From positions 1 through 46,311 of the forward strand of contig JAFOHE010000022.1 of NCBI GenBank assembly GCA_017421975.1: 46,311 nucleotides of DNA, given 5' to 3'. The notes beneath the pieces are model-generated. The model worked only from the letters and a program-made list of their open reading frames with translations. It searched no databases and had not been told where the DNA came from. Source of the DNA: Pseudomonadota bacterium (GTDB lineage: Bacteria; Myxococcota_A; Bradymonadia; UBA4248). Of the stretch, positions 1-46,311 are shown one piece after another (positions within the stretch are counted from its first letter, which is position 1; each line of letters starts with the position of its first letter). Position numbers and translations under genes: made by a program.

Positions 1-381
1 CTGGCCAAAAATAAATTGTTTCAAAAGCAGTTGCCAGGTCGTTTTTTTTTGGGGTTTTAAATTTGAAACATCGCCGACGGCAATAGTACAGTTATTTTGT
101 GCAATGGCAGATGCGTTATATTTAATTGCTTTTTCAACAGAAAGCGCTGAATAATCGAAGCCATCAACGTTGGCGTGAGGGTATTTTTTTTGAAGGGCTG
201 CGATGTTACGGCCGCCACCACAGCCTAAATCGACAGCGCTTTGGGGTGCAATGCCTGGCATGAGCGATAACGCCCAATCTGCAAGTTCTGCATGACCTGA
301 GTTCATGCCGCGTAGCATGAGGGCACCCAGGAAGCCCTCGGGTTTTTTTGTTTGGCTAAAGAATTGTCTCAAGATTTGCAT
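1..381 (-). CDS. Class I SAM-dependent methyltransferase; runs off the window edge; apparent frameshift at an A9 tract (42-50)
   Basis: Not in the ORF track. Manual translation from ATG 381 gives MQILRQFFSQTKKPEGFLG...VDLGCGGG (motif I)...GFDYS...GDVSNL. The expected continuation DLATAFETIYFWP (40..2) lies in a different frame. Confidence 0.85.
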   Translation of the reverse strand, partial: MQILRQFFSQTKKPEGFLGALMLRGMNSGHAELADWALSLMPGIAPQSAVDLGCGGGRNIAALQKKYPHANVDGFDYSALSVEKAIKYNASAIAQNNCTIAVGDVSNLKPQKKTTWQLLLKQFIFGQ

Positions 382-420
382 TTTAGTACGCCTTTATGAA
401 TTTATTAGATATTGCTAAAA

Positions 421-472
421 TTGTTAGGATTGCCTAACAAATGAATCATGGCACAAAAATGAAAAGAGTCAA
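421..472 (-). promoter_or_regulatory. Putative sigma70 promoter with a palindromic operator for the methyltransferase
   Basis: Minus strand TTGACT (472-467), N16, then CATGAT (450-445) preceded by TGn. A perfect inverted repeat TTGTTAGG-attg-CCTAACAA lies at 421-440. Confidence 0.5.
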
Positions 473-784
473 GTATAATTGCAGAAGGCATGCATTTTGA
501 GTCATGAATCGTCGTCTTTTTGAGGATTTCAAGCAGGTTTTGGTGGCTCTTCTAAGGGAGAGCGCTGTAGATTTTTACGCTTGTTCGTGGGCACACTGGA
601 AGCGTGCGCGTGTGGTGTGGATGCAGATCGCAAGCGTGCTGTTTATGGCTTAGTCATGTGTCGTCGGCAAAGTCGTTTGCTCTATTGGAGAAGCGTTGCC
701 TACACAACGGCCAGGGGGGAACACCTCGTCCATGTCAAAAGTGTGTTTTAAGGAGAATGGACGAGGGGGCGTGAGATGATTCAG

Positions 785-1720
785 CTAAGCTTCAGGTATG
801 GGGGAGATTGGACGAGCCCCTTGGGGAACGATGAAGCGCGTGGCATGCGGTGCGATTTGTACGGTGAACTCGCTCGCTTTGATGGGTTCACCGTCCATGG
901 CGTAGACGAATCCCGGCGTCGCTTTGACATGGATTGTTTTGGCACGTTTAAAATGGATAAAAGAGCGGTAGTCGGGATTTGAAAGATGGGAACCATCTTT
1001 ATAGTGGCTGAAGACCTTAAAAAACATGAGAAGTGAAATGGGGTCGATGAGACAGACGTCGAGCCAGCCGTCGTCGTTTCGTGAGCGTGGGGCGCATCGA
1101 TAGGAGCCGCCGACATACTGACCGTTAGCAATGGTACAGAGGAGCAATGTTCCTTTAGGATTGATGATTTCGCCATCGGCTTCGACAGAACAGATGTGTT
1201 TTCTGGCCGTGAACAGGCCTTTGATGACAGCGGAAGGATAGGCATGCTTACCGCCGATGATGGGTTTACGTCGGATATCGCAGATGGTTTGAGCGACGCT
1301 TGAATCGAAGCCGAAGTGAGTTGCGTTGATGGCAAATTTGTCGCCGACGCGGATAAGGTCAATGGGCAGTTCATCACCTTCAATGAGCGCATTGAGATTG
1401 AGGAAGGGGGCCGAACCACCGTAATATTTGACGAAATCGTTACCGGAGCCACATGGGAAGCATCCCAAAGCTGCGTAAGGAAACTGAGCCGTTGCATTGG
1501 CTGCTTCGGAGAGCGTTCCATCTCCGCCGCAGGCATAGAAGCGGACGGGTTCCGTATGCGCTTTGCAGTAAGATTTAATGAAGCGCGTGGCGTCTCCCAC
1601 GCCAGTTGTAATGTAACATTCGCATTGGTCTTTGTATTTGGAAGCGTCGATTTGAGATTGAATCCGCGACGTGGCGTTTTCTTTTCCGGAAGCAGGATTG
1701 ACGATGAAAATGTGTTTCAT
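785..1720 (-). CDS. Diacylglycerol kinase family lipid kinase (YegS/BmrU-like)
   Basis: IVNPASG, CGGDGTLSE, PCGSGNDF, IANGQYVGG and MDGE motifs. Confidence 0.92.
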   Translation of the reverse strand: MKHIFIVNPASGKENATSRIQSQIDASKYKDQCECYITTGVGDATRFIKSYCKAHTEPVRFYACGGDGTLSEAANATAQFPYAALGCFPCGSGNDFVKYYGGSAPFLNLNALIEGDELPIDLIRVGDKFAINATHFGFDSSVAQTICDIRRKPIIGGKHAYPSAVIKGLFTARKHICSVEADGEIINPKGTLLLCTIANGQYVGGSYRCAPRSRNDDGWLDVCLIDPISLLMFFKVFSHYKDGSHLSNPDYRSFIHFKRAKTIHVKATPGFVYAMDGEPIKASEFTVQIAPHATRFIVPQGARPISPIPEA

Positions 1721-1763
1721 GGCGTTGTGTTGGAGAACCGAAGGGCAGAAGATCGCGTAAACT

Positions 1764-1785
1764 AAAAAGCCCGCGGGAAGCGGGC
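1764..1785 (-). terminator. Intrinsic terminator after asnS
   Basis: GCCCGC-N5-GCGGGC followed by T5 on the minus strand, about 20 nt after the asnS stop. Confidence 0.55.
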
Positions 1786-1806
1786 ATGATTATGTGAGGT
1801 TGCTTA

Positions 1807-3210
1807 TTAGAAGGCGATTTGGCGCGGCGCACGAGGGAAGGGGATGACGTCACGAATGTTATCGAGGCCGGTGGCGTACATCATGGCGCGTTCAAAGCCG
1901 AGTCCGAAGCCAGCATGTGGGACGGTACCATAGCGACGAAGATCGCGATACCAGCTGTATTCTTCTTTGACCATGCCGAGTTCTTCGAGGCGTTTGTCGA
2001 AGTAGTCGAGTCGTTCTTCGCGCTGGCTTCCGCCGATCATTTCACCGATGCCAGGGACGAGGACATCCATGGCAGCGACGGTTTTGTTATCGTCGTTTAA
2101 GCGCATATAGAAGGCTTTGATTTCTTTAGGATAATTGATGACAGCGACGGGTCCGCCGACGACTTTTTCGGTCAAAGCCCGTTCGTGTTCCGTTTGCATA
2201 TCCATGCCCCAGAAGACGTCGAAATCGAATTTCTGGTCGAGTTTCTGGAGGCGATCGACGGCTTCGGTGTAATCCATGACGGTAAGATGGGAGTTGACGA
2301 GGGATTCGAGGCGACGGATGCAGTCTTTGTCGACGCGCTGTTGGAAGAAGGCCATATCATCGGCGCGTTCATCGAGGACGGTTTTGAAGATGTGTTGAAT
2401 GAAAGACCATGCAAGTTCGGCATCATCATGGAGATCGGCGAAAGCGATTTCGGGTTCGACCATCCAGAATTCGGAGAGGTGACGACGCGTATTGGAATTT
2501 TCGGCACGGAAGGTTGGTCCGAAGGTGTAGACGCGTGTCAGCGCCGTGGCGTATGTTTCGACGTTAAGTTGTCCGGAAACAGTAAGGTGAGCTGGTTTTC
2601 CGAAAAAATCCTGGCTGTAATCGACGTCACCATTTTCGAGGCGTGGAAGATTGGCGAGATCGAGCGTTGAAACGCGGAACATATCGCCCGCGCCTTCACA
2701 GTCACTTCCCGTAATCAGAGGGGTATGAACCCAGTAGAACTGTCGTTCGTCGAAGAAGCGGTGAACAGCCATTGACAGCGTATGTCGAATGCGAGCGACG
2801 GCACCAAAGAGGTTTGTTCTTGGGCGGAGGTGGGCGACTTCACGCAAAAACTCTCTCGAGTGCGCTTTGGGCTGAATAGGGTAGCTGTTTGGATCTTCAA
2901 CCCAACCGACGACTTCGACGCGATCGGCGATGACTTCGTGCGCCTGTTTGCCGCCTTCAGATTCGACGAGTTTGCCTTCAATGCGAACGGCGCAACCGCA
3001 CGTGATGCGCATGATGTCTGATGCATAGTTGGAAAGCGTGTTATTGGCAACGACCTGGATAAGCGCGAAACACGTGCCATCACTTACGTTGATGAAGGAA
3101 AATGCCTTGGAATTGCGGATTGTGCGCACCCAGCCTTCGATGCAAACGTTGGTGCCAACGGCGATTTTGCCAGACTGGATATCTTTGATCATGGTGACCT
3201 GTTTGGACAT
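1807..3210 (-). CDS. asnS: Asparagine--tRNA ligase
   Basis: OB-fold GWVRT; LTVSGQL; [25 protein letters not shown]; IGGSQREER; GFGLGFER; RDVIPFPR. Confidence 0.98.
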
Positions 3211-3425
3211 ATATGAACTCCCAAATGAATTGACGTGATTTGACCCCGCTGTGGTGGGTCAGTCCAAAAACGAATGTTTATAATCACGAATGGCGCATTT
3301 TTTCAAGCTGTGTCCTGCATGAAACGTTGCAGGAATCGGAAATAGGGTTGCGTCAACAATAAGAAATCGTATAAAATTGTATGTCCTTATTTGAAGGGAT
3401 CAACCTGTTTTGGGAGGAATAGATC

Positions 3426-4598
3426 ATGATGAGTGATGATGATAAGCGCATGGATTCTGAGAAAACATCTGAAGAGAAAATTGCGGATGTGATTGATTTT
3501 GAAGAAGCGCGAGAGAAAAAAGAAGCCGAAAATACGGATAGTAATGCGAATTCTGAACCCATATCTCTCGGCGAGGCCATTGAAGGCATCAAAGAGATGT
3601 TTGCCAGTCTTCGTGCGCAGATGGAGCCCGTCCGTCATACCATCAACGATTTGATTGATGCATCCAAAGCCGGCGTTGCGTCAGCGCGTGAAAAGATGGG
3701 ACTTGATGAAGAAGGTGAGCCGAAAGACGCCGCCAATGACGAAGCGGATACTGTCAAAGATGAAGCTGCTTCTTCTTTATCTTCAAACGATGAAGATAAA
3801 GAAGCCAAAGATATTATTGATGGCGGTTTTGAGCGTGCCAAAGCAGCCATGACGGCAGAGCAGGAGACTGTGAAAGAAACGAGCGAAGTCATTAATCTCG
3901 CTTATGAACGCCTGAAACGCCAGGGTATTGAGAAAAAGATCGACCTTCAAAACGTCATTCGTGAGCAATTTGAAGCATACGCCGACAAAAATCTCACGGA
4001 TAAGGATTACACGATAGACGAAAATGGCAAAAAAGTTGTCAAACTTGATGCCAAATTTATGCAGGAACACGGTATGGAAGCGATACCGACAGTTCTTGGT
4101 GGCATTGCCCATTCGGTCGTGGGGACGCTTTTTGGGGATGTTTTGGGCATTCAGCCAGATAAGCCCAAGGATGAAGAAGTTGCATCTGATGAAGCAGGCA
4201 CAGATGCTTCGGATGCTTCGTCAGCCACCAAAGATGAGCCGAAATATAAAGTTCAGTTTGATTTTGCGAAACTCCTCGGAGAGGCCATCAAAGGGGCAAA
4301 AATCTCTTCAGTGAAATCTTCTGAAACGGGAGAAACAATTGATTATGATAACAAAGACGCAGCTGTTGCAAGAGAAGTTGCCTCAAAAGGTGCGCAACTG
4401 ATGGAAGACGTCTTAAATGGCAAAGAACCTGACGAATCATTGTCTAAAATTGAAGGCGTCATAAAAGAAGCGCAAGCACCGGCATCGCTGACGCCTGAAG
4501 AGATTACGCCTGTCGATGAGAAGCATCAGCGCATCCTTGATCTTGCAAAAGAATATGATCATGCGCTGAAAGGCGAGGATGAAAACGACGAGACGTAG
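3426..4598 (+). CDS. Highly acidic hypothetical protein
   Basis: 390-aa ORF with RBS GGAGG upstream; D/E-rich; no family recognised. Confidence 0.8.
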   Translation: MMSDDDKRMDSEKTSEEKIADVIDFEEAREKKEAENTDSNANSEPISLGEAIEGIKEMFASLRAQMEPVRHTINDLIDASKAGVASAREKMGLDEEGEPKDAANDEADTVKDEAASSLSSNDEDKEAKDIIDGGFERAKAAMTAEQETVKETSEVINLAYERLKRQGIEKKIDLQNVIREQFEAYADKNLTDKDYTIDENGKKVVKLDAKFMQEHGMEAIPTVLGGIAHSVVGTLFGDVLGIQPDKPKDEEVASDEAGTDASDASSATKDEPKYKVQFDFAKLLGEAIKGAKISSVKSSETGETIDYDNKDAAVAREVASKGAQLMEDVLNGKEPDESLSKIEGVIKEAQAPASLTPEEITPVDEKHQRILDLAKEYDHALKGEDENDET

Positions 4599-4624
4599 AC
4601 TGCGTTTTGGCATTTTTCACGCGT

Positions 4625-4657
4625 GCCCCTTCCCTGCATGGGCAGGGGCGATTTTAA
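4625..4657 (+). terminator. Possible terminator hairpin
   Basis: GCCCCT(T)CCC-tgcat-GGG(C)AGGGGC followed by a T-rich run. Confidence 0.4.
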
Positions 4658-4961
4658 ATTTTGTGCATGAACGTAGCGTAAACGTGTTCCCTTCATTCAT
4701 GGCCAGAGGCGTTTTTTGTCGTGTGGATGGCGCGGCATATTGAGCCATGATTGGGTAATTAATTGTATTGAAAAAAACGCATAATATGCGTCTTGGTGTA
4801 CAGCTTCGTTATCTTATTGAAAAAGTATCGTTGTATTCCTTTTTGACGCAAATCATTTATGAGCGTAAAGTAACAAAAGTCAGTTTTACTGACGCTGGCA
4901 AGCATATCTTTGACATAGATAGAGATATGCATTTTGTTTATTTTATTGGAGGATCGACTTT

Positions 4962-5810
4962 ATGAGTCTTATTAAACAATCCATTGCCGAGTTGATCGGT
5001 ACATTTTGGCTTGTCTTTGGCGGTTGCGGCGCTGCGCTTCTCGCCTGTGGAGTACCCGATAATGGTATTGGTTATCTCGGCGTTTCTCTTGCTTTTGGTT
5101 TGACGGTTTTGACGATGGCTTTTGCCATTGGCCATATTTCCGGTTGCCATTTGAACCCCGCTGTCACGCTTGGTCTTCTTGCTTCCGGTCGTGACAAAGA
5201 TCCCAAACGTGCCGTTTTCTTCATTATTGCTCAGTGCATTGGTGGCATCATTGCTGCTGGTCTTCTCTTTGCAATCGTCAAAAACTCGCTCAATATTCCT
5301 GATTCTGGTGCTCTAGCTGGTACATTTGCAACAAACGGTTGGTCAACGGATGGTGCTGCCCGTTTTGGTAATATTGCTTATGGCATGGGTGCAGCTTTTG
5401 CGATTGAAGCTGTCCTTACCTGCATTTTCCTCTTTGTCATCATCGGTGCGACGGACAAACGTGCGCCTGCCGGCTTTGGCCCGATCGCCATCGGTCTTTG
5501 CCTGACGCTCATCCACCTGATTAGTATTCCTGTGACCAACACGTCTGTCAACCCTGCGCGTTCGACGGCAATGGCGATTTTCGTTGGTGGTGAACCCGTG
5601 AGCCAGCTCTGGCTGTTCTGGGTTGCGCCTATCCTCGGCGCTGTGATTGCTGGCCTGCTTTATCGTTTTGTTTTCGAAGCAAAAGATGAATGCTGCTGCG
5701 GTGGCAAATGCAAATGCGATGATTGCAAATGCGAAAAGAAAGCTGAGAAAGTAGAAGAGAAGAAAGAAGAAAAAGCTGAAGAGAAGAAGGAAGAAAAAGC
5801 TTCTGAATAA
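4962..5810 (+). CDS. aqpZ: Aquaporin Z with a Cys-rich and Lys/Glu-rich C-terminal extension
   Basis: [15 protein letters not shown]; [11 protein letters not shown]; [11 protein letters not shown] (two NPA motifs); LWLFWVAPI. Confidence 0.96.
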
Positions 5811-5828
5811 TCGTCAGCAGAAGTCATG

Positions 5829-5859
5829 AAAAAGGCGGATTTTAGGATCCGCCTTTTTT
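5829..5859. terminator. Bidirectional intrinsic terminator after aqpZ
   Basis: AAAAAGGCGGAT-loop-ATCCGCCTTTTTT between convergent genes. Confidence 0.85.
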
Positions 5860-5953
5860 AGTTTTTAATGCGATTGGAAGCGTCATGATTGATGCAAGCG
5901 TCATGTTTTTGTGGTTGGTATAAACCAACTCCGGCATGATGATTCGTAGTTTT

Positions 5954-6106
5954 GGGGGCGTTGCGGGGGATGCCCCCGCAGAGGGGGTAGCGGCGTATGG
6001 CGCAGAAGGGGGCGTTGCTATCGGCGGAGCCGATACGCAACGCGGCGCGGCTTCTCGCTTTGCTCAATACGCCGCGCCATAGCCGCGCAGGGGGCGTCTG
6101 CCCCCT
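5954..6106 (-). repeat. Dispersed palindromic element (REP/REPIN- or MITE-like), copy 1, long form
   Basis: Near-identical to 18205-18357 and 34011-34164; contains several hairpins; ends GGGGGC...GCCCCC. Confidence 0.92.
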
Positions 6107-6111
6107 CAAAA

Positions 6112-7605
6112 TTAATCGTTATTTTCCCTGTCGCCATCGAGTTTTTTAAGTTTCCGATGGAGGCTTGTGCGTTCGATGGCCAGAACATCCGCCGTTCGAG
6201 AAACATTGTTGCCCAAGAGTTTAAGCGTTGCCTGAATGTAAGCGAATTCGGCAATGGCGCGGAAATCGCGCAGTGGCATGGAGCCTGGTTTGATGGCGGC
6301 GATTTCAGCCATGGGAGATTGATCTTCGGAAGGTGTTATGGGTAGGGCGGCAGCCGTATCATCGATTTGGGGTGCCGATTCTGTGGGTGTGACAGTCGTT
6401 GGCTCTGCTTGTGGTGTATCAGGCAACGGCATGAGGGGGACTTCGTCGGTGACGTCGACGGGAAGATCGGCGAGCGTGACCGTATCGGAACACATGATGA
6501 CGAAGCGCTCACAAATGTTTCGGAGTTCACGGATGTTGCCTGGGTAGCTGTATCGGCTCAACAGATCCATGGCGCGGTCACTGACGTTGAGTACAGGTCT
6601 TCCGTATTCCATGGCGATTTGTTTGAGGAAGACGTTGATGAGGAGAGGGACGTCTTCGAGTCGTTCGCGCAAGGGGGGAACGTGGATAGGCACGACGTTG
6701 AGTCGGAAGTAGAGGTCTTCGCGGAAAGTGCCTTCAGCGACAGCTTTTTTGAGGTCTTTGTTCGTTGCAGCAATGACGCGGACATCGACGGTTTCGAGTT
6801 TTTCGCCACCGACGCGTGTGAACTCACCATTTTGTAGGACGCGCAGGACTTTTGCCTGAGCGGCGAGTGACATATCGCCGATTTCGTCGAGGAAGATGGT
6901 TCCGCCGTCAGCCATTTCGAAGAGACCTCGTTTTTTAACGGCAGCGCCTGTAAATGAACCTTTTTCGTGTCCGAAGAGCTCGCTTTCGATGAGTTCAGAA
7001 GGGATGGCGCTGCAATTAACTTTGACAAAAGAGCGTTTGGCGCGTTGAGACAGGGCGTGGATGGAACGCGCGACGAGGTCTTTTCCGACGCCGGATTCGC
7101 CCAGAATGAGGACTTTTCCCATGGTTGGACCGACGACTTCAACGGATTTCCGGATTTTCTGCATGGCAGGTGAGTTTCCGATCATGCCACAATAACGTTC
7201 GTCGGCGGTTTCGAGAGATTGAACGCGTTGTGAAAGGATGTGGCGCTCTACGGCGTTTCGGACGGTCAAAATGAGACGTTCGCGGTCAATGGGTTTTTCG
7301 AGGAAATCGAACGCGCCTAAGCGCGTGGCGTTGACAGCGTCATTGAGTGTGGCGTGACCGCTCATCATAATAATTTCTGGTCGGTTATCGTCTTCACGGA
7401 TATGATCGAGCATTTCGATGCCGCTCATACCAGACATTTGTACGTCAGCGATGAGAACGTCATAAGGGTGTTCAGCGAGTTTGGAGAGCCCTTCCTCAGC
7501 ACTTGAAGCCGTCTCAATTTCGTAATCTTCGTCCATGAGTACCATACGGACAGTACGACAGATATTCTTTTCGTCATCGACAATCAGGATGTTTGCACAC
7601 GTCAT
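6112..7605 (-). CDS. Sigma54-dependent response regulator (NtrC/NtrX/AtoC family: receiver, AAA+, Fis HTH)
   Basis: ILIVDDE, receiver Asp in ADVQM; GESGVGKD; ELFGHEKGSFTGA; FLDEIG; FREDLYFRLNV; YPGNIRELRN; C-terminal HTH. Confidence 0.96.
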   Translation of the reverse strand: MTCANILIVDDEKNICRTVRMVLMDEDYEIETASSAEEGLSKLAEHPYDVLIADVQMSGMSGIEMLDHIREDDNRPEIIMMSGHATLNDAVNATRLGAFDFLEKPIDRERLILTVRNAVERHILSQRVQSLETADERYCGMIGNSPAMQKIRKSVEVVGPTMGKVLILGESGVGKDLVARSIHALSQRAKRSFVKVNCSAIPSELIESELFGHEKGSFTGAAVKKRGLFEMADGGTIFLDEIGDMSLAAQAKVLRVLQNGEFTRVGGEKLETVDVRVIAATNKDLKKAVAEGTFREDLYFRLNVVPIHVPPLRERLEDVPLLINVFLKQIAMEYGRPVLNVSDRAMDLLSRYSYPGNIRELRNICERFVIMCSDTVTLADLPVDVTDEVPLMPLPDTPQAEPTTVTPTESAPQIDDTAAALPITPSEDQSPMAEIAAIKPGSMPLRDFRAIAEFAYIQATLKLLGNNVSRTADVLAIERTSLHRKLKKLDGDRENND

Positions 7606-7607
7606 AA

Positions 7608-8333
7608 TTATTTAGCCTCATATCCGACAGCCATATTGAAGAGCGGACGATTGGTCGGCTCAATGCCAAGTGATTTTTGTAATTCGGACTGATCACCGCG
7701 CATCATGCGGATGACCGTAGCGAGCCCTTCGGCAGCGCAATAGAGCGCAATATTTTGAGAAACGACGCCTGAATCAATGCCTTGAATAACTTCATTATCG
7801 GCAAAAGAAGAAGTCACGATCAATTCGACGGGGGCGGCTTTGACGGGACGCAGATCACCTTCTGCGACGCGAATGAGTTTGTGTGCGACGTGATCATAAC
7901 GATACGTGGCTTTTTCGAAGGCAACGAAGAGCGATACGCTTTGCAGATTTCGAGCCGATGGAGCGGTGCGCTTGCCGTCTTCGCGATTGATGCCGTTGCC
8001 AGACCAGAGCAGAGCCGAGAGCTGTTCAAGTGAAATCATCTGATCGGTATAACTTCGAATACTGCGTCTGTCCTGTAGGCATTGTGTCAATGTCGCCTTG
8101 ACGGGGAGTGGTTTAGGCAGGCTGATTTCTGCTTCGCCGACGGCGATGGGGGTTTGGGAAACTTTTTGAGCAGGCGCAGGTGCTTCGGCAGTCGGTGTCG
8201 CTTCGGCGGCAGCCGTGTTAGGCGCTTCGGCGGGTGGGGGCGTTACTGGCTGTTGCGGACAATTGCATGGTTCTGCCTGACAGGCAGTGATGAAGAAGCC
8301 GATACTCAGCATAAGACTTATTTTTTTTATCAT
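7608..8333 (-). CDS. Lipoprotein with a SagB/ThcOx-like nitroreductase domain
   Basis: Lipobox ITAC; Pro/Ala linker; RRSIRSY; RTAPSARN; DSGVVSQNIALYCAAEGL. Confidence 0.85.
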   Translation of the reverse strand: MIKKISLMLSIGFFITACQAEPCNCPQQPVTPPPAEAPNTAAAEATPTAEAPAPAQKVSQTPIAVGEAEISLPKPLPVKATLTQCLQDRRSIRSYTDQMISLEQLSALLWSGNGINREDGKRTAPSARNLQSVSLFVAFEKATYRYDHVAHKLIRVAEGDLRPVKAAPVELIVTSSFADNEVIQGIDSGVVSQNIALYCAAEGLATVIRMMRGDQSELQKSLGIEPTNRPLFNMAVGYEAK

Positions 8334-8465
8334 CTGTATTTTACCTCCGAGTTAAAAAATGACGTGGCACGGATGATTGTCTAAATTAACGGAAACGAGC
8401 AAGTTTGGCAACGCGTGACATAAAAAACAGGTCATGCGGCGTGCGTACACATGGCATACAATTTT

Positions 8466-8556
8466 TAGTTTTCAGTTTTCAGTAATCATTCAGTAGTCAG
8501 TAGGCGCGGTCTCGTACTCGCCCCAATGCTTAGCTTCGCCCCGAAGCGTAGTCAGT
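8466..8556 (+). repeat. Degenerate heptamer repeats plus a REP-like GTAGG unit, related to 11042-11210
   Basis: TTTTCAG x2 and TCAGTAG x2, then GTAGGCGCGGTCTCGTACTCGCCCC, then a small TAGCTTCG/CGAAGC[G]TA hairpin. Confidence 0.5.
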
Positions 8557-8736
8557 TTTTCCACACAGCGTGCATTTGCCAGAAGGGGAGGGCAGGTGTG
8601 TTTCCAGGGTATGCTTACATTCATGGCATACGCAAACGATTACGCCTGACGCCTTGTTGCAACATGGCTTGGAGAGTTGAACTTCGTCTTTTGCATTGTT
8701 ATAAAGGAACAGGGGGAGGCCTGAATGGAGATCATT

Positions 8737-11043
8737 ATGAGAAAATCGATTTTTATCCTTATAAGTATCACGATTGCAGCGAGCCTTTTTGGGTGTATTG
8801 ATAAAGATGATAATTTGAACGTTCCAGAAGATGAAATATGCAAAGAAGGTACGCTCAAAGCAGGGCGGGCCAAAGGCCACTGTGGTTGCGACACGGAAGA
8901 CGTGATTAATATGCTGACAGGCCGATATACATGTGATGAGACGGATCCCAATGATCAGGAACGCGTCGATCTTTGTCCGAACGATCCAGATAAAATCGAG
9001 CCTGGTATTTGTGGATGCGGATTAAGTGATGCGCCAAATGATAAAGGTGAAATCTGGTGTTCTTCGCTTGACCTCTGTCCGTTGGATGAGCAAAAAGTCA
9101 GGCCTGGCGTGTGCGGATGTGGTGTCTCCGATGAGATTAATCCTCAGACAGGTCTTTATATTTGTCTTGAAAACAACGTCGATCTTTGCCCGGAAAATCC
9201 CGACAAAAAGACGCCTGGCATTTGTGGATGTGACGAATCGGACGATGTGTATGATCCGGAGCTTGCCGGAACGCTTTTTGAGAGTGTACCGATCTGTCTC
9301 ACCCGTGATCTCGATATGTGCCCCCATGATGCCAATAAAACGCGTCCAGGCAAATGTGGTTGTGGTGTGTCCGATGTCGATACAGATGGTGATGGCTATC
9401 TCGATTGCGTTGATGCCTGTCCAAACGACAAAAATAAATGGGAAGATGAAGGCGTGTGCGGTTGTGGTCTTGTAGACAGCGATGTGAATCTCTCCGATGA
9501 TGACGGCGACGGCGTGCCGAATTGCATCGATATCTGTCCAAACAACGTCTATAAATCGTTCAATACGAAAAACGTCCCACACACCAATGGTAAATACAGT
9601 GAGGATGTTGAAAAATGTGTCCTTGAAGATGGCACGCCGGATTGTGCGCGCATCTATACCGTCTATGAAACGAAGCCACTTTGTGCGCTCATCATTGATA
9701 CACCAGAAGCGCTTATTGAACTTCGTGATGCCTGGAACAATGGTGAGTATGAGCATGTGACGCCGGAACGGGCTTCCTTTATCCTCAAGGAAGATATTGA
9801 TATTGGCGACAACATTCCGATGCTTGAAGACTGGTTTGGCATCGGAACAGAGACGTATCCTTTCTTTGGTATTTTCCTTGGTGAAAAGCATAAGGTATCT
9901 GCTACAACGGGTGGTACTTCACTCGTCTTAGGCAGTTCTGAAACGGATGCTGTTGGTTTGTTTTCCGTCATTCGAGGTGGGGAGACGCCAGCTGTCATTG
10001 ACAATCTTCAAGTTGATCTTTCTTTTACGGGGCATGATCACGTCGGTATTCTTGCGGGTAAAGCTGAGAATGTTTCCATTAAGCACATCAGCGTGACTGG
10101 CAGTGTATCGGGGGAAAGCAACATCGGTGGTCTTGTCGGTTTTGTGTCCCGTGGTATGCTCGAAAATGTCTCAGCCAATGCGACCGTGAGTGGAAACGTC
10201 AACGCTATTGGCGGTCTTATCGGCATGCTTTCTGGTTCCGTCGTGTCTCATGCCTTTGTTTCGGGCAATTCGGTTAATATTTCAAGCCGTGAATTGGCGA
10301 CTGAAACGGGTGGCTTTGTCGGTGTCATGGCAGATGCTTCTAGCATCAGCAATGCATATTCGAGTGGTAACGTATCAGGATATGCCTATACCGGTGGTTT
10401 TGTTGGAGCCATCAAAGGTGCGTCAACGCTTATCAATGCGTATGCTTTTGCCTCCGTAACCTGTCAGTCTTCGCCCTGCGCAGGCATGGTGGCGACGATT
10501 ATGGAGGAATCGACGCTCAATAATGTTTATGCGACCAATTATGTGGTCAACAGTATTGTCGAAGACACCTCTGGTTCGACAGAGGGAGAACCAGATGGTG
10601 GAGGTGCTGATGGTAACAATGAAGGTAGTGAGCCATCTTCGGATGATCCGACACCAGGTGAAGGCAATGGCAGCGACGATGGCGGACACCCGCAGACGGA
10701 GCCTACCGATATCTGTGATACGGAACCCATCACAGGGCTTATTGCCGAAGTGTGCGGTGAAAATACCATCGTCAATTTTTATGCATGGACTGATGCTTAT
10801 GAAGTAAGCGTACCGGAAAGTCTTCATGACAAATTGCAAAAATTCAGTTTTAAGAATCTCATTGCCACACTTGAAAATGGCAGTTATCTTAAAACGCAGC
10901 TTAACAAAAATATTAATTGTGACAGCAAAGGAATATGTATTCTTGATGACGTGACATACGAACCATGGAATCAAATTCAATTTCGATTAAATAATATGTC
11001 ATTATCTATTCCTGCATTTACATCATTGAAAACGACATATTAG
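8737..11043 (+). CDS. Large lipoprotein with Cys-rich thrombospondin type 3-like repeats and a GLUG-motif beta-helix region (track start 8725)
   Basis: Lipobox LFGC; five DxCPxDxxKxxPGxCGC-type repeats; DTDGDG and DDDGDGVPN Ca-binding motifs; repeated GGLVG/GGLIG/GGFVG. Confidence 0.85.
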   Translation: MRKSIFILISITIAASLFGCIDKDDNLNVPEDEICKEGTLKAGRAKGHCGCDTEDVINMLTGRYTCDETDPNDQERVDLCPNDPDKIEPGICGCGLSDAPNDKGEIWCSSLDLCPLDEQKVRPGVCGCGVSDEINPQTGLYICLENNVDLCPENPDKKTPGICGCDESDDVYDPELAGTLFESVPICLTRDLDMCPHDANKTRPGKCGCGVSDVDTDGDGYLDCVDACPNDKNKWEDEGVCGCGLVDSDVNLSDDDGDGVPNCIDICPNNVYKSFNTKNVPHTNGKYSEDVEKCVLEDGTPDCARIYTVYETKPLCALIIDTPEALIELRDAWNNGEYEHVTPERASFILKEDIDIGDNIPMLEDWFGIGTETYPFFGIFLGEKHKVSATTGGTSLVLGSSETDAVGLFSVIRGGETPAVIDNLQVDLSFTGHDHVGILAGKAENVSIKHISVTGSVSGESNIGGLVGFVSRGMLENVSANATVSGNVNAIGGLIGMLSGSVVSHAFVSGNSVNISSRELATETGGFVGVMADASSISNAYSSGNVSGYAYTGGFVGAIKGASTLINAYAFASVTCQSSPCAGMVATIMEESTLNNVYATNYVVNSIVEDTSGSTEGEPDGGGADGNNEGSEPSSDDPTPGEGNGSDDGGHPQTEPTDICDTEPITGLIAEVCGENTIVNFYAWTDAYEVSVPESLHDKLQKFSFKNLIATLENGSYLKTQLNKNINCDSKGICILDDVTYEPWNQIQFRLNNMSLSIPAFTSLKTTY

Positions 11044-11210
11044 TGGTCAGTGGTCAGTAGTCAGTGGTCAGTGGTCAGTGGTCAGTAGTAGGGGCGTGGT
11101 CTAAGACCCGCCCCGATTTGGTAGTCAGTAGTCAGTGGTCAGTGGTCAGTAGTCAGTAGTCAGTGGTCAGTGGTTAGTAGCAATCCGTAGGTGTGGTCTT
11201 TGAGCCGCCT
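11042..11210 (+). repeat. Two AGTRGTC heptamer arrays, each followed by a GTAG-type REP-like unit
   Basis: 7 units at 11042-11090 and about 9 units at 11120-11182. Hairpin GTA-GGGGCG(t)GGTC-taa-GACC-CGCCCC at 11088-11114; degenerate copy at 11187-11210. Confidence 0.88.
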
Positions 11211-11250
11211 CTGGGTGAGAGCTGCTATATTATATTAATTTTGTAATAAC

Positions 11251-11329
11251 GGTGTTAAATGCGTTTATATTTAGATTGAAGGTGTTAAATGCGTTTATAT
11301 TTAGATTGAAGGTGTTAAATGTATTTATA
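11251..11329. repeat. 30-bp tandem repeat, about 2.6 copies
   Basis: GGTGTTAAATGCGTTTATATTTAGATTGAA exact at 11251 and 11281, partial at 11311. Confidence 0.9.
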
Positions 11330-11467
11330 CTGAAATAACAGAATAGCATGGTTTCCGTGGAGACATAACATATTATGATATAGTATGTGTATGATGGTGG
11401 ATTTGTTTTTGGCAAACGCGAGAAGGCTAAAGCACGCGGTTATGGCGGGGCAACCTGATTATGGTTA

Positions 11468-11549
11468 CGGCGGCGTATTTTTGGTTAACCAAAAATAGCC
11501 GCCGGCGTGCCGCGTATTTGTCTGCCAAGTATGGCAGACAAATAGCGGT
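11468..11549. repeat. Two adjacent long hairpins, each with one extrahelical G
   Basis: CGGCGGC[G]TATTTTTGGTT/AACCAAAAATAGCCGCCG (11468-11504) and GCCGC[G]TATTTGTCTGCCA-agta-TGGCAGACAAATAGCGGT (11509-11549). Confidence 0.88.
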
Positions 11550-11561
11550 CGCAAATAAAAA

Positions 11562-11578
11562 TTGGCACTTTATTTGCA
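11562..11578 (+). promoter_or_regulatory. Sigma54 (-24/-12) promoter
   Basis: TTGGCAC-TTTAT-TTGCA with canonical GG-N10-GC spacing, about 60 nt upstream of ATG 11638. Confidence 0.75.
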
Positions 11579-11637
11579 TGATATGAATTGGACTTAGGAA
11601 GTCTCGTGTAGGCTTTTTGCACAGATGGAGTGTCGTT

Positions 11638-12366
11638 ATGCACAAGATACAAAAGATATGGATTGCACTTTTAGGTTGTATGTCGCTCGTATTATTGAGT
11701 TCGGTGCCAGCATACGCGGAGCCGCATCGTCCGCCTGATGGTGGAGGCTATCATTACGATTCGGGTCGAGGTCATCATAATCCGCCACCGCCTAAAAAAG
11801 GCCGTGTTCACCATGATAATGGTGGTGCAGCCGTGGCCGTTGCAGCTGGGGCAGTAGCAGTCGCTGTGTTGGCAGATGCCGCGCTGAATACAGCAGCTCC
11901 AGTAGATGATGTTTATGTGTTTGGTGTCGGTGTGCGAGGTTTTGGCAACGCAGTCACGGATATGCGGACGGGCGGAGGCATTGGTGCTTATGTTTGGGTG
12001 CGGCCGATTCGCTGGATTTCAGTCGAGGCTTATTCGGATTTGGTATTTAATGAGCGTCGATGTTATGGCAGAGATGAGGGGTATCTTCGCATACCATTTT
12101 ATGTAGGGCTTCGCGCTCATGTGTTTGATTATAGTGCCTTTGATTTGTATGGAGCCGTTGCGGGTGGTGTGAATTTCCAGTATGGTCATGACGATCAGGA
12201 AGGTTTTGGCGGAGGTATGCATATCGGAGGCGGTGTCTCTTTTAAGGCAAGCAAATTCGATATTGGTTTTGATATTCGCTATACGGTAGAATCGAATGAC
12301 CTTGATTTTGACCGTTCAGTGATTCATGGTTGCACATTTGCATTGACCATGGGTTTGGCCGTATAA
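11638..12366 (+). CDS. Secreted protein, probable small outer-membrane beta-barrel with a His/Pro-rich N-terminus (track start 11617)
   Basis: RBS GGAG; signal peptide ending AYA; alternating Gly/aromatic beta-strands. Confidence 0.7.
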   Translation: MHKIQKIWIALLGCMSLVLLSSVPAYAEPHRPPDGGGYHYDSGRGHHNPPPPKKGRVHHDNGGAAVAVAAGAVAVAVLADAALNTAAPVDDVYVFGVGVRGFGNAVTDMRTGGGIGAYVWVRPIRWISVEAYSDLVFNERRCYGRDEGYLRIPFYVGLRAHVFDYSAFDLYGAVAGGVNFQYGHDDQEGFGGGMHIGGGVSFKASKFDIGFDIRYTVESNDLDFDRSVIHGCTFALTMGLAV

Positions 12367-12393
12367 ATTGTGTGACAAGAAAGTAACAACATG

Positions 12394-12416
12394 GCCGCCT
12401 GCAAGGGCGGTTTTTT
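12394..12416 (+). terminator. Intrinsic terminator
   Basis: GCCGCCT-GCAA-GGGCGGT followed by a T run. Confidence 0.75.
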
Positions 12417-12430
12417 AATGGAGATTGTAA

Positions 12431-12907
12431 ATGCCAATAACGACGGGAACTGGCGATGATGGTCAGACGACCTGGCGTAATGTACGTGTACTCAAAACAT
12501 CGAAGGAAATCGTGTTTTTGGGTTTGATGGATCGCGCCATCGCGGAGATCGCGCAGGCGCGCGTTTTGGCGCGAGCTGTATCTCAGGAATCCGTGTCGTG
12601 TGATTTGAAACAGATCTCGTCAGCCTTGGGCGACATTTGTGCCATCACAGCGGCGGATGCCGAACGGGATTTGATATCAGTCGTGGTATGGGCAACCAAA
12701 AAAACGCTTGGCAAAAGCATGACAGAATTTGTGGATTTTGGAGCGATGTCGCCGCTTGCCGCAGCGATTAATCTGGCGCGGACATCTGTGCGTCTGGCGG
12801 AATCGCATTTACCGGATGCGTCTGATGAGCAGAATCCGTTGATTCGGCCACTCATGAATCGATTATCGGACGTTTTATTTGTATTGGCCTGTGAATGTGG
12901 CAAATAG
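12431..12907 (+). CDS. PduO-type ATP:cob(I)alamin adenosyltransferase, short and divergent
   Basis: ITTGTGDDGQT; ARTSVRLAES; MNRLSDVLFVLA. Confidence 0.8.
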   Translation: MPITTGTGDDGQTTWRNVRVLKTSKEIVFLGLMDRAIAEIAQARVLARAVSQESVSCDLKQISSALGDICAITAADAERDLISVVVWATKKTLGKSMTEFVDFGAMSPLAAAINLARTSVRLAESHLPDASDEQNPLIRPLMNRLSDVLFVLACECGK

Positions 12908-13061
12908 TCAGCCAATCTTAGACACCACAGGGATGCGTTGTGGTGTCAGAGATTGATGTCATCAGTGCCGTTAAAGTCGTGGTAACAAGCCGAAACGATA
13001 AGGAATCACGAAACTTAGCGTTTGCGTGTTTAATTAGGGCATTGGGCGGATGCAAAAGACC

Positions 13062-14195
13062 TTATTTGCAGGACATGGGGGAACCGCCGTTCAGTCCGCA
13101 ACGTTTTTGCATATTGTTTTTCCATTTTTTTCCATAGATGTCGCTTAGGACTTTCGAAATGGTTTTGTTAGCCCACATCCCGCGTTTTGCGTTTTGTGCT
13201 TCGCCGAGAGCCGAGCAAATGCCGGAAATTTTAGAAGTGGTGCAGTAGTAGTCGGTATTTGCGAGGGCGTATCCTGCGCGCGTGATTTCAGTAGAGAAAT
13301 CGAGCCAAGTGCCATCTTTTTGATAAGAGATGTAGACGAGGCGTCTGCTTTCGGTATCGTCAATTTCGCACCCGCCGTCTTTGTCGTTTCTGTCGCATGA
13401 GATTTTGACTTTTGCGCCTTCAGGCAAAAGTTCGGAGGCTTTTTGCCATGCTTCGTAGCCGAAGGGATCGTTTGTGACCCAGTCGCCATCGGCATTTTGA
13501 TAATGGCCAGTGCGAGAGGATTGCACGCAAGTATAGTAATGATCGGAGCCTTGTTTTTTTTCACATTCAGGGCAATCGATGCCATGGAGACGCACGCTGT
13601 AATCTGCGCTGAGGCAACCATCGTGTGCGAAACGCAGTCGGACAGTGTCACCGTCCGTCACTTTGATGACGGTTGCTTCATCGCCGTTTTTCGGTATGCA
13701 TGCGGGGATATCTTCAGCATGACATTCAGCTTCAATGCAATAGGGTGTATTACCAGAACAAGATCTAACTTGTTTGAGGAGCGGGCAACCATTTTCGTTT
13801 GTGCCACACTGCATGATTTTGCCATATTGTCGTCCATTGCAGACGGGGTCATCGCCGAGGGTACAACTTGTGAATGTTTCGCATGGGTCTTTGCAAACGC
13901 CGGTTTCGATGCAGTAGTGAGCGTTAATACATTCGCTTTCACTCAAAGCAGCACAATCACATTTTGTCTGACATTCCTCAGATTTGCATCGTTCAAGATT
14001 GGAGAGATCCTTACAAGGATCGATTTCTTCGCACCATTCAATTTTGCAAAGGTTGAGGTTAATTTTGCAGTCATCGCCGAGGGATTGGCAAAATGCTTTG
14101 TCTTTATCGTCAGTAGGTTCGTCGCATGCCGTGAGCGAAAGAGAGAGAAGTGCAAACGCTGAGAAGCAAGCAAAGCAGTAAGAGGTTAAACGCAT
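13062..14195 (-). CDS. Thermonuclease (SNase) family lipoprotein with a Cys-rich N-terminal region (track start 14228)
   Basis: Lipobox LTAC; VIKVTDGDT; VRLHGIDCPE; AQNAKRGMW. Confidence 0.88.
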   Translation of the reverse strand: MRLTSYCFACFSAFALLSLSLTACDEPTDDKDKAFCQSLGDDCKINLNLCKIEWCEEIDPCKDLSNLERCKSEECQTKCDCAALSESECINAHYCIETGVCKDPCETFTSCTLGDDPVCNGRQYGKIMQCGTNENGCPLLKQVRSCSGNTPYCIEAECHAEDIPACIPKNGDEATVIKVTDGDTVRLRFAHDGCLSADYSVRLHGIDCPECEKKQGSDHYYTCVQSSRTGHYQNADGDWVTNDPFGYEAWQKASELLPEGAKVKISCDRNDKDGGCEIDDTESRRLVYISYQKDGTWLDFSTEITRAGYALANTDYYCTTSKISGICSALGEAQNAKRGMWANKTISKVLSDIYGKKWKNNMQKRCGLNGGSPMSCK

Positions 14196-14380
14196 GATAT
14201 TACTCCATCTAAAAGTGCATCCATACAAGCACGGGGCACTTTCTAATGACGAAGGTAACGTGATTCAAGCGAAAAGGCGGAAAAAATACAGATACGATAT
14301 TGGATTGTGACACTATACATCATTCCAAAAGTGTGTTAGATTAAACTTTTGTCTGATTTATCGAATGAAAGGATAGACAC

Positions 14381-15496
14381 ATGAAATGGATTCAGCTTTC
14401 ACGCCTTCAAACCGAATCATGGTCAGACCCACGCGTTCTGATTGTTTTTTCGACGCAGCCGTATGAAGCCCTGCCCGTGGCGTCACTTCGAGCGACTTTT
14501 CCCAGGCTTCAGATCATGGGGATGAGTTCCCATCATGGTGTATTTACGCCTGAAGGGTTCAAGCGAGGCTCGTTTGGGCTTTTGTTTGAGGGAGCAGAAG
14601 GCGAGAAGATACATGCTCAGCTGATTACGTTTGATGAAGCGGATGCCATCCGTTCAAAAGTGTCATTGGCTGTATCTGCGATGCCACCGCTTGGCACAGA
14701 ACGCAAATTCATAATGTATGGCATTTGTGGTATTGAAGAGCGCGTGATTGAAGGCATCAAGGATGTCTTAGGTGAAAATGCCAATGTACTTGGTGCCACG
14801 GCTGGGTATGATCTTTTTCTTGATGGTCCGTACGTTTTCATTAATGAAGACGTCACATCACGCGGTGTGCTATTTGCAGAAACTGAGCTTTCGGAATATC
14901 GGACGATCAACACAATGGCTGGTTATTTGCCGTCAGAGAAACGCGGCATTGTGACGCGTTCAGAAGACCGTCTTCTGTATGAGATCAACCATTTACCGGC
15001 ACCAGAAGTTTTTGATGCATGGACGGATGGCATGTTTTCTCCCTACCTTGATCACGATTGTCTTTTACCGCGTTCGGCGGGCAAATTTCCCATTGGCCGC
15101 ATTTACAATGGAAACCATGAGTTTGGAATATGGCTCACGCATGTTTACGGTGTCCAGGGGGATGCGCTCATGCTCTATTCGGAGATTGGCGAGGGCACAG
15201 AGATTTGCATGACACGTGGTTCGACGAAAGAGATTCTGGATAATCTGAAATGTGCAATTGACAAGACTTTTCACAGGGTTGAGCGCAGCCGCGTTATCGG
15301 TGTATTTTTGTATTTTTGTGCTGGTTGCACAAATCTCGTGGCTGAGAGCATAGAACAATTGAGTATGGCTATTTGTGAATCGCTTGAAGGGATTCCGTTT
15401 ATCGGTGCATCGACGATGGGGGAACAGGGCTGTCTTGAACATCAACCGCTTCAGCATGGAAACATGATGATCGGCATGACGCTTATAATGAAGTAG
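14381..15496 (+). CDS. Stand-alone FIST (FIST_N/FIST_C) signal transduction protein
   Basis: GMSSHHGVFT; GATAG; LYEINHLPA; FCAGC; GASTMGEQG; HGNMMI. Confidence 0.85.
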   Translation: MKWIQLSRLQTESWSDPRVLIVFSTQPYEALPVASLRATFPRLQIMGMSSHHGVFTPEGFKRGSFGLLFEGAEGEKIHAQLITFDEADAIRSKVSLAVSAMPPLGTERKFIMYGICGIEERVIEGIKDVLGENANVLGATAGYDLFLDGPYVFINEDVTSRGVLFAETELSEYRTINTMAGYLPSEKRGIVTRSEDRLLYEINHLPAPEVFDAWTDGMFSPYLDHDCLLPRSAGKFPIGRIYNGNHEFGIWLTHVYGVQGDALMLYSEIGEGTEICMTRGSTKEILDNLKCAIDKTFHRVERSRVIGVFLYFCAGCTNLVAESIEQLSMAICESLEGIPFIGASTMGEQGCLEHQPLQHGNMMIGMTLIMK

Positions 15497-15528
15497 CAGC
15501 CGCACCATGCATGGTTTTCAAAAAACGT

Positions 15529-15556
15529 AAAAAGCCGCACAGCGTGCGGCTTTTTT
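15529..15556. terminator. Bidirectional intrinsic terminator
   Basis: AAAAAGCCGCAC-agc-GTGCGGCTTTTTT between the convergent FIST gene and rpiB. Confidence 0.88.
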
Positions 15557-15558
15557 GA

Positions 15559-16020
15559 TTAAAGGAGCCCTCGTTCGATATCGAGGATTTTTCGGACACG
15601 CCGTTCGTGCCGTCCACCATCAAAATCAGTTTCCATGAAGCGTTTGAGGGCTTCGATGGCAATAACGGGGCCGGTCGTGGCTGCACCAAAGCAGATGATG
15701 TTGGCGTCGTTGTGTCGCCGTGTCATTTCTGCTTCGAAAATGTGGTGTACAAGTGCGGCACGAATGCCTGGAACTTTGTTTGCGGAGATGGAGATACCGA
15801 TTCCTGTACTGCAGACGAGGACGCCGGCAATGGCTTTGTGGTCAGCCACAGCGTGGGCGACGGCAGCACCGAAATCAGGATAATCGCAGGAATCGGTGTT
15901 GTGCGTGCCTTTGTCATCGACGACGTATCCCATATCAGCAAGACATTGCTTGAGTTGTTCTTTGAGTGCGTAACCTGCGTGGTCACTGCCAATGGCAATG
16001 GTAGAACCTGTTGGAAACAT
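15559..16020 (-). CDS. rpiB: Ribose-5-phosphate isomerase B
   Basis: GSDHAG; DYPD; CSTGIG; ANKVPGIRAAL; RRHNDAN; FDGGRHERRV. Confidence 0.97.
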   Translation of the reverse strand: MFPTGSTIAIGSDHAGYALKEQLKQCLADMGYVVDDKGTHNTDSCDYPDFGAAVAHAVADHKAIAGVLVCSTGIGISISANKVPGIRAALVHHIFEAEMTRRHNDANIICFGAATTGPVIAIEALKRFMETDFDGGRHERRVRKILDIERGLL

Positions 16021-16029
16021 TTGAGCTCC

Positions 16030-18060
16030 TTACTTGATGAGAAGTTTTTCGAGTTGATCGACCGTTTCTTCAAATTCCTTGAGAGCGTCGGCGATCGGCG
16101 TAGGCGTGGTCAGATCAACGCCGGCTTCGCGCAGAAGCGTGACGCTGTCTTTGGCGCATCCTGATTTTAGCATATTGATGTATTTGTCAGCATTTTCGGG
16201 GGAAGCCTGAATGAGTCGTGCAAAAGCAAGTGCACTTGAAAGGCCAGTCGCATAGCTATAAACATAATATTTATAGTAGAAATGCGGTACATAAGACCAT
16301 TCATAGCCGTCGTTGGCATCAATGGTATAATCGGGGCCGTAGTATTTGCGAATCAAATCTGCATAGAGCTGACTGAGCCATTTTGCATTGATCGCTTCGC
16401 CATTTTCGAGTGCCGTATGTGCGCGATATTCAAATTCGGCGAAGAGTGTCTGACGATAGATGGTTCCACGAATATTTTCGAGTTTCTGTACGAGCAGATT
16501 AATTTTTTCGGCGTCCGTCGTTGCATGCGAGAAGAGGTAATCATTGAGGATAGATTCATTCGTCGTAGAGGCGATTTCGGCGAGGAACATGGTGTAATGC
16601 GCGGAGCCTGGCGGTTGGGTTTCCATGGAATAAATGCTGTGCATGGAGTGCCCGAGTTCATGCGCAAGTGTCGAAACATCATCGAGGTCGTTTTGATAAT
16701 TGGTGAGAATGAAGGGTGAAATGCCATAGACCGAGCATGAGTAAGCACCACTTGTTTTACCTTCGTGTGGGAGAAGGTCGATGGAACCTTTTGCCGGATC
16801 CATTTCGGCTTTGAGGCGCGTGATATAATCATCGCCGAGCGGCGCGAGGGCTGTGGCGATGAGACTGGTCGCTTCTTCGTAAGAATAGGATTTTGTATTT
16901 TTGACATCTGCGAGAGGAATGTACAAATCGTAGAGATGTACAGTATCGACATTCATGACTTTTTTGCGCAGCGCAACGTATTTATGGAGCGGTTCGAGAT
17001 TTTTCGCGACGGTATCGATGAGATTTGTATAGAGTTCAACGGGAAGGTTGTCTTTATCGAGATAGGCTTCGAGGGCAGTGTTGTAATTGCGTGCACGCGC
17101 AAATAGGATATCTTGTTGAAGCTGTCCAATGTAAGTATTCGCGAGGACATCTTCATATTTTGCGAGCGTTGACATAAGGCCGTCTACAGCCGCTTTACGT
17201 ACATTTCTGTCTGGGCTTCGACGATATTTGGGATAATTTGAAAGCGTCAACTGAATGTCATTGCCAGCCTCATCTTTGATGATTGGCAGCGACATGGAAT
17301 CTAGCATGGCATCGAAAGTATTTTCTGCGTTGGAGTGGATTTCGTTAAGATCGATTTCAGCCCAAAGGTTGTCGCCGGCGAGCGAGAGAACGCGTTCAGC
17401 ATCGGGGGACAGGATTCTGTTTGCACGTCTTGCGATATTGTGGATATAGGCTTCGTGGACTTTCAAACCAGGATCTTCGTTGAAGAAAGCATCGAGTTGT
17501 TCGGCGGAGAGTTTGAGCAGCCCGTTTCGAACGGTGGATGCACGGCTCATGAAATCATCGAGGACGCGTTTCGCTTTTTGTTGCATCGTGTTGGATTCAG
17601 GGCTCGGCTCGGTATCGACCGTCATATTGGCATAGAGTGTCAGTTTGTTGACGGCCGTATGAAGGTCAAAGTAGAGATCGAGACATTGTTTGAGCGTCGC
17701 AGCTGATTCAAAAGCAGAACATTCGCTGATTTGCTTAATATCTTCCGTCGTTTTGACGAGTGCTGCATTAAAAGCATCGTTCGATTCGAAGAGACGCGAT
17801 TTGTTCCATTTAAATTTTTCGTCAATTTCGCTACGTTTTTTGACGCCATTTCCGGCGGGAGCAGCGGCAGTAGGTTGTTCCTGATTTGCAGTGTTCACGG
17901 TATTTGTGGGGGATGCTTCGGGGGCAGGTTGTGGGGTGGCAGCAGCTTCAGGTTGCGGGCATGAAGGACAGGCCTGCGTGGGGCAGTTTTGCTGGCAGGA
18001 GGCAAGCAATAATAGGCTCGTGGCTGCCATGACGGAAGCACATTTCGTAAAGTTTGACAT
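16030..18060 (-). CDS. pepF: Oligoendopeptidase F (M3B) with a lipoprotein signal
   Basis: Lipobox LASC; GKTSGAYS; TLAHELGHSMH; AEIASTTNE; RQTLFAEFE; PHFYYKYYVYSYATG. Confidence 0.93.
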   Translation of the reverse strand: MSNFTKCASVMAATSLLLLASCQQNCPTQACPSCPQPEAAATPQPAPEASPTNTVNTANQEQPTAAAPAGNGVKKRSEIDEKFKWNKSRLFESNDAFNAALVKTTEDIKQISECSAFESAATLKQCLDLYFDLHTAVNKLTLYANMTVDTEPSPESNTMQQKAKRVLDDFMSRASTVRNGLLKLSAEQLDAFFNEDPGLKVHEAYIHNIARRANRILSPDAERVLSLAGDNLWAEIDLNEIHSNAENTFDAMLDSMSLPIIKDEAGNDIQLTLSNYPKYRRSPDRNVRKAAVDGLMSTLAKYEDVLANTYIGQLQQDILFARARNYNTALEAYLDKDNLPVELYTNLIDTVAKNLEPLHKYVALRKKVMNVDTVHLYDLYIPLADVKNTKSYSYEEATSLIATALAPLGDDYITRLKAEMDPAKGSIDLLPHEGKTSGAYSCSVYGISPFILTNYQNDLDDVSTLAHELGHSMHSIYSMETQPPGSAHYTMFLAEIASTTNESILNDYLFSHATTDAEKINLLVQKLENIRGTIYRQTLFAEFEYRAHTALENGEAINAKWLSQLYADLIRKYYGPDYTIDANDGYEWSYVPHFYYKYYVYSYATGLSSALAFARLIQASPENADKYINMLKSGCAKDSVTLLREAGVDLTTPTPIADALKEFEETVDQLEKLLIK

Positions 18061-18204
18061 AAGAACTCCTTATAACTGTTAAAAACGCGTTTGTTTTTGC
18101 AAACAAACTTGATTTTCCTTTTAAGGCAAAAGAGCCATTTTGTATGTTTTTTATGCACATGGAAAAACAGGCATTTTTCTTAACCACGTAGCGTGCGTGT
18201 CAAC

Positions 18205-18357
18205 GGGGGGCGTTGCGGGGGAATCCCCCGCAGAGGGGGTAGCGGCGTATGGCGCAGTTGGGTGCGTTGCTATCGGTAAAACCGATACGCAACGCGGCGC
18301 GGCTTCTCGCTATGCTCAATACGCCGCGCCATAGCCGCGTAGGGGGCGGCTGCCCCC
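18205..18357 (-). repeat. Dispersed palindromic element, copy 2, long form
   Basis: Near-identical to copy 1, with a compensatory change in the inner hairpin (C-G to T-A). Confidence 0.92.
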
Positions 18358-18729
18358 AAAAATAGGCACCATGTTGTGTGTTAAGGCCCGTAAATCAATG
18401 CCATTGATTTGGATAAATATAACTACATGTAGGTCTAAAAATGATCCCCCATAAGTGTTATGCCAGGCAATTGCGTGTTGTTACGAAAAAAAGTTAATGT
18501 TCAGTATAATTAATTTTATATGAACATGTGTCTTTTTGAACCCACTGTCTGCCGAAGCTTCTATTTTTCTTGAACTTGTGGTGGAAGTGATCGAAAAATG
18601 ACGACGCGTAAGATGAAAATATGATAAATGATAGAATTGCGTCGAGTGACGCATATTTTTTGAAAGAAAGCCTGTTGTGGCCGGTGAGCTTTTGCTGGTC
18701 GGAATATGCTATGTATATACGGAGGAAAA

Positions 18730-19515
18730 ATGAGATTTCGTATCACCTGTCTTGTGCTCGCAGTCCTTTTTGCATTTCCGTCGATGGGATTTGTTTGTGC
18801 GACGCGCGTCGAAAAGATGGAAGCGGACATAGAGGCTCTCCAGATTCAGTTTAACGATGTTCAGAAGCGGCTGAATAACGATCAGACGCAGCTCACGTCG
18901 ATGATTTTACGCGCGGACAAGAAACTTGAAGAACTGAGTGGTACGCAGGACAAATCCGCAGAATCGGTAGCGCAACAGAACGTTCAGCTTGCGCTTGAGC
19001 TTGAACAGGAACGTGCTGAACTTGCGAGTATGCGTGGACGCCTTGAAGTGCAGCAAAAGACGATAGAATCGCTTCAGGAGAGTTTGCAATCGGTGATGGG
19101 GTCGATCTCATCGACGGGTGGCGGCAATGCAGTGATATTGCCATCCGATCAGGCTGGACTTGAGGCCTATATCATTCAGAAACGTACAGCTGGTGACAAG
19201 GCAGCGCTCAAGACGGCGATTGCCGAGTATGTATCGCGCTATCCGGATGACGCGAAACTTGAGTCATATCTCGCTGAATATGTCGGTATTCTCTATGCGG
19301 ATAAACAGTATGGCGAAGTCATTACGAGTTCGACGATGTATTTGCAGAAGTTCCCCAACGGGGCCAAAAAAGCTGATGTGATTTACCACATGGGCATGGC
19401 AGGCATGGAGACGGGCAATTGTCAGCTTGCGACGATTTCATTTAAGGAGTTGAAGAAGTTGGATGCCAATCGTGCGAAAGACGCGCTTGATCTGGCTCAA
19501 ACAAAGTGTAAGTAA
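18730..19515 (+). CDS. CpoB/YbgF-like protein (coiled coil plus TPR) (track start 18706)
   Basis: RBS GGAGG; signal peptide; long coiled coil; TPR-like YLQKFPNGAKKADVIYHMG. Confidence 0.7.
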   Translation: MRFRITCLVLAVLFAFPSMGFVCATRVEKMEADIEALQIQFNDVQKRLNNDQTQLTSMILRADKKLEELSGTQDKSAESVAQQNVQLALELEQERAELASMRGRLEVQQKTIESLQESLQSVMGSISSTGGGNAVILPSDQAGLEAYIIQKRTAGDKAALKTAIAEYVSRYPDDAKLESYLAEYVGILYADKQYGEVITSSTMYLQKFPNGAKKADVIYHMGMAGMETGNCQLATISFKELKKLDANRAKDALDLAQTKCK

Positions 19516-19521
19516 ACAGCT

Positions 19522-20076
19522 ATGCGTCAAAACGACAGTTCAGAGCTTCAACATGTGTCCACGTCTGAGGAAATCGAGATTCGTCCGATGACGATTGATG
19601 ATCTTGCGCCTGTCTTTCATCTTGGCGAGAGACTTTTTACGCCGGATCGATGGCCAGCGCTTTATCGCACGTGGGATGAGTATGAAGTCGTGGCTTTTTT
19701 TGAGGGGGACAGTGACACATGTTTCGTCGCCGAACACGAGGGAAAAGTCGTCGGTTTTGCTCTAGGAAACGTGATTGAAAAACGCCGCAGTGCTTGGAAA
19801 TACGGTTATATCGTGTGGTTGGGCGTGGATCCGGAAATGGGGCGTCATGGCATTGGTTCCATGCTTTTTGACGCTATGCGCGATGAATTTATCGAACTCG
19901 GCGTGCGCATGATTCTCGTCGATACGGATGCCAACAATACGCATGCGATTCAGTTCTTTAAGAAAACGGGATTTGACCACGAGAACAAGCATGTTTATTT
20001 GTCGATGAACCTCACGCATTGTGCGGCATACCAGAATTATCGCAAAAGACTCAGGGAAGATGAAGAGGAGTCTTGA
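19522..20076 (+). CDS. GNAT family N-acetyltransferase
   Basis: IRPMTIDDL; FVAEHEGKVVGF; LGVDPEMGRHGIG; NTHAIQFFKKTGF. Confidence 0.92.
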   Translation: MRQNDSSELQHVSTSEEIEIRPMTIDDLAPVFHLGERLFTPDRWPALYRTWDEYEVVAFFEGDSDTCFVAEHEGKVVGFALGNVIEKRRSAWKYGYIVWLGVDPEMGRHGIGSMLFDAMRDEFIELGVRMILVDTDANNTHAIQFFKKTGFDHENKHVYLSMNLTHCAAYQNYRKRLREDEEES

Positions 20077-20166
20077 GCGGTGGATGCGAGAAAGCGCCTA
20101 AGCAGCACCAACGTCATTCTTTGTGCTACTTCAGGCGCTGGAGCATCGGCTTTGAGCCCTGGCTGT

Positions 20167-20850
20167 TTAGAAGCGAATCATCGCCTGGATACCGGGATTA
20201 ATGACGTGGTAATGGCGCGTGATATCGAGTGAGAGATAATCGTTTTCGTATGAAATCTTTTTGTAAGCGTAGTTGTAATCGCAATAGATGCCCATGCCGA
20301 AGGCAGGCGAGAAATAGTAGGTCAACGCGAGCGAGGCTTTGATGGCGAACGCGACAGAAGGATCGCCGTTTTTATCGGTGATGATGCTTGTTTGGAAGCC
20401 ATCAGGGTCAAATCCATAATCGGAATCACTTGTTTTTTCACCGTGCCCGTACAGGAGGCCAATGCCTGCGCCGAGATCAATCTGAAATCGAGGGGACAAA
20501 GGCAGGATGGCGCGACCAATGATGAAAGTGCCACCGAGGAAATAGGCGGTATTTTCATCTTCGTCTTCGCGACTAAAGACACCGCCGAGATCCTGATCAA
20601 TGTAGATGCCGCCGTAAGCCCAGCGGTAGCCTAGTGAGAGTTTACCCATTGGGCCGTCATAGTTTGAGAACTCGCCATCAGTGGATCCGCTGAATCCAAA
20701 TGCATTGGCGTCACTATCTGCTTTTAAACGTAAAAGATTGGCTGCGAGTCCAATACGAATATCAAAACCGCCTTCGTTGGCATTGGCATAAGCAGTGGCA
20801 CTGAATAACAGGGCGAATAACAGGGATAAACAGAAGACTTTTTGTTTCAT
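20167..20850 (-). CDS. Probable small outer-membrane beta-barrel protein (track start 20901)
   Basis: Signal peptide ending AYA; amphipathic strands; C-terminal Phe (AMIRF). Confidence 0.7.
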   Translation of the reverse strand: MKQKVFCLSLLFALLFSATAYANANEGGFDIRIGLAANLLRLKADSDANAFGFSGSTDGEFSNYDGPMGKLSLGYRWAYGGIYIDQDLGGVFSREDEDENTAYFLGGTFIIGRAILPLSPRFQIDLGAGIGLLYGHGEKTSDSDYGFDPDGFQTSIITDKNGDPSVAFAIKASLALTYYFSPAFGMGIYCDYNYAYKKISYENDYLSLDITRHYHVINPGIQAMIRF

Positions 20851-21016
20851 TTTAGATTCCGAAAATGCAATAACTTGTAAAGTGTTGTTATGAAATGTCA
20901 AACAATGCTATAAGATAGCACTGGTGACGATAAATCTTCCATCATTTTAGCGTTTGAATCATACATTTACAATAGTGGTGTATCAATTATGGATATATGT
21001 CAAGGGAGTATAGCAT

Positions 21017-21535
21017 TTAAGTGCAGAGAAACGACAACGGGGCATTGTCAATGAGTAGCCGCGCCCAAGTGTTGAGGAGGCGGTCAAAAGACCAGGTGGC
21101 ATTGGCCGGACTTGAGGATGGCAGGACAATGGCAGGGCGTTTCGTCTTGGCTTCGGCGTACTTTTTATAGAAGCGTTCGGCTGTCTTTCCGTTGACGGCG
21201 ATACATTGAATGGGGGCGTGGTCGAGAATGATGGATAAGTCATTGGGTACTACATTTTGGATGGAGCTGTCTGAGGAACCCACGATGTCACAGGAAGCAA
21301 TCACGTCCCATAGCGCGAAGTGATGCTTTAGGATGAGATCTTTTTTTTGCGCAATGGTTTGGGGGCGTGGACTTTGAGTGAGCGCAGCGATGAGCGGCCA
21401 AAAACGATTTTGCGGATGTCCATAAAAGAAGGCTGTTTCGCGCGATTTGACGGATGGAAAACTGCCCAAGATGAGGATTTCGGATTGAGCGTTAAAGAGC
21501 GGTGGAATGGGATGAACGACGTGTTCTAATGGCAT
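21017..21535 (-). CDS. DNA-deoxyinosine glycosylase (UDG superfamily, family 6-like)
   Basis: LILGSFPS; YGHPQNRFW; GSSDSSI; LPSSSPANA. Confidence 0.9.
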   Translation of the reverse strand: MPLEHVVHPIPPLFNAQSEILILGSFPSVKSRETAFFYGHPQNRFWPLIAALTQSPRPQTIAQKKDLILKHHFALWDVIASCDIVGSSDSSIQNVVPNDLSIILDHAPIQCIAVNGKTAERFYKKYAEAKTKRPAIVLPSSSPANATWSFDRLLNTWARLLIDNAPLSFLCT

Positions 21536-21544
21536 AATGAAGAT

Positions 21545-21572
21545 AAAAAAAGGCGATGGTAAGCCATCGCCT
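21545..21572 (-). terminator. Intrinsic terminator after the FHA gene
   Basis: AGGCGATGG-N4-CCATCGCCT followed by a T run on the minus strand. Confidence 0.8.
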
Positions 21573-21591
21573 GCAAAAATGGGGGGAAGTT

Positions 21592-22500
21592 TTATTTGAA
21601 GGTAAATGTAAAATAGAACTCACAGACGTTGAACTGATCGCCTTCTTCAATTTTTTTGGTATCGATCTGTTTGCCGTGATATTCGATGCCGTTTGTGGAG
21701 CCCAGATCTTTGATGTAGTAGGCACCACCTTTGTAAATGATGGCACAATGTTTACGGGAGATGTTGCCGTCGCGGATGACGAGGTCGGCGACTTGTGATG
21801 AACGTCCGATGATGTATTTGTCTTTGTTAACGAAGTATCGTTGATTGGCAAAGACGATGTAAAGCGGTGGCATTCCGGTATCGACGTTGGGTTGAGCTGG
21901 AACACGGGGAGATTGGTAGCTCACGGGATTGGATGCTCGCACCGGTGGTGCTGCCGGTGTACTGAGGCTGGCAAGCTGAAGCTTTTGCCCGGATGGCGGT
22001 GCATTGACTTCATCAAAAATGGAAGGCGGACGCCGATAGCTATTCTGTGCCGGTGGTTGGAGACGTTGGGCAGAGGGGGCAGGCGGCGGCGGGAGCGGCG
22101 CATGACCAGAAACATTCTGAAGCGGATTGTGGGCGAAAGCGCTCGGAAGTGTTGGCGGTGGTGGAACTGGCGGTACAGCGGGCGGCTGACTGGCGGCTTC
22201 CGAAAAATTCTGTTCCGCATTGTAGTTCGATGCGACTGCCGGTTCGGTCGTCATCGGATTGCCCGCTGGCGGCACGGAGTCGAATGTATCATGTGGCACA
22301 TAAGGTTTGGATGAATTCTGCGGACTGACTGGCAAAAATGTGCCCGTCTGACTCGCGGCTGCCTGCTGTTGATAGTAGATTGTCATGGCTTCACAGATGA
22401 GGCCGTCCAAACTAATGTTAAGCCGTTTGGCGAGTTCATTGAATGCCTGCCAGAGGGGTTCGTTACATTCAAAAAACTGTCTTTGGGTTACGCTATCCAT
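21592..22500 (-). CDS. FHA domain protein with a ribbon-helix-helix-like N-terminus and a Pro-rich linker
   Basis: IIGRSS...NISRKH...DLGSTNG; N-terminal RQFFECNEPLWQAFNELA...LDGLICEAM. Confidence 0.85.
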   Translation of the reverse strand: MDSVTQRQFFECNEPLWQAFNELAKRLNISLDGLICEAMTIYYQQQAAASQTGTFLPVSPQNSSKPYVPHDTFDSVPPAGNPMTTEPAVASNYNAEQNFSEAASQPPAVPPVPPPPTLPSAFAHNPLQNVSGHAPLPPPPAPSAQRLQPPAQNSYRRPPSIFDEVNAPPSGQKLQLASLSTPAAPPVRASNPVSYQSPRVPAQPNVDTGMPPLYIVFANQRYFVNKDKYIIGRSSQVADLVIRDGNISRKHCAIIYKGGAYYIKDLGSTNGIEYHGKQIDTKKIEEGDQFNVCEFYFTFTFK

Positions 22501-22578
22501 ATTTGTCTCCAGGCTTGTACTCGGAAAAATAAACTATGATTCCTGTACCATCGAGAAAAGATTAAGTTGAGTTTACGC

Positions 22579-24291
22579 CTAGCGTTTGTCTTTGGCAAGA
22601 GGTTGGCATGACGGCAGGACAGAAGACAGATACTGTTCATAAGCATCTTCTCCCGAAGTTGTCGATTTGGATGCCACTCTGAAAATATCAATGGGGGCGG
22701 TCTTACCTTTGACCATCATGGGGGGCAGGGGCGTACAGACAGCATCTTGCTTAACGCTTTCCCAAGTCGCGCGATTGATGAGAATCTCGCCCGGTTGTGC
22801 GGAAGAACAGAGCCGTGCGCCCAAATTGACCGTGTCTCCCAAAACGGTATAGCTCATGGCCTGCGTGGAGCCCATATAACCCGCGATCATAATGCCGGAT
22901 GCGATACCGATGCCGATAGCAATGCGGGGCTTGCCTTGGCGCTCTCTTTCATCATTGAGTTTGTCAATGGCAGACATCATGTCTACGGCACATTGTACGG
23001 CATGGAGTGCATGGTTCTCGACGGGAACGCCGGCGCCCCAGACCGCCATGACTTCATCACCGACGAATTTGTCGAGTGAACCTTCGTGTCTGAAAATACA
23101 TTCGACCATACGTTCACAGTAATCGTTGATAAGTGCGACGATTTCTTCCGGTGGGTTTTCCTCGGACATGCGTGTAAAACCTCGGATATCAGCAAAGAGT
23201 ACGGTTGCATTGTGCCTCGAGCCGCTCTTTTCGAGCTTGATCTTCCCATTGAGGACGTCATTAATGAGATGGGGGGAGATGATCCGCCTTAAATTGTCCT
23301 GGACGATGGCCTGGCGTTTCATGGCGCTGATGAGGCGGTTACGCTGGATGTTGAGTGATGCCTGGCGGGCAAAACCCGTGAGAATCTGAAGGTCTTTTTC
23401 TTTGAAGACGCCTGTGGCAATCTGCGTGTCAAGATTGATGAGGCCGGTAATCTCACCTTCGTAGATCAGCGGCACACACATCGTCGAGCGGATATTGTCG
23501 CATACGATGGAGTGGGAGCTTGAAAAACGGTTGTCCTGGAGCGCATCACTCGAAAGAACGGCATTTTTTTCGTGTATGACTTCTTCGAGAAGCGTTTCAG
23601 ATATCTTGTAGTTCACGAGTGGGCGCATATCCTTGGTCATGGCGATCTTGACCGCCATCGTGTCCGTCTCCTCGTCGTGTAGCAATATGGCACCACGGTC
23701 TGCGTTGAAAATGCAGAAAGCTTTTTCTAGAATGAGGCGAAGAAGCGTGTTGAGGTCAAAGACGCCGACGGCTTCGGCTGACAGTTCCGCTGCGACGCGC
23801 AACTTCTCGTAATCACGGCGAAGAACTTCGATGGATGAGATTTCACTTTCGGGCAGAAAATGCGCATCCTCCATGCGTTGACGAATTGAATGGGGATCTC
23901 GGTTGTTGACGAGGAGAGCTGCGGCATGGAAACCAGAATTTCGGCTGTCCTGAGCGATATTCTGGGACAACTTCATCGCCGAACTTGAAGCTGTGCCTGC
24001 TTCCTGCTCCACATAGCGTAGTATGTGGGAGCCAAGCTCAATTTCGTCGCCATCGCTGAGGCGGACGGGAGTGGTGATCTGTTTGCCGTTGACAAGCGTG
24101 CCGTTGCGCGAGTTCAGATCATAGAGCATATAGCTCCCATCCGCTTCGAGACGGATTTCGGCGTGTTCCTTGCTGACCATGCGGTCAAGCAATTGCAGGT
24201 CCTGAGTGGGAAGCCTGCCGATACTCGTGCGATGCCTGAGCGTGTATTCGCACCATTTGCCGGTCGTTGAATAATAGAGAAGTATGGCCAT
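22579..24291 (-). CDS. FHA-GAF-class III adenylate cyclase
   Basis: FHA: IGR...VSKEH...NSRNGT. GAF: RSTMCVPL. Cyclase: LFADIRGFT, DKFVGD, YTVLGDTVNLGARL, VKGK. Confidence 0.93.
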   Translation of the reverse strand: MAILLYYSTTGKWCEYTLRHRTSIGRLPTQDLQLLDRMVSKEHAEIRLEADGSYMLYDLNSRNGTLVNGKQITTPVRLSDGDEIELGSHILRYVEQEAGTASSSAMKLSQNIAQDSRNSGFHAAALLVNNRDPHSIRQRMEDAHFLPESEISSIEVLRRDYEKLRVAAELSAEAVGVFDLNTLLRLILEKAFCIFNADRGAILLHDEETDTMAVKIAMTKDMRPLVNYKISETLLEEVIHEKNAVLSSDALQDNRFSSSHSIVCDNIRSTMCVPLIYEGEITGLINLDTQIATGVFKEKDLQILTGFARQASLNIQRNRLISAMKRQAIVQDNLRRIISPHLINDVLNGKIKLEKSGSRHNATVLFADIRGFTRMSEENPPEEIVALINDYCERMVECIFRHEGSLDKFVGDEVMAVWGAGVPVENHALHAVQCAVDMMSAIDKLNDERERQGKPRIAIGIGIASGIMIAGYMGSTQAMSYTVLGDTVNLGARLCSSAQPGEILINRATWESVKQDAVCTPLPPMMVKGKTAPIDIFRVASKSTTSGEDAYEQYLSSVLPSCQPLAKDKR

Positions 24292-24485
24292 ATCCTGTTG
24301 CCCATCGTTGTGACAAGTGGCTGAGCAGAAAATTTAATCGCGCTACTATAACCTGTTTTGAATGGCGTGACAATAAGGCCAAAGAATCATGCATGGGGGG
24401 CTTTACGCGCATGGTAAGGTTGCGAAGTGATGCGTTATTTTGTTATAAAACTGACTTCATCATTACATAGCCGGAGGTGGTTGGC

Positions 24486-25253
24486 ATGGCCAGGGAATGT
24501 GTTCAGTGCGGAAAAACGATCGTGGATGGGGGAAAGTTTTGCAGCGTGTGCGGGGCACGCGTCTCTGCTGCTGAGGACGGGTTCCAGGCGACCAATGAAG
24601 GAACGCAGGCCTATTCGCCCTTCACCGGAATTGAAGGAAGGGCTCTGCGCGTACTGACCGGAAGCCGCGCCGGGGAATTCGTCAGCGTCTATCCTTCCGT
24701 GACAATCGGAAGAAACAGGGCGAATTTTAATGTGCATGATGATGAAACACTCTCCCCTGTCCACGCACGCGTCTTCTGTATGAACGACATCTGCTATCTC
24801 GATGATCTCGAATCCCATAACGGCGTGCTTATCCGTATTGCCGAAAAAACGATCCTCCATGACCGTGATGTCATTCGTGCCGGACAGACATTTTTTCGCT
24901 TTGAACACCTGATGACGGAAATGTTCTCGGACGACGAGGGCACATCCTTTTACGCAACACCCATGCGTGGTGAGCGTTTCAGGCTCGTCGAATTGCTCGA
25001 TGACGGTTACCGTGGACGCGCCAAAACTGCTTCCGAAATCGGACTGACCGTCGGAAGAAAAGAAGGCAATTTCATGTTCGAACAGGATACGCAAATGAAT
25101 CCGCGGCATTTTACCATCCGTTGGACGCAGCGTGGCGGCGTGCTCACCGATCATGCTTCCATGAATGGAACGTTCGTCAGCTTGCAGGATACGGTCGAAC
25201 TTCATCCGGGGGATCAATTCTTTTTAGGCTGTACGCTATTTGGTGTGCTATAA
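24486..25253 (+). CDS. Zinc-ribbon plus double-FHA domain protein (track start 24477)
   Basis: CVQCG...FCSVCG; TIGR...LSPVH...SHNG; TVGR...MNPRH...SMNGT; RBS GGAGGT. Confidence 0.85.
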   Translation: MARECVQCGKTIVDGGKFCSVCGARVSAAEDGFQATNEGTQAYSPFTGIEGRALRVLTGSRAGEFVSVYPSVTIGRNRANFNVHDDETLSPVHARVFCMNDICYLDDLESHNGVLIRIAEKTILHDRDVIRAGQTFFRFEHLMTEMFSDDEGTSFYATPMRGERFRLVELLDDGYRGRAKTASEIGLTVGRKEGNFMFEQDTQMNPRHFTIRWTQRGGVLTDHASMNGTFVSLQDTVELHPGDQFFLGCTLFGVL

Positions 25254-25379
25254 AGAAAATTCCTGAGCCTGAATCGGGCCGCAGCCAGTAAAACTCATCC
25301 ATGATCCCTGATAATGTACTAAAATGGGGAGAACGGTCAGAAGGTTGCCATCTGTAAACACAATACGGAGGAGATTGGC

Positions 25380-25997
25380 ATGAAACGGATTTTGCTCTTG
25401 ATGCTGACGTTTGTTGGCTTCAACATGGCCTCGTGCGATTTTCTGGAGAATGATCTGTGCGACGATACGGAAGCCGACATGGTGCTGATAAAAAATGCTT
25501 CCAGAGATTTTTATATTGATGCTTATGAAGCGTCGCGTTCGAACGCCGTCGCCGGTCTGGCTGGCACCGGTGTGACGAATGCATGTAATTACGTCGGTAC
25601 AAAACCTTGGACAAATGTGACATTTGAAGATGCCAAATACGCTTGCGAAAATGCCGGAAAACGCCTGTGTACAAAAGAAGAATGGCTCATGGCATGTACG
25701 GCAGGTGGAGAATATCCTTACGGAAATACTTACGCCGAAGACAAGTGCAATGTTTCTGACTATATCATGGATACAGGCAGCAAGGCCGAATGTAAAACGC
25801 CGGCTGGCGTCTATGACTTGAGCGGCAATGTGAGCGAATGGGTGACGGATGGGCAGGTGGCGGCTCTCGCAGGCGGCGATCATTATTCTGTCGCAGATGA
25901 TCTCGCATGTGAATACTCCGTCAAAAAAATCGAAGAACCGGATCAGTTGCCCGTCACGCCATCGATTGGCTTCCGTTGCTGTCAGGATGTGCTATAA
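25380..25997 (+). CDS. SUMF1/FGE-sulfatase domain lipoprotein
   Basis: Lipobox MASC; IDAYEAS; GKRLCTKEEW; YPYGN; GVYDLSGNVSEW; GFRCC. Confidence 0.9.
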   Translation: MKRILLLMLTFVGFNMASCDFLENDLCDDTEADMVLIKNASRDFYIDAYEASRSNAVAGLAGTGVTNACNYVGTKPWTNVTFEDAKYACENAGKRLCTKEEWLMACTAGGEYPYGNTYAEDKCNVSDYIMDTGSKAECKTPAGVYDLSGNVSEWVTDGQVAALAGGDHYSVADDLACEYSVKKIEEPDQLPVTPSIGFRCCQDVL

Positions 25998-26022
25998 GTC
26001 GCTGTCAAAATAAATGCGTATG

Positions 26023-26143
26023 GTAGGGGGCAGCCGCCCCCTACGCGGCGATTGGCTGTATGTGAGGGCGTGTCGCGACACGCCTTCACATACAGCCAAT
26101 TCGCCGCTACCCCCTCTGCGGGGGATTCCCCCGCAACGCCCCC
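26023..26143 (+). repeat. Dispersed palindromic element, copy 4, short form with its own 50-bp central palindrome
   Basis: Ends match the reverse complement of copies 1-3. Centre (26051-26100) is ATTGGCTGTATGTGAGGGCGTGTCG/CGACACGCCTTCACATACAGCCAAT with one G.T pair. Confidence 0.9.
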
Positions 26144-26195
26144 TTCGCATGAGCCGACGCTTCATCATGGATGATGTCGTTTTATAAGGCAGATT

Positions 26196-27620
26196 ATGGA
26201 TGATACTTTGAAGCCAAAGGTTTGGAGACAAACATTAGCGGTCTATTTTCAGCTCCCCATGCTCATTACCTTCGGACTTGGCATTGCAAGTGGTTTTCCG
26301 TTACTTCTTACTGGATCGACGCTCGCCACGCGCATGACGGAAAGCGGGGTCGATATCAAGCTGATCGGTGTCTTTGCCCTCGTCGGTTTGCCATACACGC
26401 TGAAGTTTCTTTGGGCACCATTTGTGGATGCTATTAAACTCGGCAAAACCGATCTTGCCCATCGACGCCGCTGGTTATGGTTGACTCAAGGGGCTCTTGC
26501 GGCGTCACTTTTGGGAATGGCTCTCTGTCAGCCGGAGTCCCAAATCTTTCTCCTGGCGGTTCTGGCGTTGGCCGTGGCTTTGTTTTCTGCAACGCAGGAT
26601 ATTGTGATCGATGCCTTGCGCGTTGAAATGTTGCCTCAGGCTGATCAGGGGGCGGGCGCGGCCATGAGTGTATCCGGATACCGCGTGGGGATGTTGTTTG
26701 CAGGCGCGGGCGCACTCCTCGCCGCAACGTACCTCCCATGGACGGTCGTGTATATCTTCGCGGCTGCATTTATGCTTCTTTGTATGCCGCTCGCGCTTGC
26801 CATTCGCAGGCTTGCCGGATTGGAAGAAAAATGTAAGAAGTCGGAGGCTGAAAGTCTCATCGTTGACGGGGCTTTGAGGGCGGAATTTGAGAATGACAAG
26901 GGACGGACTCCGAAAGATAAGGCGAAAATAGGGCAGGACATGGGCCTGTTTTATCGCGTCATACTTGCGCCTTTGCTCAATGCCGTACTTGCGCCTTTGC
27001 TCGATTTTATTCGAAGTTATGGACGTGGGGCGATTCCCATTTTGCTCTTCATTCTGCTCTTCAAACTCGGCGATGCCATGGCGAGCAGCTTGTCCATGCC
27101 ATTTTACCTCGCTATGGGGTTCTCAAAGCCGGAAATTGTCGCTGTCACCAAAGTCCTCGGCATTGGGGCGATCTTTTTGGGCACCTTTTTAGGCGGTTTT
27201 GTCGTCAAACAATTGTCTTTGTGGCGAGCTCTCCTCCTTTGTGGAACGGTACAGCTCTTGTCCAATTTCGTCTTTGTCTGGCTTGCACACGTCGGACATA
27301 GCATGCCTGCACTCGTCGTCGCCATTTGTGTGGAAAATATCACGGGGGGAATGGGGACGGCAGCCTTCGTCGCTTATATGGCGAGTTTGTGTAACATTAA
27401 ATTTACTGCCACCCAGTATGCGCTCTTTTCGGCGTTGTCGAGCTGTGGAAGGACGATTTTCGCTTCGACAAGTGGCGTACTTGTTGAACAGTTGGGATGG
27501 AGCGGTTTTTATATCGCAACGGCGGTATTCGCTATGCCAGGTATGGGATTGCTGATGTTACTTCGTTCGAGGACCGATCAAAAAAGCGGCGAAACCACTC
27601 AAAAAACAAGCGCTGCGTAA
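26196..27620 (+). CDS. ampG: AmpG family muropeptide MFS transporter
   Basis: LGIASGFPLLL; PYTLKFLWAP; RRRW; FSATQDIVIDA; GYRVG; FTATQYALFS. Confidence 0.93.
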   Translation: MDDTLKPKVWRQTLAVYFQLPMLITFGLGIASGFPLLLTGSTLATRMTESGVDIKLIGVFALVGLPYTLKFLWAPFVDAIKLGKTDLAHRRRWLWLTQGALAASLLGMALCQPESQIFLLAVLALAVALFSATQDIVIDALRVEMLPQADQGAGAAMSVSGYRVGMLFAGAGALLAATYLPWTVVYIFAAAFMLLCMPLALAIRRLAGLEEKCKKSEAESLIVDGALRAEFENDKGRTPKDKAKIGQDMGLFYRVILAPLLNAVLAPLLDFIRSYGRGAIPILLFILLFKLGDAMASSLSMPFYLAMGFSKPEIVAVTKVLGIGAIFLGTFLGGFVVKQLSLWRALLLCGTVQLLSNFVFVWLAHVGHSMPALVVAICVENITGGMGTAAFVAYMASLCNIKFTATQYALFSALSSCGRTIFASTSGVLVEQLGWSGFYIATAVFAMPGMGLLMLLRSRTDQKSGETTQKTSAA

Positions 27621-27650
27621 GAATTCAATGGGGAGCCTCATGGCAAATAC

Positions 27651-27676
27651 AAAAAAGGCGGCAAAAACGCCGCCTT
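27651..27676 (-). terminator. Intrinsic terminator after dksA
   Basis: AAGGCGGC-N6-GCCGCCTT with a T run on the minus strand. Confidence 0.75.
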
Positions 27677-27681
27677 AAAGG

Positions 27682-28098
27682 TTACTCATCATCTTCGTCG
27701 TTCGTGATGTCACGACGCGGACGACGCGGACGTGGATGGTAATAACCACGTTCACGTTGCTCTTCATTTTGTTTACATTCGATGCATTGACGTGCAGCCG
27801 GGCGGGCAAGAAGGCGTTTGAAACCGATCTCTTCGCCACAGGATTCGCAGATGCCGAAATCATCATCTTCCATCCAATGTGCTGCTTCATCAAGTTTCTG
27901 AAGCAGACGAAGGTCGCGGGATTGAAGCCGTTCCATGGTCAATACGATGCCTTCCGAATTCGCGATATCCGCTTCGTCACCTCGGATTTCGGGTTCATAA
28001 GCCTCGTCGTTACGTTCATTGAGTTTTTCGAGGATCTCGCGTCTCTGTTTTTCAATCGACTGACGGATCTGATTAAGTTGATCTTGTGTCAAATACAT
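27682..28098 (-). CDS. dksA: DksA/TraR C4 zinc-finger transcription factor
   Basis: Coiled-coil tip DEADIA; CESCGEEIGFKRLLARP...CIECK. Confidence 0.88.
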   Translation of the reverse strand: MYLTQDQLNQIRQSIEKQRREILEKLNERNDEAYEPEIRGDEADIANSEGIVLTMERLQSRDLRLLQKLDEAAHWMEDDDFGICESCGEEIGFKRLLARPAARQCIECKQNEEQRERGYYHPRPRRPRRDITNDEDDE

Positions 28099-28199
28099 GA
28101 CTCACCTGCCTTGAATGAATGTTTCCTGATATGATCGAACCGTTCAGAATAACGAGCATAAAATTCGCGGCGCGCATTTAGACATTTGTCGCGCTGTCG

Positions 28200-28838
28200 T
28201 CAATCATTAATTTTATTTTTAGCGATAATTCTTGAAAGACGAAAATGGGCATCTGTTGAACTGAGCAGAAGCGGGCATTGTGGATCCTTCAGAATGACCA
28301 TAGTCTCATGGCGCGTCGTATGCGCATGCACAGCTTCCACGCGCACGGTTTCATTTTGATTTGTGAATGTGTACAGGATCGTTTCTGGGGATTCAAGCCT
28401 TACGGGAGGCGCTTCCAAAGAGCGCATCGTCCTGAAATACGTTTCGCCATTTGACATGAGTTCGCGTAATTGAGTGGGTGAAATGAAAAAATCACAAGAA
28501 TCGTCATACTGCCCTTCGGGAATCATCCATGATGCGACGCTCCTGCACGTGTCGAGGGCTGTTTGCGTATCAAGACCTTCCGCGTCAAGATGACCGTTGT
28601 CGTCATAATAGGTATAGCGCCATGTAATGCCGCCTTCCCATTTGTCAAGAACCGTCAGTTCAAGCCGGTCTTTGAGGCGCGGATCGATATTCTCATAGAT
28701 TAGCGTGACGCCTGGCAAGAGTTGGGGACAGGCCGGGGGAAGCATATCTTGGGCATAAATTCTGGCTGATGGGTACAGACTGCCAAAGGCAAGGATACAG
28801 AAGGTACAGAGAATAAAAATAAAGGGATTGCGATGCAT
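28200..28838 (-). CDS. Hypothetical secreted protein
   Basis: 212-aa ORF with a signal peptide; fills the gap between genes; no family recognised. Confidence 0.7.
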   Translation of the reverse strand: MHRNPFIFILCTFCILAFGSLYPSARIYAQDMLPPACPQLLPGVTLIYENIDPRLKDRLELTVLDKWEGGITWRYTYYDDNGHLDAEGLDTQTALDTCRSVASWMIPEGQYDDSCDFFISPTQLRELMSNGETYFRTMRSLEAPPVRLESPETILYTFTNQNETVRVEAVHAHTTRHETMVILKDPQCPLLLSSTDAHFRLSRIIAKNKIND

Positions 28839-28999
28839 TTTTGTTGTCTTTTTAAGCGTCGGAGTGTTGACGTCACGCGATATTCGTGAAAGAGTAAACT
28901 GTTTGCGGATAGAACAATTATCCAGATTGTTTTAATAGCGTGCCCGTAATGGTTCGTTGGACGCGTGGCTATGACTTACCAGAAAAATGTGTTTTGATT

Positions 29000-29551
29000 A
29001 TGAAGAAACTAGTTTTAGATGTGGATGAAACTCTCGTCTTTTCTTCCAATGAAATGTACAGTCCTGCATGTGTCGAACTTTCAGCGCAGGGAACAAAATT
29101 CTATACGAGCTTCAGACCTGGTACAAAGCCTTTTCTGGAGTATGTACTGAAGAATTTTGAATGTTGGATATGGTCGACTGGGCAGCAGGCTTATCTTGAG
29201 GCGTTATTCGATCATCTCGGCATGAGTGGATTTACGCTATGGGGGCGCGATCAATGTGTGCGAACGAATAAAAGTGAAATGGAACCTTATGAAAAGCCGC
29301 TTCGAAAAATTACGAAGGATTTGACTCAGATCGTCATCGTCGATAATACGCCATCCGTTTATGCCAAAACGCCACAAAATGGGATTTTTATCAGAACCTG
29401 GCGCGGCGAACAAAATGATACGGAGCTTGAACACTTGAGTTACTATCTGGAATGGCTAAAAGATCAACCTTCGATGCAGCGGGATCATTGTTCGTGGCGC
29501 ATGGAAACGCTTTGCCTCAGGTCGGTCGTACGAGGCGTCATGAAGGGGTGA
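29000..29551 (+). CDS. NIF/FCP1-like HAD phosphatase (track start 28940)
   Basis: KLVLDVDETLV; FRPG..PFL; IWST; YEKPLRK; IVIVDNTP; PQNGI; WRGEQNDTEL. Confidence 0.88.
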   Translation: MKKLVLDVDETLVFSSNEMYSPACVELSAQGTKFYTSFRPGTKPFLEYVLKNFECWIWSTGQQAYLEALFDHLGMSGFTLWGRDQCVRTNKSEMEPYEKPLRKITKDLTQIVIVDNTPSVYAKTPQNGIFIRTWRGEQNDTELEHLSYYLEWLKDQPSMQRDHCSWRMETLCLRSVVRGVMKG

Positions 29552-29585
29552 CGCCTGGCGTCGCGAGCGTAGCGGAGAACGGAGA

Positions 29586-30377
29586 ATGAAGAAGATTGAA
29601 ATCTTTTTGTTCGTAATTTGGATGGCCACGCTGGCCGTTATGGCAGGGTGTGGTCAGTCAGCAACGCCTGTTCAAAAAATGGGCGATGTTTCCTATGGCG
29701 ATGTGGACGGCCTGCCAGATCGTGCAACTTCTCCCGTTGTGTTGCAAGGCAATATCCTTATGAATGCCGGATTCGAAAATGGCACTGAAACGTGGCAATG
29801 GCTCGATTGGTCTAAGGGATGGGCGGCTTTTAAGCATGCGACGGATCATTCTTATGAAGGAAATGGTTCCCTCTATCTCCCACTAAAAAGTGACGAGCGT
29901 CCGACGGTCGTTTGGGGGGCTGTGCAGGAAATCACGCTTGACGACGATATACCGGAGTGCGTCGAAGGCTACTACTATATTGAGCAATGGCACAGTGGGG
30001 ACTGGAAGCAGTATCTTCAGGTTGTTATTATTGATCTGTCTCATTCTTTAGGCGAGAAAATGGGACAGGCGCAACTGCGTTATATCGTATCGGGTACAAC
30101 GACGCCCCCGCTCAATATAAGTAATGCCCAGTATCTATTTGTTGAGACGCACCGTCGAGAGACGCCTGTCCTCAAACAGTGGACAAAATTTAGTTTTAAC
30201 CCGCGTGCGGATTTTGAAAAAAATTGGAATTATAAACCCACGAAAGGCGCGAAATTACGCGTCCTTTTTGAAGCCCGTTATGATCACCATCGGAAGCAAC
30301 AGAATCCGGTGTTGGCTGACGTCTATTTTGATAACCTTTACATGGGGCCTAAAACAGCGACGCGTTGTGCGGACTGA
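29586..30377 (+). CDS. Lipoprotein, possible galactose-binding/CBM-like beta-sandwich
   Basis: Lipobox MAGC; NILMNAGFE at the start and VYFDNL at the end of the domain. Confidence 0.65.
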   Translation: MKKIEIFLFVIWMATLAVMAGCGQSATPVQKMGDVSYGDVDGLPDRATSPVVLQGNILMNAGFENGTETWQWLDWSKGWAAFKHATDHSYEGNGSLYLPLKSDERPTVVWGAVQEITLDDDIPECVEGYYYIEQWHSGDWKQYLQVVIIDLSHSLGEKMGQAQLRYIVSGTTTPPLNISNAQYLFVETHRRETPVLKQWTKFSFNPRADFEKNWNYKPTKGAKLRVLFEARYDHHRKQQNPVLADVYFDNLYMGPKTATRCAD

Positions 30378-30405
30378 GTACCCCTTTTTATGCCGGAGGA
30401 TAGAT

Positions 30406-30759
30406 ATGGCTGATTTATTTGGTAAGCGTGTGGATTTGGATGTCTGTGCAATGCATGTGGCTCCCGGCGGAAGCCTTGTGGTTGATGTGAAGGGTAACAA
30501 AAAAGTTGTCGCTGATTTTCTTTGTGCGCTTCGCGAAGAAATTGCCTATGGCATGGTTTCTGTTGAGGTCGTTGGGGATGCGGAGGTACACGTCGCCATT
30601 TATTTTGGTAAGGCAGACGAAGATGCCATGAAAGATGTGCTCGCCAGAAATGAGGCATTCGCGGCTTTGAAAATGAAAAATACGGTCGTGGACGAAGGAG
30701 AAAAGCGTAATGCGCTGAGCATGGCTTCGAGAAATCAGGTCATCAACGCATTAATGTGA
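30406..30759 (+). CDS. Hypothetical protein, 117 aa (track ORF 30124 is over-extended)
   Basis: RBS GGAGGA before ATG 30406; this start avoids overlap with the upstream gene. Confidence 0.65.
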   Translation: MADLFGKRVDLDVCAMHVAPGGSLVVDVKGNKKVVADFLCALREEIAYGMVSVEVVGDAEVHVAIYFGKADEDAMKDVLARNEAFAALKMKNTVVDEGEKRNALSMASRNQVINALM

Positions 30760-30829
30760 TTTTTTTCAAAGCGTGGTAAACTGACAAAACCTGTGTGGTT
30801 TAATGCTGTTTTGACCGGAGATTTGAGAT

Positions 30830-31873
30830 ATGCGCCATAATTTGATTTGCCTATTGTTTTTGATGTTGTGCCTGACGCCAGCGGCGGCTTTTGCCCAAAA
30901 TGACGCAGCTTCCGATGCGCCAAAGGTCATTGTCCTGAAAAATGCGGCAGATCAAAAGCCTGCTTCAGATCAGGGGATGGAGGCGCAGTCTCAGGACGCT
31001 TCAGAACAGCCAACAGTGATCACGCTTAGAAATGCGACAAACGCTGCGGATGAAAATACGCAAAGCGCAGTCAGTGATGAAGGCGTTTCGCAGGCACATG
31101 AAGCTACGGGCGAAAATGCGGATGCGTCAATTCCCCCCACAGACGATAATTGGGTCTGGTCCGGTGATGAAACGACGGTCGTGGATCAGAGACATAGCGA
31201 AGATGAAGTCTGGGTATGGGCGGATCGCACGGAAGATGAGCGTGTCGCTTCCGATAATGAGCGTGTCATTCGGGGACACGGGCTTCAGTTAGGCATGAGC
31301 CTCGTGGGTATTCCCGGGTATATCTTCGGAAGTTGGTTTGACAAACATGGCAATATGTGGGATGGCGTAGCCAATATGGGGTTCTCGCTTGATTATACGA
31401 TGCGTTTTACGTTCCCCATGGAATTGCGTCTTTCTTTGTCCTGGACGAGTCTCCGTACAGGTAATGCGTATTGGCTTAAAGAAAGCAATGCTGATTCGCC
31501 TGAACTTGCGGATTACATTGTCAACACGTTGAGTACGGTGGCGATTGAAGCGGCTGTCTATCACATGATTCCGATTATTGATAACATTTCGTTCTACTAT
31601 GGTGGCGGTCTGTGGGGTGGTGTCGTACTCGGAGATTTGCAGGCCTATGCCGTTGACAGTTCATGTGCCGACTATACGCAATCTTTTGAAGATATTGATG
31701 CGTGCGGCCATGCGTCATCAAGCCACGCGATTCAAGGGGTTCCGCCCATGCTAGGCTCCCTTATCGTGACGCTCGGTTTTAAATTTGTCGTTCTTGAAAA
31801 AATGACGATTCGCGCTGAAGGCGGCTTTAAGGGTTATTTCTACGGCCAAGTCGGTCTTGGCGTCGAGTTCTAG
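30830..31873 (+). CDS. Probable outer-membrane beta-barrel protein with an acidic disordered N-terminus
   Basis: Signal peptide ending AFA; C-terminal strand YGQVGLGVEF. Confidence 0.7.
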   Translation: MRHNLICLLFLMLCLTPAAAFAQNDAASDAPKVIVLKNAADQKPASDQGMEAQSQDASEQPTVITLRNATNAADENTQSAVSDEGVSQAHEATGENADASIPPTDDNWVWSGDETTVVDQRHSEDEVWVWADRTEDERVASDNERVIRGHGLQLGMSLVGIPGYIFGSWFDKHGNMWDGVANMGFSLDYTMRFTFPMELRLSLSWTSLRTGNAYWLKESNADSPELADYIVNTLSTVAIEAAVYHMIPIIDNISFYYGGGLWGGVVLGDLQAYAVDSSCADYTQSFEDIDACGHASSSHAIQGVPPMLGSLIVTLGFKFVVLEKMTIRAEGGFKGYFYGQVGLGVEF

Positions 31874-32018
31874 CCATAAAAAGCACCTCGCTGATGCAGA
31901 AAAAGCGGAACACGACGCTGGACATTTGTTTGCGCTTTCTGGGGGACGTGTGATCGGATGATGTTTGCCGATGCCCTCAGAGACATTTCACCGCACTTTT
32001 TTGTGAGTGGTGGCGCAT

Positions 32019-33935
32019 TTATGAGAGTTCGTCGATAATTTTTTGTGCGAGTTTGAGCGGAATTTCTGCTGTTCTGGCGATGTTGTCTGGCGTCTGGCGT
32101 GCGATATTGGCAACGCTGCCGAATGCCTGAAGCAGTTTGGCGCGTCGTTTCGGGCCTATGCCTTCAATGGCATCGAGACGGCTTTTCATCGTCTCACTCT
32201 CACGCGTGCGGCGATGGAAGCCAATGGCGCGTTTGTGTGTCTCATCTCGAATGTTGGCCATCAACAGAATGACGGGATCATTTTGTTCAAGGATAAGCGG
32301 TTCTTCGATGTTAGGATAGACGAGACGTTCGGGACTGTGTTCGACTTCGTGTGCGGCATTTTCGGACTGCATACGGGCTTTGGCTATGCCAATGACATCG
32401 AAGGCACCAGTCATGCCGCTTGTTTCGACAGCAGCCATGACGGCATTTACCTGGCCGTGACCGCCGTCAATCAGAAGCAGGTCGGGCATTTCACAAAAGG
32501 ATGCTTCTGCATTTGAGAGATGGTGTTCTTCCTCTTCGGAAGGCTTTAAATAGCGCAATCTTCGGGAGAGAACTTCATTGAGGCTTCCGAAGTCGTCCTG
32601 GCCCTGCGTCGTTCGGATCTTGAATGTTCGGCAACGTGAGGTATCTAGTTTTCCCTGAATGAAGACGACCATGGCAGCGACAATTTGACCGCCTTGCATG
32701 TTGGAAATATCGTAACATTCGATGCGGTGGGGGTAGCGTTGCAGGCCGAGTTTTTGCTCGACGAGGAGAAGCAGATCGCTCTCGTTCGTGCGGCGTTGGT
32801 TGACTTGTTGTTCGGCATTGAGCTGAGCGGTCTCGAGCAGAGAGGATTTGGTACCACGTTGTGGAAAAGTGAGCGTGATGTGTCGGCCGCTCAGGGCTTC
32901 GCACGTTTCCTGAAGGAGGTCTTTTTGTTCCTCAAGCGTGCGATCAAGGATGATTTCGGACGGATAATTGTCAAACGTCTGATAATGATGAACCATGATT
33001 TGAAGCAGAATGTCGGCAGGCGGGGTAACGCTGTCTCTGGCTTCATACGTCTGCATGTGTATCAGACGCCCCTGACGAACGAGAAGAACGACAACACAAC
33101 GCATGATGTCGTCACCGGACATGGCCCAGTAGTCCTGATTGACGGGGGTTTTCTGGACGATCTTTTGTTGTTCACAGATATCTTCTATGGCGGCAATTTG
33201 GTCGCGGTAAAGCGCGGCCTGTTCAAAGGCGAGCTGTTCTGCGGCGAGGTTCATGCGGGCAAGAAGCTTTGTTTTTAGGTCGTCATATCGGCCGGAAAGA
33301 AAGAGGATGGCATCCTGGCACTGGCGCAGATATTCGTATTCATCGACCTGGATGAGGCAAGGCCCAAGACAGCGGTGAATCTCATATTGAAGGCAGGGGC
33401 GCGTTCGATTTGCAAAAACTTTGTCATTGCACGTCCTGAGCTGGAAATACCGATTGAGGACGGCAAGACTCCGGCGGCATGCCTGACCGGAAGGATAGGG
33501 GCCGAAGTAATGGGCTTTGTCATTTTTCCGCCGTCGAACGATTTCGACGCGAGGCCATTTTTCGTTTAGATCAATGCGAAGTTGGGGCATGTCCTTATCA
33601 TCTTTGAGAAGGACGTTGAAACGCGGGCGATGGCGTTTGATAAGGCCGGCCTCGAGGATGAGGGCTTCGCGTTCATTTTTTGTGATGATGACGTCAATTT
33701 TTTCAAGCACGTCGCCCAACATGGAAACGAAAGCGCGATCATCGTGACCGCTGAAATACTGGCTCACACGTCGATGCAGGTTTTTTGCCTTGCCGACGTA
33801 AATGACCGTGTCTTGGCGGTCTTTCATGAGGTAACAGCCGGGGTTATCTGGTATTTTGGGGAGTTCCGTAGTCGGATCAAACATCGTGGTCACATGGGGG
33901 CAGGGGGCGAATTGAGAAGAAGATGTGTGTGGCAC
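32019..33935 (-). CDS. uvrC: Excinuclease ABC subunit C (alternative start 33884)
   Basis: PGCYLM...IYVGKAKNL (GIY-YIG); IECYDIS; PDLLLIDGGHGQ; RDETH; GIGPKR (HhH). Confidence 0.97.
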   Translation of the reverse strand: MPHTSSSQFAPCPHVTTMFDPTTELPKIPDNPGCYLMKDRQDTVIYVGKAKNLHRRVSQYFSGHDDRAFVSMLGDVLEKIDVIITKNEREALILEAGLIKRHRPRFNVLLKDDKDMPQLRIDLNEKWPRVEIVRRRKNDKAHYFGPYPSGQACRRSLAVLNRYFQLRTCNDKVFANRTRPCLQYEIHRCLGPCLIQVDEYEYLRQCQDAILFLSGRYDDLKTKLLARMNLAAEQLAFEQAALYRDQIAAIEDICEQQKIVQKTPVNQDYWAMSGDDIMRCVVVLLVRQGRLIHMQTYEARDSVTPPADILLQIMVHHYQTFDNYPSEIILDRTLEEQKDLLQETCEALSGRHITLTFPQRGTKSSLLETAQLNAEQQVNQRRTNESDLLLLVEQKLGLQRYPHRIECYDISNMQGGQIVAAMVVFIQGKLDTSRCRTFKIRTTQGQDDFGSLNEVLSRRLRYLKPSEEEEHHLSNAEASFCEMPDLLLIDGGHGQVNAVMAAVETSGMTGAFDVIGIAKARMQSENAAHEVEHSPERLVYPNIEEPLILEQNDPVILLMANIRDETHKRAIGFHRRTRESETMKSRLDAIEGIGPKRRAKLLQAFGSVANIARQTPDNIARTAEIPLKLAQKIIDELS

Positions 33936-34010
33936 ATCATAATATATGCCCTGTCATCAGGGACACGCTCGGCAAGCGATCACCCACAAAATGATGCGGA
34001 TAAATGCGTT

Positions 34011-34164
34011 GGGGGGCGTTGCGGGGGAACTCCCCCGCAGAGAGGGTAGCGGCGTATGGCGCAGAATGGGGCGTTGCTATCGGCGGAGCCGATACGCAAC
34101 GCGGCGCGGCTTCTCGCTTTGCTCAATACGCCGCGCCATAGCCGCGTAGGGGGCGGCTGCCCCC
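34011..34164 (-). repeat. Dispersed palindromic element, copy 3, long form
   Basis: Near-identical to copies 1 and 2. Confidence 0.92.
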
Positions 34165-34185
34165 ACCCAAAGGCGGGTGGAAGCT

Positions 34186-34737
34186 TTAGTTTGCCTTCGT
34201 CCAGGTGAGTGTGAACGTATCGACGCTTCTCAGCACTTTGACTGTGGCGGTTTGAGCGGATTTGAGTTTTTCCCACGTTGCGAAGTATTCATCAGGATTT
34301 TTAGGGAGTTTGCCGTCGATGGCCACGATGATGTCGCCGATGTCGAGATCGACGCCGTCGAATTTCCCGCGGTTAAATTTGACGATTTTGTAGCCAAGGA
34401 GCGCAGAGCCGTCGCGGACGGGATCGAGTGTGACGCGACCGAGAATGACGGCGGGGGAATCGGCAAAAAAGGCGTCATAATCGGCGGAAGGCACGGTGAA
34501 AGAGCGTTCGACGGCAGGTTTGGCGGGTTGAGGCATTTCGCCGCTGACCGAGACGTTGATTTCGGTGCCCATGGGAACTGAGGAAGGATGTTTGTCGATT
34601 TCTTCCTGGAAACGGGCCACTTCCTGAGGCGTGAGGTCGCGCTTGTCAGGCGTTGAAGCGCAGGCAAGGATGTTCATCGCCGTAAAGAGAAGCAGGACTG
34701 TCGGGATGAGACCGTTGAAAAAGCGTGTCATGCGCAT
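34186..34737 (-). CDS. PDZ-domain lipoprotein (GspC C-terminal-like)
   Basis: Lipobox ILAC; LLGYKI...LDIGDIIVAIDG...VKVLR. Confidence 0.7.
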   Translation of the reverse strand: MRMTRFFNGLIPTVLLLFTAMNILACASTPDKRDLTPQEVARFQEEIDKHPSSVPMGTEINVSVSGEMPQPAKPAVERSFTVPSADYDAFFADSPAVILGRVTLDPVRDGSALLGYKIVKFNRGKFDGVDLDIGDIIVAIDGKLPKNPDEYFATWEKLKSAQTATVKVLRSVDTFTLTWTKAN

Positions 34738-34875
34738 GCGTATCCTCCGTGAAGAAAAAAGGCGTTGGGATTGAAATAAGGGAATGATCCGTTAAAAAAA
34801 TAGACGGAAATCACAGGTTATTTTAATATAGCCTGATTTCCGGTTGTCGGCAAAAAATGTTGCGGAGGAGAACAG

Positions 34876-35544
34876 ATGAATCTTGGGCGATGGCATTTGT
34901 GCCGTTCAGCAGTATGGCTGATGGTGAGTGTGGCTTTATCAGCGTGTGTGTGCGCCGTGGCGTCGGAGGCTTATGCGAGTGCGGTTGTGGCGCTTGATGG
35001 AAGCCAGCGAGCGGCGATGAGTGATGCGATCGTGCATGGGGTTGTGTTGTCGTCCGAGCCGGTGGTGCTTGAGGATGGCCGATTGGTGACGCGGCACACG
35101 GTGCGCGTGATCCGATGGGTCAAGGCGGACGGTGCGCGTGTCCATGCGGAAACCGTCCATATTTATACGCGCGGTGGGCGCATCGGCGATCAGGTGACAC
35201 ACGTGTCAGGGGAGGCGCAGATGGATCCCGGGGAAGAAGTGGTCATTTACCTGATCGCGTTGTCATCGGATGCGGGGGAAAAGCGCTATTTTAGTCTTGG
35301 CATGGCGCAGGGAACCTATATTGTGCTTGAACGCGGAGAAGAGAGGCGCGTCGTCCGTTCCGATGTAAGAATGCGTCGTCGAGCGAGTCAGGCGACACGT
35401 GCGCGGGCATCGGTGGTGGTTCAGCCGGAAGTGGGGGATCAGACGTTGGATGCGTTTGTGGCGCAGATTGAAAAGGATATCGCTATGGGGCTTCGTCGTG
35501 AGGATGTGATGCGGCAGCTGCCTGCAAGGAGAGTTGTGCCATGA
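34876..35544 (+). CDS. Secreted hypothetical protein, translationally coupled to the matrixin gene
   Basis: Signal peptide; SDAIVHGVV, GGRIG, PGEEV, GMAQG; ATGA overlap with the next gene. Confidence 0.75.
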   Translation: MNLGRWHLCRSAVWLMVSVALSACVCAVASEAYASAVVALDGSQRAAMSDAIVHGVVLSSEPVVLEDGRLVTRHTVRVIRWVKADGARVHAETVHIYTRGGRIGDQVTHVSGEAQMDPGEEVVIYLIALSSDAGEKRYFSLGMAQGTYIVLERGEERRVVRSDVRMRRRASQATRARASVVVQPEVGDQTLDAFVAQIEKDIAMGLRREDVMRQLPARRVVP

Positions 35545-36416
35545 AGCATCTGGTGACCATAGTCTGTGTAGGGCTTGTAGGAGGGCTTTTTGCCGGTGAG
35601 CGGACAGCGTGGGCCTGGGAACAATCACAGACGTGTTATGACGCGCTCATGGATTGCCAGGAAGGGCTTGAACCGCTTCCGACGGCCTGGGAAAAACCTT
35701 GCATATCCATTTATTTAAATGAAAACGGGACGTCGCAGATGCCGTTTGATACAGTCCATTCGATTGTAGAATCGGCGGTGCTTGCCTGGAACCATCCGGG
35801 TGTTTCATCCTTGGGTATGCATTTTTCGGGACTGACGAACGAGACGCGTGTTGGTTACAATCCGTATACGTCGAGGAATGCAAACATTATCGTTTTTAGG
35901 GATGATGCGTGGCATGAGGATCCCAGCATTATGGCGCTGACGAGCGTGACGTATCGCAATTCGAGTGGTCAGATCTATGATGCGGATATGGAGATCAATA
36001 CGTATCTCTATGATTTTGGCGTGGTGTCACCGCGCAATGAGCGTGACGTGATTGATCTTCAGAACACGATTACGCATGAACTCGGGCACGTCGCCGGGCT
36101 TGACCATTCGGATGTATCGACGGCGACGATGTATCCGTATTCGACGGGCGGGGTGACGTATATGCAGACGCTTGATGCGGATGATCTTGAGGCCATTGGG
36201 ACGATATATCCGCCTGGTGATGCAGCGTCCTGTCAGTTTCATGACGCCTATTTTGAAAAACCGGACTGTGACATGGACAAGCCCTGTGGGTCGGACGGTG
36301 TGTGTTCGGTAAAAATGCATCAAGGGGCAAAAAAACCGTTTTTAGCCCTTGCCATCGTTCTTTTTGCGCTTATTCTGACATCTGTCATTCGACGGTATGT
36401 TGCAAGGACGTCATGA
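35541..36416 (+). CDS. Matrixin (M10) family Zn metalloprotease with a C-terminal sorting signal
   Basis: HELGHVAGLDH; Met-turn ATMYP; LDADD; tail GVCS-linker-TM-RR. Confidence 0.9.
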   Translation: MKHLVTIVCVGLVGGLFAGERTAWAWEQSQTCYDALMDCQEGLEPLPTAWEKPCISIYLNENGTSQMPFDTVHSIVESAVLAWNHPGVSSLGMHFSGLTNETRVGYNPYTSRNANIIVFRDDAWHEDPSIMALTSVTYRNSSGQIYDADMEINTYLYDFGVVSPRNERDVIDLQNTITHELGHVAGLDHSDVSTATMYPYSTGGVTYMQTLDADDLEAIGTIYPPGDAASCQFHDAYFEKPDCDMDKPCGSDGVCSVKMHQGAKKPFLALAIVLFALILTSVIRRYVARTS

Positions 36417-36439
36417 GCCATGGCGGGACGATATACAGA

Positions 36440-37535
<1,096 letters not shown>

Positions 37536-37560
37536 TTTCATGAGCTTCTGATGCTTTTTG

Positions 37561-37598
37561 AGAGCCAGAGTTCCCGTAACGGGCTCTGGCTTTTTTTT
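37561..37598 (+). terminator. Intrinsic terminator between gap and pgk
   Basis: AGCCAGAG(tt)CCCG-taa-CGGGCTCTGGCT followed by a long T run. Confidence 0.85.
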
Positions 37599-37717
37599 CG
37601 CCCCCCATGGGGGTATGATGCTTTTGAGAGGGCAACATTGCCTTCAGTTAGGGAGCGTGTCCGAGCGTAGGATGCGTGCCCATTTCTCATCTTTCTTCCT
37701 AAGGAGAAACTCGTCAC

Positions 37718-38980
37718 ATGGCTTATCTCGATCATATTAAATCCGTTGAAGATCTCGACCTCAAAGGTAAACGCGTTTTTATCCGTGTCGATTTTAACGT
37801 TCCCCTCGACAAAGGTGTGATCACAGATGATTATCGCATCCGTCAGGCACTTCCGACGATCCAGTACGTCATTCGCAACGGTGGTCTTCCGATCGTCGCT
37901 TCACACCTTGGCCGTCCGAAGGCAAATCCCAGCCCCGATTGTTCGCTTGCACCCGTTGCTGAACGTCTCCGTGAACTTTTGCCGGAACGTGAGATTATTT
38001 TCGCAGACGACTGCATCGGTGATGGCGTTGTCGAAATGTCGAAAAAACTTCAGCCGGGCCAGATTCTCCTCCTCGAAAACCTTCGTTTCTATGAGGAAGA
38101 AGAAGGCAAACCCCGTGGCAAATTTGCAACGGAGGAAGAAAAAGCCGCTGCCAAGGACGCTGTAAAAGCAAGCCAGAAAAAGTTTGCCGCTGCGCTCGCA
38201 TCCCTGGCGGACGTCTATGTCAACGATGCTTTCGGTACCTGCCATCGTGCCCATGCATCCATGGCAAAAATGGTTCCTGCCTTTGGCAACAACAAGGCCT
38301 GCGGTTTCTTGCTTCAGAAAGAAATCAAATTCCTCGGTAACATCGTTTATGATCCCGAGCATCCTTATGTCGCCATCCTCGGCGGCGCCAAGGTCTCCGA
38401 TAAGATTGGCGTGATTGAAAGCCTGATCGAAAAATGTGACCAGATCTGCATTGGCGGTGCCATGGCCTACACGCTTCTCGCAGCCAAGGGCGTCGATGTG
38501 GCTTCGAGCCGCGTTGAAGCGGATGCGATGGACGTTGCCAAAGCGATTCTCGAAAAAGCTGCCAATTCTAAATGCGAGCTTCTTCTGCCCGTTGATCACG
38601 TCGTTTCGACGGCGCTTGATGATACGACGCCTTGCGAAATCGTCGAGAGCTTTAGTGCCGGTCAGATGGGCCTCGATATCGGTCCCAAGACGCGCGAACT
38701 CTACGCCAATGTTATCAAAAAAGCGAAATCCGTCTTTTGGAATGGCCCCATGGGTGTTTTCGAAAATGCCCGCTATGCAGCCGGTACCATCGCTGTTGCT
38801 ACGGCTCTGACCGAATGTGACGGTTGCACGGTCGTCGGTGGTGGTGATTCTGCTGCCGCAATTCGTCAGTTCGGCCTCGACAGCAAAGTTACCCACGTCT
38901 CTACGGGTGGCGGTGCTTCCCTCGAACTCGTCGAAGGCAAGGAACTTCCTGGTGTCGAAGCACTCCGTATCGCTGAATAA
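37718..38980 (+). CDS. pgk: Phosphoglycerate kinase
   Basis: RVDFNVP; SHLGRP; LLENLRF; VNDAFGTCHRAHAS; WNGPMGVFE; STGGGASLE. Confidence 0.98.
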   Translation: MAYLDHIKSVEDLDLKGKRVFIRVDFNVPLDKGVITDDYRIRQALPTIQYVIRNGGLPIVASHLGRPKANPSPDCSLAPVAERLRELLPEREIIFADDCIGDGVVEMSKKLQPGQILLLENLRFYEEEEGKPRGKFATEEEKAAAKDAVKASQKKFAAALASLADVYVNDAFGTCHRAHASMAKMVPAFGNNKACGFLLQKEIKFLGNIVYDPEHPYVAILGGAKVSDKIGVIESLIEKCDQICIGGAMAYTLLAAKGVDVASSRVEADAMDVAKAILEKAANSKCELLLPVDHVVSTALDDTTPCEIVESFSAGQMGLDIGPKTRELYANVIKKAKSVFWNGPMGVFENARYAAGTIAVATALTECDGCTVVGGGDSAAAIRQFGLDSKVTHVSTGGGASLELVEGKELPGVEALRIAE

Positions 38981-39111
38981 CCAATGTCTTGTGGGGCGCG
39001 TCGAATGTGATGCGCCTCATATTGCAAGGTGCTCAAGACGATTTATTATCCCATCTTTGCGACCAAGCCGTAGCCCATGGCAAAATCGTGCATTAAAGGA
39101 GAATTATAAGG

Positions 39112-39867
39112 ATGCGTAAACCTTTTATCGCTGGTAACTGGAAAATGAACAACACGCGCGCGGCAGCCAAAGAGCTCGTCAATGCGCTCAAACCCCTCGT
39201 CGCCGACGTTAAAAACGTCGAAATCGCCGTTGCCCCCACTTACACATGCCTCGCCGACGTCGTGGATCTCCTCAAGGGCTCCAATATCGAAGTCAGTGCT
39301 CAAAACATTTCTTATGCCAAATCGGGTGCCTATACGGGCGAAATCAGCGCCGATATGCTTAAGGATGTCGGTGTGACACACACGATTATCGGCCACAGCG
39401 AACGTCGCCAGTATTTCGGTGAGACGGATGAAAGCGTTGCGAAACGCGTTCGTGCTGCCCTCGACAACGATATCACACCAATCGTTTGCGTTGGTGAATC
39501 GCTCGCGGAACGTGAAGCCGGAAAAACGCTCGACGTTGTCTTAGGACAAATCATCAACGGACTTTCAAGCGTCAAAAATGAAGAAGCTGCTCGCGTTGTC
39601 GTCGCTTACGAACCCGTCTGGGCTATCGGAACCGGCAAAACGGCGACACCTGAACAGGCTCAGGAAGTCCATGCCGCGATTCGCGCCAAACTCGCTGATA
39701 TCTTTGGCGCTGATAATGCCGAAGCCATGCGTATTCAGTATGGCGGCAGCGTTAAGGCTTCCAATGCCAAAGAAATCCTCGGCCAAAAAGATATCGATGG
39801 TGCACTCGTCGGTGGTGCGTCGCTTAAAGCGGCTGATTTTGCTGCCATTATTAAAGCTGCAGAATAA
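39112..39867 (+). CDS. tpiA: Triosephosphate isomerase
   Basis: AGNWKMN; GHSERR; AYEPVWAIGTG; YGGSV; LVGGASL. Confidence 0.98.
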   Translation: MRKPFIAGNWKMNNTRAAAKELVNALKPLVADVKNVEIAVAPTYTCLADVVDLLKGSNIEVSAQNISYAKSGAYTGEISADMLKDVGVTHTIIGHSERRQYFGETDESVAKRVRAALDNDITPIVCVGESLAEREAGKTLDVVLGQIINGLSSVKNEEAARVVVAYEPVWAIGTGKTATPEQAQEVHAAIRAKLADIFGADNAEAMRIQYGGSVKASNAKEILGQKDIDGALVGGASLKAADFAAIIKAAE

Positions 39868-39889
39868 AGATCGTTTTGGGTTTTCTCAT

Positions 39890-40011
39890 GTAGGGGGCTT
39901 TGCCCCCTTACGCAGCTATTGGAACGCCGTAGTGACATGAAGTGACATGTCTCTACGGCGTTCCAATACGCCGCTATCCCCCCTTGCGGGGGATACCCCC
40001 GCAACGCCCCC
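39890..40011 (+). repeat. Dispersed palindromic element, copy 5, short form with a third type of central hairpin
   Basis: Shared ends. Centre (39917-39968) is TATTGGAACGCCGTAG-t-GACATG-aagtga-CATGTC-t-CTACGGCGTTCCAATA. Confidence 0.9.
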
Positions 40012-40178
40012 TCACGTTTGTTTCTACTAGGCAGGGGATAAGCTATGCATTTGAAATATGCCATAATAGTTACTTAGAAACGTGTATTTCAAATCATCGC
40101 ATGTTCTGATGATAAATAGGGACTATTGATTACGGTGAACCACTGACCGTTATCTATCTGATTCAGTGTGATTATTTT

Positions 40179-41138
40179 ATGTCCGCAACTGCACACGCTA
40201 AATTTATTATTTGTGGTGAGCATTTTGTCATGTATCGCGCAAAGTGTATTGTCGTTCCCACAGAGTGTTTTTCGACACGCGTGACTTTGCGGAATACGTC
40301 GAACAAATCCACTTTTCCTCAGGCAATATGCCGGTTCGATGAAAATATTGATATAACAACCGCAGAAATTGAGATTTATCAAAATCATATTTCAAAACTG
40401 TTGGAGCGGTTATGTAAAATCGCCTGTGTACCAATGTCTGTGCTTTCTGGACTTGAGTGTCATGTTCAGAGTAGTATTCCGCCCGGACAGGGAGCAGGTT
40501 CTTCTTCGGCATTGTCCTGTGCGCTTGTGCAGGCGTTTCTTGAATTTATACATAGACATGATATCGGCAGACAGTATATTGATTTTTATAGCCGTCAGCT
40601 TGAGAATACCTGGCATGGCCCCGTTTCCGGCGTCGATAATATTGCTGTGACTCGCACGTGTCCCGTCATGTTTCAGATTGGTGAAGAGCCGCTTCAATTT
40701 TTGCCGGATCCAGAATTACCACCGCTCTATTTTGTCGTAGGTTCAACGGGGCCTCGTGTCAATCCAGAAGCTGGATTTGTCAGTCTTAAAACGCTGAAAA
40801 AAACGGAACCTGTGTGGTTTGATCGCGTCATTGCCGAATCCAATGCGATTTGTGAAACAGTCATGAAGGCCATGGCACAAAGTGATGCCAGAACCATTGG
40901 TGAGTGCATGGCGTCTTCTCAAGCATTGCTCGAACAAATCGGCGTTTCTACCCCGAAGATTGTCGAAGCCATTCGTGCAGCAAAACAGGCAGGGGCTTAT
41001 GGCGCAAAATTGACAGGTGCAGGATGTGGCGGTTTTGTCGTCGCGATTACGCCCGAAAACCGCATTTCACGAATACAGACGGCTTGGCATAAGTGTGGCT
41101 TATCCTCTGTGAAAAGTTTTGTTTGCGCTTCAAGGTAA
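40179..41138 (+). CDS. mvk: Mevalonate kinase (GHMP family)
   Basis: AKFIICGEHFVMY; SIPPGQGAGSSSA; HGPVSGVD; GAKLTGAGCGG. Confidence 0.85.
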   Translation: MSATAHAKFIICGEHFVMYRAKCIVVPTECFSTRVTLRNTSNKSTFPQAICRFDENIDITTAEIEIYQNHISKLLERLCKIACVPMSVLSGLECHVQSSIPPGQGAGSSSALSCALVQAFLEFIHRHDIGRQYIDFYSRQLENTWHGPVSGVDNIAVTRTCPVMFQIGEEPLQFLPDPELPPLYFVVGSTGPRVNPEAGFVSLKTLKKTEPVWFDRVIAESNAICETVMKAMAQSDARTIGECMASSQALLEQIGVSTPKIVEAIRAAKQAGAYGAKLTGAGCGGFVVAITPENRISRIQTAWHKCGLSSVKSFVCASR

Positions 41139-41213
41139 TATATTCTATCTCCTTCTTAGTGTGATCAGACGCAGCCCGTCGGCGACGTTGTGATCCAAAA
41201 TGACGGAGTGAAT

Positions 41214-43103
41214 ATGAAGACGAAAGCCCTGATGGTGTGTTGTGGTTTGATTTCTTTGGGACTGATCGCCTGCGCAGAGGATCGTTTTGTGGCCTCCATT
41301 CCGTCCCACAATGACGAACGGCCACCTGAAAGTAATTCCGGTGATGCGGACGACGGCGGCAACGCCGATTCCGGTGATGCGGACGACGGCGGTAACGCCG
41401 ATTCCGGTGATGCGGACGACGGCGGCAACGCCGATTCCGGTGATGCGAATGACGGCGGCAACGCCGATTCCGGTAATGCGGATGATCCCGTGCCTGACGA
41501 TGGCAACCAAAAAGTATGCGATGTGGGACAAAAAATATGCTTTGATGATTATATGCATATCTGTGAAGACAATGTGTGGAAAGATACAGTTTCTTGCGCC
41601 GGCATGGGATGCCTTAATGATGATGCTTGTCGTGTGTGCGTAGATGGTAGTCAAAAGTGTGAAGATCATACGGCATCTGTTTGTATAGAGGGACAATGGC
41701 AAACGTCAGACTGTCCTAATGGGTGTTGGGAGGATCGTTGTGAAACGATCAATCAGGATCAGCCAACGCGGTATATTACGGATGCCACGCAGATGTTTTC
41801 TCCATTGACGCCACGTATGGTTCGGCGATGGCGCGAAATCGCTTCAAAAAATACTTCCGCATCTCAAAATGTTTTTATGAAAGTTGGGGACTCGCATTAC
41901 GCCAAGGCTTTTGATGGTCGCTTTATGCTCTGTTTTTCAAATCAGAATTCAAATACCGTGGCACTCAACGGACACACTGAACTTCAAAAGACTATAGATT
42001 ATTTTCAGTCTGGAAATGTGGATTCTTTCAACAGAGATTCTCTGGCTGCTGTCGGTGGCACATCCACGAATTATTTGTTTTTATCTTCAAAATCTTATCC
42101 ATTAAAAAGTGAAATTTCTGCCATACAACCGCGTTTTGCTTTCTTTGATCATGGTACAAATGATATGGGTAATGGGAGTTATACCCATCAGCCTGTTACA
42201 TACACATATAATGGGAATACTACGACAGCCCAAGGCTATAGCTGGTCAATTCAGGATTATTACCGTCAATTGACCAAAGCCATGGATATGATGGAAGAGG
42301 CTGGTATTGTGCCGATTATAACCTCCATTGTGCCACGCCACGATACACCAACGAACATCAACTATATCGGTGGCCCGGCATTGGCATCGACGTCGGATTA
42401 TCCGACACACATGGTGACGGCTTTTAATGCCGTCGTTAAAGGAAATGCTGAAGCCAGGGAATTGCCTTTCTTTGATGCGTGGGCAATTTTTAAGACACTC
42501 CCAAATGAAGGGATTTCATCCGATAAAGTCCATGCCAGTCACAACGGGTCACCATGTCATTTTACTGAGGATGGCTTAAAATACGGCGTTAATATGCGCA
42601 ACTATGGAAGCTTAACTTTGCTCACACGCGTATGGCGTGCGCTCTATCATGAGGAAGGGGGAACGGATCGCGTCGTGATACCTTTTGAAGGAACTGGGTC
42701 TCAGGCGGATCCATTTGTTATTGATAGTTTGCCTTATAGCCATGTTGCGGATACATCTAAGAGTGAACATCGACAAATTGATGTCTATAACGGCTGTGCA
42801 ACGACAAACGAGAAAGGGGCTGAGTATTATTATAAATTGGTCCTCAAAGAGACAAAACGTCTTAGAATGTTTGCCTTGAGTTCGACATCATCCGTGGATG
42901 TTGATATACACTTACTCAAAGACACGATCAATGGTGATGCCTGTATTAAAAGAAGCGATATTATGATTCAAGGCAAATTATCCGCCGGCACTTATTATAT
43001 TTCCGTGGATACCTACGGCTCCGGCACGGAAAATGCTGGAAAATATCTTTTGGGAATCGTAGCATGTGATGAGGATGATGCTTATTGTGATTCGGTCTTG
43101 TGA
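41214..43103 (+). CDS. SGNH/GDSL hydrolase lipoprotein with acidic repeats, a Cys-rich region and a C-terminal PPC-like domain (track start 41190)
   Basis: Lipobox LIAC; KVGDS; HGTND; DKVH; AGTYYISVD. Confidence 0.82.
   Translation: MKTKALMVCCGLISLGLIACAEDRFVASIPSHNDERPPESNSGDADDGGNADSGDADDGGNADSGDADDGGNADSGDANDGGNADSGNADDPVPDDGNQKVCDVGQKICFDDYMHICEDNVWKDTVSCAGMGCLNDDACRVCVDGSQKCEDHTASVCIEGQWQTSDCPNGCWEDRCETINQDQPTRYITDATQMFSPLTPRMVRRWREIASKNTSASQNVFMKVGDSHYAKAFDGRFMLCFSNQNSNTVALNGHTELQKTIDYFQSGNVDSFNRDSLAAVGGTSTNYLFLSSKSYPLKSEISAIQPRFAFFDHGTNDMGNGSYTHQPVTYTYNGNTTTAQGYSWSIQDYYRQLTKAMDMMEEAGIVPIITSIVPRHDTPTNINYIGGPALASTSDYPTHMVTAFNAVVKGNAEARELPFFDAWAIFKTLPNEGISSDKVHASHNGSPCHFTEDGLKYGVNMRNYGSLTLLTRVWRALYHEEGGTDRVVIPFEGTGSQADPFVIDSLPYSHVADTSKSEHRQIDVYNGCATTNEKGAEYYYKLVLKETKRLRMFALSSTSSVDVDIHLLKDTINGDACIKRSDIMIQGKLSAGTYYISVDTYGSGTENAGKYLLGIVACDEDDAYCDSVL
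41335..41485 (+). repeat. In-frame 33-bp tandem repeat (SGDADDGGNAD), about 4.6 copies
   Basis: ATTCCGGT recurs at 41335, 41368, 41401, 41434 and 41467. Confidence 0.95.
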
Positions 43104-43255
43104 TCCTAGGATAGCATGAATAGTGACGACAGATAAAACGTAGCGCTTAAAAAGCCCATTAAGGGTGAAATGAGATAAGCGACTGGGATAAGTTGTGGCA
43201 AGGGGGGGAGTTATGATGGGGCGGTTCAGGCACAAGAACTAGCCCCAGCAATGGA

Positions 43256-43546
43256 TTATGCATTGGAATGTGGCGTGTTGAGAAGCGTATGCAGCTTTCG
43301 GCTAGATCGGAAACAAATGCTTCGCCGGTCGCCGATAACGATGGATTTGCCTGTGCGGGGATTGCGACTTACGCGGGATTTGGTTGTCTTCGTAGTGAAT
43401 ATGCCGAATTCACGTATTTCTACTCTGTCGCCTGCCAGAAGATTGCGGATCATGATTTCGAAAAGCGTTTCCACAATGTGCGTGGCGTCGTGCTGAGATA
43501 GTTCAAATCTGTTCGACAACTTGTTAATGAGTTCTGATTTTTTCAT
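43256..43546 (-). CDS. HU/IHF family DNA-binding protein
   Basis: MKKSELI; VEIREFGIF; RNPRTG. Confidence 0.92.
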   Translation of the reverse strand: MKKSELINKLSNRFELSQHDATHIVETLFEIMIRNLLAGDRVEIREFGIFTTKTTKSRVSRNPRTGKSIVIGDRRSICFRSSRKLHTLLNTPHSNA

Positions 43547-43891
43547 GACGTTACTCGTTTGAAGTGGGAAATAATAGGTTGCGAAGTGTACCGATGGTGT
43601 GAATATATGAACAATAGGGATAGATGTGAGATAAATCTCTGCACATCACATTTAGTTTGGAGCAATAAGCTGTTGTGTAAGTAGTTGTCGATATTAGTTT
43701 GTCTGCTATCCAATTTAATCCATTGTAAAAGAAACTGATTAAATCGTAAAACGAACATCAATCTTGGCAATAGACGAGTTGACGGTGAGATGACAAGTAA
43801 AAAAAAATGGCGTATTGAGATTTTGCCGTGCTCTATGGAGAATTTTGCTATGCCAAGATGATGGATGAAAAAAGGTATGCTGTTGAAATGT

Positions 43892-45145
43892 TTATCTTTT
43901 TAACGCCACTCGGAGAAAATCTGAAAGTCGGTTTAAGCCAGCAGCAAAAAGCTCGGGAGCGACGATGAGGCTAAGGACGAGGGTAGGATGGGTGGGTCTG
44001 AATCCGAAAAAAGAGCCAGGAAAAACGCGAATGCCGAGGGTGGCGAGTTCGCAGGCATAGGCTTCGTCGTCTCCGGCCCAACCGGGCAGACGAATACAGG
44101 CACTCCAACCACCGCAGATATGAGTTACGGTCCATATCGTGTCTGGGCGCTTCGCAACGCTAGAAAGTGTTTCGAGGTTGATGCGTAAACGATCATTGCA
44201 TGGCGTGGAAAAATCATCGTGATGTGCCAATAAATAGGGCGTTATGCGTTGAATCCAACCAGAAACGCTGAGTGTTGAATCCGTGATGAAACTCAGGCGC
44301 TGCATAGCTTCTCGGACGATGTCAGGCGAACCACCAAAAACGCCCCAGCCAAGTTTGTGTTGTGGCAGACCGCAGACTTTTGAAAGTCCGCTCAGACTAA
44401 CGACGAGGCCGGATTTGGCATAAGACGCGGCGGGCTGTGTGACAAGTTCGGGATCGTTGTCGAGGCGATAACCCGCAAAAACTTCGTCGATGATGAGAAG
44501 GAGGCCGCGCCTGTCACAGAATGTAACGAGTTTGTCAAATTCAGTTTTTCGAATGCAGTGGCCAGTGGGATTGTTCGGACTGACAACGATGATAGCACGG
44601 GTTTTGGGGGATGACGTCTGCTCGAGTGCCCAAAAATCGATTGCCCATTCCCCAGCGCAGTCCTGAAGCGCGACTTCCCTAAGTTCAACCGATTCTAGCG
44701 AACAGAGACAGTCGAGAAGCGGATAAGTCGGATTGAAGGTGATGACTTCATCGCCAGGTTGGCAGACGAGTTTGATGAGGGCACCGATGGCCTCGCTCGT
44801 CGAGGCAAAAAGCTGGATGTCATCGGGGTTCGGCGTTGCGCCGAAAGGCGTGTAGTAGCGAGAAATGGCATCTCGCGTCTGATACAGCCCTTGGGGAGAG
44901 GCCTCGTAGGCAGAGATGACTGCTTCAATCATTCGATCCTTGTCCGGAAAAATGCCAGGCAGACCAACACGCGTTGCATTGCTAATGCTCAAATCAATGC
45001 CGTTATCACGGCCTGAATGTTGGCAATAATTTTCCCATGCTTCGTGACACGCGTTGGGTTCGAGATCACTCAGGGATGGGGTGCGGCTGTGTGCAAAGAA
45101 TGACAGAAACTCGGGAATCTTTGGCATTACGGGATTGTTGTACAT
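43892..45145 (-). CDS. PLP-dependent aminotransferase, class I/II
   Basis: PGDEV..PTYP; SPNNPTG; IIDEVF; SGLSKVCGLP (PLP-binding Lys). Confidence 0.92.
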   Translation of the reverse strand: MYNNPVMPKIPEFLSFFAHSRTPSLSDLEPNACHEAWENYCQHSGRDNGIDLSISNATRVGLPGIFPDKDRMIEAVISAYEASPQGLYQTRDAISRYYTPFGATPNPDDIQLFASTSEAIGALIKLVCQPGDEVITFNPTYPLLDCLCSLESVELREVALQDCAGEWAIDFWALEQTSSPKTRAIIVVSPNNPTGHCIRKTEFDKLVTFCDRRGLLLIIDEVFAGYRLDNDPELVTQPAASYAKSGLVVSLSGLSKVCGLPQHKLGWGVFGGSPDIVREAMQRLSFITDSTLSVSGWIQRITPYLLAHHDDFSTPCNDRLRINLETLSSVAKRPDTIWTVTHICGGWSACIRLPGWAGDDEAYACELATLGIRVFPGSFFGFRPTHPTLVLSLIVAPELFAAGLNRLSDFLRVALKR

Positions 45146-45435
45146 ACGTGTTTCGTGTGCCTATAACGAGTAACGAGGTTACGGGAACAGCCGCAGATAT
45201 TTTCTACGGCTTAGGGGACGAATGGGATGTATTTTATGCCTATTTTTTAGAAAGTGTTTGTTAAAATGATGTGAAATGATAAAACAGTGCGCTGGTCTGA
45301 TGCACAAACTTGCGTTTTTTGTCAGTTTTGCGTCAAAATGGTTCTCCCGAGACCGTGATTGGCTTCGTTAAGATTCGTAAAGGTGTTGTGATCCGTGTTT
45401 AAAACGCATCTTCGTCAATATCAGGATTTGCTCAG

Positions 45436-46311
45436 ATGGAACTAAGTCGGACGTTTCAAACACGAGCCCAGGCGCTCGAGGTATATCGTTCACAGCTTTG
45501 CAGACAGTTACTCTTTATTGAAGTCTTTGAGGCTGTGCGCCCGGATACACCGATCAAGTTGACGCTTCGTATCAGTGAAACAAATTCGGTCATCAAGCTT
45601 GCTGCAAAAGCCATCAAAATGATTCGAAAATCTGAAGCGATTGAGCTTGGCTATGGCACGCGTGCCGGTGTCATCCTGGATGTGCCCATCACGCCGGATA
45701 TTGTGGCACCGTTTCGTGCGTTTTTTCTATCGGATATGGGGGAAAACAGCCAGGCTTCACCGGCCGCGTCTGGCACCTCTTCGATACATCAGGTGTCGCA
45801 AAGTTCGCGTGTTAAAGTCTCTTATTCATCGGATGTATCGACGGCCTATTCACAGAATCCAAAGATTTCTTTCTCATCGTCTCAGGGCGGAAACAGCATT
45901 CAGAGTGCAAACTATGGAGCGTCTCAGTCTGGTACGCGCATGAATAACGGACATTCGCGTTTTGGAATTGTGTCTCCAGAGCTTTTGGCACAGTCCGCGC
46001 AACGCGCATCAAATCCCAATGTTGAACATACCTCATCGCAATATTCTCGTCTGAATGCTGTTCCGCGTGATGTTTCGTCTTCTTCAGAGGCTAAAGCCGT
46101 TGTGCGAGATTCCGCTTCATCGCAGTATTCTCGTTTGAATTCCGTTACGCGTGAATCGGACAATCCGTCTTATTCGTCTCAGCTTCAAGCTGTTCCACGC
46201 GAACCCGTTTCTTCACATTATTCGCGTTTGAACGCACCGCCGCGTGAACCGACGCCACCGTCCTATTCCTCGCAACTTCATGCTGTTCCGCGTGAACCTG
46301 TGGCCAAAAAA
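45436..46311 (+). CDS. Partial CDS running off the window end: about 100-aa globular N-terminal domain, then a Ser-rich repeat linker
   Basis: Not in the ORF track. Manual translation from ATG 45436 (MELSRTFQTRAQALEVY...) is open for 292 codons with no stop. Confidence 0.8.
   Translation, partial: MELSRTFQTRAQALEVYRSQLCRQLLFIEVFEAVRPDTPIKLTLRISETNSVIKLAAKAIKMIRKSEAIELGYGTRAGVILDVPITPDIVAPFRAFFLSDMGENSQASPAASGTSSIHQVSQSSRVKVSYSSDVSTAYSQNPKISFSSSQGGNSIQSANYGASQSGTRMNNGHSRFGIVSPELLAQSAQRASNPNVEHTSSQYSRLNAVPRDVSSSSEAKAVVRDSASSQYSRLNSVTRESDNPSYSSQLQAVPREPVSSHYSRLNAPPREPTPPSYSSQLHAVPREPVAKK

Follow-up and report, generated by a model that had tools for sequence, protein, structure and literature searches.

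A REP/BIME-like family of hairpin-forming repeats in a ruminant-gut bacterium resembles known repeats and shares its ends with several phyla

Between the genes of a ruminant-gut bacterium lie about 250 copies of a small non-coding repeat that folds into hairpins. The family is REP/BIME-like and resembles known repeats, yet its ends are shared among several phyla; a Y1 (RAYT-like) enzyme probably acts on its members in single-stranded form. No other non-coding repeats are as common in bacteria as those of the REP type, and to our knowledge it is unsettled how they spread and why they persist. The window, that is, the whole stretch of 46,311 nucleotides analysed, had been given five copies of a palindromic element in an initial annotation. 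All five are real, at the positions and in the orientations assigned to them, and the consensus proposed for the two ends is correct. The copies and their parts are as follows:

5954..6106, plus strand: copy 1, type-I element with a long "D-class" core
5963-5979: hairpin 1 of copy 1
5990-6086: central GTAG-tagged bulged hairpin of copy 1, its stem made of GCGGC (5990-5994), bulged G (5995), TAT (5996-5998), ATA (6079-6081) and GCCGC (6082-6086)
6014..6041, minus strand: simple REP unit GTTGC-G-TAT-hairpin-ATA-GCAAC, nested in reverse orientation in the core of copy 1
6090-6105: hairpin 3 of copy 1
11470..11502, plus strand: free (unframed) simple REP unit GCGGC-G-TAT-hairpin-ATA-GCCGC
18205..18357, plus strand: copy 2, type-I element with a D-class core
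18266-18293: nested simple REP unit of the GTTGC type within copy 2
26023..26143, minus strand: copy 4, type-I element with a perfect palindromic core of 25+25 nt
26117-26135, 26045-26107 and 26023-26044: hairpin 1, central hairpin and hairpin 3 in the fold of copy 4
34011..34164, plus strand: copy 3, type-I element with a D-class core
34073-34100: nested simple REP unit of the GTTGC type within copy 3
39890..40011, minus strand: copy 5, type-I element with a third core

A repeat search of the window returns copies 1-3 as a direct repeat family, D1 (5954-6110, 18206-18362 and 34013-34169), at 90-91% identity, and pairs its members in inverted orientation with 26099-26143 in copy 4 (pair I11) and 39966-40016 at copy 5. 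One long core is common to copies 1-3, and copies 4 and 5 each hold another self-complementary core. Each DNA fold contains three hairpins, and the folding of copies 4, 5 and 1 is far outside chance (z = -11.1, -10.4 and -3.5, respectively, against dinucleotide shuffles).

The element consists of three successive hairpins arranged head-to-tail on one strand. The first part opens with G4-5 CGTT and continues with GCG4-5, a loop and C4-5GC. GGGGG-TA then leads into the central hairpin, which has a 5-bp stem (usually GCGGC/GCCGC), a bulged G, TAT/ATA and a hypervariable palindromic core. The third part is GTA followed by G5, a loop (often AGACTT) and C5. Framed copies carry GTAG tags, in the contexts GGGG-GTAG-CGGC-G-TAT...ATA-GCCG and C-GTAG-GGGG/CCCC; the GTAG-tagged imperfect palindrome that marks a REP is thus present in framed copies and absent from free simple REPs.

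Pairing within this structure is maintained through compensatory changes, and variation is located in the loops. Hairpin 1 is closed by G-C in 171 of 179 parsed copies and by A-T in the other 8, with no mismatches. The lengths of the G, G and C runs covary, being (5,5,5) in 81 copies and (4,4,4) in 43, and fully compensated inner-stem variants are found in 28 copies. In an alignment of 41 sequences from several phyla, which is biased because its own-genome rows were chosen for variety (the 179-copy parse is the unbiased count), 91.7% of cells pair compared with 77.9% in shuffles, and 72 cells are changed on both sides compared with 22.8, a level that none of 500 shuffles reached. In the eight-copy D subfamily, the stems are nearly invariant or compensated and variation is restricted to the loops.

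The genome itself is a MAG-like assembly of 3.63 Mb in 384 contigs, 92% complete. The 14-mer GGGGCGTTGCGGGG occurs in it 173 times, where our own arithmetic gives an expectation of ~0.03. There are 230 matches to the left end with at most two mismatches, and 197 of them have the right end within range; these complete elements measure 74-166 nt, with a median of 114. A count of the family by class gives 195 type-I copies, 52 of type II (a variant left end) and 38 with other left ends. The claim of a high-copy family is borne out by the 197 complete type-I copies, as is that of an intergenic one: 155 of the 197 overlap crude ORF calls by 30 nt at most, if at all, and the other 42 overlap calls that seem to run through the repeat, the calls being made by a longest-ORF heuristic rather than a gene finder. 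One copy, on contig C179, consists of hairpins 1 and 3 only.

The boundaries of the repeat are those of the whole element. In 617 full-length pairs of copies, homology starts at offset 0 or -1 in 359 and its commonest end is offset 0 (192 pairs). Copies with the same core type align across ends and core, and homology breaks at the element ends, which indicates that the whole unit is copied. Exchange of the central cassettes, as had been suggested, is not demonstrated, since homology spans ends and core as one unit. The reported lack of a target-site duplication is confirmed, with a 3-nt direct repeat at the junction in 1 of 195 copies against 2.4 expected from shuffled pairings, and a search for flank complementarity at the junctions found none. 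Over the same number of copies, the left flank has a weak preference for T at -2 (83/195) and -3 (72/195) and no conserved target tetra- or pentanucleotide.

The central cores are where copies differ most in sequence and agree in shape. A single-hairpin fold is adopted by 164 of 174 cores (median z -7.3), and the 174 fall into 133 clusters at ~80% identity, 123 of which are singletons. The centre is therefore conserved in structure rather than sequence, as first supposed; in place of three interchangeable cassettes there is a continuum of more than 100 cores, some of which hold nested repeat units. Nested insertion into hairpin loops and arm-to-arm correction are candidate routes by which the cores may have diversified.

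The lineage's own simple REP, X5-G-TAT-hairpin-ATA-X5', forms the central module, and the frame supplies its GTAG tag. With a core of at most 60 nt, the pattern occurs 607 times in the genome compared with 32-35 times in shuffled genomes; with a core of up to 110 nt, it occurs 668 times compared with 24-199 for eleven control motifs, and 127 of the 668 lie inside type-I elements. The stems comprise 77 different 5-mers, so that the fixed part is only C-G-TAT / ATA-G, and the units often form tandem arrays (50 doublets, 12 triplets and 2 quadruplets). A simple REP with only about eight fixed nucleotides and a fold points to what an enzyme may read.

We hold with moderate confidence that these non-coding palindromic elements form a composite family of the REP/BIME kind, whose members are copied as whole units, in the form of folded single-stranded DNA, by a RAYT-type Y1 enzyme. 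In such a process, the element would act as folded single-stranded DNA, a RAYT-type Y1 HUH enzyme would recognise the tagged, bulged hairpin and then cut and join, and the whole unit would be copied to new intergenic sites without target duplication. The putative agent is the protein encoded at C157:1120-1635, the genome's only Y1 or RAYT-like gene and the only PF01797 match in a genome search. The absence of a transposase from the window, as first described, accordingly holds for Y1 enzymes. The protein has HFH and YYEH motifs, and its best NCBIfam match is the REP-associated tyrosine transposase (REP_Tyr_transpos, E 1.6e-18), at 67 bits and under the 80-bit cut-off, with IS200 at 26 bits; a PDB sequence search with it gave no matches.

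The surroundings of this gene agree only in part with the expectation that a RAYT gene would be flanked by the element's ends. The RAYT-like gene exists, and it is flanked by simple REPs, with no framed element adjoining it and no terminal inverted repeat found around it. Three simple REP units lie 27-140 nt past its stop codon. Upstream there is a different GTAG palindrome, GGGCGGGTCTGAGACCCGCCC, in three copies, which leaves the cognate repeat of the gene ambiguous. In one relative (G006), a RAYT-type gene has two simple REP units directly downstream. None of 22 Y1 loci in 12 genomes of the family is flanked by a clear 5G element, and only three partial or diverged left-end-like matches were seen there (at L075, L083 and L090). 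RAYT-type genes are present in G003, which has no copies of the element, and none was found in G001, which has six, so element copy number does not track the presence of RAYT in these incomplete MAGs. Two further observations count against this reading: no pair of copies is more than 95% identical, and the free simple REPs lack the GTAG tag.

Placement relative to genes, from ORF-based calls, is close to neutral. The left end points toward a gene's 5' end in 92 cases and toward a 3' end in 82, and intergenic sites are tandem, divergent and convergent in the proportions 114/30/29 against a genome background of 977/298/275. This lack of orientation bias suggests that the element acts at the DNA rather than the transcript level. 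Of the neighbouring copies separated by less than 5 kb, 21 pairs are inverted and 3 direct; this argues against a simple replication-strand bias, and the copying model gives no account of it. No gene is common to the inverted pairs, unrelated ORFs being present in all 18 intervals examined. Several of these ORFs are recognisable from sequence as housekeeping genes.

Copy number also differs sharply between close relatives. The 14-mer is found 173 times in this genome compared with 6 and 16 times in two same-genus genomes (the control column of this pattern search, and of those run for the motif in other phyla and plasmids, is uninformative, as the motif reads the same backwards). Three orthologous intergenic regions in two same-genus genomes, both of sister species, lack the element; at 66-87% identity over the matched stretches the exact insertion points are not alignable. 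In contigs of three other DNA samples, no joint skipping the whole element was found at copies 3, 4 or 5, and there is thus no sign of current mobility. Copy 5 is bridged, with one differing letter, by a contig of run X4, the only bridging run, and contigs of other samples enter copy 3 from both sides; all four comparison runs are contigs that break at repeats. Short "joints" within copies 3 and 4 were considered as excisions and rejected, being cross-mappings of family members with shorter cores. In the RNA run X15, no piece crosses a window copy among the matches listed.

One could consider the repeats as structures that serve the host rather than mobile DNA, that is, RNA or DNA hairpins kept by selection at each locus, where they would stabilise mRNA 3' ends, stand in for terminators or bind nucleoid or topology proteins. 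Host-serving structural roles have been proposed for the REP/BIME of E. coli as well. Such a role would fit the almost invariant or compensated stems and highly variable loops of the D subfamily, the pairing preserved family-wide and the lack of any sign of an empty site at copies 3-5 in contigs of other samples. At the site of copy 5, two sister species have, on a by-eye reading, an intrinsic-terminator-like hairpin after the orthologous gene, and a family member lies on an RNA-library contig (X15), where DNA carry-over is possible. We nevertheless find a host role unlikely: orientation bias to genes is absent and 3' ends are not preferred, the counts for divergent promoter regions (30) and convergent regions (29) being in line with the background. 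Flank composition reveals no U-run after the hairpins, copy number varies about 30-fold within the genus, and Rfam has no match at the gathering threshold in the window and seven foreign loci, nor any beyond chance level at E ≤10. A classical MITE moved by a DDE transposase is highly improbable and was disfavoured already. The elements are small, non-coding, dispersed and intergenic like a MITE, but they have no terminal inverted repeats, their two ends differ, the target-site duplication is absent, and the inverted copy pairs share no gene over the 18 intervals, compared by ORFs rather than by a family search. An integron attC site, a Tn3-type TIME, a tRNA-like cloverleaf, a G-quadruplex and a CRISPR repeat were dropped as candidates, as their defining motifs appear to be missing from the sequence.

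The ends extend well beyond this lineage. A 32-base end pattern retrieves 42 stretches in Myxococcota, Prosthecobacter/Verrucomicrobiota, Nitrospirae and Spirochaetaceae MAGs, and the ends are also found on Treponema saccharophilum pTS1 and on sphingomonad plasmids. The constant ends thus recur almost unchanged in Spirochaetota, Nitrospirota, Verrucomicrobiota and sphingomonad plasmids, five phyla in all, with 510 copies in the Spirochaetaceae MAG and 48 in a Nitrospirae MAG. The G-TAT motif gave no hits in spirochaete loci (78 kb) or Verrucomicrobia loci (32 kb), compared with a density of ~16 per 100 kb in the own family. No empty site emerged from plasmid backbones related to Tardibacter pHSL1, and a search of a phage collection yielded no match. 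A divergent Y1-like gene of ~170 aa is present in at least 15 copies in the Spirochaetaceae MAG; an element lies within ~1 kb at 12 of 17 such loci, and by hand count 11 of 13 elements have their left end towards the gene.

These data raise the possibility of a horizontally spreading, IS200/IS605-like or "TIRtron"-like hairpin transposon, with hairpins 1 and 3 as the mobile frame, the central REP as lineage-acquired cargo and, as its enzyme, a Y1-like protein missing or unassembled in the present genome. The idea, which we consider doubtful, draws on the ends being nearly unchanged across phyla while the central hairpin differs by lineage, on the multicopy Y1-like gene near elements in the Spirochaetaceae MAG and on the C179 copy reduced to its outer hairpins. 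It is weakened by the spirochaete protein, which has F-Y-I at the expected HUH motif and weak family scores (PF01797 at 21 bits, under the 23-bit cut-off) and has no counterpart at E ≤10 in the own genome, 92% complete. Gene and element lie at varying distances from each other among the spirochaete loci and hence do not form a single fixed unit; with one element per 6.5 kb in that genome, some closeness is to be expected; and the left flank shows no conserved target motif beyond the weak T at -2 and -3. More speculatively still, and in our view improbable, the frame could be a distinct unit travelling horizontally in at least five phyla, its centre filled by the local REP or palindrome, with new palindromes entering the loops, the loops remade at each copying, and, as agent, a divergent, possibly HUH-less Y1-like protein of the kind encoded by the multicopy gene of the Spirochaetaceae MAG. 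Remaking of the loops at each copying event would explain why variation is confined to them, and the frame would then represent a new class of hairpin transposon that moves as single-stranded DNA and carries modular cargo.

A REPIN is two REPs in inverted orientation, and a BIME is made of alternating inverted REPs (Y/Z) with defined linker motifs between them. The family had been called REPIN-like; its hairpins run head-to-tail and neither end is the inverted repeat of the other, so the strict definition of a REPIN does not cover it. The mosaic, head-to-tail with nested units, is likewise outside the definition of a BIME and is BIME-like only in its modularity. Miniatures of IS200/IS605 insert 3' of a fixed tetra- or pentanucleotide and show replication strand bias; the PATEs derived from them have unlike ends with subterminal hairpins, no TIR, no TSD and a presumed single-stranded DNA substrate. 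PATEs are alike in their unlike hairpin ends and their lack of TIR and TSD, and differ in that here there is no conserved left-flank target tetra- or pentanucleotide and no full-length parent was found.

The likeness to the REP/BIME of Enterobacteria and Pseudomonas, as described in PMC3479197 and PMC3733652, is close: short extragenic imperfect palindromes in hundreds of copies, with a 5' GTAG and a stem irregularity (here the bulged G), form mosaics with other motifs and accompany a single-copy RAYT-like gene with REPs adjoining. According to the text of PMC3479197, E. coli TnpA-REP binds the single-stranded REP hairpin and requires both the 5' GTAG and a stem irregularity. The differences are that three hairpins stand head-to-tail here, head-to-tail dimers being described as rare there, and that the simple REP stems are almost sequence-free, the frame is common to several phyla, and there is no 3'-end bias. 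REPINs (Bertels and Rainey), as PMC3116915 and PMC3337134 present them, are non-autonomous long-hairpin units of ~100 nt, persistent in their lineages alongside a single-copy RAYT. Our elements share the non-autonomy, the long hairpins, the size and a single-copy RAYT-like gene; they differ in being asymmetric, with unlike ends that occur in five phyla, whereas REPIN-RAYT systems are mostly inherited vertically in the account of the RAREFAN preprint. End modules almost letter-identical across phyla are unexpected if that inheritance is the rule.

The initial annotation did not recognise the architecture as a described one, and precedents do exist. The text of PMC3733652 (Di Nocera et al. 2013) reports REPs that lie within other palindromes, and also REPs joined to unrelated stem-loops; the latter include, in Pseudomonas, hundreds of copies of "Degenerated GTAG-1 units adjoined to unrelated stem-loops". 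It also describes TIRtrons/TIRYT, Y1 genes with flanking inverted, partly self-complementary repeats that occur as dispersed families too. The REP-stem-loop fusions and TIRtrons resemble the composite build seen here and the spirochaete arrangement of gene and element; the TIR motif GGGGWSAS given in that text is not matched by the ends here, and an identical family may stand in the paper's figures or supplements. A search of the literature on REPIN/RAYT and on the element's sequence strings, with the figures and supplements of PMC3733652 outside its scope, found no earlier description.

The clean contrast between stems, which are kept or compensated, and loops, which are free, offers a means of weighing selection against symmetry produced by repair. 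On the practical side, assemblies of the MAGs of this ruminant-gut lineage are interrupted at the ~250 stable hairpins per genome, which also give rise to spurious ORFs.

Five copies of a palindromic element had been read in the window as a family with constant ends around interchangeable central hairpins, and direct sequence inspection bore out the positions and sequences described. The features of the window are as follows, a simple REP unit being X5-G-TAT-hairpin-ATA-X5'.

5954-6106, forward: copy 1
18205-18357, forward: copy 2
34011-34164, forward: copy 3
26023-26143, reverse: copy 4
39890-40011, reverse: copy 5
6014-6041, 18266-18293 and 34073-34100: reverse-oriented simple REP in the long core of copies 1 to 3
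about 11090-11116: GGGCGGGTCTGAGACCCGCCC palindrome

A repeat search of the window returned one direct repeat family (5954-6110, 18206-18362 and 34013-34169; identity 90-91%), the left ends of which form inverted repeats with 26099-26143 and 39966-40016. In single-stranded DNA folds, both strands of copies 4 and 5 yield three clean hairpins (z -11.1, -10.4 and -12.5), and copy 1 takes the same fold, less stably (z -3.5).

The window corresponds to contig C174, one of 384 in a 3.63-Mb assembly (47.8% G+C, 92% complete), and the sequencing runs that contain the window come from gut metagenomes, bovine, sheep and others. The 14-mer of the left end occurs 173 times in this genome. With up to two mismatches there are 230 matches, 197 of which also have the right end, and these complete copies have a median length of 114 nt (range 74-166 nt). 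Most of them (179 of 197) can be parsed into blocks in the order G4-5 / CGTT / GCG4-5-loop-C4-5GC / 2-4 nt / G5 / TA-GCGGC-G-TA(T) / core / (A)TA-GCCGC-G(T/C)A / G5-loop-C5. This amounts to a first hairpin, a GTAG-tagged central hairpin carrying the core, and a third hairpin. In a second class, type II, ...GAGAACGA stands in place of hairpin 1. Counted through the central and right modules, there are 195 type I elements, 52 of type II and 38 with other left ends. Some copies have extra palindromes within the loop of hairpin 1 or 3, or duplicated modules, and one copy, on contig C179, consists of hairpins 1 and 3 alone.

What is conserved in this family is structure. Hairpin 1 is closed by a G-C pair in 171 of the 179 parsed copies and by A-T in the other 8, with no mismatch. 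Three run lengths vary together (first G run, hairpin G run, C run): they are (5,5,5) in 81 copies and (4,4,4) in 43. GCGGC/GCCGC forms the inner stem of 93 copies, and 28 others have a fully compensated variant of it. This tally of parsed own-genome copies is the unbiased count of pairing. When 41 short copies from several phyla are aligned, 91.7% of cells pair compared to 77.9% in shuffles, a figure that is biased upward because the 20 own-genome rows were picked for variety; cells changed on both sides number 72 compared to 22.8, a value equaled by none of 500 shuffles, and pairing in slid controls is 39-53%. Among the eight copies with the long core of window copies 1 to 3, the differences lie nearly all in loops, and two of the eight have compensated stem changes.

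The cores themselves are mosaics. A single-hairpin fold is seen in 164 of the 174 cores that reach 8 nt or more (median z -7.3). Clustering the cores at about 80% identity gives 133 groups, of which 123 are singletons and the three largest have 17, 16 and 7 members, so the three cassettes of the initial annotation are a sample of a continuum. At the apex of many cores sits a mini-palindrome, RGACGY-N4-12-RCGTCY, which occurs 205 times in the genome compared to 33 after shuffling. It may serve as a binding site for a protein or be another mobile palindrome. This mini-palindrome family, GGACGTTCCATGGAACGTCC / GAGACGTGTCACGACACGTCTC, has examples at positions 19364 and 19529 of contig C55, and some of its copies stand alone.

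The simple REP, the motif that underlies the central hairpin, is abundant in its own right. With a perfect 5-bp stem required, the motif X5-G-TAT-core-ATA-X5' with a core of up to 60 nt has 607 matches compared to 32-35 in shuffled genomes; with a core of up to 110 nt it has 668, compared to 24-199 for eleven control motifs. Of these 668, 127 lie within type I elements. The free units, those outside framed elements, have a median length of 28 nt and 77 different stem 5-mers; pairing extends past TAT/ATA in 356 of 495, and tandem arrangements include 50 doublets, 12 triplets and 2 quadruplets. The only fixed positions are C-G-TAT and ATA-G. Density is equally high in loci of other genomes of the family, at about 16 per 100 kb, and the motif is absent from 78 kb of Spirochaetaceae loci and from 32 kb of Verrucomicrobia loci.

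The boundaries of the framed element can be located by comparing copies. In 617 pairs whose alignment covers 90% or more of each element, homology starts at offset 0 or -1 in 359. The most common end point is offset 0 (192 pairs), and a second group of 123 pairs stops 9-11 nt before the right end is reached. The flanks show a weak preference for T at -2 and -3 and are A/C-rich and G-poor on the right side. Neither target-site duplication nor complementarity between flanks was found at element junctions in this genome. There is no sign of very recent copying, since the closest copy pair is 95% identical.

When genes are called from ORFs, the elements lie between genes, their tandem, divergent and convergent shares match the genome background, and they show no orientation bias relative to genes. 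Of neighboring type I copies separated by less than 5 kb, 21 pairs are inverted and 3 direct (45 and 19 for all adjacent type I pairs). Copy number varies between relatives: within the same genus, two genomes carry the motif 6 and 16 times, one genus of the family lacks it, and another genome has 126 copies. The element is absent from three orthologous intergenic regions in sister species, which are too diverged for an exact empty site to be defined. After the gene ending at 39867 (window 39868-39890), copy 5 follows here, and two sister-species loci (L107 and L110) have a terminator-like hairpin and a T run. In near-identical strains from three other DNA samples, one contig bridges copy 5, others extend into copies 3 and 4 from each flank, and no contig has a joint that skips a whole element.

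The ends reach well beyond this lineage. A 32-base left-end pattern matches at least 42 stretches, in Myxococcota and in metagenome-assembled genomes titled Prosthecobacter/Verrucomicrobiota, Nitrospirae and Spirochaetaceae; the non-Myxococcota genomes matched carry 510, 48, 7, 6 and 2 copies. In a plasmid collection, the ends are found on Treponema saccharophilum pTS1 and on sphingomonad and other alphaproteobacterial plasmids. Common to all are the left end and a central hairpin of lineage-specific sequence. The right end is GGGGG-AGACTT-CCCCC in the own-genome, Spirochaetota and sphingomonad copies and GGGG-AAGGCTTT-CCCC in the Verrucomicrobia and Nitrospirae copies. In Tardibacter pHSL1 (L117, L119, L120) and Verrucomicrobia (L003, L010, L027), the three-hairpin motif terminates a longer conserved noncoding stretch. 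This stretch measures about 370-410 bp in Prosthecobacter; on the plasmid, at least about 40 bp of it is common to the three copies and about 320 bp to two of them. The three pHSL1 copies lie on one strand, one of them between ardC and ssb.

Which enzyme might handle these elements can be approached through the Y1 genes. The sole Y1 match of the genome (contig C157, 1120-1635) encodes 171 aa and contains the motifs HFH and YYEH, and its top NCBIfam match is the REP-associated tyrosine transposase (RAYT; E 1.6e-18, 67 bits compared to a cut-off of 80; IS200, 26 bits). No terminal inverted repeats (TIRs) surround this gene. Three simple REP units lie 3' of its stop codon, and a relative (G006) has two directly 3' of a RAYT-type gene. 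Upstream, a different GTAG palindrome, GGGCGGGTCTGAGACCCGCCC, from the family of GTAGGGGCGTGGTCT-AAG-ACCCGCCCC (16 full and 51 half-site matches), is present three times. A Spirochaetaceae genome (G045, L056-L072) has a divergent Y1-like gene of about 170 aa, in a unit of about 850 bp present in at least 15 copies, with F-Y-I replacing HUH and a PF01797 score of 21 bits. An element is often nearby with its left end facing the gene, a suggestive association, although dense repeats and variable spacing confound it. In several elements of this genome, the hairpin 1 loop contains a conserved insert of about 120 nt.

As described in the available text on the Escherichia coli enzyme TnpA-REP (PMC3479197), binding requires a single-stranded hairpin, a stem irregularity and a 5' GTAG, and the cut falls at CT dinucleotides. 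All the features that this substrate needs are present in the framed central hairpin. By this analogy a RAYT-type enzyme would act on the family, with gene proximity speaking for the simple units only. Such a putative mechanism is plausible and about as apt to hold as to fail. Across the genomes of the family, element copy number does not correspond to RAYT presence. The proposal of a nonautonomous, REP-like element is supported in part: the lack of target-site duplication, the conserved structure and the GTAG-tagged hairpin favor it. None of the Y1 genes of the family genomes is flanked by a clear framed element.

Going by the available text of Di Nocera et al. 2013 (PMC3733652), REPs comprise GTAG- and CGTC-tagged superfamilies and include compensatory variants in stems, self-complementary inner loop parts of up to 27 bp, other palindromes with REPs inserted, unrelated stem-loops joined to REP units in hundreds of copies, and TIR families that flank Y1 genes. 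The present family falls within this range of arrangements, as a variant. Compared to these text descriptions, it stands out in its three head-to-tail hairpins, in the near-free stem sequence of its simple REP and in ends common to several phyla.

The window holds other repeats as well. At 11028-11194, (GTCAGTG/GTCAGTA)n heptamer tandem repeats flank the GTAG-tagged palindrome GTAGGGGCGTGGTCT-AAG-ACCCGCCCC; three 30-bp tandem units occupy intergenic positions 11235-11324, and 33-bp tandem repeats at 41302-41499 lie within a long ORF (41190-43103).

Follow-up and report, generated by a model that had tools for sequence, protein, structure and literature searches.

The hairpins analysed here share an asymmetric foot, in which GC, a single unpaired G and TAT on one arm face ATAGC on the other, and this bulged-G signature is real and occurs in the genome far above chance. 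Comparison of related genomes indicates that the foot is old, lineage-specific and maintained, around stems and tips that differ from copy to copy. With modest confidence, we favour a system of the REP/RAYT type as the explanation, in which an extrahelical G together with TAT would take the place of the usual 5' GTAG.

The window, that is, the whole stretch of 46,311 nucleotides that was analysed, is contig C174 of an assembly (G000) of 3.63 Mb in 384 contigs, with 47.8 % G+C, 92 % completeness and 5 % estimated contamination. The host is an uncultured gut bacterium. Two stand-alone hairpins lie in direct orientation, 5 nt apart, at 11468-11548 (Table 1). The first reads CGGCGGC[G]TATTTTTGGTT/AACCAAAAATA-GCCGCCG, its 3' arm being AACCAAAAATAGCCGCCG; the second reads CCGC[G]TATTTGTCTGCCA-agta-TGGCAGACAAATA-GCGG, with TGGCAGACAAATAGCGG on the 3' side after agta. 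When 11460-11556 is folded as single-stranded DNA, precisely these two hairpins are obtained, with a single unpaired G in each, at -38.6 kcal/mol (z = -9.8), and none of 200 shuffled sequences folds as well. A preliminary description of the window had given both hairpins the same base of GC, an unpaired G and TAT/ATA-GC, and sequence and fold agree with it; the second hairpin, which it had placed at 11509-11549, exists as described except for its ends, which are at 11510 and 11548.

Table 1. Hairpins and composite elements of the window that carry the bulged foot or its variant
Feature	Position	Strand	Details
Stand-alone hairpin 1	11468..11504	+	7-bp outer stem, unpaired G at 11475, TAT and 7 further bp
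Stand-alone hairpin 2	11510..11548	+	4-bp outer stem, unpaired G at 11514, 13-bp inner stem, 4-nt loop
Framed composite element, copy 1	5954..6110	+	frame hairpin 5990-6086, bulged G at 5995
Nested bulged-G hairpin in the interior of copy 1	6012..6043	-	GCGTTGC[G]TATCGGC tcc GCCGATAGCAACGC
Framed composite element, copy 2	18206..18362	+	frame hairpin 18242-18338; nested hairpin 18264-18295 (-)
Framed composite element, copy 3	34013..34169	+	frame hairpin 34049-34145; nested hairpin 34071-34102 (-)
Framed composite element, copy 4	26015..26152	-	hairpin 26045-26107, bulged-A variant GCGGCGA[A]TTGG...CCAATCGCCGC
Framed composite element, copy 5	39880..40016	-	hairpin GC[G]TATTGGAACGCC...GGCGTTCCAATAGC at 39915-39971

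The window also contains five longer, framed elements. Copies 1-3 are repeats of 157 nt with an interior bounded by GCGGC[G]TATGGCGC...GCGCCATAGCCGC; copy 1 consists, in order, of G5/C5 hairpins, GTAG, GCGGC[G]TAT, variable interior, ATAGCCGC and GCAG-G5..C5. Each of these three copies holds a minus-strand hairpin, GCGTTGC[G]TATCGG...CCGATAGCAACGC, and the interior of this element type consists of two opposite-strand hairpins with the bulged foot. In copy 4 the bulged base is an A, displaced two places further in, and the 3' word of this variant, ATCGCCGC, is found in 7 of the 256 right frames of the genome. Several of these features had been recognised beforehand from the window and were recovered in the present analysis: the same asymmetry closing copies 1-3 and, on the opposite strand, copy 5, its recurrence on the opposite strand inside copies 1-3, and the bulged A of copy 4.

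Enrichment of the foot was assessed on the whole genome. Among 1491 hairpins in which TAT, followed by at least 4 bp, is closed by ATA, the bulged form GC[G]TAT..ATAGC has 225 plus-strand and 177 minus-strand occurrences, as against 5 cases of the symmetric GC-TAT..ATA-GC and 9 of CG-TAT..ATA-CG. The pattern GCGTATN11-17ATAGC, counted on both strands, gives 302 matches; replacing the bulged base by A, C or T reduces them to 18, 4 and 10, respectively, the bulge-less form gives 19 and GCGTAT..ATACGC gives 6. The preliminary description had staked its reading on an excess of the bulged form over symmetric controls, and the excess amounts to about 15- to 75-fold over each control that it named. 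A survey that is blind to the motif leads to the same foot: 515 of 4597 perfect hairpins (stem of at least 7 bp, loop of 2-12 nt) resume pairing beyond a 1-nt bulge, with an outer stem of 3 bp or more, and 328 of the 515 have C[G]TAT (GC[G]TAT 252, CC[G]TAT 66, TC[G]TAT 10), every other bulge context being found three times at most. The bulged base is G in 380 of them, C in 50, T in 44 and A in 41.

A catalogue defined as SC[G]TAT plus at least 4 bp, closed by ATAGS, comprises 508 hairpins, 428 with GC and 80 with CC, almost evenly divided between the plus (248) and the minus strand (260) and spanning 22-121 nt. Outer stem, inner stem, tip and length are all variable yet paired; outside CGTAT/ATAG no position exceeds about 0.6 bit, except for the adjoining G or C pair, and many loops are GNRA-like or triloops. 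Pairing was evaluated in a non-circular way on 301 instances chosen solely by GCGTATN11-17ATAGC: Watson-Crick pairs account for 86, 73, 68, 56, 54 and 39 % of cases at outer pairs 1-6 and for 91, 80, 73 and 89 % at inner pairs 1-4, compared with 19-50 % when the partner is slid by one position. Since pairing exceeds the slid controls and all four pair types are present at each stem position, the foot is invariant and the stems around it covary freely. Single mismatches within otherwise continuous stems are also unequally distributed: on the strand with the bulged G, inner stems have 34 and outer stems 14 cases of G·T/T·G, compared with 13 and 0 of A·C/C·A, for totals of 48 vs 13. This excess, together with the equal spread of the hairpins over both genome strands, points to selection for folding of the strand that carries the bulged G, which is taken as the folded one.

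The hairpins are mainly located between genes. On a crude ORF map covering 85 % of the genome, 431 of the 508 are intergenic, 12 overlap an ORF partially and 65 lie within ORFs, which are mostly ORFs of 300-400 nt created by the repeats themselves or ORFs with over-extended starts. As many as 107 of the 508 are in stretches that reach a contig end, where one side is without an anchor gene of at least 150 aa, and the repeats are thus a cause of the fragmentation of the MAGs of this lineage. Of 78 intergenic regions with several hairpins, 64 keep to a single strand, the other 14 being mixed; the arrays are head-to-tail, with a period of 35-40 nt, and the stems of their units are unrelated. As to a replication-strand bias, the C-rich strand carries the bulged G at 162 loci and the G-rich strand does so at 129 (p = 0.06), a difference too weak to be given weight.

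Two classes of hairpins can be distinguished. Stand-alone copies, the type found at 11468-11548, number 342; 139 copies are framed according to the scheme ...G5-n-C5-GCAGA-GGGGGTAGCGGC[G]TAT / interior / ATAGCCGCGTAGGGGG-n(3-9)-CCCCC. Of the 139, 95 share an identical left frame of 16 nt and 82 an identical right frame, and among the 256 right frames of the genome 129 are preceded by ATAGCCGC and most others by one-base variants of it. Conversely, the interiors fall into 68 k-mer clusters, 63 of which are singletons; the largest has 62 members with palindromic tips, GGGACGTTCC/GAGACGTG, and the type seen in the window has 8. The framed copies are alike up to TAT and again from ATA, the interior being swapped exactly at the TAT/ATA limit. 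GTAG is present at the 5' foot of 138 of the 139 framed copies and of 1 of the 342 stand-alone ones. What the two classes have in common is the invariant foot, and the earlier proposal that the signature connects the stand-alone hairpins with the elements holds. Intrinsic terminators were considered and ruled out for the stand-alone copies: T makes up 7-18 % at the ten positions past the foot, with A at 20-51 % before it, and flanks so poor in T provide no T-run after the stem.

The distribution of the signature was determined by counting GCGTATN11-17ATAGC on both strands, with the pattern read backwards as a control, in 17 genomes of the family, all of them fragmented MAGs. Counts are 302-490 in the three genomes of the same genus (control 10-24), 336-660 in eleven genomes of a second genus (control 17-113) and 215 in the single genome of a third (control 13); a fourth and a fifth genus give 3 and 17, with controls of 2 and 23, and no count exceeds 12 among 24 genomes drawn from six other families in the order and class. 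The signature is therefore enriched in 15 of the 17 family genomes, belonging to three genera (215-660 per genome); the two sister genera and the 24 genomes from outside the family show no enrichment. When genomes of the same genus were aligned to the window at the DNA level, only matches of 48 and 107 nt were obtained, at 75-83 % identity. One protein encoded in the window has relatives at 71-77 % identity in Myxococcota MAGs.

Two kinds of genes are candidates for the enzyme that reads the foot. The first is represented by a gene at G000:C157:1120-1635, whose product of 171 aa carries HFH and YYEH motifs and scores 67 bits with NF047646 REP_Tyr_transpos (cut-off 80) and 36 bits with PF01797; three sense-strand bulged-G hairpins follow its stop codon by 29-103 nt. 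Comparison of this protein with the PDB by sequence gave no match at E <= 0.01. A search started from it revealed a second subfamily, represented by G000:C335:295-993 (232 aa; motifs MPDHIHL and QPRFYD, separated by a low-complexity insert), with scores of 23 bits for PF01797 and 34 bits for NF047646 (cut-off 80). A partial copy of the C335 type is located at C365:2-295 of the same assembly; its protein is 94 % identical to a copy in another genus, which, given the 5 % contamination, suggests either a transfer or a mis-binned contig. In the AlphaFold model of the C335 protein 104 residues have a pLDDT of at least 90, and the mean of 70 is due to the low-complexity insert. All 29 Foldseek matches of the model at E <= 0.001 are IS608, ISDra2, IS200 and kindred Y1 transposases; its closest folds are the IS608 and ISDra2 TnpA proteins, and TnpA-REP (4er8) ranks 16 with an rmsd of 5.1 Å, the lowest among the matches listed. 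The C335-type protein, in which HUH and Tyr motifs are present, is accordingly predicted to fold as a Y1 HUH protein.

Strict hairpins are found within 300 nt upstream of 8 of the 13 C335-type loci that include the N-terminus, loci which are homologous and do not count as independent events; all 15 of these hairpins have antisense orientation relative to the gene, and the downstream side has none. Read by eye, they form a module of three hairpins, whose feet (GTGGC.., GGGCC.., CCGCCCGC..) and linkers are conserved in two genera; the tips differ between loci, from a few to about 50 nt, and the middle hairpin shows two compensatory changes, TTGCC/GGCAA vs TCGGC/GCCGA. Genes of both subfamilies can have one to three such hairpins directly beside them, and, taking the two together, hairpins adjoin 9 of 14 RAYT-like loci with an N-terminus in the g1 and g4 genomes, always on one side of the gene; as a baseline, 62 of 2241 genes (2.8 %) have at least two hairpins within 150 nt and 5 have at least three. 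Canonical IS200/IS605 TnpA genes of the family genomes (PF01797, 60-137 bits) have any hairpin within about 1.5 kb at 4 of 15 loci.

REP/RAYT systems are known mainly from Proteobacteria, with family-specific stems and a 5' GTAG, and the way in which RAYT enzymes discriminate strand and site is still being worked out. TnpA-REP and the TnpA proteins of IS200/IS605 bind folded single-stranded DNA hairpins in a strand-specific manner, through irregular bases. In the explanation that we favour, the foot GC[G]TAT...ATAGC would be the protein-recognition module of a lineage-specific, REP-like repeat family. The hairpin would fold as single-stranded DNA on the strand carrying the extra G, and a RAYT-like Y1 HUH enzyme would read the flipped-out G along with its neighbouring pairs, C·G below and T·A, A·T and T·A above. 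The enzyme would ignore the upper stem and the tip, which, because of this, could drift, lengthen and accept nested palindromes, giving the appearance of a cassette; copies would spread or persist because a hairpin that had lost the foot would no longer be processed. Binding, cleavage and mobility by the RAYT-like enzyme are what we infer from the features described.

The resemblance to a REPtron is closest for group 2 of Escherichia coli: in both cases hundreds of short intergenic hairpins are accompanied by a Y1 HUH gene beside them, and the palindromic repeats here, well over 100 and mostly intergenic, are as expected of such a system. Group-2 TnpA-REP requires both an irregular, bulged REP stem and a conserved tetranucleotide, and works on one strand only (PMC8266576); likewise, a stem bulge, a four-base word and one folded strand are found here, deduced in this case from sequence alone. 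The differences are nevertheless considerable. The four-base word is G-TAT within the stem, with G flipped out and TAT paired, rather than a single-stranded 5' GTAG, which is virtually missing from the stand-alone copies; the stems vary freely instead of being family-specific; arrays are head-to-tail (64 one-strand vs 14 mixed regions), unlike the inverted pairs of REPINs and BIMEs; and the enzymes score under the curated cut-off, one subfamily having a low-complexity insert. The family is thus most likely an unusual variant of REP/RAYT, not a plain member, which most resembles the bulge-dependent group 2.

If so, the repeat is reduced to a six-base foot and one flipped-out G, with everything else free to vary, and some 500 copies per genome in 15 genomes would amount to a natural mutational scan of the recognition requirements. 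The family would then be a clean substrate for studying how Y1 HUH enzymes read a bulge, and a possible bridge from REP recognition to the structure-only recognition of the attC type; the C335 type, with its internal low-complexity insert, would represent a new subfamily of RAYT-like proteins.

The main rival to a RAYT-like reader, though an improbable one, is that the foot is read as folded DNA by another protein, and that RAYT-like genes just sit in repeat-rich spacers or regulate themselves through the hairpins. It draws on the survey made with profile A1, built on both subfamilies, which detected RAYT-like genes in 8 of the 15 motif-rich genomes clearly and in one more (G011) marginally, all of these genomes being fragmented MAGs. 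None was found in the other six (G007, 99 % complete, G008, G009, G010, G013 and G016), which are equally hairpin-rich, with 336-660 motifs in genomes without the gene; both motif-poor genomes carry matches, of the C157 type only. The C335 subfamily was found only in motif-rich genomes (3/3 of the same genus, 4/11 of the second). The scores of 67 and 34 bits, under the curated REP-transposase cut-off of 80, fit this rival as well. Against it, the three-hairpin module upstream of the C335-type gene keeps its position and its orientation in two genera, and the baseline of genes with two or more hairpins adjoining is 2.8 %. Moreover, RAYT-like genes are often at contig ends (C365:2-295, G005:C107:5-154, G014:C633:65-493), so that their absence from fragmented MAGs is weak evidence. 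The enzyme class named in the preliminary description finds its candidates, Y1 HUH genes that adjoin the hairpins, but a RAYT-like gene was not found in 6 of the 15 motif-rich genomes.

We regard as equally doubtful an attC-like site for a Y1 HUH enzyme, where the upper hairpin would be exchanged or receive insertions by structure-only recombination of single-stranded DNA. In that case the frame, GGGGGTAGCGGC[G]TAT ... ATAGCCGCGTAGGGGG, would be a docking cassette with its interior swapped at the TAT/ATA limit, the stand-alone arrays would be strings of hairpins captured independently, and a domesticated transposase would be running the exchange of non-coding palindrome cassettes in an uncultured ruminant-gut lineage. 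Contigs of four public runs, from four studies, were compared with positions 5000-20000 of the window, and no contig joining across a framed element was found in them. Joints from 5998/5999/6001 to 6075/6078 or 18330/18331 have other interiors and short sides (at most 30), and were read as paralogous frame copies rather than alleles; in these contigs, too, similarity breaks off after TAT and returns at ATA. The pair at 11468-11549 is inside contigs in all four runs, with no internal difference and no insertion or excision variant among the matches listed.

As for integron attC sites proper, they are structure-defined sites on single-stranded DNA, with a conserved foot, extrahelical bases that mark the strand and a terminal structure of variable length (see also the discussion in PMC8266576), all of which have a counterpart here. 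On the other hand, the best integrase match (TIGR02249) reaches 86 bits against a cut-off of 265 in this 92 % complete assembly; the fixed word is CGTAT/ATAG rather than the core sites of the familiar attC consensus; and the arrays contain hairpins only, 35-40 nt apart, between ordinary genes, and flank no gene cassettes. Identity with attC was rejected on account of the integrase score and the lack of gene cassettes. The ends of IS200/IS605 elements are similar in combining a Y1 HUH enzyme, here a candidate one, with a sub-terminal hairpin of single-stranded DNA containing an unpaired base; conversely, canonical TnpA genes are not consistently near the hairpins (4/15 loci) and paired left and right ends are lacking. 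Such ends, or miniature derivatives of them, were discarded for the low number of canonical TnpA loci with hairpins nearby.

A role at the RNA level, with a transcribed hairpin whose bulged G and U·A pairs would be bound by an RNA-binding protein or processed by an RNase, mRNA stabilisation being one example, is less probable still. The one-strand tolerance of G·T fits G·U pairing equally well, the loops are often GNRA-like or triloops, and convergent spacers, with 95 hairpins in 88 kb, are more densely populated than divergent ones, with 60 in 113 kb. In co-directional spacers, however, the strand with the bulged G runs antisense to the genes in most counts (54 of 79 for the stand-alone class, p = 0.0015, and 56 of 97 for the framed class), so that read-through RNA would mostly be the complementary, less well paired form; the T-poor flanks and the result of the Rfam search, with no match at gathering score on either strand of the 46-kb window, also speak against it. 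The preliminary description had proposed a recognition code for an enzyme binding either hairpins of single-stranded DNA or RNA. The folded strand is indeed specific (48 vs 13) and the antisense orientation disfavours the RNA alternative; read as a code on the folded DNA strand, the proposal appears largely right in kind.

REPs and BIMEs are sites for gyrase or IHF, and a site bound in duplex or cruciform form by a nucleoid or topology protein, with no transposase involved, would agree with repeats that, like BIMEs, are intergenic, clustered and of high copy number; this is nonetheless very unlikely, since a duplex site would not require variable positions to remain complementary and offers no reason for G·T over A·C on one strand. 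It is hardly credible that the extra G is an indel of the ancestral repeat, carried passively and devoid of present function: point mutation cannot remove a one-base asymmetry, and in the bulged-A variant two substitutions moved the bulge without abolishing it, but CGTAT/ATAG has stayed fixed in three genera where all other positions have turned over and coding DNA is about 75-83 % identical where aligned, and neutral decay would have eroded TAT/ATA too.

Published work on such repeats in this lineage was not found among the papers listed, as judged from titles and the beginnings of abstracts. The nearest described repeats are the GTAG- and CGTC-tagged superfamilies (Di Nocera et al. 2013, PMC3733652); the strings 'GTAT' and 'Myxococc' are absent from the main text of that paper, which indicates that bulged repeat families may have been missed by its survey. 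In those superfamilies the tag is at the end of the stem, unlike the internal bulge described here; the framed copies resemble them in having GTAG on both sides (138/139), and many tips in this genome are GACGT...ACGTC palindromes, as in the CGTC-tagged repeats.

Two additional palindrome families, GGGACGTTCCATGGAACGTCCC and GAGACGTGTCGCGACACGTCTC, are found genome-wide in the source genome, G000. These palindromes form the tips of most of the long bulged-foot hairpins; they also occur by themselves, as tandem arrays adjoining RAYT-like genes, the candidate readers of the foot (examples in the table). A distinct repeat lies upstream of the RAYT-like gene of contig C157 (locus L001) and is composed of tandem GAGCTATAGGGCGGGTCTGG units of about 20 nt each; a GGGCGGGTC/GACCCGCCC hairpin, with GTAG in front of it, closes the array.

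The partial RAYT-like protein encoded by G000:C365:2-295 shares 94% identity (92/98 residues) with that of contig C275 in G015, which belongs to a different genus, and the two loci have almost the same hairpin module upstream. Either the entire locus was transferred horizontally or the contig is mis-binned.

In the RAYT-like proteins of loci L044, L045, L046, L049 and L052, the HUH motif is separated from the tyrosine helix by a low-complexity or tandem-peptide insert that differs by species, e.g. RDTSLQSH repeated five times, NDNGL repeated four times, or DVN repeats; in the predicted model of a RAYT-like protein the insert region has a pLDDT <50.

Repeats and tandem arrays in the window and near RAYT-like genes
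Feature	Position	Context
Four spaced 54-nt in-frame units, ends ..CCTGG..TGTGGATG	window 8964-9362	inside ORF 8725-11043
Heptamer tandem array AGTGGTC/AGTAGTC, ~20 units	window 11028-11194	immediately upstream of the two stand-alone hairpins
30-nt AT-rich tandem repeat, 3 copies	window 11235-11324	
Five 33-nt in-frame units	window 41302-41499	inside ORF 41190-43103
Tandem GAGCTATAGGGCGGGTCTGG units	G000:C157:900-1060	upstream of RAYT-like gene (L001)
GGGACGTTCCATGGAACGTCCC/GAGACGTGTCGCGACACGTCTC array	L041 (C335)	downstream of gene
GGGACGTTCCATGGAACGTCCC/GAGACGTGTCGCGACACGTCTC arrays	L044 (G001:C109)	both sides of gene

Besides the in-frame repeats of its long ORFs, the window contains two tandem repeats close to the stand-alone hairpins. 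Within the first, AGTGGTC/AGTAGTC heptamers flank on both sides a G/C-rich hairpin, GGGGCGTGGTCT...ACCCGCCCC. When contigs from public metagenome runs were compared with the window, one contig of run X8 was found to step back by 43 nt at the heptamer array, and in run X12 a 30-nt deletion at 11251 corresponds to one AT-rich unit fewer. Of the words sampled from window 5000-14900, 50% or more are present in each of 20 public runs from 10 studies, labelled as gut, bovine gut or sheep gut metagenomes; the source sample of the window may itself be among them.
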